DNA of 64,000 nt from Oculina patagonica (Eukaryota): the NCBI RefSeq assembly GCF_052425735.1, contig NC_135770.1:6014001-6078000 (forward strand), in the 5' to 3' direction. Positions 1 to 64,000 of the stretch are shown here, piece after piece. The notes under the pieces were generated by a model, which saw only the letters and a list, made by a program, of their open reading frames with translations, was not told where the DNA came from and searched no databases. The translations under genes and the position numbers were made by a program. Numbering within the stretch: position 1 is the first letter of the stretch; each line of letters begins with the position of its first letter.

Positions 1-659
1 TTAACATCGTTATCACAACGATACGCCATGTTACACTCAAAAATTGTCACTGCTCTCCAATTATAATTATTTGGTCATTAATCATAATTAGTGGGACATG
101 TTTTCGTAATAAAACCCGGCTCTGCATGCCTCGTCAAGTTTCGCTGACCCATGTCGAATACTCTTATCACGAACAAATACGTGCGACATAACAAGTGCTA
201 TCGCGTGTTCGAGTGGCGTCAATTTGTCGCGGTTATTCCCAGATATTTAGTCATTTCAAGTTTGAAATGTTTTTGATGATGACAATCGCGCTGCCTTTTT
301 GTAAGTTAGCGATAACCTTCGGACACCATGAACTTTTGATTAGCAGCCAGTTTTCTGCCGTGCTTGGTGGGAATTGTTTAGGTGGGGGTCGGTACGTGTT
401 GGCTTCAAGATTTGGGGCGATATACATTACACAGTCACAATTCCAATGATAAGTCGTGGGTTTAATTTTGTTCAGCAGTTCATACTGGGCTTTTCTGGTG
501 GGCGTATTAAAACGATTGGGCTTATATATCTTAAAGGGATTTTGCGTCTTATATTCATATGTTGTTGTTTAAGATCTAGATGAATTTTCAAGTCAAAATG
601 ATTTTAAACTAGGTGGATTTGTATTATCTTTTTTTAGATTTATTGACATAATCCTCATA

Positions 660-1382
660 GGAGCAGTGTCACGTTATTTTAAGTAACTTTTCTGATTACT
701 TCCAAATTGAAGAAAACCTTAAAATAATAGTTGTGTAATATAGAAAAACAACCAAGGAGTACCTTATTACATGAAATTTTCGCGACACGTTAATTTCGCG
801 ATTTTGGTGTGCGCATATTTCGCGACACTTAAATTTCGCGATTTTGCGAAAATTTTGCATTTTGAATCACTTTAATTTCGCGCTTTTGGGTAAGACAATT
901 TACATTTCCTTGGTAACGTCAAAATTAACAAAAACGCAGGGGCGAGACTAATTCTCGGCAATAGCAACAACGACCCCAACAACAGTGTAGTTCTCACAAT
1001 GTCTCGAAGTAGGTTATGCTTGTACGTGCATAAGTTATTGTTCTTGAGTCAATTGACGACAACATCCATTTTCATTGAAAATTTCTTCCTTCAGTGGTAC
1101 TAAACTTATTTTTTCTTGATTGTTGACATAACGTGAGTCACTTAATTTTCGCGTTATGTTATGTTCGCGACACTTATTGTTCGCGTCACTTTAATTTCGC
1201 GATTTTTTTGGAATCGCGAAATTCGCGAAATTAACGTGTCGCGAAAATTTCATCTAATAAGGTAAAAACGCGAAAACAACCAAGGATGGTTTCGACTGAC
1301 GAAGATTAAGACGGATTACGAACTACAAACATGGAAAAACTTGCCAATTTTTTCAAGTTGCGTTGTCCGTGACGTAGTTTAA
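660..1382. mobile_element. Degenerate TTAA-type (Kolobok-like) non-autonomous element hosting a nested MITE
   Basis: Left end gagcagtgtcacg resembles the agggacagtgtcac start at 56050 and 62411. Right part tccgtgacgtagtt is shared with about 33160. Boundaries approximate. Confidence 0.4.
762..1262. mobile_element. MITE, Tc1/mariner-type
   Basis: About 40-bp TIRs ccttattacatgaaattttcgcgacacgttaatttcgcga, TA on both sides, internal aatttcgcg repeats. Confidence 0.88.
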
Positions 1383-2222
1383 ACAAAGGAAAATAGAAAT
1401 CAAACTAGCCTTTAAAAAATCATTTTGACCTAAAATTCTCATTAAATTACTTAAACATCTACAAGAATACCGTATGCTAATTGGTCGTCAAAAACTAGAC
1501 ACTTAACACGTTGATATTAGGACACAAAATAACGAGTTCTATGGTGCTTAAATGAAGAGCCACGAGTTTTTTCAAAATACTTTAACGACACAAACTTCAA
1601 ACAGTTTTCACAATAGGAGACTTTAGAAGTAATTGGAAGAAATTATGTGACAAGATTAAAAAACTCATCATCTACATGTCTAAATATACCTTAAAAGCCG
1701 CGGAACTAATTCAATAAGAAATACACGGCAAAGGGCTTGAGGTTTAATTGAGTCACGGAGAATGTTTTGCGCGACTCCAGAGTTTACACACTTTAAGCAT
1801 TTTTGATATAAAAAGTTGTGAGGGCTTTCCTTTGAATTCCCCGGATCAAATACTTGAATTAAGTCCGAGTTAAACTTTACTTTACCACTAGAGGAAGGCT
1901 GACTGCGTTTAGCCGTGGCTATCGGTAAAGGGCTACCCAGCTTAACCACGACTGTCTGAAAGCCCTGTCTACACTTCCCCTCAAACTTCATTACAAGATT
2001 TTGTCTTTCAAAATGGGAGTACATGAAAGAATTTCATGAAAGAATTTATAAGTTGTTTACATGTATTCAGAGGTCATAACTTGGGAAGTACTCATCATTT
2101 TTTTTATCACCCACATTATGCCTTCGATCGATCGCCACCATCTTTAGCCATGCCGGAAACTCCTACAACAAAGACCTTATTCGACATTGCGGTGGAATTG
2201 AAGTAGAGCCTTACACCAGGTT

Positions 2223-2295
2223 AACACATAGCACATCCGGGAATAAACGAGCACATCCGGGAATAACTCGTTTACTCCCGGATGTGCTGTGTGTT
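2223..2295. repeat. Hairpin with 29-bp arms and an internal partial tandem copy
   Basis: aacacatagcacatccgggaataaacgag / ctcgtttactcccggatgtgctgtgtgtt (27/29 complementary); the loop repeats cacatccgggaataa. Confidence 0.8.
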
Positions 2296-5200
2296 TTCCC
2301 AATCTCGAAAACGTGCTCTATTGGGGCCTCTGTTGGGTCATGATATTGTATTCATAGCCGTTCAAAAATTCCTTCCCAAATCAGATCAGTGCTCTACATT
2401 ATTTTTAGTTGTCTATTGTCGATATTGTGGTACAAATAAAATACCACAACGATAAGACCACTGTATCGATGAGTATTTTGCTCGCATGCTAGATTGTTTT
2501 GCGCGATTGTTGGATGCAAACGTACATGATATTCCAAATAAACCTAGAGGTATTTTTCAGTGGGATCCGCCTGTTTTGCTTGTAAGACTGCCATTGATAT
2601 TTTCGTTTGGAAGTCGAGACATTTCTCCATTCAGTAACGCAGAGTTAGTTAAACATATGCTATTTGACACGACTTTTTTTGATATAAACATTCAAAATAT
2701 TGCATAGAAAAGCCAGCGCTTCCTTACCAAGGAAACCTTCAAGCGACCGGACATGCACTTTCTTTCACCAGCGTTCTTAGTAATATTGACCCTCAATCGA
2801 GTGTTTGGAGTGTATATATTGTATATAGGATACTTTTATTATGCTGTGGTTAGAGATGCGAAGACAAACAATTCCGACGCACTCGTGTTTATTATGCTAT
2901 TTTTACTTCCCGTTTTTTTAAACCGACCGGTTGCACGTAGCGACCTATTCAATGAAAATAAATCATTTGCTCAAATGGGGTGTGCTCACAGTTCGTGATG
3001 GAATGAAAGCTTTGTGAAGTCTAAACGACATTTATGAAATAAGCAAGATGGTTTTCAAAATCATTAACTGTTAGTAGATCAGTACTTTCCATAGACACAG
3101 AAATTTACGGTTTTCAAGAGCGTTTTGCACTTGTTTTCAAAGAGTTATAGAAAAAAAAACTCGTGAATGTCTGATAGAATATCTAGCAACCCTGGACACA
3201 CTCGCCACAGACTTAGAAGTCTGAAAACGAAAAACTCAAAGTTTTCTGTTTCTTACAGGTAAATAAAACGCATTTTTGGAATAAAGGAATAGCATGATTC
3301 TTTTTTACCGGTCACTACAATGTCACTACAATGTTCGAGCAACAGACGCCGGCCAAAACATTGAAGTTTGTTGATATTGAAATCGTTTTACATCCTCGAC
3401 ATCGTATACATCCTCACTTCCTAATTTCGATCCTAATTGCTTCCTGCCATTTGTTCAGCATTTTTCCACAAAACCAAGCCATTGTTGTTGGGTTTTCTTT
3501 GGCCTAAGTGTTTTCGAGCTTCTAGAGATCATTCCAAATATAGGTGACAGACAGTTTTTGAGTGAACCGGCTCACTTAGCAAACATGGTGTAATTCTGTT
3601 TTAATTAAGGATGATAACCTCTGCTTGTATGTTATTCTCCCAAAATTCCATCCGTCTTATTTTGTTTACTTTTCACGGATCTCAGACTTGACTGTCTGAA
3701 ATATTTGTTTACCGAAAGCTTAGAAGACGTCTGACAATTTTTTCTCTTCCTTCCTTCAGCCTTCTTTATTCAGTGTCGGGTTTTTCTACGCATTGTGCAT
3801 GGCGCAAAAAATACGGCCAGCTTCGCACAGTTAGGCAAGATAAACTTTTGAGATGTGCCGGGTTTTGAAAGGCAGTGTCAGAAGATACATGTGATAGAGT
3901 TCACACAACTTGAGTTTTAGTGTACAGTAGTTTCCCGGCAGGAAATCTCAGATCCGTTAATGCGCCTTGAGCACAGAGCGACGAATGAAAATATGCAGTG
4001 TTTTTCTTTCACTTGTGTGTCCTTGAACGTTAAAAATGCCAATTATTTAACATACAGGCGTTTGAAGCGAGGCGCCTTTTAACGCCAGCAGTATTTTGTC
4101 ATTCGCACTTCAATTGAAATGGTTAACGTGCGATGCGGCCATACACCGGTAAACTTTTTGCATTCAATGGCTTATATAACTGCCCCTCTAAAAAAACGTG
4201 AAGTTTGTTGTTTTTTTTTTCTTGTACTTTAAGGTAAAAGTATAAATATTTCTTGATCCATAAATAGAATCTCTTCTTGCCAATAAAAGAAAGAAAACCG
4301 CTTCCAATATCGGAGAGTGTCACCAGGACTTGGAACAGCTCAAAAACACGATGGTATTTCAAGTTGCTATAGTTGACAATTTAATTGGCTTACTTAACTA
4401 ATTCTTTGCGTTCACGAAAGTTTTTTTACGAGAATCATTTCAAGTGCATGGAGTTGTTATTAAGTATATTTGCGCTGTTTGTTTGTTGGGAAGGAATCCA
4501 TGCACAGGAACAAGCGAGACATGTGAACTGAAAACACCAAAAACATATAATTGTCGGTATATTGTCGCGATGAGTGAGTTTTGCCCACAAATGACCTCGA
4601 TGGCACGCCACAAATTCCCGGCTTCTGTGGACTGTTTTTGTTTGATATTGTACCCTTTATTAAAACATTTATGGACTCTGTGGGCGGGATATTGGACCTC
4701 ATAGATCCATTTTGCAAATACGTCACGGAGTCAAAGCCAAATGGCTTTAATTTGAATACAAAAATGACATAGTAAATTAAGCGAAACTATTCTTTATTGC
4801 GTTTACCAGAGATTACTACAAATCGCTTTCGATCAGTGTGGCTGTTTGAAAGTTTCATAAACCAATTACCGTAATGAATTAGGAAATGGGAAAATCGGCT
4901 TTAATAAAGAAAGGCGTTAGGAACTAAATTGCTCCCACACCAACAAGATTAATTTTCCATTCTAATATGACAACAATGAGCCTGTATGTCTGTATTGACG
5001 CTTTGTTATGGCTCAAGGACTACATTGGCGCAATAGGTTGATAATAAACTGTTGCGCAAAGAAAACTCAAACATAAACACTGTTTTATTCGCGCACTGCG
5101 GGGAACCCTGTTGAGAAATCAGCTTGCTTTGCTACATCGCGCTGATAAACCCATTTAAAAGCACGAAACAGCGGATTTTTTTTCTTTTATAGCTTCCTGC

Positions 5201-6048
5201 TTAAAGACTCTCTCACAGTTCCAAAAACACTGCACGTAAGATTCTGTTTTGAATCTTTGCTACTGTAGACCACATTGTAACAACTGTTAATGCTTAAGAT
5301 AACAGTTTTTTTTCTTTTAGACAAAGCGAAAGAAGATACCATTTGAACTTTTAATTCAACCGATCATGAGGAGTCGAAGCGATAAGGTTTCGCTTACTTT
5401 TACTTGTTTATACATACATGGATGGCTGAGTTTCCTCGATAACAAACAGATGGTAAAATAGGAACAACACTTTTCGCTTATGCGGCAGAAATTGGTTGTC
5501 CGCAAGTTTGGCCGGGGTTTGAGTAAAATCTAAGGCAAAACTACACATCCTGTTTTTAATAAATGTTATTTTATTGTCTAGCGTTTGTCCAAGTTTTCAA
5601 CAGTTATGTGTTAATTAACTTAAATGAAAATTTGTCGTTCATAAATGTAAATTTTATCATCGGAAATCGGAAAGACGTGATGGCATGAGTAGATAAGTTA
5701 CATTTGGATTCCATATGTAATGACTCTCTTATCGCACAAGTATAAAAACAATATTTACACATTCCCTAACTCTTAATGTGTTCTTCAAAATGAATACTTC
5801 GCAGAAGTCTTTCGTCTCAATTCTGACGGAAACTGTCAAATGGAGCATAACTGCAATAAACGCACTGTTTGCGGCTTGGTTTTTTTTACAGTATATTTGC
5901 GTTACCTGCTAAAGCGCAAGTTCTCTGCCACACAAACTCGATTTCTTTCGAAGAATCTGGCATGTAACTCTGTCCTTACTCCATCTCGCTTTGTTAATCT
6001 TGCCATTGCTCCATCTAAATTTGTTTCGTCTCTAAATATCCGCACACA

Positions 6049-6564
6049 TCAGCAACTATGCTTTAATGACTCTTGATCCAGAGGGGGCGAATTGTAAAGC
6101 AAAGTCGCTCTCAACAACAATCTAAGAATTAGTTCATCGTCGGTCACCTCAACGGGAAATTTCCCCTCTTTGTCCTCGGCTCTGACATTTGCACCGCATC
6201 GTAAAAGAAAACGGCAGATTTCTTCATAGCCTTCGCTGGCGGCGTAATGTAGCGCCGTCCAGCCAAATCGGTCCTTTTTGTTAACGTTCGCTCCTAGTTC
6301 AACCATCATCTTTGCGCTCTCCAAATTTCCATCCAATACGCACTGGTTAAGCGCTGTGAGTCCAGATGTGGTAATTTCATTAATTTCACAACATGTGATT
6401 TGCTTTCTCAGCCGCTTTTTCAACGCTTCTCTATCCCTTGGTTGATTGACCGCCGCGATTTGAAGTTGTAGCACCATATCTATTGGAACTCGGCGACTAA
6501 TTCTTTTTCGCTTCTTTTGCGCTGGCGATCCTTCAGGCGAACCTGTCGTTGCTAAATCTTGCAT
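6049..6564 (-). CDS. Ankyrin-repeat protein, PP1 regulatory subunit-like (PPP1R27/PPP1R12/16 family), 171 aa
   Basis: ATG-to-stop ORF with ankyrin repeats (SGLTALNQCVLDGNLESAKMMVELGANVNKKD, FGWTALHYAASEGYEEICRFLLRCGANVRAEDKEGKFP) and a basic N-terminal patch KKRKR. Size and architecture resemble PPP1R27. Confidence 0.85.
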   Translation of the reverse strand: MQDLATTGSPEGSPAQKKRKRISRRVPIDMVLQLQIAAVNQPRDREALKKRLRKQITCCEINEITTSGLTALNQCVLDGNLESAKMMVELGANVNKKDRFGWTALHYAASEGYEEICRFLLRCGANVRAEDKEGKFPVEVTDDELILRLLLRATLLYNSPPLDQESLKHSC

Positions 6565-7438
6565 GATGGCGCAACCGTTGCTCCGTTAAAACACTAGTTG
6601 AATTTCTCTTTGTACCGCGTTATGATCTTCACAAGTAATTCACACCTCAGCTGTTGTGTTCTTCTGGGAGAAATGTGCGTGAAAGAGGCGTTTTATGCCT
6701 TTCAGATCAGAGGTCGCACAAGTGCTCTTAACAAAAGAATCAATTACAGACGTCACGTATCTATCAAAGACATGCTAGGTGATGTTACGTCATCAAATTG
6801 GCAATACGCGAACGTGCGATGTCACGAGATGTTAACCGCACGAGTGGAAGCTATGTTTCAGTTCGCTTATCTTGCGTAACACGAATCCAGTTAATGTATA
6901 TTAAATTAATTCTCTTATCTTTTATTTGAGGGCCAAACTGGCCTTATCTGCTAGCATTTCGTGCCGAGTCTTCAGCGCGCACGGCAAGTTTTAATGATTC
7001 AAAGGATCCCGTTACGGATGTCGCTTCTTAAATTTTCAAAGTTTACTTTGATCCTTTTTATGAAATTTTCCGAAGTCAAGCAATATTTTTTTACGACTTT
7101 TCGGCCAACAACGCCCTTTCCCAGGCTTTGAGAAATAATAATTAAAAAATTGCGGCTCGGAAGGTCGCCAAAATATTGTATAACACTGGGAAAATTCCCG
7201 TAAAGGTTTTAGAAAAAAGTCATAAAATTTTGAAATTCAGTTAGTTACATTTTCTTTTTCTGTCTTAATCTTTTGTCAAATTTAAAAATCCTGTGCCTTA
7301 ATACACTATTATTTATTCTGAAGGCAATTTTGTACATGAAAAAAAGAAAAGGGAAAAAACGAGTTATTTATCATGCGTTTTTGCTGAGCTTGTAAACTGA
7401 CCACTACGATATTGCACAAGTTTCAGTTTTGGTCTTAC

Positions 7439-7600
7439 TGTGAATATAGTTCTACGTTCATCTCACGCCGCGTTTGTTCACAGTATTTGTCACGTTGTGT
7501 ACAATATTTCCCACGTTGTCGGCTACTTCTCATCTGTTCCGGCTGTTTCCTATTTGTATTGGGTTGCCTTAAATTTCCACCCACTTCCGCGCGTTAGCGC
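7439..7600 (-). other. Candidate non-coding exon (5'UTR of the ankyrin gene, or a lncRNA)
   Basis: Acceptor tttgcttgtttccag and donor ca|gtaaga on the minus strand. All three frames contain stops. A possible acceptor catttctcccag lies about 100 nt upstream of the ankyrin ATG. Confidence 0.3.
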
Positions 7601-9296
7601 CTGGAAACAAGCAAACAATCAATCAGTCATTGAAATAGTGTGTGAACCAACATCAAAGTAAGTGCAACCCACGAAAGTCGGCCAAGCCACAAATTGTACA
7701 AATTTTCTCAAATTATCACCTAGGAAAGATTGAAAATGAGCAATAGCTTTTATTTCAACGGTCACACCTTGGGATTTTATTCACAGACTGAAAAGTTAGA
7801 AATGCATTACGTGACTTAAGTTTTGTCTTGGAAAGAAGAGATAAAGAGCTGATGAAATCTTGGAAAGCCACCTACTGGTAGGCAAGCCTAGCTGGCAGTC
7901 TTCGTGCACGTATTTTATTTTGTAATCAGCAATACTGCTGTTTAGTCATCAGTTAAGTTGAAGCGCTCTTTTCCGAAAAAGGCTTTTTTTTTCGTGCGGT
8001 CAGTTTGCGTTCCGGCAAACAAAGAGTACAGCTATGTTGGACCACAATTGAGTGATTCTTTTGTTTAAGTTTGTAAACAAAGTTTAAAAGTCTGCTTCAT
8101 ATCCTGCTGCTGGATTAAGTTCTTGATGGAACTTCTTTCCGCTTCGCTTTAAAAAAATACACTTTCAGATACAAGTTACAAAATGCCATATGTTTAGAGC
8201 TGAGCAATAAAGACAACAAAATCAGGCGATTTGTAAAAAAACGACAACAACCACAACCACAACCAAAACAAAACAAAAACAAACGAACAAACAAACAAAA
8301 TCTCGTGTTTTGAGCTGAATATAAAGAAAACAGTATCACGCGATTTGTAAAGACCGTTAAGTCTTGGCTATCGTTTTGACCTCCTAATCTTTTGCCTTCT
8401 CAGAAATCTATGGTTGCACGCGATTCAGGAAATATCAGTAAACATGACTTATGGCAGTTCCCACTTGGTACAGGAGAGTGAACTAGAAAGCGAGGCGCCC
8501 GAAAGCAAGCCAGAGACTATCTGTTTTCTCTGACAAATCTTTATAAAATGTCACAACCTCAAGAACAAGCAGATATTTGGAGCAGAGAAAGCTAAATCGT
8601 ATTAACCGTGAACAAAATTGAAATAGAAAGAGTAAATACAAGGTCATACAAAAAGGCGATTCCAAAGGCAAGAAAACAAACACTTAGTAAACAAAGCTAT
8701 TTAAAACAAAAAGTAGAATATATCTATAATTTGAGAGGGGTTTTCGGATAGTAACCAGCTCTAAGGGGGTCAGAAAACTTGAATGATAACAAGATTGATT
8801 ATGTTATGTACTGTCAGATATCACTCCATTGTTTACGCCCATAAACTGGTCGAGTCACGCGAGCCTGTGATAAAACTATTATTAAGTGTTAATAATCAAT
8901 AATGAATCATATTCATTATTTAACCAACAAGCCCTACTTTGACGATGAACGGTGAAAATAACCTTAACATCCACTGAACTCTCGACCGCTTAGCCCATTA
9001 TCAGCTGACTCTCAGTCTGTACTAGCGAACGACAGCAAAAAATAATTTGATTTGTCTACTACGTTTGAAAGTTTAATGTTCACTAACTGACGCTAACAAT
9101 CCCACTGAAACTCTTCTTTAAAACAGTTAACTGTAAAATTTGTTCGGCTGATGTACCGTGTATTGAGTTGGGATCCACGGGCAGGGCGGCCCGCCGTGTG
9201 TGTCACATACGAGACCACCCATATGCACAGGGCCAGCACTTTTGTATACAAGAGAAATTAAAACCTCGAGTATCTTTTAATCCTGGATTAGTATAA

Positions 9297-9587
9297 GAGC
9301 GATTTTCACTTGAGTGTCGAAAGCAATACACGTTTGCTTTTGTTTTCCATTACTAAGCTTAGTGATTGGTTGTTAAAAAAAAACCCGCGCCACTTTCTCG
9401 ACCAATCAAAAGGAAAACAAAAACCAATCGTGATTCGTTCACGCGCGTTTTCCCGCGCTTCGTTCCGGCTACATGTATTTGCTTCGAGTTTTGATTGGTT
9501 CACTGGGTTAAGGTTGTCTTTGTTCTTTGTGATTGGCCGGAATGATTACTTTGTTTTGGTTTTACGACACTCAATCTAAAATCGCTT
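9297..9587. mobile_element. MITE, PIF/Harbinger-type (gattgg/ccaatc-rich family)
   Basis: Imperfect TIRs gagcgattttcacttgagtgtcg / cgacactcaatctaaaatcgctt with TAA flanks. Related copies at about 18410-18680, 21880-22020 and 53075-53180. Confidence 0.75.
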
Positions 9588-10070
9588 TAATCGGCTTTCG
9601 AACATCCCCGGTTGCAGCTGCATGTTCAAAGCTTATCTAGGATTTATAATTGTCAATCCGGCAATTTGATTCCAACTTAACAAGGAATTTATTCTTTTGC
9701 ATTTATATTTTTTGAAGCAATGTTAATCTTGAATCTTAAAACTTTATGCCTTATACTGTTTTTCCTTCACCGCGCGTTTTAAAGATAAAATTAAACATGT
9801 AGTTTGTTCAACTTTCTTCTTTAGGCGCTTTTAACCTAAAGATTATAACTATTTCAGCATTTTGCTCCACTATAATAAGAATCCAAATGTTTAACAGTAT
9901 GCAGTTACAAATGTATGCGTTATGAACCGAGGTAGTTTTGTAAACCAAGGGTAGTCCACATAATTTTTTTCTATGTGCCGAACTTAATTCTCGGAGGGCT
10001 CGTTTGTTTGTTTGAGAGATTTAGTGTTCAAAAATCGATTTTAGCCGTAAACATGTTTGTGGTTCCCTTA

Positions 10071-10691
10071 GGGACGGTTCATTTTTTATGGGGTAGGGGG
10101 GGGGGGGCTGGTGGGATTTGATAGATAGTCACTGTTATATATAATGCCCCCCCCTTCTTCATCGAAAATTTTTGCCTGGCCCCCCCTTGAAATCAAATTT
10201 TTTTTCGATGACCCCCCCCCCCCATAAAAAAAAAACAATAATCAAGTGAAATTAAAATATATCGAGCCTTGTGAATAAAGAATTTATCAGTGTACAAAAA
10301 ACATCCCAAATAGCTGGCATTGCCTCAGCTGTTACGTTTATTGTGGATGTCGTCTGTTAGTATGGGTTGTTTGCACTTGTAACCAATAAGCTGTGGGTTG
10401 AGTTAATGGCATTTGGTACATAACAAAGTAGGGGGGTTCGGGGGCATGCTCCCCCGGGAAAAAGTGAATTTTGAGAACCTCAGAAATGTTATTTTGGGCA
10501 TTCTGGCAATTTTTTTTTACTCTTATAGAAGCCTTTTTATAACACTTAAAAGTACAATTATATTTAGTGACCCCCCCTTACAGACCATATTTTTTTGGCT
10601 GGCCCCCCCTTTAAAGCCAAATTTTTTCGGATGCCCCCCTCAAATCCCACCAGCCCCCCCCCCCCCTATCTCATAAAAAATGAACCGTCCC
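10071..10691. mobile_element. MITE, PIF/Harbinger-type
   Basis: About 50-bp TIRs gggacggttcattttttatg...ggctggtgggatttg; 3-bp TSD TTA/TTA. Confidence 0.9.
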
Positions 10692-10925
10692 TTACGACCT
10701 TGGCTACGACCTCCCTTGAGTAGATTCAAGATTATCTTCAACCACAGACAAAATTAGTTAAGAAGGTTGTAAACATATATCCAATTACGGTGAGTTTCGA
10801 ATTCAACTTTGTAAACACCCTTCTTGTACTGTTTACGATACTCCTCCTCTATCACCCCCCCGCTCCCCCTACCAATTGGAAGCTCACTTTACTACTGTGC
10901 TAGTAGCTCAACCTTGAATACATTA

Positions 10926-11434
10926 CTTGCAGAAAATTTCGAAAGGTTTTAATTTCGGACGAAAAAGGTGTCCGTTAATAAAACCGTCCGATATTTTTAA
11001 GAGTCTGAAATATTTACAGTACAGTATAACTGTTTTAAGTACATAAACAAACCCGATGTGACAAGAAAGGGTTTTAAGATGGTAGAAATAGTGAAAGATG
11101 TAGCTAAGGAACTAGAACCAGATGATACTTTTGAAGATCTTATTGCTTATCATTAAGCTTCTTTGAGCTCCAATGCTTTTATTTTCTTTACGGAACTGGA
11201 GCGAACTCAAGTTGGGACACTGCTTGAGATACGTAACGGATTGATAGTATTTGTGTTATTTTCGCGTCGGTGCACGGTATCTGCAATTTCGCAGATGTTG
11301 TTTCAGTCTTATTACTCTTATAACTATGTTTCAGCAGAGTGTCCGAAATATTTGTCCGAAATTTGTCCGAAATCAAATAAAAGTGTCCAAAAATTAAACG
11401 TCCGAAATTTTAACGTTTGAAATTTTTTGCAAGT
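10926..11434. mobile_element. MITE, probably Tc1/mariner-type
   Basis: Imperfect TIRs acttgcagaaaatttcgaaa / tttgaaattttttgcaagt with subterminal tgtccgaaa repeats. Confidence 0.6.
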
Positions 11435-11873
11435 TATGTAGGAGTGGGTATGGGGAAGAACAAAAGTACAAGGCTTCCAACCAATAACTTTTCTCTATGT
11501 TTGTAGCTCTGGCTTAAACATTGGTGTCCTCCTTTCAGTTTTGATTGGTTGGTCAGCTAGTTACGTTTTTTTTTTTGATCAAGTGCCTTGTTTTCATACT
11601 GGGCCACCTGGTTATCTCTTGTCTAAAATCCCAACCGCGTACCTACAACTTTGTGCCTTTGTAGAAGTTGTGAAAGTAGTTATAGCTGCTAGTAGTCGAG
11701 CGCTGGAATAAAGCCTTTAAGAGAAATCTCGAGTTTCAGAGTCCCGTTCCAGTTCCCTGGAGGTTAAACTACTACTGTAGGACTTGTTTCGAGCTTCGGA
11801 TTGTTATTGTTATTGTTTTGCATCCTGTCCAGATAGAAACCCAAAGATTTGTGGAAATTTGTCCTCCCTACTC

Positions 11874-12446
11874 TAGGGCTTTCCACTAGTTGCTCGAGAT
11901 TTTCCCAAAAGTTGCCCGTAATTTCTCAAAAAGTTGCTCAAAAGTTGCTCCAAAATCCAAAAAAGTTGCTTCTGATAATAAAAGTTGCTCGAAAGTTGCT
12001 CCAAAAAAATCCAAAACGCTGCTTCTTATCAAGAGAATTTCTCTAAATATATGCTTATTTCCCTTTGAGGGTAAGATTTCTAAAGAATTTTATGCAATTT
12101 TACAGCAAAAGAAGTATCTAAATAACATATTAAGGGGAAATTTGTTCAATAACAAGGATTTCTTTGAGAAAAATCGTGAAGATATCGATGACGTCATTTT
12201 TGATGACGATTTTTGAAATGTTTTAATGCAGAATGAGCCGAAAGTTGAAACGTCTTCAGAAATTGCCCGGAAATCTTCGGCAAACTCTTTGAACAACACT
12301 CGGATAATCTTCGAAGATCTTCGATATGGAAATTGCTCAAAATGCAACAAGTTGCTCGAGTTTAAAAAAGTTGCTTGAAGGGGAAAAAGTTGCTCGAAAC
12401 ATGAAAAGTTGCCAAAAAGTTGCCGAGCAACTTGTGGAAAGCCCTA
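11874..12446. mobile_element. MITE, hAT-type
   Basis: TIRs tagggctttccac(t/a)agttgctcg; the 8-mer tccctact lies on both flanks (one extra base on the left); many subterminal aaaagttgct repeats. Confidence 0.85.
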
Positions 12447-12509
12447 TCCCTACTTCGCCCCGTATATAGAACCTCCCCGACAATAAGCCCACCTGAAGGG
12501 GACTTTGAG

Positions 12510-12803
12510 GGAGGCGCGGTGGCTTAATGGTTAGTGCGTCGGACTCCGGATCGAGCGGTCCGAGTTCGAGCCCTGGCCGGGGTCACTGTGTTGTGTTCTT
12601 GGGCAAGACACTTTACTCTCATAGTGCCTCTCTCCACCCAGGTGTATAAATGGGTACCCGCGACATAATGCTGGGAAGGGTACACCGCGATGGACTAGCA
12701 TCCTATTCAGGGGAAGTAGAAATATTCCTAGTCGCTTAATGCTACAGAAACCGGGATAAGCTCCGGCAGTATGGGCCTCGTGGCTCAAGGCTTCCCCTTT
12801 TAA
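12510..12803 (+). mobile_element. tRNA-derived SINE with CORE-like middle, full length
   Basis: A box tggcttaatgg, B box gttcgagcc, CORE/MIR-like ttgggcaagacactttactctc...tgtataaatggg. 11-bp TSD gggactttgag (12499-12509, 12804-12814). Inserted into a MITE remnant ending ttcggaattttacggt. Confidence 0.9.
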
Positions 12804-13725
12804 GGGACTTTGAGCAAACATAACCTTAGGGCTTATATTTTCGGAATTTTACGGTTTCTCGGCCGGCTTTGGTAGGGTAGAAAATATGCACTTGACATAA
12901 CGTAGGTTATCTTGAAGAAATAGCAAGGCTTAGAATGCGTCAGCCTTTTTAGTAAAGGATTTTCAAATAGTTTTTTAAAGAACTATTTCTTCAAACAAAA
13001 AATACATGTCAATGCCTCAAGATGCGTGAAATCTACTAGACTAGTTTCATTATGGTTATCTTGAAGTCAATTAATTAAACGCGCGCGAATTTTTTTCTTG
13101 AAGTTATATATGGCAGTGGCGTTGAAACTGTTTATAGCTAGAAAAGAATTACATAAACTACCTTATGGACAAATGCGGTTTGAAAAAGGTTTTCAATAAT
13201 AAAATAAATATTTGCTTCCTTTCATTTTTAAGATATTTTTCAGTCAAATCATTATCTACTCTGGGTGCCACAGGGTTTTTTTCACGCTTTTTCTGCAAAA
13301 AAAAAAAAAACAAAAAAACCCCGTCTGGCACTCAGGGTAATCAAATAATTTCAGATGATCAAAAAGATGATAAATGTATTGAAGTTATCATAATAGAAGT
13401 TTAATTTTTTGAATTTTGACACCAATAATATAATACATAAAGCTCTTTCGCAATTTCAGATGAACTTACGAAAATCGTCTTGTAACAATAGTGTCAAATA
13501 GTTTCTTATTGTAGTATCTGTTTCAGGAATTTGTTAAAATCGTTTTTGTGAGGAAAATGCAATTTACTCATTTGATACGTTCTTAACCGACAAGTATGTT
13601 TCAGTGGGCTCAGTAAATACGCGAGTCTTTTTATGATGTACAAGCCTGGATACTGAAAAAAAGTGAGGTATTTTTTGTTATATTTTCTTGTTTTAGAAGG
13701 GATCAAATATGTATATTTAACAACC

Positions 13726-13798
13726 ATTCCACTCGCGCTTGTTGGATATGAGATGGTGGATGGCCAACGAGGCGCGTAGCGCCCATTTAGCCATCCAC

Positions 13799-13828
<30 letters not shown>
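13726..13828. repeat. Perfect 39-bp-arm palindrome, the end of a non-autonomous palindromic element that probably extends to about 13985
   Basis: attccactcgcgcttgttggatatgagatggtggatggc and its reverse complement. The 25-nt loop holds a mini-hairpin ggcgc-gta-gcgcc. Confidence 0.9.
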
Positions 13829-13833
<5 letters not shown>

Positions 13834-14717
13834 TTTTATTAAAAACACTCAAATAATTGCAATAATTGAGCTCCCGGCTGTTCTCGTTGACGCACACACC
13901 TACCATGGTCCATGGCATATGAGCTGATATACCATTGCCTGTTAACCAATTAAAACTCAGGAATTGCAATTTACCATGGCTAGTTTCAATGAAAGGTCAC
14001 ACCTACGGTGCCCCAGCCAGTAGCAACCAACTTGAAGAAACTAACATGGGGATAAAATCCTAGTATGTGACCATTTTAATGAGATGGACCAATTGTTTGA
14101 TGTGAATTTGTTTGACTTTCGATATCGTGAGAAATGAATTTGCCGACTGAATATTTAGGGAAAAAAATCGTTAATATCTTCTCATCTGATTAGATACATA
14201 TTTTAAAATATTTAGTACACTGGGAGTAAATCTTTTTATCCGGTACAATTTTCATTGGTTTTTTTTGACAGGTTTTCTTTTCGCTGTGACACCCTGCAGT
14301 TTGAGGTTGACATGATCAGTTAACAATCGTGACATTGCATAGTGATAGGTTTAATTTAATAATTCTGCACGCAAATTATATTCCGGGATGGCGTCCTTTG
14401 TGCTCAGTCAGGCATCTCGACTTTATCACTGCATATGAGATAAATTAAAGTGTTGATATGTTTTGTGTATTTGTGAATCTTAGTTTGTCGACAACTTGCT
14501 CAGTTTTGATAAATGACTTCCGATTTTTGGACTTCTTTACGGATCATTCTCAGCGAGATTGATATGATTAAATTCTGCTTGCAGAAAAATGCCGAAAAGG
14601 GAATTTTCCATGTGTTGATTTCTGTTGAAAAAATCCTTGAACTCGGCAATTACCGCTGTAGACTCAATAGTCTGGTTTTATCTGCCCTCTAAGTCAAAGG
14701 TTCTGCCTTCATATTAA

Positions 14718-14897
14718 TTTTTTATATAAAAAATGATAACACTGAGAGATCCCCGATGATAACTGAAAAAGTTTGGCTCGTCCCAAAGTCGTATCGTATG
14801 CCATTCTTTCTGTTGTTTTGTTTGAAGCTGGGGCAGTTTTGGTAGTCTGACTGTAATGCGAGTCTGGACCTCCAAGTTCCAATTAAAGAAAACAGAC
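14718..14897 (+). repeat. Direct repeat, copy 1 (copy 2 = 15764-15788 plus 16512-16668)
   Basis: tttttatataaaaaatgataa followed by gagatccccgatga...gtatcgtatgccattctttctgttgttttgtttgaa...caattaaagaaa occurs twice. Confidence 0.85.
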
Positions 14898-15788
14898 ATT
14901 TTCTTTTCTGTGCTAAACCACCGACCAAAATTTACACCAAGCGGATCATTGAAGGTAAGTAAGGTATGATACAAAAGCCAGGTTCTCTGGATCTTCCGCT
15001 TATTTTCAGACCTGGGTTTTTCAGGGGTTTTCAAACCACTGCAATTAGCATTGTTTGCTCAGTGCTCGAGCATACTAGAATTAGCAACTGCTTCTGAAAG
15101 GGAGAATACATTTTTGCCGCTTAAGACAGAGTGAAAACTCATTAAATTTCAGTTCTCAAACATAGAGCGAGATCAAAGAAGAGACATATTTTTTTGATTA
15201 GCAATATTCATTTGTCATGTGATTAATTGTGTAATGTGGTGAAACGAAGCTCACTAGGCAATTGAGGCTCCGTTGACCTTTCCTTTGCCATGTATGTTTG
15301 TGGCCTAGCTCAATTTTTTTTTGAAATCTCTTAACATATTTTAGCTTTTTGTGGTGCGTGTTTAGAAATGGTAGAGGCTTATATTACGGCAAAAAAGGTC
15401 GACGCAAACTGCAAACGCTTGCTGAGAACTCCTGCCACTCACTGGTTCAAGTTGCTGATTTTGTTACAGCATATTTTAACAGTACAAAATTCTGTAACGT
15501 AAATTGCCAGGATCTCGGAATTCTTTCTGTCAGCTCGAGGACTAAAGGCAAAGAACTTCCATTCAGTTGGATAGAAAACAGTTTTGTCAGCAATGCAAAA
15601 AATGCCGACATTTACCTTAATAAAATATACTTGACTGACCGATTTAAACTGAATTGTGCTGCAAAGGATTTACATGTCTCCCGTTTTCATTTGCACACCT
15701 TATAAAATTCTTGGTCAAATATTGCTGTCATTGGTCCAACGTCATATTGTTTGCTTTTCATCATTTTTTATATAAAAAATGATAATTT

Positions 15789-16511
15789 TGTTAAATCTCC
15801 GAATGGGGAATAGCTCAAGGGTAGCTGTTCTGCTTGGCTTGCGAGAGGAATCGAGACTCTTTGGCTGTTTCTTCAATCCTTTAATTCTCTTCTCTGTATC
15901 AGCTGCACAACTCTTCTAATTCTAGTGAACTAGCAGCCCTTCTAATACAGCTAAAATGTAGACATGTTTGGGTTCAAAACTCGGCGCCCTTGGAAAACCA
16001 GAGGTATCCCCGAGACTTACTTAAGAAAGCAAATATAAACAGACCAACACGAAGAACCAACGCAGAGCGAGAACAACCAATAACAAATAAGGACGAACTA
16101 AAACTAGACTAAAACAGGAACCTTTATGGAGGTCCCAAATCAAGATCAGTAGATAATTTCAAGTTCTTCTACCGTGGAACGGAACTAGCTTCAAATACAA
16201 ACACTAGATAAGATAACCAACACAACCTAAACTTAGAAACTCCTAGTGTGAGCTAAACCTTGAATAACCTTGGACTATAAACTTGAATAACAAAATAACC
16301 AAAGCTTCGAAGAACAAACCCAAACACGTCCACGGAAGATTACAGTAAAAGCGATAAGTGCCCTTAATAAACTAAGATAAACAACTTGCAACATCAGTGT
16401 GGGCAATCAGGCCCTTACATCAAATGTCTTGCACGGAAGCAACAAAATAACAAATAACTGACAAAGAATTAAAATAATTAAATTCTAAATGGCAACTTAT
16501 GCTTCACAACA
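15789..16511. mobile_element. Probable solo LTR (about 723 bp)
   Basis: TGTT...AACA termini, near-TSD attt/attc, and it interrupts copy 2 of the direct repeat exactly where copy 1 is contiguous. Confidence 0.7.
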
Positions 16512-18409
16512 ATTCACAGAGATCCCCGATGAGAACTCAAAGGGGTTTGACTCGTCCCGGAGTGGTATCGTATGCCATTCTTTCTGTTGTTTTGTTTGAA
16601 CCTGGGGCAGTTTTGGTAGTCTGCCTGTGCGAGTCTGGCCCTCTAAGTTTCAATTAAAGAAATAAACAAAATGGCGCCAACAGTCCGCATTTCCCAGCAG
16701 GTTCAAACACATAACTTTTTTCGTAACTTTTTTAGTAAATTAAAGCACCGAACTGAAATGTTTTATCTTTGAAATATTTGTCTTGTTACGAAAGAGTAAG
16801 AAATTATTTGTTTTACGAAGAAGAAAAACAGTTGTCGCATACTTATTATGAAACGTTTTTAAGAACTTCCGGAATGGTCCAAAATTTGAAAGATACCGCC
16901 ACTTAAAATGCCACATTAACAAAAATTTTCCAAAGATTTTAATCAATCAAACGCGACGCATAAAGAAAATTAATTAATAAGCGCGGTATTTTGTCTTCTA
17001 AGTAAGGAATGTACATCTAACTTGATTTGATAAAAGGTGTCTCCCGAAATTTGACATGACACCGTAGTTCTGAAGCCCTATTTCTGTAACGAACGCTGAA
17101 TGAGGGCTAATTTTAGCTCAAGGTCAACGTAAGGTACTCTAGTTTATGTGTTTTTTAACCAAAAAGACTGCATATACGGCATTTTGTTTAAATCAAGAAT
17201 TCTATCAATTTAATTAAGAGTGTTTACAACTTGAAATGTGAGTCAAAATTAATACCAAGATAGACATAAGAAAACACTCGGCGGAGAGCTAAACTGTAGC
17301 GTTCTTAAAGCATGCACGTCTCAAATAAATTGAACTAAAGCATTGTACATCGACATTCGATTCAACTTTAAGCAAATCAGGCGAAATATCTGAGGAAGCG
17401 GGCATGTGTTATCTCAATTGTCAACTCCATTGTCGCGGCCGGAAATGCACACGATCGCATCGCCTCCCACCAGCGAATCACAGAGAACTATGAACTATGA
17501 GTGTTAGCTAGGCGGAGAACGCCTAAAATTGAGGGAAAAAGAAAACTATGTACTCACATCAGCGCTTGAAGCGATTCCTTGGCTATCCAATCCGACATGT
17601 TTCTTTTAGAAATAACCGACAATGTCCCGGATGTATTTGAATGTCGTCGAGCGCATAACGCCCGCTCCCCAAACTTCAACAGTAAAAAACTAAGTCTTTA
17701 GCCACGGTAAAGTTCAAGCCAAATATCGTTATGACCGCCTTCAAATCAGCCCGTATAGTCTAGTTCCGAGTCCTAATTGATGTGGCTAAAGACCTTTGCT
17801 GTCTAAAGCAAGCTCAACATTATCTGTACCTGGCAAAACGAGCCGACCGGTTATCTGTGTTTAACCGCCTAAAGCTCGGTTTGAGGTACGATAACAGCCG
17901 ACGCACAACTTGCAAATCGTAAGACTTTCACCTTCACGGGACTTAATGATGTCCTCCGGCAAACTTCCTTTAGACAGCAGAATGGAAAGCTATAGATCAC
18001 AACTGTTCAACTAGTTAGCGCGCGCAACTAGAATTCAAATGAAAGAGAGGGGTTGGAGTTAGAGACTGGGCTAGACTAACCACAAGTAATTCTAGGGGGA
18101 GGGAGACGGGGGGGGGGGGGAGACAGGGAGGGAGAAAAAAAGTAAGATTGCATTCACTACATTAGACAGGGCGACATTTCATTGGAAGAAAGCCGAACAA
18201 TTCTCCGTATCCTCAAACAAAAAAAAAAACAAAAAATGAAACCCCATACATTCCTTAACAGCCCGATAGCCACCTTTTATCAAATTAAGGTAGACATGCG
18301 ATTCAAAGCTCTAGCGTAATTTTCAGAGGGAGAGGTGGGGGAGGGAGGGGGGTTGGATTCTGGTTGGATTCTGCGCGTGTTTGATCAGGCTAAAAAGCCA
18401 TGTTAAATT

Positions 18410-18680
18410 ATAGAAATTTCGTTTAAGTGTTTTTAACTAAAACCAGAGTAATTACGCTGTCCAATCAAAAAGGACTCAGACAATGCAGTTAACCAATCAA
18501 AACTCGAAACAAATGTGTTCAGCCATCGATCGTCAAGCGCGGGAAAACGTGTGACGATTGGTTTTGGGTTCAACCTCTGATTGGTCGAGAAAGTGGCGCG
18601 AGTTTTTTAAACCATTTACAAAGCTTAGTAATGGAAAACAGAAAAACACGAATTACTTTCGACATTTACGAGAAAATCGA
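18410..18680 (-). mobile_element. Degenerate copy of the 9297-9587 MITE family
   Basis: aaccaatcaaaactcgaa, gcgcgggaaaacgtgtg and tgattggtcgagaaagtggcgcg are reverse complements of motifs in the 9.3-kb copy. Confidence 0.7.
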
Positions 18681-19437
18681 ATAATGAAACACTCAGTAGT
18701 AAACTGGTCATGTGAGAATTGTAGAAAATACTTGCTGATCATAATTATTTCGTTTATAAAATACCAAGAAAAGTTTAGGTTGCGTTTCGAAACTCCATTT
18801 TTGTTAGCACTATTTTTAGCAACAACAAAATTTAGCGTTTTGGTTTTTCCCAACATTTAGCCACTAGATGTATGAAATTCTTACATTTTTAACCAAGTTA
18901 ATTTTAGTGATTGCAACTGAAGCATCTAAGCAATTTATAATTAAGCAGGTGCTTAATTAGCAGCTATGCTGTGAATCGTTAAATTATTTTAAGGTAGCTA
19001 GTTAGACGAAATCAGGCCGCAGGGCAAAATTCGCAGACGTAAAATCCTGTTGCGTTTAGCCTGTCTAGTTGTTGATGGAGGACTTTATTAGCAGTTGTGT
19101 CATATATTATCATCCAAAGTGCTTTGATAACCTTTTCTTTGTGCACTGTGAAGTTTTAATTGACTGGTACTTCGCCTGACACAAGAATTTCGAGAATCTG
19201 CACTCGATCAAGAGTGATCTTTCATGCGTAAAGATCTTGTGTCATTTGAATGAAGCGAGGTGTTTAAACGAAGAAGGGATATACATATAACAAAGTGAGC
19301 AGGGATTTCAAGTCACTCTTTAATTGTTTCTTGTGGATGCAAACTGCTGAATGATTTTACTGAAAGGTCAGTTGAAGTCGACGGCCAAGAGCGTTCATTT
19401 CATCACCTCATTTCTATTTTAAACAGTTTTCACTGTC

Positions 19438-20634
19438 ATGGCTGCTCTTCCAGAGAGCCGACGAAGCAATTCAAGTACTAATTCTACGGACGTGTATATC
19501 CTGGCTCCCTCGACAGGCCCAGCTTTCGGTGAACCGTGCGAGGATCCTGCGCTTTTCGCAACTTCAGCTGTGTCCGCGGCGGTTGCATCTTGCTACGCAA
19601 TATTAATTCCACTGACAGTGTTGGGAAACGGTTCTGTTATTGCAGCTTTTGCGACGAATGCCAGGCTAAGAACTGCTACGAGTTTTTTCATCGTTGGTCT
19701 CGCCGCCAGTGATTTGCTGGTGGGAACGTTTTCGGTCCCCTTTTGGACGTTTGTTGTGGCACACGATAATATAATGGTGGGCTACTGCTTCTCGACGTAT
19801 GCCGTCTACATCAGCTTTGACATTTTTGCCGGCTGCGCGTCCATTTTACAGCTCACCTCCATCGCTCTCGAGCGCTTCGTCTCGACGCAGTGGCCATTGA
19901 TTCATCGCAAAATGCCACGACGCGTCTACATCATCATGTTACTCATTGCGTGGCTTTGCGCAACTGTTGTGGCCGCTTTGCAACCCTTGGAATTAAAATC
20001 GCAAGCCTGGCAGCAAAACTACACCATGTTTTTATTTCTCAGCTGCTTCTGTTGCCCGCTCGTAATAATCGTGACTTGTTACTGCTACATTTTTAAGATC
20101 AGCAGGTTTCAAGCGCGGAGACGGCTGTCTAGTTCTTCCAGGAACTGTGGACTGACTCCTGGAGGGGCCATTAAGGAAATAAACGTGGCCATTACTGTAG
20201 CGGTAATAACAGTCCTTTTTATGGCCGCATGGTTACCTTTCTTCCTCGTCTCCGTTATAGCGACGTTGTGCTTAGCGTGTCTACCGCCTTCGCCTGGTGT
20301 CTTACATTTAGTAAAGTTTATAAAATTCTTACAGTACAGTAGTAGCGCTATTAACCCTTACATATACGCTTACAGAAACACTGAAATGCGGCGAACTCTG
20401 TTGAAAATTGCAAGCAAATTTCTCCCGTGTGGTGTGGTGGGCTTCTTCGGAACAAGAAATGTAATTCGCCAAGCGATAATAGAAGGACGGGATCCTGAAC
20501 AGTATCAATCCATTTCAAGAAATATTGTTTCTTCGGCGGAAGGAGAGGTTTTTGAGGCTGAGGAAATGAAAGACCAAACCCCAACAAAACCTCGGAAGAA
20601 AGACAAAAAGAAAACAGTCGTTGTGTATTTGTAA
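19438..20634 (+). CDS. GPCR1: class A 7TM receptor, aminergic (octopamine/adrenergic/histamine)-like orphan, 398 aa
   Basis: GN (TM1), LAxxD (TM2), D3.32 and ERF (TM3), W4.50, AWLPFF (TM6), NPYIY (TM7). N-terminal N-glycosylation sites NSS and NST. Splice acceptor tttctattttaaacag just upstream of the ATG suggests a 5'UTR intron. Confidence 0.95.
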   Translation: MAALPESRRSNSSTNSTDVYILAPSTGPAFGEPCEDPALFATSAVSAAVASCYAILIPLTVLGNGSVIAAFATNARLRTATSFFIVGLAASDLLVGTFSVPFWTFVVAHDNIMVGYCFSTYAVYISFDIFAGCASILQLTSIALERFVSTQWPLIHRKMPRRVYIIMLLIAWLCATVVAALQPLELKSQAWQQNYTMFLFLSCFCCPLVIIVTCYCYIFKISRFQARRRLSSSSRNCGLTPGGAIKEINVAITVAVITVLFMAAWLPFFLVSVIATLCLACLPPSPGVLHLVKFIKFLQYSSSAINPYIYAYRNTEMRRTLLKIASKFLPCGVVGFFGTRNVIRQAIIEGRDPEQYQSISRNIVSSAEGEVFEAEEMKDQTPTKPRKKDKKKTVVVYL

Positions 20635-22061
20635 TTTCTTCTATTTCTTTCCGATTTATACTGCAATTCTAAAACTTGGGTTCGATTCTCCTGATGACCT
20701 TAAAAAGTGAAACCAAAATTTCATAGATTTTTTTATCAAATTTAATATAATGACAAATACTTTATAAATAGCATAAATTCAGCAACTCGTCATCTTTGCA
20801 GGTTTTAACTATTCAAAATCTTTGTCGCAAAGTACAAAAGTGTTATTCGAGATTAGCCGGAATTGTTTGTTTATTCAATTTTAAGGCAGGTTAAAGTTCG
20901 TTATGGAAGAGAAAATCAAAACATTTGTTTGAAACATTCGGAAAAAATATTGACTTTCAGTGAGTTGGCAACTAATTGAAAAGTTGCTTTTAACAGTTTC
21001 TCACATCAAAAATATGTTCCTTACTAGAATTATGTAATCACCAAAAGCTATTACATCGAACAGAACTAGCCGACGAAGAGGTTTATTGTACCCCTGAAGC
21101 TGCAGACATTTAAAATATGTAAATCATTTTAATGTTAATACATGTTTAAATAAAAACGTTCTAGATTCTTCCACAGAAATGATCTTTCATCAATTTCACT
21201 TTATTTTGGGATATCTGCATCATCGTTGAGATAAGATTAAAGCAGGCACTCTTTAAAATCCTGACTTTTGAGTTAAACTGTTTATTTTTGCAAACAATCG
21301 GCTTCTTTGTGAGTGACAATAAACAAAGAAGATCGGTGACGTCTTGCGCGCTGTTTACAAGTCCTTTTGATAATCATCATAACAAACATTTTATAATAGC
21401 CGTATTTCCTTATTACTCAGCACCTGGATGACGTCACGTTGCACCATACCGCTGTTTGTTTATAGAATTTATAGGAACTTTAACTCAACCTTCGTTGCTA
21501 TGTCTCATGATACTAGTAATTCAGTTACAGATCATAGCCACGTCACTTCGCTCTGGCAAGATGACGTAGATAGAAATTGAGCCTCAGGCAGGGATTCTGT
21601 CAGCCGTTGCTTTTATTAAATTGCAACGGCATGAAAATGCAATGAAGTAAGACTTGGACAACATTTTTATTCGCGCGCGCGCGAAAAATCAGATGAATCA
21701 TCGTGACCATATATGATAATGAATAGATTTTTCTACGAGAAAGATACCCTCAAGAATACCAGCTATTTTATAAAAAAAATATGTTTACTGAGATTGAACT
21801 CAAATTCTTTAACAAGTCGACACAAAAACGAGAACTATCAAAGCGGGATTTCAAAGCAAAGCATTCGGGCGAGGATGATTTTAGTTGAAAGTACATCCCG
21901 CGTTTGCTTTGGTTTTGCATTACCGTTTAGTAATTGGTTTAAAAATCACGCGCCACTTTGTCGACCAATCAGAAGTATCGCCAAATTTAATCGTAATTCG
22001 CTTGCTCATGTTTTCCCATTTGGTGGCGCACGCTCAACCCTCCCTGCTTCCTCCATAAAAG

Positions 22062-22281
22062 CAGTGATTCTCGAAAGCCGGTTAACACAAACCCAGGATT
22101 AAGTTGATCGAGGGTTCAATTTCTCTTGTATTAAAGTGTTTTCAGTTATTGCTTATGTTTTGTATAGACTTTGAGATATTATTTGTCCACGTCAAAGCTA
22201 GAGGAAAGAAAATATAAACAGAGAACCTCACTGAAAAAAAAAAATGAAAGCAAAATTCACGCCAATCCTGAATTAGCATAT
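22062..22281. mobile_element. Degenerate Harbinger-like MITE (related copy at about 30020-30249)
   Basis: Shared 3' end aaattc.cgc.aatcct....ttagc/ttgcct.....cgt.ct.tgaacaac in both copies. Confidence 0.5.
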
Positions 22282-23478
22282 TCGTGCTTTGAACAACCCC
22301 GCTTGTTTTCTTGCTGTATTAGGGTGTTTTTCGTGACAGTTTTTATAATGATTAAGCTTTACTTAAATATTTCAAAATTTCGTTAACTTGTTGTATAAAC
22401 TTTTTACAACTGATCATTTCACGCCATTTGTCGACCAAAGAATTACAAAGGAGCTCGTTAAAATTCACGCAGAATATTAGTTGTTTAGATTGCAACACAA
22501 ATAATGTAAACATGATGTTTTTAATAAAAGTCTCGTTCAAGTTTCTTTTTTTCAGTAGCATTTGCGTACAAGCGCGTTTGAAAGTCTCTTTTTATGTAAA
22601 TCTTTCTATGAAAGGCGGAAAGGGAACAACAAAGTTGTCAATGATTTGAGCTGTTTTCATTTCTGTACTAGATAAGATGCATGATATCGTTGTTATTCTC
22701 AATTTCCTACTCTCAGTAGGTAATTAATTTTTATACGTTCGCCGGAAGGAAAACAATATAAACATCTTTGTTCGCCTTATACAAGCACTGCTTATAAGGT
22801 CTATTAATAAAGGTTTCATATGCCAAGCGTTTCAGTTTTCAGTAAGAAGTTTGGTCAACGAACGATAACTTTCTCGTTCGGCTGTGACACGGGCGAGATT
22901 TTAGAAGTTTTCCTTCGACAAAATTTTCGCTTCCCTTGACTCGGAGCTTTAAAAGAGCTGTTTTACAAAAGTTGAAGAAAGCTTTACTTAAGTGAGAGTT
23001 TGATGTGAATAGCAACTCGCCCTTGACAACCATCATGGAGAAAGATTGGAAAGAGTCTGAAAACTTAGGTTGACGCCTCTTCTCCAGATATACTTCGCAC
23101 TTCCAGGTCAGATATCTTTTCTTGTCTACTTTTTGCTCCAATTCCGATTTTTCAAAAAAAAGTTTGTTTTTCTTTTGGCGATAATTTCTCAGGGTGGGTA
23201 TAAATGGTTATTTCGGAAATTTGAGAAAAGTGTTTGTTCTTGTGCGATACAAAATAAATACTAGATTGTAGAGACAAAGTTTTATTGCAAGAGCGCAATA
23301 CACGACTTGTTGTTTAATTTCACTCATGCGACAAGTGTTTTAGTAGTTGAAGGGTTAGTGAAAGTTAAGCGCAGCCTTATTCTCGGAAACTGGAACATTC
23401 TAGAATTTTTATAACTGAAAAGGCTCGTTTTAAAAAAAACCTGCACAAAGCCAGCGTAAAAATAGTGGTTTACGGGCA

Positions 23479-24186
23479 AGAATATTTTGAGATATTTGTT
23501 TTCAATTGCGTAGTTGAGACGACAAATGAATGCAATCTCACCATTTTCAGGCGGTACGTGCGAAGTGTTCATTTGTTAAGTTTTAATTTTGAAAATAATA
23601 CGCTATACAAAAGCAAGCCTTTTGGTAAATTTGTCGTGTTATTAAGTGTCAAGCTTTATCTCTGCACACATTTTGACTTCTTGTTCTCCTTGAAAAAACT
23701 CGTTTAATTTACCCTTTCTTTTATCAATTTGACTTGACGAGGAACAATAATTAAAGAAAAAAATCGTCTTTGTGAATCCCTGTATTAATTTGTTATTGTT
23801 TGTAAGTGTACAAAAGTCGCCGCGGAGTTAAGAATATTTTGGAGATAATGTTTTTAATTACTTAGTTGAGACGACAAATGAATGCATTTTCAGGCGGTAC
23901 GTGCGAAGTGTTTATTTGTTTAGTTTTGATTTTGAAAATAATACCCTCTAGAAAAGCAAGCCCTTTGGTAAATTTGTCGTGTCAAGTGAGTTTTTTTTTT
24001 ATCTCTGCATACATTTTGACCTTACGTTTTCCTTGAAAAACGAGTTTAATTTTCGCTATTCTTTTATCAATTTGCCTTATTAAATTGTATTAGTTATTAC
24101 TAATTTTGAATTTTTTTTTTGTCTTTGTGGAACCCTTTGTTATTTTTTGTTGTTTTTAAGAGAACAAAAGTCACCGCACAGTTAAG
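23479..24186 (+). repeat. Tandem duplication, two diverged units of about 350 bp
   Basis: aagaatatttt..., tagttgagacgacaaatgaatgca, tttcaggcggtacgtgcgaagtgtt, tttggtaaatttgtcgtgt and acaaaagtc.ccgc..agttaaga each occur twice, about 350 bp apart. Confidence 0.9.
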
Positions 24187-24770
24187 AGAAAATCTAATAG
24201 TTTATCTTAAAATTAGTCGAGTAGGAACCGCAATCTTTATCCAAGAAAGGTTAATAAGATTTGATATCGCCAATTAATAAGCAAACTTGTTACCACATGG
24301 ACGTTTTTCACACGATGCCTCTGAAAGATACGTTTCAATTCATTGAAATTAACGGATTATATTATAACTGACCATTGTGATGCATTGTTTCTTATTTGAC
24401 AGTTTCAACTAAGATTTGCGGGAAAAGCCTGTCATTCATTATACTCAAACAGATCCTTCATTTGAGTGATTACGTATAATATTGCATGGTTATATTCCCC
24501 TCCGGGGTTATAATAGGGGTCCAGTTGGGTCTTTGATAACAAAAATTAAACAACCGCGCAGCGGGAGTCCGTTTTGTTTTAACCACAAGTATAATTACGG
24601 ACCCTATTTCTAATTAATCATATCTATAACAAACGTAGAAACAAACACCGACAAAGAAACCCTGTTGTTAAGAATTGATTATCTCTATACCAAGGAAGGA
24701 AGTCTTTTGGGAAAATGTTTAGGGGCCGAGATATAAGGAAGAAAAGATTCAGTCACAAGAAAGACCCCTC

Positions 24771-25153
24771 CCCAGAGGGGTACTGACAGGCTCCACCCCG
24801 AGGTCCAATCCCCTACCCTTTCATATACCATTTTTGACAGAAAAGGTACCCCTTTCATGTACCTTCGATAGAACGTGGCACCCCTTTCATTTACCTACAG
24901 AGGGGGTGCTTCATCTCTTTTCTTAATTTTTCACTTTAATAACCCCTAAATACTTAAATGAATCGACTATTCGGTGGGTCTGTTCGAAACATTTTGAAAG
25001 ACCCTTATAAATACCTTAATTACAGTCTCCATACCCTTTTGTATACCCCAACTCTTAAATTCTAACCCTTTTTTATACCTACAGCCTGAAAAAGGTACCC
25101 CTTTCGGGTGGAGCCTCCCCGCATGGTCCACTATTGGGGGTACCCCCTCTGGG
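24771..25153. mobile_element. MITE with CCC...GGG termini (degenerate relative at about 34430-34712)
   Basis: TIRs cccagaggggtac / gtaccccctctggg; internal repeats aaaaggtacccctttc. Confidence 0.8.
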
Positions 25154-25269
25154 AAGAAACATAATCAGGTGCATGACTCACGAATTTGGTCATTAAACAC
25201 TTTGTTATTGGACACTTACATCTTATATAGCTGCCCGTGTTTTAATGTAGTACGGTGAAAAATTAGAGC

Positions 25270-25745
25270 ATAAGATAAGATAAGAAACTTTATTTAAATG
25301 TCAAAACCTTATAGCCTGGAAAATAATACCATACTAATTAGGAGACACTGCTAAAAACTAAAAGCTACACTAATACTAAATATAAATACAATAAAAATAT
25401 ATATAAGTCATATAAAAATGTTATTATAATCTATGATATAGAAAAATGTTTAAATCTTAATTGCTAAAAAAAAAAAGAAAAAAGAAAAAAAAAATAATAA
25501 TAATGACTTCACTTGAGAGGCACTATGTGCAGCATAGGATGCATCCCTTACAGCCGTTGTCCATTAAGCGAGTTATATCCCTTTTGCGAATACGGTTTGT
25601 AAAAGCCTGCAGTGTCTTGGCTGATCTGTCAGCCGTAGAAAGTTTGCCCCATAAATTGGGTCCTACATAACGCAAAGAGTGCTTTCCATAAGTAACAGTG
25701 TTGTATCTAGGAGTAGAAAAATCTGATTGTCTCAGGTTATGCTGA
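25270..25745 (-). mobile_element. 5'-truncated CR1/L2-clade LINE 3' end
   Basis: Minus frame HNLRQSDFSTPRYNTVTYGKHSLRYVGPNLWGKL...GCKGCILCCT*, an ORF2 C-terminus-like sequence, then an AT-rich UTR and a (TCTTA)n tail. Confidence 0.85.
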
Positions 25746-28194
25746 GGCCCATCACTTTCGAGATTTTTTTTAAAAATATGATTATACTACGGTAAATCTT
25801 CTTTCAAGACACACTTAGTTCGCAATAAATGAATTAACTCTGCCGGAAGAATGACAAGCCGAATAGGTCGTTTTGCCTGTTTCTAAATTGAAATCCGCTT
25901 GAAGAAAAAAAAAGACAGATAACAATCAACGGCATCTATGGATTATTAATTATTGTTAGCCTCAGTTTTAGATAGTTTCCCATCCATGTTATTAATTTGA
26001 AAATCAATGTAGGAGAAAGTAGACATACCGTATTTCTTTATTTAGTAAAAACCAAGGTTGTCTTTTGGCAAACTGGCCATCTGCTTGGTTAAACTTATTA
26101 TCGATCTCGTAAAAAGACCTTCGAAGCGTGCGTGAGATTTTTCATGCATTGTTGGGCGTCAAAAAGTCATATCAGCGGCTGGATTACAGGAAGCCAGGAG
26201 TCCATGAGGAAAACAGTTAGACTTCTCGCTTTATGTGGGCTTCGGCCGTCGACAAATTTAGACAAAGTAAATTAAGTTCTATCATAATTATAGAAATAAG
26301 GAAACAGTTTCTACCGCTACCTCTGCACTTGTAATTTTTGAGTCTAATGCTTGCGTGCGCTTTGCGCATGCGCATTAGACTCTTTGTTATATGAAAAAAG
26401 CTGTTAGCAATCCCAAGGGAATGGTTCGGGATCGATAATCGTTCGCTGTAATGTAGAAAACAATGATCAGCTGCAAGAACGGACTCCGTACGGACACGCA
26501 CGATTAGTTTCAATTAAAAACAGCCAATCAGCGACACGTGTTCCCACGCATAATTAAAATTTTTTTCTCAAGTCACGATTATTCAACACTTGAACAGGAC
26601 GAAATAATTTTCCAGTTAAGACATTTGTAAGCTTTTTGTGAAAATAAATCTTCGTTTTCAGTTCAGTTAAGCACTTGTGTTTTCGTCTTGCTTAAAAAGC
26701 AAGACGTCTTTGAGAAAAAATATTTCGACGGCGACTCGCGTTTATTTACACAATGCGACCAAATATTTATTTTGTTTTAAAAAATAGAAAACTTTACCTC
26801 GGTTTTTGTATTTAAGTCATTCGAATTTTGACCAATTTTTTCTTTACAGTGCAAACAAAAACCTTCAAAAATAAAAGATGTACATGGATAAATGTAAATC
26901 AAGTTACGCGACTAAATCAAAATGCGTTTGTTTGGCCGCTTTGCAGTATTACACTGTCCCGGCCTTTGCCATACACTGAAATCGAATTTCATGCTTTTAC
27001 GACTCTCAAAGATCTTAAGTTCTTCTTACAGCTAGAAAAATCATAAAATGGTTACACTGATATGGAAGTGATGATTCGCGAAATTTGTACATCATGATAA
27101 ACAGTCTTCGCTCCTGTGTATGGTAGCTCGATAATAATTGCCTAGTTTCCAGCGTTCAAAAGGTCATCATTATATTGACGTGAGCATTTACACCCGTTTT
27201 TAGGAAAATCTGTCACTAAGTGCTTACAGTACAATGGAGTAACAGTCACTATTTCAAGTGCTTTTATTGCAAAATCTGTTTCAAGAGTCATCATCAAAAT
27301 GGTGAAAAATCTGAAAGAAAACGATGTGAAGTTCTTCAACCCTTGTTGTAATGAACATGCTTTTTGTAAATCGTCACGCAATCTTGTCCAAATGTTTAAT
27401 CGTTTCTGCTTTTACGGACAATACGGAAGAAGTAACATCAACTCCTGTTCATACTTTAAATTTTGTGAAGCATATAACATTTATGACTGTTTCGTTTTCA
27501 TCCATAATCATCCACGATGCCCCTAGCTTGCTATAAGCATTTTATTAAAATTAAACTCCCGAACACAAACCTCTAACCAATTTTAACCGGCTTACGAAAA
27601 CCGCGCAATCTGTATCACTATGCCATACGGCATTAGACTCATGTCTCCCTTGGTGACCTATTTTTGTATCTGTGGCTCCTGTTTTGCTTTTTACTTATCT
27701 TACATGCCAATTTTTTTGCTGTTGAGGAAAAATAGGAACAGGAGTCCGCATGACTGGACGGTAGCCTGTTAAGATCGGAGAAAACTGAATTAAATCAATG
27801 TAATAAAATGAATTCTGCCTAGAAAACTTGTTTACAGTCATGCATTAATTTCTGTCATTTAAATTTTAAAGCTCCAAATAAAAGGCGGCATTTTTCGTCT
27901 TCCGAATCTATGGCAGTATAGCTGGCTTCATTTATTTGCAGTGACGTTGTTTCAGTTACAGAAATGTTAGACATAAAAATAACATTTTTCAGTCTTTAAT
28001 ATAAAATATCAGTTATCCATGCCGATCAATATAAATTTCTTTTACGGTTTTACTAAGAGTTTTTTGTACGTCAAGAAAAAAATACCATAATACTCTGCTA
28101 ATGTCATTTTTGCGAGGGGTTTCAACTTCGCTAATTTCGCTAGGGGATATATAGCATTTTTAACATAGTAGACACAATAATATTTTTAGGTAGT

Positions 28195-28352
28195 GCATTT
28201 AAACATTTTAGATTTTAGATTATATATTTTTACATTCTTATAGATTCTATTTTAGTTTTCTTTTATCTGTTATTTTAGTGGAACTCTCTGTAAACCTAGC
28301 TATTCTAAGCTAAGCATGTTTCCCAGGCTTTAAATTAAATAAATAAAATAAA
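28195..28352 (+). mobile_element. LINE 3'UTR remnant
   Basis: T-rich UTR, tgtaaacctagct...agctaagcatgtttcccagg, then an (AAAT)n-like tail. Confidence 0.45.
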
Positions 28353-31300
28353 GTATTGTAAACTTAACACACGAATCTCCAGAAAGAAGAATTACAATTA
28401 TATTGCCTTTTTCTGTAAGGCCTAGTAAAAAGATACATGTAGGGTCATCAATACAGCACGTACACAATTCAGCTGCAACTTTGTCCGGGGCAAAATGTCA
28501 ACCTCGCGAAAACAATATAGATTTTAGGATGGCTAAAGATTTTCTTTAATCTCGCAGGAAACAAATTAAAGTGCAAGAAGCAATTGTTTCCGCGAGTTAC
28601 AAGCTCTAGTTTGCATTATTGAAAGAAGGCGATTGTTACCAGATAATTATTATTGAATGGTTTTAGTTTGGAAGATTCTTTCCGGCTTTTTATAATGCAA
28701 AATAGAGTCATATAAACCTATGTCGGATAACAATGCGCTTCAAAGTTGAAGGAAATAAGAAGATAAGCTATGACAATCTCAGTGAATTAACCATAGTCAC
28801 AAGGCGGGGCACTTTGAAAAGTGGCCGTTCGTAGTTTGAACTTTTACATTTGAATACAGTTCTTTGTTAGCTCAAGACAGAAGACATAGTTAACTGTTTA
28901 TTGCCGTTCGCAAATTTGTGCTGTTGCTTGTAAGTGCTTCTCAAATGTCCCTAAACTTATCAGAAATTTGTTGTGTTTTCATTAAGTAGCAAATAATTTA
29001 ACTTGCCAAGCAACATTTTTTCTTTTATAAGCTAATAATTATCACTCGATGAAAACACAAATTTTAATAAGGCATGAAAATTGTAAGCTCATTTTATTTA
29101 ATCCTTACTTTATCTGCGGTGTTTTCAGCTAGTTTACAGAAATTAGAGCCAATTATTTTGATAAAAAGACGAAATTGATTAGCGAAAACACATTATGAAT
29201 TCACAATTACAGATAAATTATTCACATCCGACATTTTACATCGTACATTTCGAAATATTTTCTTTGCTTTTACTGAAAAAAATGTCAACAACAGCGCTTT
29301 AATTTGCTTTAATGTCAAACTTGGGTAAAACGGTAATTACTTCTGACAGCGCACACTTCAGTTATAAAGGTGCTCTCAATTAACTGCACGCGAAATCGAA
29401 GCTCTAGTTAGATTTGAATCTTTAATTCGCTTGCTGTATCCGACATAAGGAAAAATGTGTCATTACAAATAATTTATTTGTATTTTAACTCGACGAAGGT
29501 AGCAAAAAAATCCCTCTTTCGACTTGGATGAACTAAACCTCCATTTCGCTGGCGGAAATTTTCAAAAGCAACAACACTTAAAAAAAAGCAACAACACTCA
29601 AAGGCATTATCAAAAATGGAGGGACAAAGATTTGAAATGTGAGTATCATTTATAGTGAAAATGCACGCAAATTTAAGTGCTCAGAAGCATGACCAAAATG
29701 AAACAACAAAATACAACCGCAATTTCTATGAAAAGTGTTCTAAAGCGGCTATTATACGCATATTTTTCTGTGTGAAATAGATTCGCCTTTCTCGATACTG
29801 TCGTGTTATTTTCCCTGGCCACGACAAATGGTTTCTGCGTCGATTTCTCTATCTTGAAATTGGGACACAGTGAAATCAAATCTCGATTTTTCGAGCCTCT
29901 ATGGAAAATGATGTATGTGCGTTCAGGCTGCCAATTTGGTTCAGTTTTTCGGGAGGTAGCGATCAGAGATGACGTCTGAAACTCAGGCTAAGCAAAACTG
30001 TCTATTTTATTCAGACGTCTTTCTCGGAAGGAGGCTAATTACAGCTAATCCAACAAAAGCTGTCAGGGTTTTAATTTTAAATTATTATTTTTTAATTCTG
30101 TCGTTCGTCGAGGTTGACATTACTCCAAGTCCAAAACTAAAGGACAAAGTATACAAACGGACAAACCTCACTGGAAAGTTACAAAACTGAAATAAGTGAA
30201 ATTCCCGCTAATCCTCGGTTGCCTTAATCGTACTATGAACAACTGGGCCTTAGGGATTATGATATCTCACTGCTGGTCTGCGAAAAAATTCTTTTTTTTC
30301 AGCGCAATGCAAGCTCGTTGGGCGAAATGCGGTCCTTGAGCTTATAACTCCCAATTCGCGCGTCCACCGTTGGTACTCCGAGTTCGAGGGCAAAACAAGA
30401 GGAAACAGAGACTGCTTTGTACTGTACACAGTGACCGAAAACGTTAGTATCATGATGAGACCATTCAAGCTGTTGAGCAGTTATTTCATGTGGTGCTGTA
30501 CTATTAATGTTTATCTTAGCAAATAATAACAACTAAAACTTCAAATAAAGCAAGATCTAAAACCTTGAAGAGATCCATTTTCTTCGCTCAACTTTATGTC
30601 TAAGGTCTTCATCACAGTATTATCATTGAAAAAGTTTGGTGCAAGGGTTTTCATTCTTGTCTTTCGCTTGCAACATAACTACTAAAAAACTCGTTAATAA
30701 TGAGCGTAAGTAGTTTTAATTTCGCATTTTCAATTGTAGACATAGATCCGAAGTCATCTTTTTCGCCGTATTTACAAGGAAATTGACTCAAATTTGCAAT
30801 GTCGCTAAGACAATGAGCGGCCTTTATTTAAAACTTTTGCTTCTTTAAAGTTCTTTCCGCAAATGATATTTTGAAAGTTTGATGAATTAACTCTGTGCAA
30901 AACGTACTAAATTTATGTTTTTTTCAACGGTGTTAGTTTGAAAAGATGTAATCACACGAATAATTAATAAATCCAAAAGTAGTTTGGCAATTTCAAATTG
31001 CAAAAGGGGGCTTCGATTATTTGACGTCGCTGCAGTTTCTAGGCAACTAAAGCATTGTCCTTCACTGACTCGTTTATTTGCACTAGGATTAAGTCGGTGC
31101 GTTTGTCAATAGAACTATTCGTGGATAGGTTTAGAAAACCAATTAAACCAAAACTTATTATTGATGGCGGTCCATCTTTCACGGATTTATGGTATTCTGA
31201 GCTTTCACGGTATTCTGAGCTTTTTTAGGATACGAATAAATTTGGCTGCCGTGATTGCTTTCATTCAAAGTAATCTCGTCTTTTCAGCCTGCAAAATCCG

Positions 31301-31567
31301 ATTAAAAGTTGTTTTAATTGTTTTGTAACGCACGGCTGTTCTCATTAGCAGCGTCTTAAGAAATGGCTTTACGGGTGTTAACTATTTCATTATGATGAAT
31401 TCTCAAGAGTATTGACGTTTAAACCCCTTAAGGCGTTTCTAAATCAATATTTTCATTAGTTATAATGCGCTCTGTTCAACCTTATTTTGTCTTTTAGGTG
31501 AAAGCAAACACAACATAGCAGAAACTTGAACGATCGACGAGAAGGCGGCGTATGATTGACGGCAAAA

Positions 31568-32755
31568 ATGAGCAACAATTCGACTCAAGTGGCCCCGACG
31601 TCCGTCCCCGCTCCACAAGTTCCTACTCTGCCTCATGGCGAAGTGGAAATAATAGCTTCAACCGTGGTGTACATTTTGCTGGCGTTGTTTGTAATTCTTG
31701 GAAACACTCTTGTGATCGCAGCTTTCAGATTTAATTCAAGACTTCGCACCATCAACAACACTTTCCTGGTAGGCTTGGCCATATCGGACCTCTTGGTAGG
31801 GCTGATATCGATTCCACTCTGGATTTATTTCTCGTCTTGCCAACAGCATTTGACATGCGTCGATAGTCAAGAGCTACTAACGTTTTATTCAACAGTGGAT
31901 ATTTTTACGGGCTGCGCCTCTGTTCTACAGCTTACGGCCATCAGCATCGAGCGGTATCTGGCAATAACTCGCCCGATAAACCATCGATCATACTCAATGT
32001 GGATTTACTACGCCATGATTGCTGCCGCGTGGGGCTTCGCTTTCATCATAGCCGGACTCTTTCCCGTGCAGTTAAACAAGTGGCAGAAACCTTACAGTAT
32101 TATTCTCTTCACGACGTGTTTTGCCCTCCCAGCGCTGGTAATACTAACTGTTTATGCGATCATTTTCCAGACAGCAAAAGGAACTTCGCGAGCGAGGGTC
32201 CATCCTGAAGGAACAGCAAAGAGCCCCGCGCAAAACGAAGCCAAGATCGCCGCCACAATTGCGGTCATTACAGGTCTCTTCGTGATCGCATGGCTTCCGT
32301 TTTTCGTCGTCAATCTGATAGCGCAGTTTTGCTTGCCCTGCTTACCACCCTACCCTGACGTATTGAGACTGATTCGCTTCGTAAAGTGGATGCATTACTC
32401 AAACAGCATGGTTAACCCAATGGTGTATGCTTACCGCAACGGCGAGATGCGGAAAACGTTCAAGCGGCTGCTGCTAATCTGCCTCTGTTGCCGCAGTGGC
32501 GGACATGGCAATTTTCAAACGTCCTACAAGACTGCGCAGGCCGCGAGAACTAGAAACGTTGTCGCGGGGCATTCAAAAAGCAACAGGGATCTTCGCAACG
32601 GCAGCGACATGTCGAGACGGAGAAGTGCACCTGTGAGCAAATCTGTCGAGAACAAAGGGGTCGATACGAGGTCAAGCGCCAAAGACGATTCCTTTCGAAA
32701 TTGCCCGTTTTTAACCCCTCACCACGCGGAGGTACACGCATCAGAAAAACTTTGA
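31568..32755 (+). CDS. GPCR2: class A aminergic-like orphan receptor, 395 aa
   Basis: The ORF track starts at a TTG (31556); the first in-frame ATG is 31568 (aaaaATG, MSNNST). Motifs GN, LAISD, D3.32, ERY, AWLPFF, NPMVY. Acceptor ttttgtcttttag at about 31497. Confidence 0.95.
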   Translation: MSNNSTQVAPTSVPAPQVPTLPHGEVEIIASTVVYILLALFVILGNTLVIAAFRFNSRLRTINNTFLVGLAISDLLVGLISIPLWIYFSSCQQHLTCVDSQELLTFYSTVDIFTGCASVLQLTAISIERYLAITRPINHRSYSMWIYYAMIAAAWGFAFIIAGLFPVQLNKWQKPYSIILFTTCFALPALVILTVYAIIFQTAKGTSRARVHPEGTAKSPAQNEAKIAATIAVITGLFVIAWLPFFVVNLIAQFCLPCLPPYPDVLRLIRFVKWMHYSNSMVNPMVYAYRNGEMRKTFKRLLLICLCCRSGGHGNFQTSYKTAQAARTRNVVAGHSKSNRDLRNGSDMSRRRSAPVSKSVENKGVDTRSSAKDDSFRNCPFLTPHHAEVHASEKL

Positions 32756-33245
32756 TAACTAGCTTTAAGAAAAAGAATCTTATGAGCTATCTTAGCAAAG
32801 TGTTTTTTGGTAAAGCAGTACCTCGGAGCCGTCAACTATTATCGTGAGAAAAAGTTGCTAACCCAACGGTAGAAGTCCCTTATTAGTGTTTAAACGGAGT
32901 ACTTGATGTTAATCAGGAGTACCGTACATATTGTACCTCACTTTTTGCTTTGGTTTGAGGCTGCAATGGAACACCAAAAGATGCCTAAATATAGTCGAAG
33001 GAGTCCTAAAAACTAATAGCTTAATATTTATCAGTAAGGAAGGGAAACACTAAAAAGGTGATAATACACTAATATTGAAGAAGGACGACTAAGAATTGAA
33101 AAGACTTACACCGATTTCGAACGACAGACTTAAAATTTTAGTTTTTTTGCAAAACGTGGCTTCCGTGACGTAGTTCGTCTCATTACAAATGCATTTTGAC
33201 GTGCTAATTGCCTTTAAAACTTAATGTAGTGTTGCTCATTAATTA

Positions 33246-33707
33246 CCGTAATGATTCGATTTAGCGCCCTCCTTCCAATAAGCGCCCCATTCCGAATAAG
33301 CGCCCCCCTTCGAATGTGTTTTTGTAAATAAGCGCCCCTATTCCAATAAGCGCCCCCATTCTTATTAGCGCCCCCATTCTTATAAGCACCCCTATTCTAA
33401 TAAGTGCCCCTATTGTGGATAACTGGCCCTACTGAAGTCACTGATGTCAACTAGATAAACTCCTGACCGTTCACCGTACAGTTCATGTAAATATTTACTG
33501 TTAAAATGAAGAATTATTTTAAAAGTAACTGAACTTTTAACAATTTTTAACTGTTACAGTTCCTGTTATTATAAGATACATTTGGTTGTTTCTCAAAAAA
33601 TTAAATAAGCGCCCTGTCCCGAATAAGCGCCCTATCTCGAATAAGCGCCCTCCCTTGAGTTGCCAAAAGTAAATAAGCGCCCCGGGCGCTAAATTGAATC
33701 ATTACGG
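33246..33707. mobile_element. MITE, Tc1/mariner-type
   Basis: TIRs ccgtaatgattc(g/a)atttagcgccc, TA TSD, about 11 internal aataagcgccc repeats. Confidence 0.9.
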
Positions 33708-34085
33708 TAACTGTTTTAACAAAAATTCATCGAAATGCTTTTGCATTGACGTGTTAATATATAATGAAATTTTCCACCTTCTCACACAAGAGCCGTTAAT
33801 GTCATTATTTCACTTAACATGTGCATTGTACTAGGCATTGATTGAACTCTGTGTTTTGAACATTTTAGCAAGTACAGTGGGTCACTGAGTGGTCCCCTGA
33901 TGTTCAGAGGTGGCCGCTCAGTAGAGATACAGAAATATAAATGATAAACGCAAATATAACATAAGAGAGGCAGTCTCACTTGAAAACAATAATTAAAAGT
34001 GGCTGTTGAGGTAGCTCACAACAATCCAGACCTTCTTGTCTTTGGCATTCTACCATCTCTCCTGGGGAAACACATTAAATGTTCA

Positions 34086-34407
34086 CCGTAAAATTCCGGG
34101 TATAAGCCCCCCCCCGGTTATTGGCCCATCTATCTTAAAAAAAGAATATATCCGGTTATAAGCCCCCCCCCCCGGATATAAGTCCCCCTCTGCCAGCTGA
34201 CAGAACTAAACAGGGGTAAATGTTGCTTTATTATGCTTTTTTTTGTAACTTAAAAAAGTATTTTGATCAACACTCCCGTGGCTCTTTTCGAAACGTTTTT
34301 TATTCCGCTTATAAGCCCTCCCGGATATAAGCCCCTCCGCTTATAAGCCCACACAAAACCCCTTTCGAAGTTTTATAAGCCCAGGGCTTATGACCGGAAT
34401 TTTTCGG
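34086..34407. mobile_element. MITE, Tc1/mariner-type
   Basis: TIRs ccgtaaaattccgggtataagccc / gggcttatgaccggaatttttcgg; internal tataagccc repeats. Confidence 0.8.
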
Positions 34408-36559
34408 TATACGGGAAAGCTTTCCTTCCCCCCCCCCCCCCAGGTCCAAATCCTTACTCCCACACATCAATGATTTTGGCAAAGGGATCGGGAAGGGTAC
34501 CTCTTTCACAAATCTCTTTCACATACCTACAGAAGAAGCGACTGCATGTCTTTTCTATAAAAACTCTAAGCTTTTAACTACAGAAATGATAGTTTTCCCT
34601 ACCCTTTTCTGTACTTTTATTCGTGAAATCCCTAACTATTAATAAATCTCCAACCTAAAGATCTGCCCCCCTTACTCCGTACAGTCCAACGTAGGGAGCA
34701 TTACCGCCCGGGTCTACCACAGCTAGCCCAATAATGCTGGTGAAGAACGATTGGTTAAAACCCGTAAAACATTTGTAACTGAATAGAATCATATGCGAAT
34801 GACATCAAAATTGGTTGCCATGGCGATGTTATAGTTGTCAAATGAACCCTATGTTAGCCTTTTTAGGCAAATAAATTCAAAAATACTTGGCGGAAGTTGT
34901 TGTTTTCGTTTACGACGAAACAGACCTTTTCCAGTTAAAAAAGAAAAATACTATCAAGGGGGCTTAGAACCACTTATTTTTGTCACAAATTTCAGGTGGC
35001 TTCGAACTTCTTTGGCAAAAATCTTAAAAAAATGGACAGAACCGTTTGGTTTTAAATCCGAAAATAAACGTGGAGAAAACGGGACCACATACAAAAAGGC
35101 AAAAAGGAATACCCGAGAAATGTCTCCTTAAATAAAAGATAAAACAAAAGAGAAGCGAAAATGGCTAATTCTCTCGCTTAATGCGTTCTGCAATATCGTC
35201 TCCAGTCACTCTTTTTTATTTGTTTTTTCTCGCTTCACACTTCTTAGACTCGCGCTTCTCTCGCACGACCCACGCTTTTGACGCTTTGCGCCTTACAAGA
35301 AGCGATTTAAGAGAAAAAGAAAAGAAATTTTACAGTTAAGCGTGATTTTTCGATTGATTTTGTGTAATGTATGTGTGAGCAACTCTAAGTTGCTTGGTCC
35401 TCTGGATTCGTAATTTGGCTTTTGATATTTCGGGAATTCAGTTTCGTCTGTCTGGTAAATTGTTAAGGGCAGCCAATGGACGGATTCGGCTAATGTTTGC
35501 ATCCTTGTCGCCACCAAATTCAGATCCTTTGATGATTCATTTGGGAGATTACAACTGTTCTGTGTTTGCATCTAATCCCGTGCACTCAGTTGCCTGTGGC
35601 AAATTGCACAATTATAACTTCCTTCGGATCAGTCTGTCAAATTTTCATAGACGGCAAAAATACAAAAGCGCGCAATGGATCGTGAGAGATCTGTCGCCTC
35701 GGTCGACAAGTATTCCAGCGGTGTTGCCCTTTGTTAACCAGTATACGCTTCCCATACTCCTTTGCGCACGAAACATCGGCAAAATACTGTAGCAACAAGG
35801 ATGACAGGACAACACGTTAGCCTAATCCGTCTATTTTGTCAAGGATGTTTAGCCAGGATGTTTAGCTCGTTCTTTTGAAAACGGGATAAATTAAAAACTT
35901 TTTATTTCCATTTACGCAGATAAAAGCATTACTTTTGTTCCTTTTAAGACATCTCTTTGTCCGGTTTCTTTTTAAAATTAAAAACCGAGTCTGTGAGAGC
36001 AGAACAAATTGCTTTTTAATACCTGTAAGAAGTGAAATGATAAATCTTATTTTGTATAATGATAAACCATTTAGCATGTAGATGATAGCTAACTGGCAGT
36101 TAAATCGTATTTAACGCGAAAGTTATGGGAGTCTATTTGACTTCCGTTGGTAAAGCCTCTGAACTGTTTTTAGAACAAGTCAAGAACACTTCAAATCGGC
36201 AGAAATATTATGGCTCTCTTTAATATTGAAATACTTGTATTGCCTAGCGTCATTTTCCCACAGGCTAATTTAGTAAAACTCTCATGCAGTAAAAAGTGGA
36301 TATCAATATGTATTTGTTTTTTTTTTGTTTTTTTTTCCCTTTTTTTTTGGCGCTATTTTTCGCTATTACTTTTTGCCAATTTTCCGTATTTTTCAGGGGA
36401 ATAATATAGAAAAGTGGCGTCACCCGTTCTTCCGAAATTGGCGTTCAACTAGACTGTTTACAGTTATCATAGCAAATTTTAATTTGGTTAGTACAGATTG
36501 TAGTGTAAGTCTAATAAAACATCTTCTCAAATTTTAAAGCCAGTGAGTTGCTTGAAATA

Positions 36560-36734
36560 CAGTTGAATCCCGATAACTCGAACCCTCAATAACTCGAACC
36601 TCTCGCAAACTAGAACCTTTTTCGATTCCCCTTCAAGTCATTTCTTACTAATTTTGCCCTCGATTACTCGAACACCCGATAACTCGAACCTTTTTCGATT
36701 TCCCTTGAAGGTTCGAGTTATCGGGATTCAACTG
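36560..36734. mobile_element. MITE, pogo/Tigger-type
   Basis: 25-bp perfect TIRs cagttgaatcccgataactcgaacc, TA TSD, internal taactcgaac repeats. Confidence 0.92.
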
Positions 36735-37113
36735 TATAGTAAACTGTCCTTAATATTACTCTTATTTATCGAATTGTAATTCAATAATTCATGATCAGTA
36801 TTGCGATATTCATAAAGACCTTTCAGTACATACAAACGGATTGTTAGAGCCAAAAAGTACTGCGTTTTGTACAAGTAAGAGAGAATGGTTTTGTACTATT
36901 TCAAGGACATGTTTAGCAGTTCTGGCATATTTGTCAACTTAATTTGTAATTGTTGACATTAAAAACATGTTTTTAAAGAACAGCTTTAGTTGTATTGCAT
37001 GCAGTTTAGATTGTTCAAGTTTGATAACATCAATCGTTCAGCAAACTACTTATATATATATCTTTATATAAAAACGTTTAAGATGTCCATTTTGAATGTC
37101 TAACATTAGTTGC

Positions 37114-38052
37114 TTAGATAAAGTCCTCGGCTGGTTGGTTTGGTGAAGATGATCGGTGTCTTTGGTCAGTCTTTCTGATCCCAATCAACTTCAGAACACT
37201 TCTTCTCATTTGTCCATGTCTAAACACATAAACCAACGGATTTACAGCACTGTTTGAGTAATGCATCCACTTTACGAACGCAACTAATATAGCTACACCA
37301 TCCCCTTTTGGCAAACAACTCCCACAGAACTGAGCAAGCATTGAAACGACAAAAAACGGCGACCAGGCGAGTAAAAATAGCCCTGTTACAATACTAACTG
37401 TTACGGCAACTTTTCGTTCTTTGCGCACTCTGTTATCAATGGACTCTGCTGTTTGAATGCTGGGAGTTTTGCGGATGAGTAAGCGGGCTGTTCGAAAGAT
37501 CCTCGCGTACATTATAAACATCAGAAACGCCGGTAACGCGAAGCCGACAGTAAAAACGACAACTGTGTATACAGTTTGAATCGCAGCGGTCAACTTGTTA
37601 ACCTGGGAAAGCGCGGCCATTATCGCTGCAGTCAGCCACGAGGCAATAACCATGTACTTGTAGACACCGAACGACAGTGCACCATAGTCAAAGGGCTTCG
37701 TGATGGCGAAGTATCGCTCAAAAGAGATGGCGGTAAGGTGAAAGATTGAAGCCAAGGCACTGAATATGTCAAGACACAAATAAAGATCGAACAAACCAGG
37801 CGGGGCATTCAGGTAGTTGACAAACGTGAGATAAGTCCATATCGGCACGGACACACCCCCGACCAGTAAATCCGAGACAGCCAGGCTAACGATAAAGATG
37901 TTTGTACGAGTTTGAAGACGTGCATTCGTTCGATACGCCGCTATAACAAGAGAATTTCCCGCGATGATGAGGACAGCTAGTGCCACTGAAAACACCAGCA
38001 AAACGTAAGATTCCGAATGAGAAGGCTTAGGAGGCTGGTTCGTTGTGTTCAT
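37114..38052 (-). CDS. GPCR3: class A aminergic-like orphan receptor, 312 aa
   Basis: GN, LAVSD, D3.32, ERY, AWSPFF, NPLVY; N-terminal NTT sequon. Confidence 0.95.
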   Translation of the reverse strand: MNTTNQPPKPSHSESYVLLVFSVALAVLIIAGNSLVIAAYRTNARLQTRTNIFIVSLAVSDLLVGGVSVPIWTYLTFVNYLNAPPGLFDLYLCLDIFSALASIFHLTAISFERYFAITKPFDYGALSFGVYKYMVIASWLTAAIMAALSQVNKLTAAIQTVYTVVVFTVGFALPAFLMFIMYARIFRTARLLIRKTPSIQTAESIDNRVRKERKVAVTVSIVTGLFLLAWSPFFVVSMLAQFCGSCLPKGDGVAILVAFVKWMHYSNSAVNPLVYVFRHGQMRRSVLKLIGIRKTDQRHRSSSPNQPAEDFI

Positions 38053-39149
38053 CTCGATATGTAATGAAGTTATTCCTCACCAGTTAGTCTTAGCATGTGC
38101 ACACAGTTCCTGCGCCTTGCGCTTTGGTATTTTTTCGTGAATTATCTTCCAAATTTCTTTCGGATTACAGAGCAAATCAGAAACCAGTGAACACTGTAAT
38201 GTTGTTAATTTGGATATGTAAATTTTTGTAGAAAGCTATCAAATGACAGCTCAGACAGCAGGAAATATTTAAACAAACAAACGCGTAGTGACGGAGCCAC
38301 TTGGTTATGTCTTGCAAATAATTTGTCTCAGCTCAGTACTACTTTTTCTTTTCTCTCTTCAATAGTATAACAACACTGTACACGGTAGTCAACGGTTTGT
38401 GCACGATAACACTGAAATTTAAGAAATGTGAAAGGACTTTCCTCACGATTCACTGACGATTAATGTTGTATCTGATATCCGGCGAAATTCGAATCACCCT
38501 CCTACGAGAAAGCAGCGACTAGTAACCCTCTATAATGTGGTTTTTCTTGTTTCGCGAGTCTATTAATTATAACATTGTTATTAACCGTTTGGCGGCTCTG
38601 GCGAAAATGTACTGTTTGCACGAAATGCAAAGATTGAAGATGCTTGAATGAAACACAGGAAATCAACATTGACACTTGTGCCTAATATTTATAATTTCAG
38701 TGCTCGGATTTGTGCTTTTAACTTAATGAATCATGATGTTTTGTTGTGTCTTTTTGCGAAATTTTCGCTTTCAAATCAAAATTTCATGAAAAGTTTGTTT
38801 TACCATGTTTACCTAGGTTTGGTAATGACAAGGAAGAAATGTGGAATCTCATTAAATATGTCTTCGATTCGGATTCACGGCACTCATGATTGCTTTAATC
38901 AAAACTTGCTTATACCGGAACTAGCATGCTCTTTATGTATTTCAATTATAAGCGAGAAAGCAAACGCATGCAAGTGAACAAGGTAAAGCTACCGTCGCAT
39001 TTATCCTTACATGTCTTACATGTGTTTGTTAATGTGGGTGCCATCTGATCGATTAAGATAATCGATTAAGATACCAAAATCATTCTAAGAATTAGAAAAA
39101 TCGCTAAATGAAAATTAAGTAGTCGCCAAATTTTGGGCCAAGTTTCGTA

Positions 39150-39322
39150 ACACCGGTGCCCGCAGTTCTCACGCACAACGCAGAAAGCGCGGGATTTTTC
39201 CTATCAACCCTTTCCAGTTCTCACGCGCACAGCGCTGTCGCACAACGCTGAAAGCGCGGGAATATTTCGTGGCCACCGGTGCCAGCTCTCAAGTATCGTA
39301 GAACGCGGAAAGCACGGAAATG
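39150..39322. repeat. Three degenerate GC-rich tandem units of about 50-65 bp
   Basis: cag(t/c)tctca...aacgc.gaaagc.cgg three times; caccggtgcc twice. Confidence 0.7.
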
Positions 39323-39677
39323 TTTTGCGGCTGAAGTCGAGAGCCGATTTCACATGAAAAGAAGAAACTGTAGTTGAGTATTTTCTTATTGTCGCAAAAA
39401 TGTGAGCTGTAAATTTACCTTTATGCTATTACAATTCCGGGATGTTATTATCCCTAAACGTTCCAGCATAACTTTACATTCAGATGCACTAAAAGCAAGA
39501 AAAAGGTGAAATTTAATGCCAATTTTCACTCCCAGAAAAGCAGATTTTTTACAATAGAAAAAACTAAAAAAGAAGAAGAGAACTTATGTAACCATGCATT
39601 TGCAACGATTTTTGGTGATAATAAGCAATTAAACATCTATACGTATTTCGTATTTAAAACTCCTAAAGGCAGAAAAA

Positions 39678-42600
39678 TTAAGAAAACTGGTAATTTTGAA
39701 AATTTAAAGGAAACAGTACTTTGTTGTGAAAGTAATCTTCCAAAAATAGATCAACGGGTCTCATGACCAGGTACTTATAATGCACAGTGTCATGCTCCTT
39801 GTAATGGGCGACCTCAGGTCCCCCGGTACCACCTGGATAGGACCTCGTAAATGGGTAAACATCAAGGACCTCTAAGCCAGCTCGGCACATAAGGGACGTG
39901 GCAAAGGCGTTGTAAAGTCTCACTCGCTGAAAAGAAACAAAATAACACCGATTCAGAAACGTCTGCGCCAATCGAAGGAGCTGTTTAGAAGGTATAGCTT
40001 ATTTTTAAAATATTTTTTAGTATTGCTATTACCCCTGGATGAGAAGCTAGTCCGTTCATCGCAAGGAATCCTCAATATTTTTGTCAGGTAATATCCCGAT
40101 GTGGTGAGGGTTACTCATGGGTGCGGACGTGATAGGGGGTGGGGGAAGGGGTGTAGGATACCATATCTTGGGTAAATTGTAAGGTCTTGCTCATGGAGAG
40201 CAAAATAGGGAGGACTGTGTAAGGGAAATTAAATGTTAACTATACACGAAGGTCTTCAACATGGAAAGCCATATGTGAGAGCCAGGGGTGTAAGAGGAAT
40301 ATCTCACGGAGAAGTTTAGGAGGTTTTACAAAACATGTACCAAATATGCTCAAAATTTCCGTTCAAAATCATGCAAAATGCCAAAATTTTGAAAAAAACT
40401 GTATACTTAACACTCACAATCGGCCCATTTTTTGTCTCAAAATACTGTATACTCGATTTAAAGTCCCCCTGTATACTGCATACCTAAAACTGAACCCTGG
40501 CTGACTCTGATCCGACCGTGTAGGAGGAATATCTACCTGAGAAACTAAACACGGAGATTTTGATCATGGATGGAGCAGAGAAGGCGGAGCAAGGAGGGGT
40601 CAGGAGTACATGAAAGGTTAAAGAAGGGACTATGTTGAATGGAGGAAAAGGGGAGGGTCGAGGAGGGGGAGGCTGGAAATTATTTTTACTGACTTTTCTT
40701 ACCGGTAAGTTTAGAAACCGTTGCCAATCGCTCCTTAACCGGCTTCCAATGTCTTTCTCCTTGCACATAGATGTTGTAGTTCTCCAAATAACACGTGTTT
40801 TATACTTCAAGTCACCAGTGTTCGCGTCCCTTTCATTCAAAAGATCTACAACTCCATTCATAAGGCGCTGATAACCCTCCAAGCTTATGCTTTCGATATA
40901 GTGCAGGCCCAAATTTAAAATCATCACACTATTTTCACTCATGTCAGGGTTTTCCAGGACTCCTCGAATAAGATCTAGGACTTGCTGGTGGTCAAAGTCC
41001 TTGTCATCCCAGCCTATCGGTTGTATGCTCGGCCAAGCGTAGGCCCACATTTTAGTCAGATTACAAGTTTTAAAGATATCTTTGCATAGCGGTCCATCCT
41101 TTATGCGCATGTACATTCTTTCAGCCAGCGAGTCACCGACAATCCATAATTTTTGTAGTTTGGTAGCGGATGAATTTTTGTGCTTAGAATTACTTGAAAT
41201 TCCTGAAAATAAATAGAGCAGTGTGAGATCATAAATATTAGATTATAATTATTAGTTAGTGGAGTAAAAATGCCACATAAACGAGTAGTTATTCGCATTG
41301 CAGTTTGTATTTGTACGCGTGCGTAATGAGGAAACTCTAGATTTTTAGCCGTGATAAGAGTTGCCATGGAACCACTTTGTCTGATTTCTAGTCCGTTTAC
41401 TATCTTTGTTTTGGTAGTATTATCTTGTAGTTTTCTATCTTGTTTTGTCGAGTTTGAAGGTGATTTTCTTTAACATCTCAAAAAAACGGACAACCAACAA
41501 TCTCCATTTTTTCTCGAAAATATGTACGGATATTTGTCTTTACTGAAAGGTTTTTTGAGAGCAAGGCTCAAGAAAAACTTACTGTGAGTTTAAAAGAATA
41601 AATCCGTACTGTTTCTTGAAGCCGAGCGGAGGCTATTTTATGTTTATTATCCTTCGAATAGATTCCCGTCGGGGACTCAGATTTTTTTCTTTGTCCCACT
41701 CGTGTCATGTAGAATAATTTCTTCACTATTTATCACCGAGCTTAAATTATTTACTGCAAATTTGATGATTTCGACATTGCTGATCCTAGCAGTATGCAGG
41801 ACGCGTGTCACTTATCAACCTAGTAAATGGCCTAGCTCACAGCGAGTCTCACGTAGCTCAGTTGGTAGAGCGCCCAACCGGAACTGGGAGGCCATGGGCG
41901 ATTCCCGTCGGGGACCAGATTTTTTCTTTGTCCCACGTTCGTGTCATGTAGAATAATTTCTTCACTATAAGTTCATAGTTACCGTATTTTTTACATTCTT
42001 GTCAATTTTGAAATTTCACAAACGTTTTATTAATTTCAATTACTATTTTAGCGACTTTGTACTCACCTTTAAGAAACGGCTTCCAACTTTTTCCGTGCCA
42101 ACGGCCAAAGCCATCCCACATGAATTTACATTTAATACCACAAGACAAATCAAAGCCATAGGAAACATTTGAACTTTCGGCACTCGTGGATAGCCTGCTT
42201 ATTAAATCTGTTCCTGGGAATATAAAATAACACAAAATATCAACAATGTAGTCGCATCATGTAGTGTAATTGAAGCTTTTGTCAATAACAATGATGCATG
42301 CACTGACCAAATAAGTAAAGCCGGTAGCGATACTTGTGATTTTACTACTGTTGTTCAATTTGTAAAGTGACAACTTGAGAATTGAGGTTGATTGAAAAAT
42401 CATTAAAAAAACAACAACAACAACAAGCTTTATTTGCATGACTATAAGTACATACAGTATTGCAAAAGCGTAAAACTTAACTAAACTTATATCAAATCAT
42501 AATAATGTATTAAATAGTAAAAAATAAAACAGTTACGTATGTGTTACATCACTGTCATTCTATAGAAAATTACTTCGTAAAGATAAGCATCCAGTCAAAA

Positions 42601-45600
42601 TGAACTTCATCAGTTGAGTTTTTAAATAATAATTATCAGAATTCGTTATATTTTTTGGTGGCTTGCATAGGAGGTAATTGTGTTATTTTTGGTATTTGAT
42701 TCTCTATTTTGTGTAAAATTCATCTCTAAAACTACATTATTTAGTACAAAACGCCTCAGGTTAATTAATAGGTCTAGGTTCTCTTCATGAATAGGTCGGT
42801 AAAGTGACATTCTTCTAGGTTTTCTTGACCTTACGATCAACAAAGAGCCATTTGAAAAGTCTGAATGGGGTCTAGTGTATTAGTGTTATTGACATTAGAG
42901 TTTATTGTATGTTCACTGTTGGAGAATACTGTGTGTTGAGGGGACACCAGCAGTCATCGCTCCACGTGTACTTGAGCTGTGTGTGCCGACTCGGCTGATC
43001 TCGAGTAGAGATCTAGAGTCTGGAATTCGGATCGTGAGAGACGTCGGAGCCACGATGACACTGTTGGAGGGAATGAGTGAGGATGCCGAAACAACAACAG
43101 GAGAACGACGACAGCGGACGAAGGAAAAGGGAGGGAAACAGGAGGACGCACCAATCAAGCTGTGAAAACCAACCAATCGGCGGAGCGGAGACGCAGGTCG
43201 ACGTGAGAGACAGAGGTGGGAAACTATCGTGACCGGGAGAACTAATCTACCACGATGAAAACACACTTACGATATTGTTGTGTCATGCCATAACTGGATG
43301 ACGAGCCAAAAATTAAGTGTAGTGTTATCGAAGTACCCCCATTCAGACCCTCTTTGAACACTACCTTTCCAAAGCTATCGTATAAGTAGTCTTCACTTCG
43401 ATATGAAAGAGGAACCCTTTTTCAAAGAGAAGTAATAAATCAAGCCACTTACCTCCATCTCTAGGCAATGGTATATTTACCATGATGAGTTTTCCATCTT
43501 GAAACGGTTGAAGAAGATAATCATTTTTTGCACGGTTTACGCCAAGCGTGCCATCTTTTTGAACTTTACCTTGAGAATTCCCTATAGCGAAAAAATAAGT
43601 TCATTAAAAAAAAACCAGACAAAATAAAAATAAAAGAACCAATAAAACAAAACAAAAGAGTTTTAAACGCAAAAGCTCCCTTACCGCCCCTACCCCCTCG
43701 CGCCTCCCGTTTTGCGCTGGCGTCCAGTTTTCTCGCAATTTTTTTGCTGTGTTCAGCGATCGAAGAAAAATACGTGGTGTGAACGAAATGTACAAGCAAG
43801 TTATTGAACAACCGTGTTTTAGTGTCGGAAAACTCAGTAAAACGAATAAAATTTGATTGAAAAAGTAAGATACTGAGCAAATTCTCATTAAGTTAGAAAG
43901 CCCAGATCACTGATCTTCCTAAATTAGCAGAGCGCTTTCAAAAAACTAGATCTCAATAATTATTTCATCATCTGGTCTGACACACGCCGGCAAGTAAACA
44001 ACAAAAGGCAACTGTAATCACAGTTGGGAGTCAGTTGGAAATCCTGAAATTTGTTTGAATAACAATTATGCTAAAAGAAATGTGGATAAACGCAAGTTGT
44101 TTTCCTGGAAAATAAAAAAAAAGTGTAAGAGAACATTGAAAATAATCATAGGCACAAAAGAAGTAAAATAATTTCTTGTGAAAAGAAAAAAAAAAAAAAA
44201 CAATTAAGATAATAGAAAAAAATATCTTGCGGAAAGATTAATTTCCAAGAAGCATACCAAAGTTACATCGTTAGCGGCTACTAATGTTAGGATTTTAGGA
44301 GTTGGGCGAAAATCGCCAATAGTACTCGAAAACTTTCTGTCAAATTTAATACTCGTAAATTAATGTACTCCCCCTCCCGCCCCAAAGAAAAAACAAAATA
44401 AACATAGTCGACTTGAAAAATTCTAAGAAATGGATGTGCCCACTTTGTTTTTCTGGCAATGAAAAAATGCAAATGTTGTAGTTTGTGAGTTTTTCTTTTA
44501 CTGAACATTTTATCTTAGCTATATGTTATTAAAAGCTAGCCTGTGAACGACAAGCGACAGCCGAAATAGGTGTGATCGCAGGATTAAAAACTGGTTTCAC
44601 GATATCACTGAAAAAAAGGAAAATCGCTAAATTAAATAGTCGCCAAATCTTGCAGAAAAAATTGTAAAATTAGTAGTCACTAATAATAGTAACTTAAGGT
44701 AACATGAGATTTATTTGATTAATTTAATATTAATAAGAAGAGTTAGTTAGAAGCGTTATCCCGAAATAGAATCACTACATTTAACCCACAGTATTATTAT
44801 TTTTTCTTCTTGTGGGAAATATGCGCGCTAGAATCTAGGTTGAACGGTCTGCGGGGGAGTAGAAATACTTCCTAGCCGCTTAAGGCGGGGGTATACCGAA
44901 ATTTGAATGGAATTTTAGGAGGTTTAGAGAAGGGGTTGAAGAAATCAATTTTTTTTTTTGAAACACCACCAGACAGTTGACTCCGGGTTACTCCCACGCA
45001 AGAGCACACCAGGTTGTCAGGGGGACTGTCTGCATGGTGTCCGTCTACCAAATGTTCAACTTCAAATTCTAATTTTAAAATCACATTAAATTTCCAATTT
45101 CCCAAAAATCCCCAAAAATCCCCAAAAATCACCCAAAAATTTGCTTGAAACACGAACAAGATATTCGCATCAAACCCAATTTAAACGGCTTTCAGGTGAA
45201 CGTATAGTAGTAGTAGTACTTTATTTAAACACATGTCACCAATGAGCCTGGGGCTCGTTTAAAAGTGAACGTGTATTCTAAAAATTACAATGTAAAAAAT
45301 TTAAATATGATTATCTATTCAATAAAAATACAAAAATTAGACTATAAAATTTAAAATTTAAAAACTAGACTATAAAAATTTAAAAACTACGTGGACAATA
45401 AAATTTAAAAATGTAAACTAATCGATACAAAGATTACAGCAGCAGTTGGCCTCGGTGGTCAGGTTAACATTGTTCAGTAAATTTTTAAAAATTCTAAGAA
45501 AGGACGCTCCTCTTATATTGTCAGGTAGGTTGTTCCATAAACGTAAAGTTATGTAGCGATAAGATTTATGTAAAAACTTTGATTTAAAAGCAGGCTGATT

Positions 45601-46399
45601 AAGCTTACAATAGCCTCTTAGATCATAATTGCTAGAACGCAATGAGAACAATTCCTTGATACCCTCACCTTAATGCTACAGAAACCGGGATATGCTCTAG
45701 CAGTGATTATGGGACATTTGGCTTTTTTTGTCGCACATGAAATCATTATTGAATTTCGAATTTTTATGGTTTAAAAATATAACACTTTTTAGCAACAAAT
45801 AATATAAATTAGTATACGTACTTACCTACTATAAACCAATTTTTCGGAGGATCGCGGTACCCATCGCATAAGCTATAGTCTAGAGTGATATCCAATTTAT
45901 AGACCCCTGGGTCCATAACTAGAAACAAAAACTCGTATGTTCCATTGCCGTGATCAAACGTAGTGGGCGACACGGTGGCTGGACCGCTTAGCAAAACACG
46001 CCACGAGTCGCCACCAATGAGCTTCAGCTTGCCATCGTGAGTCTTTGTTTGTATGCTAAAGCTGCTGAACTGACCCGCGGGTCTGATGTCAAAGTACGAA
46101 ATAAAACTCTTGGCGGCATCCGTTTGTAGCTGTCGATTCGGTGGATCCCCGTTCCACGAGATGTTGTAAAAACAAGGTTTTAACAGTGAGTCCAAGTCTA
46201 CTCGGGCACGACGAATACGACACCAGTTTTCTTGAAAGTGATCGATATGATGCGAAATTCTCATCGAGTTGTCGAGATGCTGTGATTTCCCTTCCTTGCT
46301 AAAACATTGGTAGAAAATGATTTGAATTGCGACGGCTGACAACCATAATTTAAGAAAAAGTTTCCACTTCTGGACAAGAACTTGGATCATTTGGAACAT
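39678..46399 (-). CDS. NXPE-A: NXPE/PC-esterase (SGNH O-acyltransferase/esterase)-like type II membrane protein, 532 aa. Exons 46399-45826, 43581-43453, 42213-42067, 41202-40703, 39926-39678.
   Basis: Five exons with GT-AG junctions (phases 1,1,1,0) sum to 1599 nt with no stop. N-terminal hydrophobic anchor; Ig-like motif GGDSWRV...DHGNGTYEF; SGNH-type motifs LWIVGDS, LNLGLHY, VIWRTT and C-terminal DTVH (DxxH). Confidence 0.88.
41661..41969 (+). mobile_element. tRNA-derived repeat (pseudo-tRNA head at about 41845-41917) flanked by direct repeats of about 68 bp, in NXPE-A intron 3
   Basis: gtagctcagttggtagagc A box; damaged B box gggcgattccc; T-run after the 3' end. gattcccgtcggggac...gtgtcatgtagaataatttcttcactat occurs at 41661 and 41900. 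Confidence 0.75.
42410..42560 (-). mobile_element. CR1-like LINE 3' tail in NXPE-A intron 2
   Basis: Minus strand gcttttgcaatactgtatg...catgcaaataaagc followed by (TTG)n. Confidence 0.55.
42876..43330. mobile_element. GC-richer insertion, possibly an LTR or retroelement UTR fragment
   Basis: Abrupt composition change; AATAAA on - near 42901; flanked by direct tagtgttat(t/c)ga and inverted gtctgaatgggg/ccccattcagac motifs. Confidence 0.35.
45204..45655 (-). mobile_element. 5'-truncated CR1/L2-clade LINE 3' end in NXPE-A intron 1, abutting a SINE 3' fragment (about 45670-45715)
   Basis: FSLRSSNYDLRG...YRYITLRLWNNLPDNIR...CCCNLCID*, then a (CTA)n tail. taatgctacagaaaccgggata matches the SINE at 12737. 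Confidence 0.85.
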
Positions 46400-46557
46400 T
46401 AATCTTCCACTAAAAAGTTATAAGACTATAAGCACAAATATTGCTTTGAAAAAACTCAATTACATTCAAACAACAAAGACTGTTACCGTGGAAATTCAAC
46501 CTATTTACAGGGCACGCCTGTTGTGTTTGTACAGTTCTGTTCTTTGATGTCATAGTC

Positions 46558-46602
46558 AAGTTCTCAGCCTATATTTTGCCACAAAATATAGGCTGAGAAC
46601 TT
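46558..46602. repeat. Perfect hairpin, 21-bp arms, 3-nt loop
   Basis: aagttctcagcctatattttg-cca-caaaatataggctgagaactt. Confidence 0.95.
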
Positions 46603-46774
46603 CAACGCACAAAAAAAAGGAAAATGTGAAACCTCATCTTAAGCCTTGTTTGTTTGTCATATCGAATAGAGGCGAAGCCGGTGACAGACATTTTTTTTGA
46701 TTCATTTTTTTGTCTCAGTTTTAAATTTTGTCCAAACTAGTGAGAAAAAAAATTGCTCAATAAGACGTTTTTTT

Positions 46775-47010
46775 CGCTCAATCCCTGAAGAAGGTCTGTG
46801 TTTCAAACCGAAATATTGGTCAAATTTGTTTAAAATATTTAGTTGTTTAATCTATTTTGTTTATTTTTACTTGCGTACGCCGCGAGGATCAGTCTGCCGT
46901 CAATATGTTGCGTTTTAACTAATTAACTGATCCAGGTCTTCAAGAGATCCGCCATCACTCTTTGGTTTGTCGCTGTGATCTCGCAGATTTTTATTACATT
47001 TTGAATTTTG
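46775..47010 (+). mobile_element. Penelope-like terminal-repeat remnant with a minimal hammerhead-like motif (about 46783-46819)
   Basis: cc-CTGAAGA-aggt...acc-GAAA-ta-TT-gg; resembles PLE-associated minimal type I hammerheads. Confidence 0.5.
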
Positions 47011-47761
47011 TTTACATTATTTCCCTTATTAGCATAAGCGCTTCAGTTTCTGATCGAGCTACAAAAAAAATCAGTTATGAATATTAAGTAAAGACCATGA
47101 CACGTTTAACTTCTGCTATAAATTTGAGCCTGTTGTATTAAATCCTTTTTCTTTGACGCGGGTTTGAAAACTCAAAATTTTACAAAGAATGTATGGGCTC
47201 ATAAGCGCTTTTGCCTCCACAAATCTTTGCAGTTTTTTAATCTCCTTCAATATTTCATGTAAAGAGCTGAAAATTTCGCCGATTATTAAGTTTCATAAGA
47301 TCTCTAAATTTCTGGAGTTATTTTGGATATAGCAGGATGATTTTTTTACGTAAAGGCGTATGCTAATGTAAAATGTAATGGCAAAATGTAACCAATAACG
47401 TCGGAAAAGATCGCTTTATAGTTAAGTTAAATTGTTGAACGCCGACCAGTCAAAACACACATTCCTTAGAGACAGAAACTGGCATGGCCGCTGGCCGACA
47501 ACCCCCTTCTTTGCTTTTTTGCCACGAAAAGAATTAAAATGCGCTTAGAGCAAAACTGAGAAAATAATCCAAACAAAGAAAAAAAAAAACAAAGAGTAGT
47601 AGAAAAAACAAAAAGCGTGCTCGGTAAATGAGTTAAATTACTATGGTGACAGTCTTTGTTGTTTGAATGTAATTCAGTGTAATTTTAATACAATATTCTT
47701 GTAAAGAGCGAAAAATATATTATTATAACCAACTTAGTCAGTGGGAGATAAACGGTTTCAA

Positions 47762-50700
47762 ATGATCCAATTCCTGGTTCGGAAGTGGAAAATTTTTCTT
47801 AAATTATGGTTGTCAGCCGTCGCAATTCAAATCATTTTCTATCAATGTTTTAGCAACGAAGGGAAATCACAGCATCTCGAGAACTCGATGAGAATTTCGC
47901 ATCATATCGATCACTTTCAAGAAAACTGGTGTCGTATTCGTCGGGCCAGAGTAGACTTGGACTCGTTGTTAAAACCTTGTTTTTACAACATCTCGTGGAA
48001 CAGGGATTTACCGAATCGAAAGTTACAAACGGATGCAGCCAAGAGTTTTATTTCGCACTTTGACATCAGACCCGCGGGTCAGTTCAGTCGCTTTTGCATT
48101 CAAACAAAGACTAGCGATGGCAAACTGAAGTTCATTGGCGGCGACTCGTGGCGTGTTTTGCTACGCGGTCCGGCCACCGTGTCGCCCACTACGTTTGATC
48201 ACGGCAATGGAACATACGAGTTTTTGTTTTTAGTTATGGACCCAGGGGTCTATAAATTGGATATCACCCTGGACTATAGCTTATGTGATGGGTACCGTGA
48301 TCCTCCGAAAAATTGGTTTATAGTAGGTAAGCGAAATATTCTTATTCTTTTCATTTTACAACAAAGCGAAGAAATTACAGTTTTTATCGTTCGTTCTCTT
48401 ATTGAGAGAGATAAATCGTTTAATCCGAAAACAACACTTGGAAGTCTATTTGACTGAATAACGTGCTCAAAAAATTACAAAAAGTAACACATATGCTAAT
48501 AAAGACAATATTCGATAAGTAACGAAAACCCTACATTTGGCGACAAAAGTATCCACCGTAGTTGAAACACTTTTTAGAAAATGACTCTAAACGATATCCC
48601 CCAACTCTACTTAAAGTGCATTTGAGGATGATTCTTTCGATTAATATATTCTTCTTTCGATTCAGTCCTCCTTACTCTATTCTGAGCGACATGCGAAGGA
48701 CTTCAAATAAATGCCAATATGTCCAGAAAAAAGTTTCTGTGGCTGATTGCAGGTTATCGAAGTTTGCGCTAACAACAATTATTACATGATCAAAGGTCTG
48801 ATTAATGCAAAATCTACATAAACTCGTTGAAGATCAAGTTGTCAGGAGGTATTTGTTTGTTGATAAACAATCAGTGAATTTGAAAGGTCTTTAATCTCTA
48901 ATAACGTAAGCTTGAGGAAATCTCTTCGTTCTGCCATCCATACAACACACCATCTACGATCCGCGATCTGTAATGTGAGGCGTCCGCCCAGACTTTGAAA
49001 GTATCCTTCCTCGGTACTTAGAAATAAAACTTTTAACTGACTTGTTATTGTTTTGTAAAGGAAATTCTCAAGGCAAAATGCAAAAAGATGGCACGCTTGG
49101 CGTAAACCGTGCAAAAGATGATTATCTCCTTCAGCCGTTCCAGGATGGTAAACTTATCATGATCAATATACCGCTGCCTAGAGATGGAGGTATGCCGAGA
49201 CTTTTTCAAAATTCAGTGAAAAAAAAAAGAGATTCAGTGAGAGAAAAAGAGATCAGCTGAAGGCCCAATTGGAGGGGAGAAGGCTCGCCTTATCTTTATA
49301 TATAAGTGGTTAAAGTACTTTCTCTAGAGATGTCATCACCATCGGAAGTTTTAGTAATAATTATTGTGTTGTCTTTGTCTGTACGATATGTAAAATAAAC
49401 CTGCATGATGGAAGGGCCGTAGAACGAAGGAAGAAGTTTCAATGACACTATCTCAATTCCAGCATCGTGCTGATCGACATAACCGTTTTGGTCTCTCTCC
49501 GAGATTCTGATACCTTTAGCAAACTTTGCAACGACCATAACGCTGGGACAACTTTGACGCTGACAAAGGGCAAAATGTTAAGAACACGCTGGCTAAGAGC
49601 GTAAGAACCCAAGTAAGACGTTTACTTTTATCTTTCTGTTGTATAAATTGCAAATTAAATAGACGAACTGCCAGAATCAATACTTTTTCAATTCCAACGT
49701 GGAATCACCCGTCAGTGACGTAAAGTGTTTAATTTGAATACGTTTGAATGCGAATGATATATTTAAAGCTATGTTCAATATTGAAGAAAAAGAACGTTTC
49801 GGATTAAAATCGTCTCAAATTTGGATCATGTAGACTTGGCTCCAATAGTACATAACCCGAAGTCACCGAGCCTATGGTCAAGTGAAATTTCAACGGATCT
49901 ACCGTAAGCACTAAGTGAAAGGGTTTCTTTTTGATTCTCATGTGATTCTGATTTTTCCCTTATTCTCTCCACAGGCGCATTTTTACTAAACCGGTTGCCA
50001 GACCGTTCCTGTCTGTCTTCCAAGTTTGACTTGTCCTGTGGTATTAAATGTAAATATATGTGGGATGGATACGGTCGTTGGCTTGGGAAAAATTGGAAAC
50101 CGTTTCTTACAGGTAAATCTGTTTTGTTTCTTGTAGTCTCTTAATAGTTTTTCAGCCTCAAAACAAAACAAAAAACAACAACAAAAAACTAAACAAACAA
50201 AACAGAACTCGCGTTTTACCGTGGTAGCAGCAGTTTTAATGATAAAACACTTAAACTCGTTTTGTTATACGTGCAACTAAAAATACTCTGTTTTTCGAAG
50301 TTTTTTAAACATCACCCATTCATAATTTGGTCGCACACAGATTGATCACGCGTGAAACCAGTATTCAAGCTGTTGTTTGTTTCCCATGGAGTTACACACA
50401 TGTACACAGTTTTGTTGCCCTGGAGAGCCTTTTGAGGTTTGAGGCGTGCCACTTGATCAGTCGTCTAATCAAAAACCGCGTTTTGGTTGCGGGATAAAGG
50501 AATTTATACCACGCCATAGAAAATACAGCCAATCAGGAAACAGGAAAGCCGTTGTATATTCGACGGTATTCAACCCAACCTTCCCATAGTGCGCTGCGAC
50601 TGTATTCTCGACGAAATTTAGTAAGCGTATTTTCTATGGCGTGGTATAAAATAGTTACACAACACTTTCTCGTGGTTTACTATGGAATATCCCACTTGTC

Positions 50701-51103
50701 ACTTGTATTTTCTTGGCATACACACTCGCCCTAAGGGCTCGTGTGTATACAAGTGACTCGTGGGATATTCCATAGTATACCACTCGAAATCTGTCATACA
50801 GCTGGAGTTTTCTTTTGTAGCGCAAGAGCTAAGGCACAGTCGATTCATCTAGATTACATCTTTACATCACTAGTGATGTGTGGCGAAATTGTGGATTTAG
50901 TTGTAGGCGAATAGCGATAAAAGAATTAATTAAAAACAACAACAGAAACAACAAATAGACAAATCACAAACAACCAAAACACAAACGACTAAAACATAAA
51001 CAACCAAAATACAGACAAACCAACAAACAGATCTAGACAGACAGGGAGACAGGGAGACAGACAGACAGACAGACAGACAGGCAGAGAAACAGACAGGCAG
51101 AGA

Positions 51104-51136
<33 letters not shown>

Positions 51137-52774
51137 TAGACAGAAACATTAAAAATGTAAAAACCAATTTTAAGCAGCATCCGCTAAAAAGGATTTTAAT
51201 GCAGACTTTTGGGTAAAAGGGTTCATAATTGTACACTATATTCATTACTAATTTAATACTTACACTTATTTATCATTTTACACTAATTTATTATTTCCTC
51301 TCAGGCATTCCAAGTAAACCCAAACAATTCGGGATCGACTTTTCTAGGCTAGAAACCTTGTGGATATACGGAGACTCACAGGCCGAAAGACTTCACTTGT
51401 CCATTAAGGATGGACCTCTGTGCACAGAGATCTTTAAATCCTGCAACCTAAGTAAAATGTGGGTGTACCCTTACCAAGGACAAGTACCACCCTGGGACGA
51501 CAAAGACTTCGATGACAAAATAATCCTTGATCATCTCAGAGAGGTACTTGAGAGGCCCGAGATGAACAAGAATAGTGTATTGATTTTGAACCTTGGACTT
51601 CACTACATGGAGAGTGTCACTCTTCAGGATTATCAACTACTTATTAAGAGAGTCACTGATATTTTGAAAGAAAAGGACAAAGATACCGGCGAATTGAAGT
51701 ATAAGACACGTGTTATTTGGAAAACCTCGACTTCAATAAGCAAGGAAAAAGACACCGCAAGCCAGATGAAGAGTGATCGGCGACGATTTCTCGCGTTACC
51801 AGTGAGTAAAAAAAGAATTATTTCCTTTTGCCAGTTGTAAGGCAAACAGAGGCGATTATCGTCAGGTTTCTGAAGTTTCGTCAAACTTCAGGCTGAGCTC
51901 TTTGACGTCACGCATACATTACCAGCTCCAAGATGGCAGCGTTCAAGTTGTCGAGTTTTGGGAAAGATTTCGTAGGTTTATAGCGTACGTTGGAGGCTGA
52001 AATTTTGGTGAATAACATATCTTTATATAAACTTTTTATTAGCGTAAAGAAAACAAATGGCCATTCTGGAGTGAACTTCTCCTTTAACCCCTAACCACGT
52101 TACAGATCCGAATATTTAATTGTCGCACCCCAACACCTAACTGTTTGCTCTTTCTAAGCCATAAACGCGAGAATCTATACCCCAAAGGATGTGCCAAATC
52201 AGCTGAAAAGACACAATGTACTCAATTCTAGTCCAGAGCAATGAAATTTAAGACTAACGCAAAATCTTATCACCAGGGCTTTGGTGAAAAAAAAGGGAAG
52301 CGATATATACGCAACTGAAAAAAATACCGCAAGGCTGCATACCTTGCCTCAGACTCATAATCCCTCGTATTCTGTTTTCTCCCCAAGGTCTAACTTAAGC
52401 CGGTCTGGTTTACAATAAAGTCGAGAAAGAGAGAACCATTACCCTGTCTAACTCCGTCTGCTTGATGTGCTCGTCGCTTAAGGTGTCTGATTTAGTCGAT
52501 TTACTGTTTTTTTTTTCTTTTTCAGCGTGTGACTCTTTACAATTCCTTCGCCACGTCCCTTATGTGCCAGGCTGGCTTAGAGGTCCTTGATGTTTACCCA
52601 TTTACGAGGTCCTATCCAGGTGGTACCGGAGGACCCGAGGTTGCGTATTACAAGGAGAATGACATTGTGCATTTCAAGTTTCACGTCATGAAGGCTCTCG
52701 ATCTACTTTTGGAAGATTTCATTCACGGCAAAGTACCTTTTCCTATCGATTTTCAAAATTACATGTTTTCTTAA
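47762..52774 (+). CDS. NXPE-B: paralogue of NXPE-A, 525 aa. Exons 47762-48326, 49061-49189, 49975-50112, 51305-51801, 52526-52774.
   Basis: Same intron positions and phases as NXPE-A; 1578 nt open frame. Motifs GGDSWRV, DHGNGTY, LWIYGDS, LNLGLHY, DIVH. Confidence 0.88.
50502..50783. repeat. Double-hairpin palindromic non-autonomous element in NXPE-B intron 3
   Basis: tttataccacgccatagaaaatac / gtattttctatggcgtggtataaa (24 bp perfect), plus a second long imperfect hairpin tactatggaatatcccac...gtgggatattccatagta. Confidence 0.85.
51008..51145. repeat. (GACA)n microsatellite
   Basis: Imperfect agac/gaca tetranucleotide run. Confidence 0.95.
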
Positions 52775-55037
52775 GCAGTTTTGACTGTTCGTTGTCAGCT
52801 TAAAGCTTACGATTTTATAAGAGAGGATGCTCACACGCAGAGGAGCTCAGTCCTCTGGCTCACACGATAAAACGAAAGAGAATGATGTCTGCAAAAAAAA
52901 GAAGTTTAAATACACTTGTGTTGCTATGCTGAGATGAAAAAATGTTCTAAATATTAATTTAAAGGCAACAAAAGTGAGGAAAAGCGATAGATCACCCAAA
53001 ACCAGGCCAAGCAGAACACAGGCAACCAAGAACCAACAACAAGCGGGAGCGGGACGGGAGCGGATCACGACGATTTGGACTTCAATGAAAAGAAAGTGGC
53101 GCGAGTTTTAAACCAAACACTAAGAAGCGCCGCCAGACCAAAGCAAACGCGAATTACTTTCGACACTGATGTAAAAACCACTCAGTAATACACACCTTAA
53201 AGCTAGCAATGAACCAGGATACACTGATGCATTTTATTTTAGTTCTTGAACACACACACACCCCTTTTAAATCGACTGAGTAGGCTGAAACCTGACCATT
53301 AAATGATTTCCTAATAAAACATGAAATCCAAAAGCTAATTTTGACGCACCGAAATCTTTCTCCAAGATGATTTCAATTAACAAATCCAAACCTGGATTTC
53401 ATGGATTTGCTATTTTTGCGTTATTCTTTTTGGGAAATGCGTAAAAAGGATTTGCCAAACTATTCTCGTAAACAAGTTGATGATATTCATCACTCTCTTT
53501 GTATTTTTCTGAAAAAGCGCTAAAGTAGCATACTGCATAAAATGCAGGACGACCCAGGAAGGATTTCGGTTCAAGGGAAATCTATTTTCGGATTTCGTGT
53601 GTTTTTGGCAAATCCGGATTTCCCAATCGAAAATACCCTAAGTTTCAATTAACTCCTCTACAACACCCGATGTCCGATGAGGCTGAAGATAAGACAATGG
53701 TGTTTAGACGACGATAGTACAGCCAATCAATTGCATGGATTTGCAATAGACGACGACGAGTTAGTTTTAAAAAGGCATGTGTACTTTTCAAGGTTTATTC
53801 TCAAAACCTCCGCGCAAAAAATCAAGATGGATGCTAAGATGGTATACTTAGCTGACATCTTACAAAATGTCGCTATTAGCTACCGCAATCATAGGCATTA
53901 CAGCCCACAAAAGAAAACTATAAAAATGACAGCAGAACCACTCTTACGCAATCGAACTAATCAAGTGTCAATGAATATGACGTCGTTTGCAGGATATCAT
54001 CTGCCAATTTCCTTTTGTAGCCGTCATGTTTACATTGTTTCAACTGATGGCAGTGTTCGTAAGGTAATTGCCCGGAAAACGAGCTTATTCTTTATTCTAA
54101 AAAAGGAACAACTACTTCAGGGAACGTTAAAAAGAAAGAACAACAACAAAGTAATGGTAAAAAGAAAAGGTAGAAATTATTATTTTCGAAAAAAGGCCGT
54201 TTCGAAAAGCACTTAAGTTTAGTTGTTTTCAATCACTCCCTTCGATTTTAATTTTAATGCATCGCTCAATTCAAGTTTGTCATTTTTTAAGCATCATCAG
54301 ATAGTTTCCATTTTTAATCCTCCAGTTTCAAAGAATATTTTGTTATTGAATTGGTTTATTTACAGACCGAGATCAGTTTACATAACAAAAGGTAATATAA
54401 AACTTCAAGTAGAATCATATTGAAACAGAAATGCTTTTAATGGCATTTTTACGTTAGTCAATCGTGAACTCGTCATTTATAATGTGGTAACTATAGTTGG
54501 GTGGTCCTTGAAGGTCAGCTTTTGAGATTTGATATGATGTGAATGGCGTATCACGAGAAATAATGATAATGTGTCCCACGCGTTAAGGATGTCATTGGAT
54601 CCGTTTAGGTGCAAACTATTATTATAACTACTTATCGCAAAAGGTCTAAACCAAACATAAACCATAGATAATCAATTAAAGCCACAATCGAGAAGCAGGT
54701 GTATATTATCTTCATGACAGCTCCCTCTCACCGCCTTTGCTGTGAAATTGAACTCGCTCCAAAGTTCATTGTCAAAGCTGCACCTAAAACACAGGCAATT
54801 TACCTGCGGACGCATTTGAGAACAATGTAGCCCCAAGTTTACCTTTCGAAAACGATAGTACACTATTATATGACGACGGCAAGGAAATCGTTTCATCTTG
54901 CCGCTGTTGATGTTTCTAAGGAACTCTGATCTTCCCTCCCCGAAAACTCGTCCTTACCTAATTAACGATCGCTTAGAATTTCAAAAGGTCTGTTTTGAGA
55001 ACATTGTCCACTTTTTATCTTCACAAAGTTGGCTTAG

Positions 55038-56049
55038 ATGACGGCGTACTCGCCAAACAACTCAAGCAGGCTGAAAAACGCCACTGAAGAATGGCAGGCC
55101 AATGTATTTCCTCTCCGAGCAATTCTGGCGCCCTACCATCTTTCTTGCAGTTGTGATCTTAATTGGCAATTCTCTGGTCATTTTATCTTACAAGACCAAC
55201 AAGCGACTGAGAACTCGAACTAACGCGTTTCTCGTCAGTTTGTCGATCTCGGATTTCCTGGTTGGAAGCATATCTCTACCGATGTGGATCTACATTCTCA
55301 TAAAAGAGTTCAGCGAATCCGTCGCTTTCAATGCTGTTTTCAGAATTTTTGATGTTTTTGCAGCTCTTGCGTCCATTTATCATTTGACCGCCATAAGCAT
55401 CGAGCGTTACATTGCTGTTTCTCGACCGTTCTATTACAAATGTTTGCCGTCGTTCTTTCACCGAGCGATGATAGCTTCTGCCTGGTTTGTCGCTGGCCTT
55501 CTAGCGTCCCTTTCTTCTTTAACAATTGTCCTGAAAATCTCCTGGATCAGCCAAGTCTACTCCACGGTCTTGTTCATTTGCGGGTTCGCCGTCCCCACCG
55601 CCATAATAGCGTGTATGTACGTTGGAATCTTTTCAGTGGCACGTTCTCTTCTTCAGCGCAATCCACCCCGCCACACGAGTCAGGAGAGCGCGAGGAGCTT
55701 GACGCAGTACTACCAGGGACAGAGAAAGGTCGCTATCACTGTTGCACTCATTACAGGCTTGTTTATCGTGGCATGGGTGCCGTTTTTCACGGTGTCGGTC
55801 ACAGCTGCATACTGCATCCATTGCCTTCCTTCCTCGCCAGACTCCCTCAGAGGTCTGGTTATCATCGTCAAGTGTGTACATTACCTAAACAGCGCTGTCA
55901 ACCCACTTGTGTATGCGCGCCGTGACCGTGAAGTGAGAAGGACATTTATAAGACTGCTAGGGCTGAAGAGAGGTATTTTTGGATTTGGTGGAGAGGAGGA
56001 AACTCCGTGGGGATTTCCACTACGACCTCAGTCATATAATGTAACTTAA
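55038..56049 (+). pseudogene. GPCR4: class A aminergic-like receptor with a +1 frameshift at 55131-55133. Could be a pseudogene, a sequencing error, or a gene rescued from ATG 55102.
   Basis: ORF 55038 (MTAYSPNNSSRLKNATEEWQANVFPLRAILAP) matches the GPCR5 N-terminus, and ORF 55102-56049 matches the rest of GPCR5 in another frame. The sequence gcg-ccct-acc versus paralogue gca-cct-tcc shows one extra C. Confidence 0.85.
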
Positions 56050-56865
56050 AGGGACAGTGTCACCATGATTTAGTGCTACTTTACAATGCAATGAAGGTGT
56101 TGGTATTTATTGGAAATCCACAAATAGTGGCCTGGCCTTACTGGAACGTACTCCCAAGGGGGGTACTCCGGCTTGTAAATGACGGGGATGATCGAATGGA
56201 GGCAAAACTCAGGACCCAAAAAAATCCCTAAGTCTTCTGACATACCCAAAAAAATCCCTGGGTCAAAAATAAACCTAAAAAAAAATCGCTTGTCAAATTA
56301 CCCCTAAATTGCCAGGAGGGGCAATAATATAACACAAAGAAAACCATAAAAAATTGAACGCTCGTGTTTGTTTATTCATCATACCATAAATACGCCAAGG
56401 CCGCGCCAAGGCACTTAAGTTCGTTTTCAATACCCAAAAAAATCCCCAATTTAAATCAAGTCACCCTAAAAAATACTTGCCAAATTTTCCAACCCAAAAA
56501 AATCCCGGAATCGAAAATTTCAAACCCAAAAAAATCCTTCGATCATCCCCGTCATTTACAAGCCGGAGTACCCCCCTGGGAACGTACTGCACTAGTTATG
56601 AAAATTGTTAAAAGGTACTTTGGCTATGGACGGATAGGAAAGTAATGGCCTAAAACTTGAAACCGTCAGGCCGAAGTTTGACAGTGTTAATTAATTGGAA
56701 GAAAATCACTCAAAAACCATTGACTATGTTTTTTGACACCTTGGAGAATGAATTTATGCCTTTCTTTTGTTGCCCAAAGGTTACTTTGTTGATTAGTGAG
56801 TGCATTGTTATAATTCTATCATAGTTTACATCAAAATCTTAGAAACTTCTCGTGATTCTACCCCT
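56050..56865. mobile_element. TTAA-flanked (Kolobok-like) non-autonomous element immediately after the GPCR4 stop
   Basis: ttaa|agggacagtgtcac ... gtgattctacccct|ttaa; related start at about 62411. Confidence 0.6.
56153..56580. mobile_element. Young nested MITE with CCC...GGG termini and 8-bp TSD
   Basis: About 43-bp TIRs ...gggggtactccggcttgtaaatgacggggatgatcgaa; perfect TSD aacgtact (56145-56152, 56581-56588). Confidence 0.92.
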
Positions 56866-56964
56866 TTAACTCGACTGAATGGTGTGTTCTTTGGTAAAAA
56901 TCTATAGGTCTGATATACGAACTTGAAAAATAAAGCTAACACCATCATCGATCCTTTTCGCGCC

Positions 56965-57259
56965 ATTGGACGCATAACCAGGAGTTTACGATCCTCGTCT
57001 AAAAACTTACTAAAAATACCATCTGTGAAATTAGTAAGCTATGGTCAAAGGTGCTTCTCTTTTGTAGCACCTAGCCTATGGAACTCTCTCCCGAACTATA
57101 TAAGAGAGAGCGGCTCGCTATCAGATTTTAAGACTTGTATAAAGACATATCTTTTTAACAAATTTTTTTAATTAGACTTTTAGTTAGTCAGTTAACCAGT
57201 ATATTAGATAGTTTAGTTAGACAGTTAGTTAGTCACTTAGTTAATTAGTTAGTTAGTTT

Positions 57260-57291
<32 letters not shown>

Positions 57292-57479
57292 ATGAGTTAG
57301 TTTTTCATTTAAAGGTTTTAATGATTCTTAGTTTTTATTTTCATTTTTACAACTTAGCTATTTTATTTGTTAGTTTTTTCCTTTTATCACTGATGTAAAT
57401 TTTTTAAGTAAATTTCACTTTCTAATAATATTTTTACTGTAAAGCGCCATGAGCCATGGGATATGGCGCTATATAAATC

Positions 57480-57522
<43 letters not shown>

Positions 57523-57530
57523 ATTATTAT
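56965..57530 (+). mobile_element. 5'-truncated L2-clade LINE 3' end
   Basis: RSLRSSSKNLLKIPSVKLVSYGQRCFSFVAPSLWNSLPNYIRESGSLSDFKTCIKTYLF*, a (TTAG)n tract, a terminal stem-loop agcgccat...atggcgct and an (ATT)n tail. Confidence 0.9.
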
Positions 57531-58991
57531 AAGGCCTCAAAAAAGCTAACACCGCACTTTGAATATTATATTGGACATCCAGTCTAAGGAATGATGCAAT
57601 TCTCTGTTTTATTTCTTAAAGCGCAGTTTCCATCCTCCGAACCTAAAAAAAATGCCGAAAACTCACTTCGACGGTTTGACTCTCGACACCCCGACTCCTA
57701 TAACGACCGAATAAATTAAATCGTTCAAATCAGTTTGTTCAAAAATTTGCGACACTTTTGAATCACTGAATGTTTTCCTTAACATGACCCAAAAATAACC
57801 TGTATCGAAAGTCAGAAACGATCCTCCGACCATGTGAACGTAGCGATAAAATTTCATGGCATGTTAGTAACTTCCGAAATTAACGACTTCCCAAGAGTAG
57901 GCAGAGTAACGAACCTCCGGAAGTTAAACGAACTTGAACTATAAACATGTCTATAGTTTGACTTTTTCTATGTAACATGCATCTGAAGGAGAACCTACAG
58001 CAAGTTCACTGCCACGTCTCACAATAATACCAAGTTATATTAATAATAATCATCCACTTCATCCACTGTCGCCTGATTGAATTGGAATTAAGAAGTGTTG
58101 TAGAAAAAATGTTTGACCTCATGCATGGAATGGGGGTGGGGGGGTGGGGATAAATGTGTCCAAACTTAAGTCTCAAATGCATTTAATCACAGGTCATTTC
58201 TGATTTCTTAAAACGCTTTAATGCATGTAAACGGTTTCTAAGGAAGGACTGAATACAGCAACTACACATGTCACAAGTTTCCCAGAAAGCCACTAGTCGT
58301 GTCTTTTATGGTTTACACAGTTTTTCTCTACGACCTTTCTCAATCAGGCGTATACAATCAGCAATGAGGTAAGACCCCTAAAGGCTAGAAAAAGGATTCC
58401 TTTGAATTTTATTAAAAAAAGAAAGCAGTAATAAATACCTTTTTGTTGGTCGGTTTATTTACATATACCGGAACATATTTTGGCCATTCAAAAAGAGGCG
58501 ATCTCTGGAAAACATTAAGCGCGAACTTTGTGTACATCTGTAAATAATAATTCATCAAACAAATTAGGTCCCCCTAATCTAGGACATACATGTATAAAGC
58601 CCTACAATAATATTTCACTCCCTAGAATATTAGCTAAACAATAAGAAATGGAATAAAATGAAAATTTAAATAATATATTTACAAAGTGCAGGCGTACCTC
58701 AAGAAGAATGGGCTACTCACCTCGTTTTCTGTGAGCAATAGTAAACTCATAAACACGATAAGGGTTTTAACACCAAGAATACTAAAGCACAAAATGATTA
58801 TTTACAATGCTCGTTGACTATCCGCTCATAGAAAACTCGGCTTCGTAGTCTTATTGTTAATTATTTTTCATGAAGTCGGTGCGAAAATATTACAGAGGAG
58901 GTCGATTAAGTCCGTTTTAAAGAGGTTTAAGCTGTGCGTCTCGTTGAACCAGTCCTGGGCAAAGGCTTTTTAAGCCATTCGCATGCGTATG

Positions 58992-59175
58992 CCAACACTT
59001 AACGTGCAAACGGATTCCATCCGCGCTAAGGTGTTCGTTTAGGCTGTTCATTGTTTTATGCTTATTTTGTAGCGTTCCTTATTTGCATACTGTACAAGTC
59101 TCTTGAAAATGGAGTCAAGATGACTCCGAAACGTCGAGCAGTATTAAATCTTTCTTGGTTCTTCTTATTTTATTG
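58992..59175 (+). mobile_element. Penelope-like element 3' remnant with a variant hammerhead motif (59100-59138)
   Basis: PTLNVQTDSIRAKVFV* resembles the C-terminus of a PLE GIY-YIG domain; then ctc-TTGAAAA-t-ggagtc-aagat-gactcc-GAAA-cg-TC-gag. Confidence 0.75.
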
Positions 59176-59311
59176 TTATATTGCTGATTATGAAATGTTA
59201 AAACGTGAAGTATATTGCTGGATACCGCCTGACATCGCCTGCGAGGTTGCAGCACGTGACTCCAGTTTTCAGCCAATGAGGGCGCAGAACTGGAGCACTA
59301 ACATTTGCATG

Positions 59312-60313
59312 TTAATTTCTAGGCCTCAATGGAAATCCCCACGGTGTTTCCTCCTCACCATTGAAACGAAAATTACCTCTCTTCAGCCTTAGCAGTCTGA
59401 TAAATGTCTTTCTCATTTCACGGTCACGGCGCGCATACACAAGTGGGTTGACAGCGCTGTTTAGGTAATGTACACACTTGACGATGATAATTAGACCTCT
59501 GAGGGAGTCTGGTGAGGAAGGAAGGCAATGGATGCAGTATGCAGCTGTGACCGACACCGTGAAAAACGGCACCCATGCCACGATAAACAAGCCTGTAATG
59601 AGTGCAACAGTGATAGCGACCTTTCTCTGTCCCTGGTAGTACTGCATTAAGCTCCACCTAGTGCTTTGCTGACTCTTGTGGCGGGGTGGATTGCGTTGAA
59701 GAAGAGAACGTGCCACTGAAAAGACACCAACGTACATACGCGCTATAATGGCGGTGGGGACGGCGAACCCGCAAATGAACAAGACCGTGGAGTAGACTTG
59801 GCTGATCCAGGAGATTTTTAGGACAATTGTTAAAGAAGAAAGGGAAGCTAGAAGGCCAGCGACTAACCAGGCGGAAGCTATCATTGCTCGGTGAAAGAAC
59901 GACGGCAAACATTTGTAATAGAACGGGCGAGAAACAGCGATGTAACGCTCGATACTTATGGCGGTCAAATGATAAATGGACGCAAGAGCTGCGAAAACAT
60001 CAAAAATTCTGAAAACAGCATTGAAAGCGACGGATTCGCTGAACTCTATTATGAGAATGTAGATCCACATCGGTAGAGATATGCTTCCAACCAGGAAATC
60101 CGAGATCGACAAACTGACGAGAAACGCGTTAGTTCGAGTTCTCAGTCGCTTGTTGGTCTTATAAGATAAAATGACCAGAGAATTGCCAATTAAGATCACA
60201 ACTGCAAGAAGGACGGAAGGTGCCAGAATTGCTCGGAGAGGAATAAAATTGGCCTGCCATTCTTGAGTTGCGTTTTTCAGTTCGTTTGTGTTGTTTGTCG
60301 AGTTGGCAATCAT
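59312..60313 (-). CDS. GPCR5: class A aminergic-like receptor, 333 aa, near-identical inverted paralogue of GPCR4
   Basis: First in-frame ATG at 60313 (caaaATG, MIANSTNNT), preceded by acceptor ctctttgtcttcag at about 60337. Motifs GN, LSISD, D3.32, ERY, AWVPFF, NPLVY. Confidence 0.93.
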   Translation of the reverse strand: MIANSTNNTNELKNATQEWQANFIPLRAILAPSVLLAVVILIGNSLVILSYKTNKRLRTRTNAFLVSLSISDFLVGSISLPMWIYILIIEFSESVAFNAVFRIFDVFAALASIYHLTAISIERYIAVSRPFYYKCLPSFFHRAMIASAWLVAGLLASLSSLTIVLKISWISQVYSTVLFICGFAVPTAIIARMYVGVFSVARSLLQRNPPRHKSQQSTRWSLMQYYQGQRKVAITVALITGLFIVAWVPFFTVSVTAAYCIHCLPSSPDSLRGLIIIVKCVHYLNSAVNPLVYARRDREMRKTFIRLLRLKRGNFRFNGEEETPWGFPLRPRN

Positions 60314-61839
60314 TTTGGTCGATCGTGGGCTGCTTGCTGAAGACAAAGAGTGGAAAATACCCACAAAACAGTACTTCTGAAACACAGTTAATATATGTAC
60401 AAACAAGAAGGTAGCTGGTAGCTAGAGTTCCTTTTTTTCCTGAGCGAGACCACGAACTGTGAGATGAAACGTTTTTTCCTTGTCACCCGGCCCCCTTTTA
60501 CCTTTTTCTTTCGACTTGAGCATTCCCATTTTAATTACAAACACGTCATCTCGGCAGCTGTCTGCAGTGTCTGGGCTACTTTGTGAAGATAAAAAGTCAA
60601 AATTGCCCACAAAACATGCTTTTGAGACTGTAAACGTACCAATTATACAAAGAAGCTTCCATTTTTGACATTTAAAATGTACTTATCTAAAAGCTGAGGC
60701 AGATTTCTTCCCTGCAATGGCAGATTAAATAAACGGAAATAAAATCCATCAAAAAAGCGTGGGAGCTTTCTCGAAGTTCTTAACCAACTCATTGTCATAC
60801 TTTCGATAGCTCAATCAAAAGTAGGAATGAGATGTCATTGAGATGTATGGATCTGATCTGATTGTGACATGAATTGATTTTTTATTGGTCTGTTTGTTTG
60901 AGATTGTTGCATGCATAGATTTCTGACTGATTTCTGACTGGTCGTTGATTTAAAATCGCTGTGGCTTATTTCGCGACATAGTGTCTTTTGTTTTACCTCA
61001 CTTGCGATATGACTGGTAAATACATTAAAATCATAAATTTTACTTCATAAAAATACCTGCTTATTTTTGATTTTGTTTAATATTTGCTTGGTATCGCAAC
61101 AGTTATCAGGCAAAAGTCAGAAACTATGTCTTAAGCTGCCATTCAGTTCTACGGGTTTCTGTTAAATAAGGAGAAAATCTGTCTCCGGCATTTTAAATTA
61201 AAAAGTCATAAACGACTCCTTTTTGTGTAATTTACCTTTAAAATAAATGCGAAGCTTAGTTTTGTGAGCGTATTATTATAAATGACCCATCTTTGCTGTA
61301 GGTTTTACAATCTGAATGGATAAAGCGTGACTTATATAATTAACCGGTTTCGCAATTCAGTATAAATCGTTAAAGATTGAACTTTAGCAGAATTAAATTA
61401 TTTACGATAAAGGAATGATCAAAGCAAGATTGAACTTGATGGCAAGTTTATCTGGGAACGAGGTTGTTGTGATCTTTCTGCCTTCTGAATATTATACTTT
61501 AATTTTCTACTGATGTGACATTTTGAGGAAAAGGAAAAGGCCATCATTTCCCTAATATGGAGATTATGGACCGAAAAATCATTGTTTATGATTGAACTTT
61601 TCCAACTTTCGCTGATAAAAAAGACATCCATCCTCGACCATCAAATGCTTGCGACAAATTTTAAACACATTATTTTAAATTCTCCTATTAGGCCACTCCA
61701 GCCAATCCGAAATTGGATTATTTATTAATAAATGTTACAGAGAAAACAATATTCTTATTAAATAACGACTACATTTTTAGTTGTAAAAAGTCCGTTACTT
61801 TATATATGAAGCATCGATGAAACATTACATATAAGAGAA

Positions 61840-62008
61840 CTCTGTAACCTTAGACCTCATGGTGAAAAGTCTTCATTTCCAATTACATGTAAGTAATATA
61901 ATGTTATGGTTTGCTTCTGTAATTTCTTTCTTTTTCCTTTTTGTATTGTGTTATTTGTAGTTAGGTAACGTCATCTATATATGGAAATAAATTATTGTTG
62001 TTGTTGTA
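61840..62008 (+). mobile_element. LINE 3'UTR remnant
   Basis: T-rich UTR ending ggaaataaattattgttgttgttg. Confidence 0.4.
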
Positions 62009-64000
62009 ATTGGTCGACGAGATACAACTAGAAAAAGGTTTATATACGTTTTGTTAATCTTCTGTACAACATTTCCAAATAGGCAAATATAACTTAAGCG
62101 CTTTGTATTGCGGTTTTCATCATGCAACTTGCCAATTATGATTATGAGCAGAGTATTTAAACATGGCGATAATCCATGTTTTAGTGGTAACATTTATCTT
62201 AAAAAGAATTATCATCAGTTGGAGATTATTCAACAATGTAAAATAATTTTATAATCACAACTTGGCTATAAAGGTAATTGTGACTTGAACTCTTATGGCT
62301 GTGATGATATTACTGATTGACTGATATTAATGATTGAACTTGCTAAAAACATGTGTGCTACTAGAGAATCAAGTGAAAATGTCAAACCTCTTGAACTGAT
62401 ATGTATTGAAAGGGACTATGTCACGGATTTTAACAGATTTTTGAACAGCCAAAATTTATATTAGTGTCGTAGGAAACTTAAAAATAATGGTCCATTTTTA
62501 TTAACAATTGCTATTTTAGAGCGCTTTAACTGTTTAAAAGCGCGTTTGGCTGCGGAATGAAATGGATTGCAATTTGAAAAGTCGGTCTGGTACCAATATA
62601 ATGAAACAGCTTTTTTCGGGTTGTTTTACGATCACGTTCGAAGACACTTTAAAGATTAAAAATAACATTTGAACATGTTAGACGCAAGTGTTGATCGAAG
62701 GTTTTTTGGTTAGTAAACAAGCACTTTCTGCAGAAATGTTTCAAATGCCTTATTTAAACTTCCTTATACGCAATTCAGTTAATGATTGTAGCTAGACTGT
62801 TCAATTTTACTTTAAGTGATTCAAAGCGAATCTATTGAATCCGATCAACTGAAGATCCCAAAATGGAATTTTTCTACCCACAACTTTTTTGATGAACATG
62901 TTAGGTTGTCTCGCGCGTCAGACACAATGAAACTTTCTCGCATTAAACAAACCGCTTCAGAGCTGAATGGCTACTTAAACCAATATAATTTACGAAATTC
63001 AATGCATTAAACTGGCCATTACTTTAGTTTCCCACCATAAATATATTAACTGGCGAAAACTATACGTTATTAAATTTTGAGTTTTCGTTTAGTTTTTGAC
63101 AAGTTTTATCGACAGGATAAAGCGAGTGCTGTATTTAATATATATCTTTCTAAGGCCGAACTCAAACTTCGTGACTTGACTGTCAATTTAACTTATGCTT
63201 TGTCAACAGCATTGTGGAATAGGTAGATCTTGGTATGTTAATAGTACTAATCTTTAAAAATGATAAACAAGTTTAAGCTATTTCCTTTTGTGAAACGTGA
63301 TTGAAATTTAGAAAAGATTTATAATAAGTATTTTTCCGTTGATCCATTCTCAGTGTCATAATTTGGCCAAAAACTATGCTTTCAAAATAACGCCTTCATG
63401 TAGACTTTATTGTTAAAATTTTACCCACAGCAAAAATTCACAAAAAAATTCGATGATTTTAATACTTTAATATTTTTTATAAGGACCGGAAACTTGAAAT
63501 GCTGTCATATTCAAGTTGGGTTTTGTCAACACGTAGAAATGAATAAATCGTGATGTGTCAATTCAAGCCGGAGAAGTTTCAAGCCATTTCATGATGTATA
63601 TATATTCTACAGCTTTAAAACAACACAACAAAATTTGACAGTTGGCGATTGCATGCGTTTCTTTGAAAACTATCAGTTTGTTGCGCGTTTTTTTCCGAGA
63701 AAAAAAAAGAGCGTTCGTTCAAGTTTGTACAAGGTAGCGGCGACAATAATATCTCGCTAATAGCTGCGTTTAATCAATGGTAAGTGAAGAATAAAAGGTT
63801 TTCAAGTTAATTTGCATTTCTATAGCTTTGCCTAAAACTGGGACAGCTGTGTATGCAAGTGAATCTTGAATTGATTAAAAGCAAGACAATCTACATCCTT
63901 TGTATATTGAATTGGTTTCCGCTCGTCCCGGCGGGGAAAACAAAGCCTTGAAGTCAATTTTGCGCAGCTTATTTATCAATCGTTGAAAGGCGAAGACACC

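What the first reader, a model, noticed from the sequence alone, without database searches (positions are those of the whole stretch)
31568..60313. Mirror-symmetric GPCR-NXPE cluster: a duplicated receptor plus acyl-modifying enzyme module
Seen: gene order GPCR2> <GPCR3 <NXPE-A | NXPE-B> GPCR4> <GPCR5, a gene-level palindrome around about 47.1 kb. Each NXPE is followed 1.6-2.3 kb downstream by a co-oriented receptor. GPCR3 is closer to GPCR4/5 (ALASI.HLTAIS.ERY, RKVA.TV, TRTN.F.VSL) than to GPCR1/2 (GCAS.LQLT, YAYRN.EMR), as expected if NXPE+GPCR duplicated as one inverted unit. Known: PC-esterase/SGNH proteins (NXPE, CASD1, plant TBL) add or remove O-acyl groups on glycans in the secretory pathway. 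Inference (speculative): an enzyme-receptor cassette retained together and possibly co-expressed, for example in mucus or surface chemosensing, where the enzyme shapes the ligand or the receptor's glyco-environment.
Basis: partly seen in the sequence, partly recalled or inferred. Interest (0 to 1): 0.75.

Follow-up and report, generated by a model that had tools for sequence, protein, structure and literature searches.

The report
Ancient coral NXPE-like enzyme–receptor gene cluster
Two head-to-head copies of an NXPE-like sugar-acetylating enzyme gene, each followed by an amine-receptor-like GPCR gene, form a real mirror-image cluster in this coral, and the enzyme–receptor neighbourhood is also found in other corals and in sea anemones, but whether the two proteins work together is still untested.

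Summary
The window, from Oculina patagonica chr C13, carries G2> <G3 <NXPE-A | NXPE-B> G4> <G5, with spacers of 1.6 and 2.3 kb.

**The enzyme genes.** Both have 5 exons. They encode an N-terminal membrane anchor, a filamin-type Ig domain and an SGNH/PC-esterase domain with invariant GDS and DxxH. A confident model (pLDDT 90.8) matches vertebrate NXPE1-4 over its full length. Pfam finds no NXPE domain.

**The receptors.** They are aminergic-like class A GPCRs.

**Conservation.**
- Desmophyllum has the same six genes in the same order and orientation.
- Stylophora has NXPE-A> G3>.
- Actinia, Nematostella and Actinostola have G2> NXPE> <GPCR.

The linkage is therefore ancestral to hexacorals.

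**Duplication history.** NXPE-A/B arose in stem scleractinians. G3 groups with G4/5 rather than G1/2 (99/97). An exclusive G3+G4/5 clade is unresolved (AU p=0.42). Anemones lack a GPCR between G2 and NXPE, which favours one inverted NXPE+GPCR duplication.

**Gene conversion.** It has homogenised NXPE exons 1-2 and the G4/G5 pair.

**Expression.** RNA contigs show NXPE-A spliced, its introns empty, and the NXPE-A–G3 spacer transcribed.

Functional coupling remains speculative. The scan's note s1-310927 had already recorded the mosaic divergence of the two NXPE copies on this same stretch.

The parts
19438..20634 (+). G1, an intronless class A GPCR and an outlying member of the local receptor array
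   Evidence: PF00001 E 1.7e-35. It falls outside the G3/G4/G5 clade.
31568..32755 (+). G2, an aminergic-like GPCR and the ancestral upstream neighbour of the NXPE-like gene
   Evidence: PF00001 E 3.8e-41. Its orthologue (66% identity) sits directly upstream of, and co-oriented with, the NXPE orthologue in Actinia. In Actinostola it is fused to the NXPE orthologue in one gene model.
37114..38052 (-). G3, an aminergic-like GPCR lying 1.6 kb downstream of NXPE-A and co-oriented with it
   Evidence: PF00001 E 1.3e-44. Best solved relatives are beta-1 adrenergic, 5-HT1A and D4 receptors. Orthologues at 64-71% identity hold the same position in Stylophora and Desmophyllum. RNA contigs cover it.
38053..39677 (-). 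Spacer between the NXPE-A stop codon and the G3 start codon; transcribed
   Evidence: In run X1, RNA contigs cover it at depth about 5, with two holes of 7 and 119 nt. NXPE-A introns have depth 0. There is no similarity to the NXPE-B/G4 spacer, and only short conserved blocks against Desmophyllum.
39678..39926 (-). NXPE-A exon 5, with the DxxH catalytic motif and the stop codon
   Evidence: Spliced joint 39926|40703 with GT..AG ends on the minus strand, in two runs. tblastn against P0170. D and H are invariant in 40 homologues.
40703..41201 (-). NXPE-A exon 4, the SGNH/PC-esterase core with the GDS motif
   Evidence: Joints 39926|40703 and 41201|42066. The translation shows the GDS motif. Identity to NXPE-B exon 4 is 57% at protein level, with saturated dS of 1.86.
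42066..42214 (-). NXPE-A exon 3
   Evidence: Joint 41201|42066. tblastn against P0170 gives 100%.
43451..43594 (-). NXPE-A exon 2 (bounds approximate)
   Evidence: tblastn against P0170.
45824..46399 (-). NXPE-A exon 1, with the N-terminal hydrophobic anchor and the filamin-type Ig domain
   Evidence: ORF. Filamin E 3e-6. A 19-residue window has Kyte-Doolittle mean 1.62. It is 88.7% identical in DNA to NXPE-B exon 1, with dS 0.20.
46400..47761 (.). Divergent intergenic region between the two NXPE start codons; the symmetry axis is near 47.08 kb
   Evidence: The inverted similarity extends about 130 nt upstream of each ATG: 45821-46528 against 48331-47604.
47762..48328 (+). NXPE-B exon 1
   Evidence: ORF. 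tblastn against P0171 gives 100%.
49048..49191 (+). NXPE-B exon 2 (bounds approximate)
   Evidence: tblastn.
49974..50114 (+). NXPE-B exon 3 (bounds approximate)
   Evidence: tblastn against P0171 gives 100%.
51295..51801 (+). NXPE-B exon 4, the GDS esterase core (bounds approximate)
   Evidence: tblastn against P0171 gives 99.4%. The GDS motif is in the ORF translation.
52511..52774 (+). NXPE-B exon 5, with the DxxH motif and the stop codon
   Evidence: tblastn and the ORF translation.
55102..56049 (+). G4, a GPCR 2.3 kb downstream of NXPE-B and co-oriented with it; its N-terminus is shifted by a 1-nt insertion
   Evidence: PF00001 E 2.9e-39. The alignment with G5 shows the insertion and the out-of-frame ancestral ATG at 55038. 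The Desmophyllum orthologue holds the same position.
59312..60313 (-). G5, the inverted partner of G4
   Evidence: 91.6% protein identity to G4, dS 0.15, omega 0.35. The pair is also present in Desmophyllum, yet the two copies group by species. This indicates gene conversion.

Best explanation
The region is a scleractinian elaboration of an old hexacorallian neighbourhood.

**What the genes are.** One gene encodes a type II membrane protein with a filamin-type Ig domain and an SGNH/PC-esterase domain. This is the architecture of vertebrate NXPE proteins, so it is probably a glycan O-acetyltransferase or esterase. It is flanked by aminergic-like class A GPCR genes.

**History.**
- The ancestral order, still seen in sea anemones, was G2> NXPE> <GPCR.
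- In the stem of stony corals an inverted duplication produced the head-to-head pair NXPE-A|NXPE-B.
- That duplication most parsimoniously carried the downstream receptor with it, giving <G3 <NXPE-A NXPE-B> G4>.
- G4 and G5 form a second, nested inverted pair.

**Gene conversion.** Since then, gene conversion between inverted copies has kept NXPE exons 1-2 and the G4/G5 coding regions nearly identical within each species. The catalytic exon 4 and G3/G4 have diverged to saturation.

**Why the block is retained (inferred, not shown).** The likeliest cause is interleaved or shared transcription and cis-regulation. The spacer between NXPE-A and G3 is transcribed. A biochemical enzyme–receptor partnership is possible but untested.
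For: **Gene identities**
- establish the ORFs and exon models.
- One search shows invariant GDS and DxxH.
- One search gives a model with pLDDT 90.8 and pTM 0.91.
- the 11 best Swiss-Prot AFDB matches are all NXPE1-4, over residues 12-468, with E about 1e-15 to 1e-16.
- a filamin domain (Z 14.5) plus XOAT1 (Z 14.1), PatB and GDSL folds.
- One search supports a hydrophobic N-terminal anchor.
- the best solved relatives of G3 are aminergic receptors.

**Conservation**
- Desmophyllum has <G3 <NXPE-A NXPE-B> G4> <G5 G6> with 2.3-kb spacers on both sides.
- Stylophora has NXPE-A> followed 3.8 kb later by G3>.
- Actinia has G2> NXPE> <GPCR.
- Nematostella has the same arrangement plus a further GPCR.
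- Actinostola has a fused G2+NXPE gene model.
- Cnidarian microsynteny is generally poor (PMC10719294).

**Timing**
- In the NXPE tree the anemone and octocoral sequences are outgroups and the A clade has 100/100 support.
- Exon 4/5 identities follow orthology, and Montipora is B-like.
- The G3 group includes Montipora.

**Unit duplication**
- G3 lies in a clade with G4/5 and away from G1/G2.
- Holding G3+G4/5 together costs 0.18 lnL, p-AU 0.42.
- There is no GPCR between G2 and NXPE in anemones.

**Gene conversion**
- Exon 1/2 A-B identity within a species is 94/93% in Oculina and 98/98% in Desmophyllum, at or above the identity between orthologues.
- dS is 0.20 in exon 1 against 1.86 in exon 4.
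- G4/G5 and the Desmophyllum pair each group by species although their positions are conserved.

**Transcription**
- Spliced joints at the predicted exon borders, introns at depth 0, and the spacer and G3 at depth about 5.
Against: - G3, G4/5 and G6 groups form an unresolved polytomy, so sisterhood of G3 and G4/5 is not demonstrated.
- G3 and G4 are only 42% identical with saturated dS, so a pre-scleractinian origin of G3 cannot be excluded.
- The two NXPE-to-GPCR spacers share no detectable sequence.
- One coral contig (L058) has G3> upstream of two NXPE-like copies. Order and orientation are therefore not invariant.
- No NXPE-A orthologue from a Complexa coral was recovered, and the Complexa loci could not be fetched.
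- The RNA evidence comes from assembled contigs without strand information. It cannot show a single read-through molecule. Two poly-A libraries showed no reads on these genes.
- Pfam finds neither the Neurexophilin nor the PC-esterase model.
Confidence: 0.7

Rival explanations
1. Only the NXPE gene duplicated, in inverted orientation, inside a receptor array that already held G3 on one side and G4 on the other. On this view the mirror symmetry of the receptors is a coincidence of orientation.
For: - G3 and G4 are far more diverged (42% identity, saturated dS) than NXPE-A and NXPE-B overall (75%).
- The GPCR clade is a polytomy.
- The spacers share no sequence.
- The coral contig L058 shows G3 on the other side of NXPE.
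- Given a flanking array, matching orientation has a prior of about one half.
Against: - Anemone outgroups have nothing between G2 and NXPE, and Actinostola even fuses them in one model. G3 therefore had to arrive in the coral lineage, just as NXPE-A did.
- NXPE exon 4, the part not homogenised by conversion, is also saturated (dS 1.86). The overall 75% identity therefore understates the age of the NXPE duplication.
- The spacers are 2.3 kb on both sides in Desmophyllum.
- The AU test allows G3+G4/5 as a clade.
Confidence: 0.25
2. The block is a functional enzyme–receptor cassette. The NXPE-like O-acetyltransferase and its neighbouring GPCRs are expressed in the same cells, partly from read-through transcripts. 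The enzyme modifies glycans on the receptor, or on its ligand or surroundings, and selection on that partnership keeps the genes together.
For: - The adjacency is retained across corals and anemones even though cnidarian microsynteny is generally poor (PMC10719294).
- A paralogous NXPE-like gene 0.96 Mb away is also followed 3.1 kb downstream by a co-oriented receptor of the same clade.
- The NXPE-A/G3 spacer is transcribed in the libraries that express both genes.
- Human NXPE1 is a cell-surface sialic acid O-acetyltransferase (PMC12216134; bioRxiv 10.64898/2026.05.20.726592).
Against: - There is no expression data by cell type, no strand-resolved or long-read transcript, and no biochemical data.
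- About 17 of about 21 NXPE-like loci in this genome have no close receptor of this clade nearby.
- Receptor orientation relative to NXPE differs between anemones (convergent) and corals (co-oriented), and differs again in L058. This argues against an obligatory read-through unit.
- The receptors carry aminergic ligand-pocket residues, which suggests small-molecule rather than glycan ligands (and inspection of the alignment).
Confidence: 0.15
3. The adjacency arose by chance: an NXPE gene happened to land in one of the many receptor arrays of a receptor-rich genome.
For: Rhodopsin-type receptors are very numerous here, with about 4,000 first-look candidates. Both families expand by local duplication on the same chromosome arm.
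Against: Orthologous genes are neighbours in at least six species from two orders, including orthologues of G2, G3, G4/5 and G6 in matching positions.
Confidence: 0.03

Closest known systems
Vertebrate NXPE1-4 (FAM55; neurexophilin and PC-esterase domain family). NXPE1 is a sialic acid O-acetyltransferase of colonic mucin.
   Same: - N-terminal membrane anchor, a beta-sandwich N-domain and a C-terminal SGNH/PC-esterase domain.
- Full-length structural match at E about 1e-16.
- Conserved nucleophile Ser in GDS and catalytic His.
- The nearest solved relative of the esterase domain is XOAT1, as reported for human NXPE1.
   Different: - Only 13-17% sequence identity.
- Pfam Neurexophilin and PC-esterase models do not match, and the N-domain scores as filamin-type Ig.
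- A DxxH aspartate is present, whereas human NXPE1 is described as a Ser-His dyad without it.
- The substrate is unknown.
- All public names are 'uncharacterized protein'.
Plant TBL/XOAT1 and animal CASD1 glycan O-acetyltransferases (PC-esterase/SGNH superfamily)
   Same: GDS...DxxH Ser-Asp-His arrangement and Rossmann-like SGNH fold. XOAT1 6cci matches with Z 14.1 over 220 aligned residues.
   Different: The coral protein has no multi-pass acetyl-CoA transporter domain of the kind CASD1 has. It carries an extra N-terminal Ig domain, and sequence identity is about 10%.
Aminergic class A GPCRs (adrenergic, dopamine, serotonin, trace-amine, muscarinic)
   Same: They are the best solved relatives of G3, at E 1e-34 to 1e-26. 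The alignment shows Asp at 3.32, Tyr at 7.43, Trp at 7.40 (G2, G3), E/DRY and NPxxY.
   Different: Lys at 7.39 in all five receptors, very short N- and C-termini in G3-G5, and Cys at 7.40 in G4/5. The ligands are unknown, and cnidarian expansions of this group are not orthologous to any single bilaterian amine receptor.
Inverted-repeat gene pairs kept alike by gene conversion (for example palindrome arms of sex chromosomes)
   Same: Within-species paralogues are more alike than orthologues for NXPE exons 1-2 and for G4/G5, although the pairs predate speciation.
   Different: Conversion tracts are short and limited to exons or the coding sequence. Introns and spacers are not homogenised, so there is no long sequence palindrome.
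Conserved microsyntenic blocks of unrelated genes (genomic regulatory blocks with bystander genes)
   Same: Unrelated gene families are kept adjacent over very long times.
   Different: No conserved non-coding element or shared enhancer has been identified. Only short blocks upstream of the receptors are conserved between two corals. Cnidarians are reported to lack TAD-like constraints.

Membership tests
NXPE (neurexophilin and PC-esterase domain) family | N-terminal transmembrane or signal-anchor segment | tested here: met
   A 19-residue window in exon 1 of both genes has a Kyte-Doolittle mean of 1.62-1.65. It lies upstream of the start codon of the deposited models. No dedicated TM predictor was run.
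NXPE (neurexophilin and PC-esterase domain) family | Neurexophilin-like beta-sandwich N-domain recognised by sequence (Pfam PF06312) | tested here: not met
   There is no Pfam hit even at E up to 10; only Filamin PF00630 matches, near its threshold. A family profile hits solved human NXPE1 (9pja_B) at E 3.3e-4 in the Ig region only, among filamin domains.
NXPE (neurexophilin and PC-esterase domain) family | Overall two-domain fold shared with NXPE1-4 | tested here: met
   Ranks 1-11 in AFDB Swiss-Prot are all NXPE1-4, covering model residues 12-468, with E 2.7e-16 to 9e-15 and TM 0.49-0.56. The next hits are filamin domains alone at E about 1e-6. Both sides of the comparison are predicted structures.
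NXPE (neurexophilin and PC-esterase domain) family | Orthology to vertebrate NXPE genes, meaning a common origin to the exclusion of other PC-esterase families | not tested
SGNH / PC-esterase superfamily | Block I GDS nucleophile and block V DxxH | tested here: met
   G258, D259, D447 and H450 are invariant and S260 is at least 90% conserved in 40 homologues. Both motifs are intact in NXPE-A and NXPE-B.
SGNH / PC-esterase superfamily | Three-layer alpha/beta/alpha SGNH fold | tested here: met
   XOAT1 Z 14.1, BT3161 Z 14.2, and GDSL lipases, PatB and OatA at Z 11-13.
SGNH / PC-esterase superfamily | O-acetyl transfer or esterase activity | not testable with these tools
   This needs a recombinant enzyme assay.
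Aminergic-type class A GPCR | 7TM rhodopsin-family profile with E/DRY and NPxxY | tested here: met
   PF00001 E 1e-35 to 1e-45 for all five receptors. The motifs are visible in the alignment.
Aminergic-type class A GPCR | Asp 3.32 and Tyr 7.43 of the amine pocket, with aminergic receptors as nearest relatives | tested here: met
   Counting back from R3.50 and P7.50 in the alignment gives D3.32 and Y7.43 in G1-G5. All the top solved relatives are aminergic receptors. The numbering was done by hand.
Aminergic-type class A GPCR | Activation by a biogenic amine | not testable with these tools
   This needs receptor deorphanisation.
Read-through or co-transcribed gene pair | Single RNA molecules spanning both genes | tested here: inconclusive
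   Run X1 contigs tile from NXPE-A exon 5 through the spacer to G3, with two small holes, while introns are empty. Contigs show neither strand nor single molecules. No spliced NXPE-to-G3 joint was seen.
Conserved microsyntenic block | Orthologous genes adjacent in distantly related species | tested here: met
   Oculina, Desmophyllum, Stylophora, an unnamed coral contig, Actinia, Nematostella and Actinostola. Orthology is supported by trees.

The most novel reading that the evidence does not exclude
The NXPE-like O-acetyltransferase and its flanking aminergic-like receptors form a functional module that has been kept together since the hexacoral ancestor. On this reading they are co-expressed in one cell type, partly by read-through transcription. 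The enzyme would tune receptor signalling by O-acetylating glycans on the receptor or in its surroundings. The inverted duplication in stony corals would then have copied the whole module.
Probability: 0.15. Interest if true: 0.75.

Novelty: new member of a known kind. Interest (0 to 1): 0.42.

Why it matters
**Naming the family.** The result gives a name and a probable chemistry to an anthozoan gene family. The family has about 20 loci in this genome, and every public annotation calls its members 'uncharacterized'. It resembles vertebrate NXPE proteins, and human NXPE1 was only recently shown to be a sialic acid O-acetyltransferase.

**A rare conserved block.** It documents a rare case of a multi-gene neighbourhood retained between sea anemones and stony corals. 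Microsynteny in this phylum is reported to decay quickly.

**Gene conversion.** It provides a clean example of exon-limited gene conversion in two nested inverted gene pairs. Such conversion can mislead dating of duplications: G4/G5 look young but predate the Oculina–Desmophyllum split.

**A testable question.** If the linkage reflects co-regulation or a biochemical partnership, Nematostella has the same block. There the question can be tested with existing single-cell atlases and knockouts.

Tried and rejected
**Sequence and profile searches that found nothing**
- Pfam at E up to 10 found no Neurexophilin or PC-esterase domain in P0170, P0171 or P0183.
- The Foldseek PDB search did not list solved NXPE1. 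The sequence profile reached it only weakly.
- Rfam found nothing in 30-62 kb.
- Literature searches for NXPE with Nematostella or coral found nothing relevant.

**DNA comparisons**
- Self-blastn and a sensitive blastn of the two NXPE-to-GPCR spacers found no similarity. A recent sequence palindrome was therefore rejected.

**Loci that could not be fetched**
- Exact-protein look-ups failed for Oculina P0307, Stylophora P0175, Montipora P0219 and P0319, and Dendronephthya P0324. Complexa and octocoral synteny therefore stayed untested.
The second cluster at 6.99-7.05 Mb was therefore read only from the 3.4-3.9 kb loci already held.

**RNA evidence**
- The first request for sequencing runs failed and was repeated.
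- Two poly-A raw-read libraries gave no reads on the genes, only on repeats.

**Readings considered and rejected**
- G4/G5 as a young duplication. The pair exists in Desmophyllum.
- G2/G5 as true mirror partners. They belong to different clades.

**Not attempted**
- No complex prediction was run, because no claim of physical binding is made.

Full report
**Observation**

The window is G000:C13:6014001-6078000. The deposited Oculina patagonica proteins ACROYT_G039784 (P0170) and ACROYT_G039785 (P0171) match its exons at about 93-100% (four of the five at 95% or more). The window therefore comes from that coral or a near-identical genome.

Five intronless ORFs are rhodopsin-type receptors, with PF00001 E values of 1e-35 to 1e-45:
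- G1 19438-20634 +
- G2 31568-32755 +
- G3 37114-38052 -
- G4 55102-56049 +
- G5 59312-60313 -

Between G3 and G4 lie two five-exon genes, head to head. NXPE-A runs from 46399 down to 39678 on the minus strand. NXPE-B runs from 47762 to 52774 on the plus strand. Exons were placed by tblastn with homologues and with P0170/P0171. For NXPE-A, spliced RNA joints at 39926|40703 and 41201|42066 confirm two of the borders.

The spacers are 1,625 nt (NXPE-A stop to G3 ATG) and 2,327 nt (NXPE-B stop to G4 ATG).

Four corrections apply:
- The mirror exists at gene level only. Self-blastn aligns exons (e1 88.7%, e4 68%, e5 84%) and the G4/G5 coding region (91.7%). It does not align introns or spacers.
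- G4 carries a 1-nt insertion relative to G5. This puts the ancestral start at 55038 out of frame.
- A further receptor, G6, lies just beyond the window end. It equals ACROYT_G039786.
- G2 and G5 are not homologous mirror partners.

**What the genes are**

*The enzyme family.* It is restricted to cnidarians in the searches, mostly anthozoans, and every public name is 'uncharacterized protein'. Pfam sees only a borderline Filamin repeat.

An alignment of 40 members has invariant G-D at the GDS motif, with the Ser at least 90% conserved. It also has invariant D and H in a DxxH motif. This is the Ser-Asp-His arrangement of SGNH/PC-esterase enzymes. Both window genes keep these motifs.

An AlphaFold model of NXPE-B is confident, with mean pLDDT 90.8 and pTM 0.91:
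- Its 11 best matches among Swiss-Prot predicted structures are all vertebrate NXPE1-4. They cover residues 12-468 at E about 1e-15 to 1e-16. The next matches are isolated filamin domains at E about 1e-6.
- Against solved structures, the N-domain is a filamin-type Ig fold (Z 14.5).
- The C-domain matches XOAT1 (Z 14.1), GDSL esterases, sialic acid esterase and the peptidoglycan O-acetyltransferases PatB and OatA.
- XOAT1 is also the nearest solved relative reported for human NXPE1 (bioRxiv 10.64898/2026.05.20.726592).

The first exon of both genes starts with a hydrophobic stretch (Kyte-Doolittle mean 1.6 over 19 residues). It lies upstream of the start used in the deposited models. This fits the N-terminal anchor of NXPE proteins.

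Human NXPE1 acetylates sialic acids of colonic mucin (PMC12216134). The label 'NXPE-like' is therefore supported by architecture, fold and catalytic residues. It is not supported by sequence-family membership, and orthology to vertebrate NXPE was not tested.

*The receptors.* The nearest solved relatives of G3 are beta-1 adrenergic, 5-HT1A, D4, trace-amine and muscarinic receptors, at E 1e-34 to 1e-26. They look like amine-type receptors, not an obvious chemosensory class.

**Relations inside the genome**

- The enzyme family has about 21 exon-4 matches, most of them on C13 in clusters at 4.46-4.49, 6.05-6.07, 6.99-7.02, 9.0 and 29.7-30.0 Mb.
- The 15 closest receptors are all on C13 between 4.77 and 7.05 Mb.
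- In the receptor tree, G3 falls with G4/5, G6 and three other C13 copies (95/95). G1 and G2 fall in the sister group.
- NXPE-A and NXPE-B are each other's closest paralogues (100/99).
- A second cluster at 6.99-7.05 Mb again mixes the two families. It includes a paralogous NXPE-like gene followed 3.1 kb downstream by a co-oriented receptor.

**Other species**

- **Desmophyllum pertusum** (loci L053 and L057 on contig MU827857.1) has the same six genes in the same order and orientation. There are orthologues of G3 (71%, not called as a gene), NXPE-A, NXPE-B, G4, G5 and G6 (87%). The spacers are 2.3 kb on both sides.
- **Stylophora pistillata** has an NXPE-A orthologue followed 3.8 kb downstream by the co-oriented G3 orthologue at 64% identity.
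- **An unnamed coral contig** (L058) has G3> followed by a partial and then an A-like NXPE copy. Adjacency holds there but the order differs.
- **Actinia tenebrosa** has a G2 orthologue (66%)>, then NXPE>, then a convergent G6-group receptor within 2-3 kb.
- **Nematostella** has the same core plus another G6-like receptor.
- **Actinostola**: a deposited gene model fuses the G2 orthologue and the NXPE orthologue, so they are adjacent and co-oriented there too.

Cnidarian microsynteny is reported to be poorly conserved, and blocks of three or more genes become rare quickly (PMC10719294). Retention of this block between two hexacoral orders is therefore notable. By my background knowledge of published clocks, those orders have been separated for roughly half a billion years.

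**History**

*NXPE duplication.* In the NXPE tree the octocoral and anemone genes are outgroups to a scleractinian clade. Within that clade, NXPE-A orthologues from Oculina, Orbicella, Desmophyllum and Stylophora form a 100/100 group. The B copies, and the one Montipora gene, form an unresolved grade.

Identities by exon show two regimes:

| Comparison | e1 | e2 | e4 | e5 |
|---|---|---|---|---|
| Oculina A vs Oculina B | 94% | 93% | 57% | 76% |
| Desmophyllum A vs Desmophyllum B | 98% | 98% | 61% | 78% |
| Oculina A vs Desmophyllum A | 93% | 89% | 73% | 87% |
| Oculina B vs Desmophyllum B | 92% | 93% | 69% | 87% |

- In exons 1-2 the two copies within a species are as similar as orthologues or more so.
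- In exons 4-5 the identities follow orthology, and Montipora is B-like.
- Synonymous divergence agrees: 0.20 in exon 1 against 1.86 in exon 4.

The duplication is therefore old, at least predating the Robusta radiation. If Montipora is a true B orthologue, it also predates the Complexa-Robusta split. Gene conversion near the symmetry axis has since homogenised the 5' exons.

*The G4/G5 pair.* The same process explains G4/G5. The inverted pair exists in both Oculina and Desmophyllum. Yet each species' two copies are sisters (100/99 and 97/89), with dS of 0.15 in Oculina.

*Was the receptor copied with the enzyme?*

Evidence for:
- G3 groups with G4/5 rather than G1/G2.
- The G3 group (10 scleractinian sequences, including Montipora) and the G4/5 group (9) are both coral-only clades on long stems.
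- Forcing them together costs 0.18 log-likelihood units, p-AU 0.42.
- Anemones have no receptor between G2 and NXPE. G3 and NXPE-A must both have entered that interval in the coral lineage, and one inverted duplication of NXPE> GPCR> explains both.

Evidence against or unresolved:
- The clade is a polytomy that also contains the G6 group, which has anemone members.
- G3 and G4 are only 42% identical.
- The spacers share nothing.
- L058 shows a different order.

I put the unit model at roughly even to slightly better odds. NXPE-only duplication stands at about one in four.

**Expression**

Two assembled runs of the same species label are RNA-derived. They contain the NXPE-A exon joints with GT..AG ends, and NXPE-A introns have zero depth.

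In these runs:

| Feature | Depth |
|---|---|
| NXPE-A exon 4 | about 25-42 |
| NXPE-A exon 5 | about 13-44 |
| G3 | about 3-6 |
| 1.6-kb spacer (run X1) | about 5-11 |

- In X1 the spacer has only two small holes.
- In X2 the stretch 38370-38960 is missing.

This shows that the spacer is transcribed and that both genes are expressed in the same samples. It does not show a single read-through molecule, the strand, or the cell type. Short collinear blocks conserved with Desmophyllum lie just upstream of G3 and G4, which may mark the receptors' own promoters.

**Verdict**

- The mirror-symmetric cluster is real and old.
- The enzyme–receptor linkage is ancestral to hexacorals.
- The symmetry is maintained in part by gene conversion.
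- The proposed single inverted duplication is plausible but unresolved.
- The proposed functional partnership is untested.
- No paper in the library describes cnidarian NXPE-like genes or this cluster.

This is a new, well-conserved example of known phenomena: a microsyntenic block and inverted duplicates with conversion. It involves an unannotated family. It is of moderate interest, and would be of higher interest if co-expression or a biochemical link were shown.

Noticed in passing
window 55038-55223: G4 has one extra base relative to G5 near codon 32 of the ancestral frame. The upstream ATG at 55038 therefore opens a 61-codon dead-end frame. The receptor frame starts at 55102 without an extracellular N-terminus. 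Omega between G4 and G5 is 0.35, so it is not an old pseudogene. It may be a young defect, an assembly error or a tolerated truncation.
   Followed up: partly
G000:C13:6078513-6079343 (just beyond the window end; locus L027): A sixth receptor, G6 (+), equals the deposited ACROYT_G039786. Locus tags run G039784 (NXPE-A), G039785 (NXPE-B), G039786 (G6). G4 and G5 therefore seem to be missing from the deposited annotation.
   Followed up: partly
G000:C13:6.990-7.047 Mb (loci L006, L008, L025, L028, L029, L032): A second mixed cluster lies about 0.96 Mb away, arranged as <NXPE-like <GPCR <GPCR | NXPE-like> GPCR> GPCR>. It has paralogous members of both families. It includes another NXPE> GPCR> pair with a 3.1-kb spacer.
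   Followed up: partly
window 45824-46399 and 47762-48328: The deposited protein models for both NXPE-like genes start at an internal Met (window 46264 and 47888). They omit about 40 upstream in-frame codons that contain the hydrophobic anchor.
   Followed up: partly
window 41522-42112 (NXPE-A intron 3) and 36400-36800: A satellite-like repeat with a period of about 258 bp. It has more than 2,000 first-look candidate places across all chromosomes, at 85-92% identity. RNA contig depth on it is very high (hundreds to thousands).
   Followed up: partly
L052:1999-5500 (Stylophora pistillata LSMT01000001.1): The Stylophora NXPE-A orthologue shows an internal tandem duplication of exon 3 plus the start of exon 4. 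Exon 3 matches occur at 1999-2163 and 3907-4071, and the exon 4 start at 2992-3132 and 4901.
   Followed up: no
protein P0339 (Actinostola sp., QZH41_004715, 716 aa): A deposited gene model joins a complete G2-type receptor (residues 14-372) to an NXPE-like protein (residues 376-710). It is either an annotation merge of neighbouring genes or a real read-through product.
   Followed up: partly
L058:11637-14551 (ENA ERZ25067868 contig ctg79140): A partial NXPE-like copy, with exon 1, exon 2 and an exon 5 fragment but no exon 3 or 4. It sits between the G3 orthologue and a fuller A-like copy in an unnamed coral assembly.
   Followed up: no
window 23478-24187: A direct tandem duplication of about 355 bp at 77% identity. 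Also an inverted pair, 9300-9561 against 18679-18435, at 73% identity. These are probably transposon remnants.
   Followed up: no
window 6049-6564 (-): A 171-codon ORF with ankyrin repeats (Ank E 3e-16). It is probably one exon of a larger gene unrelated to the cluster.
   Followed up: no
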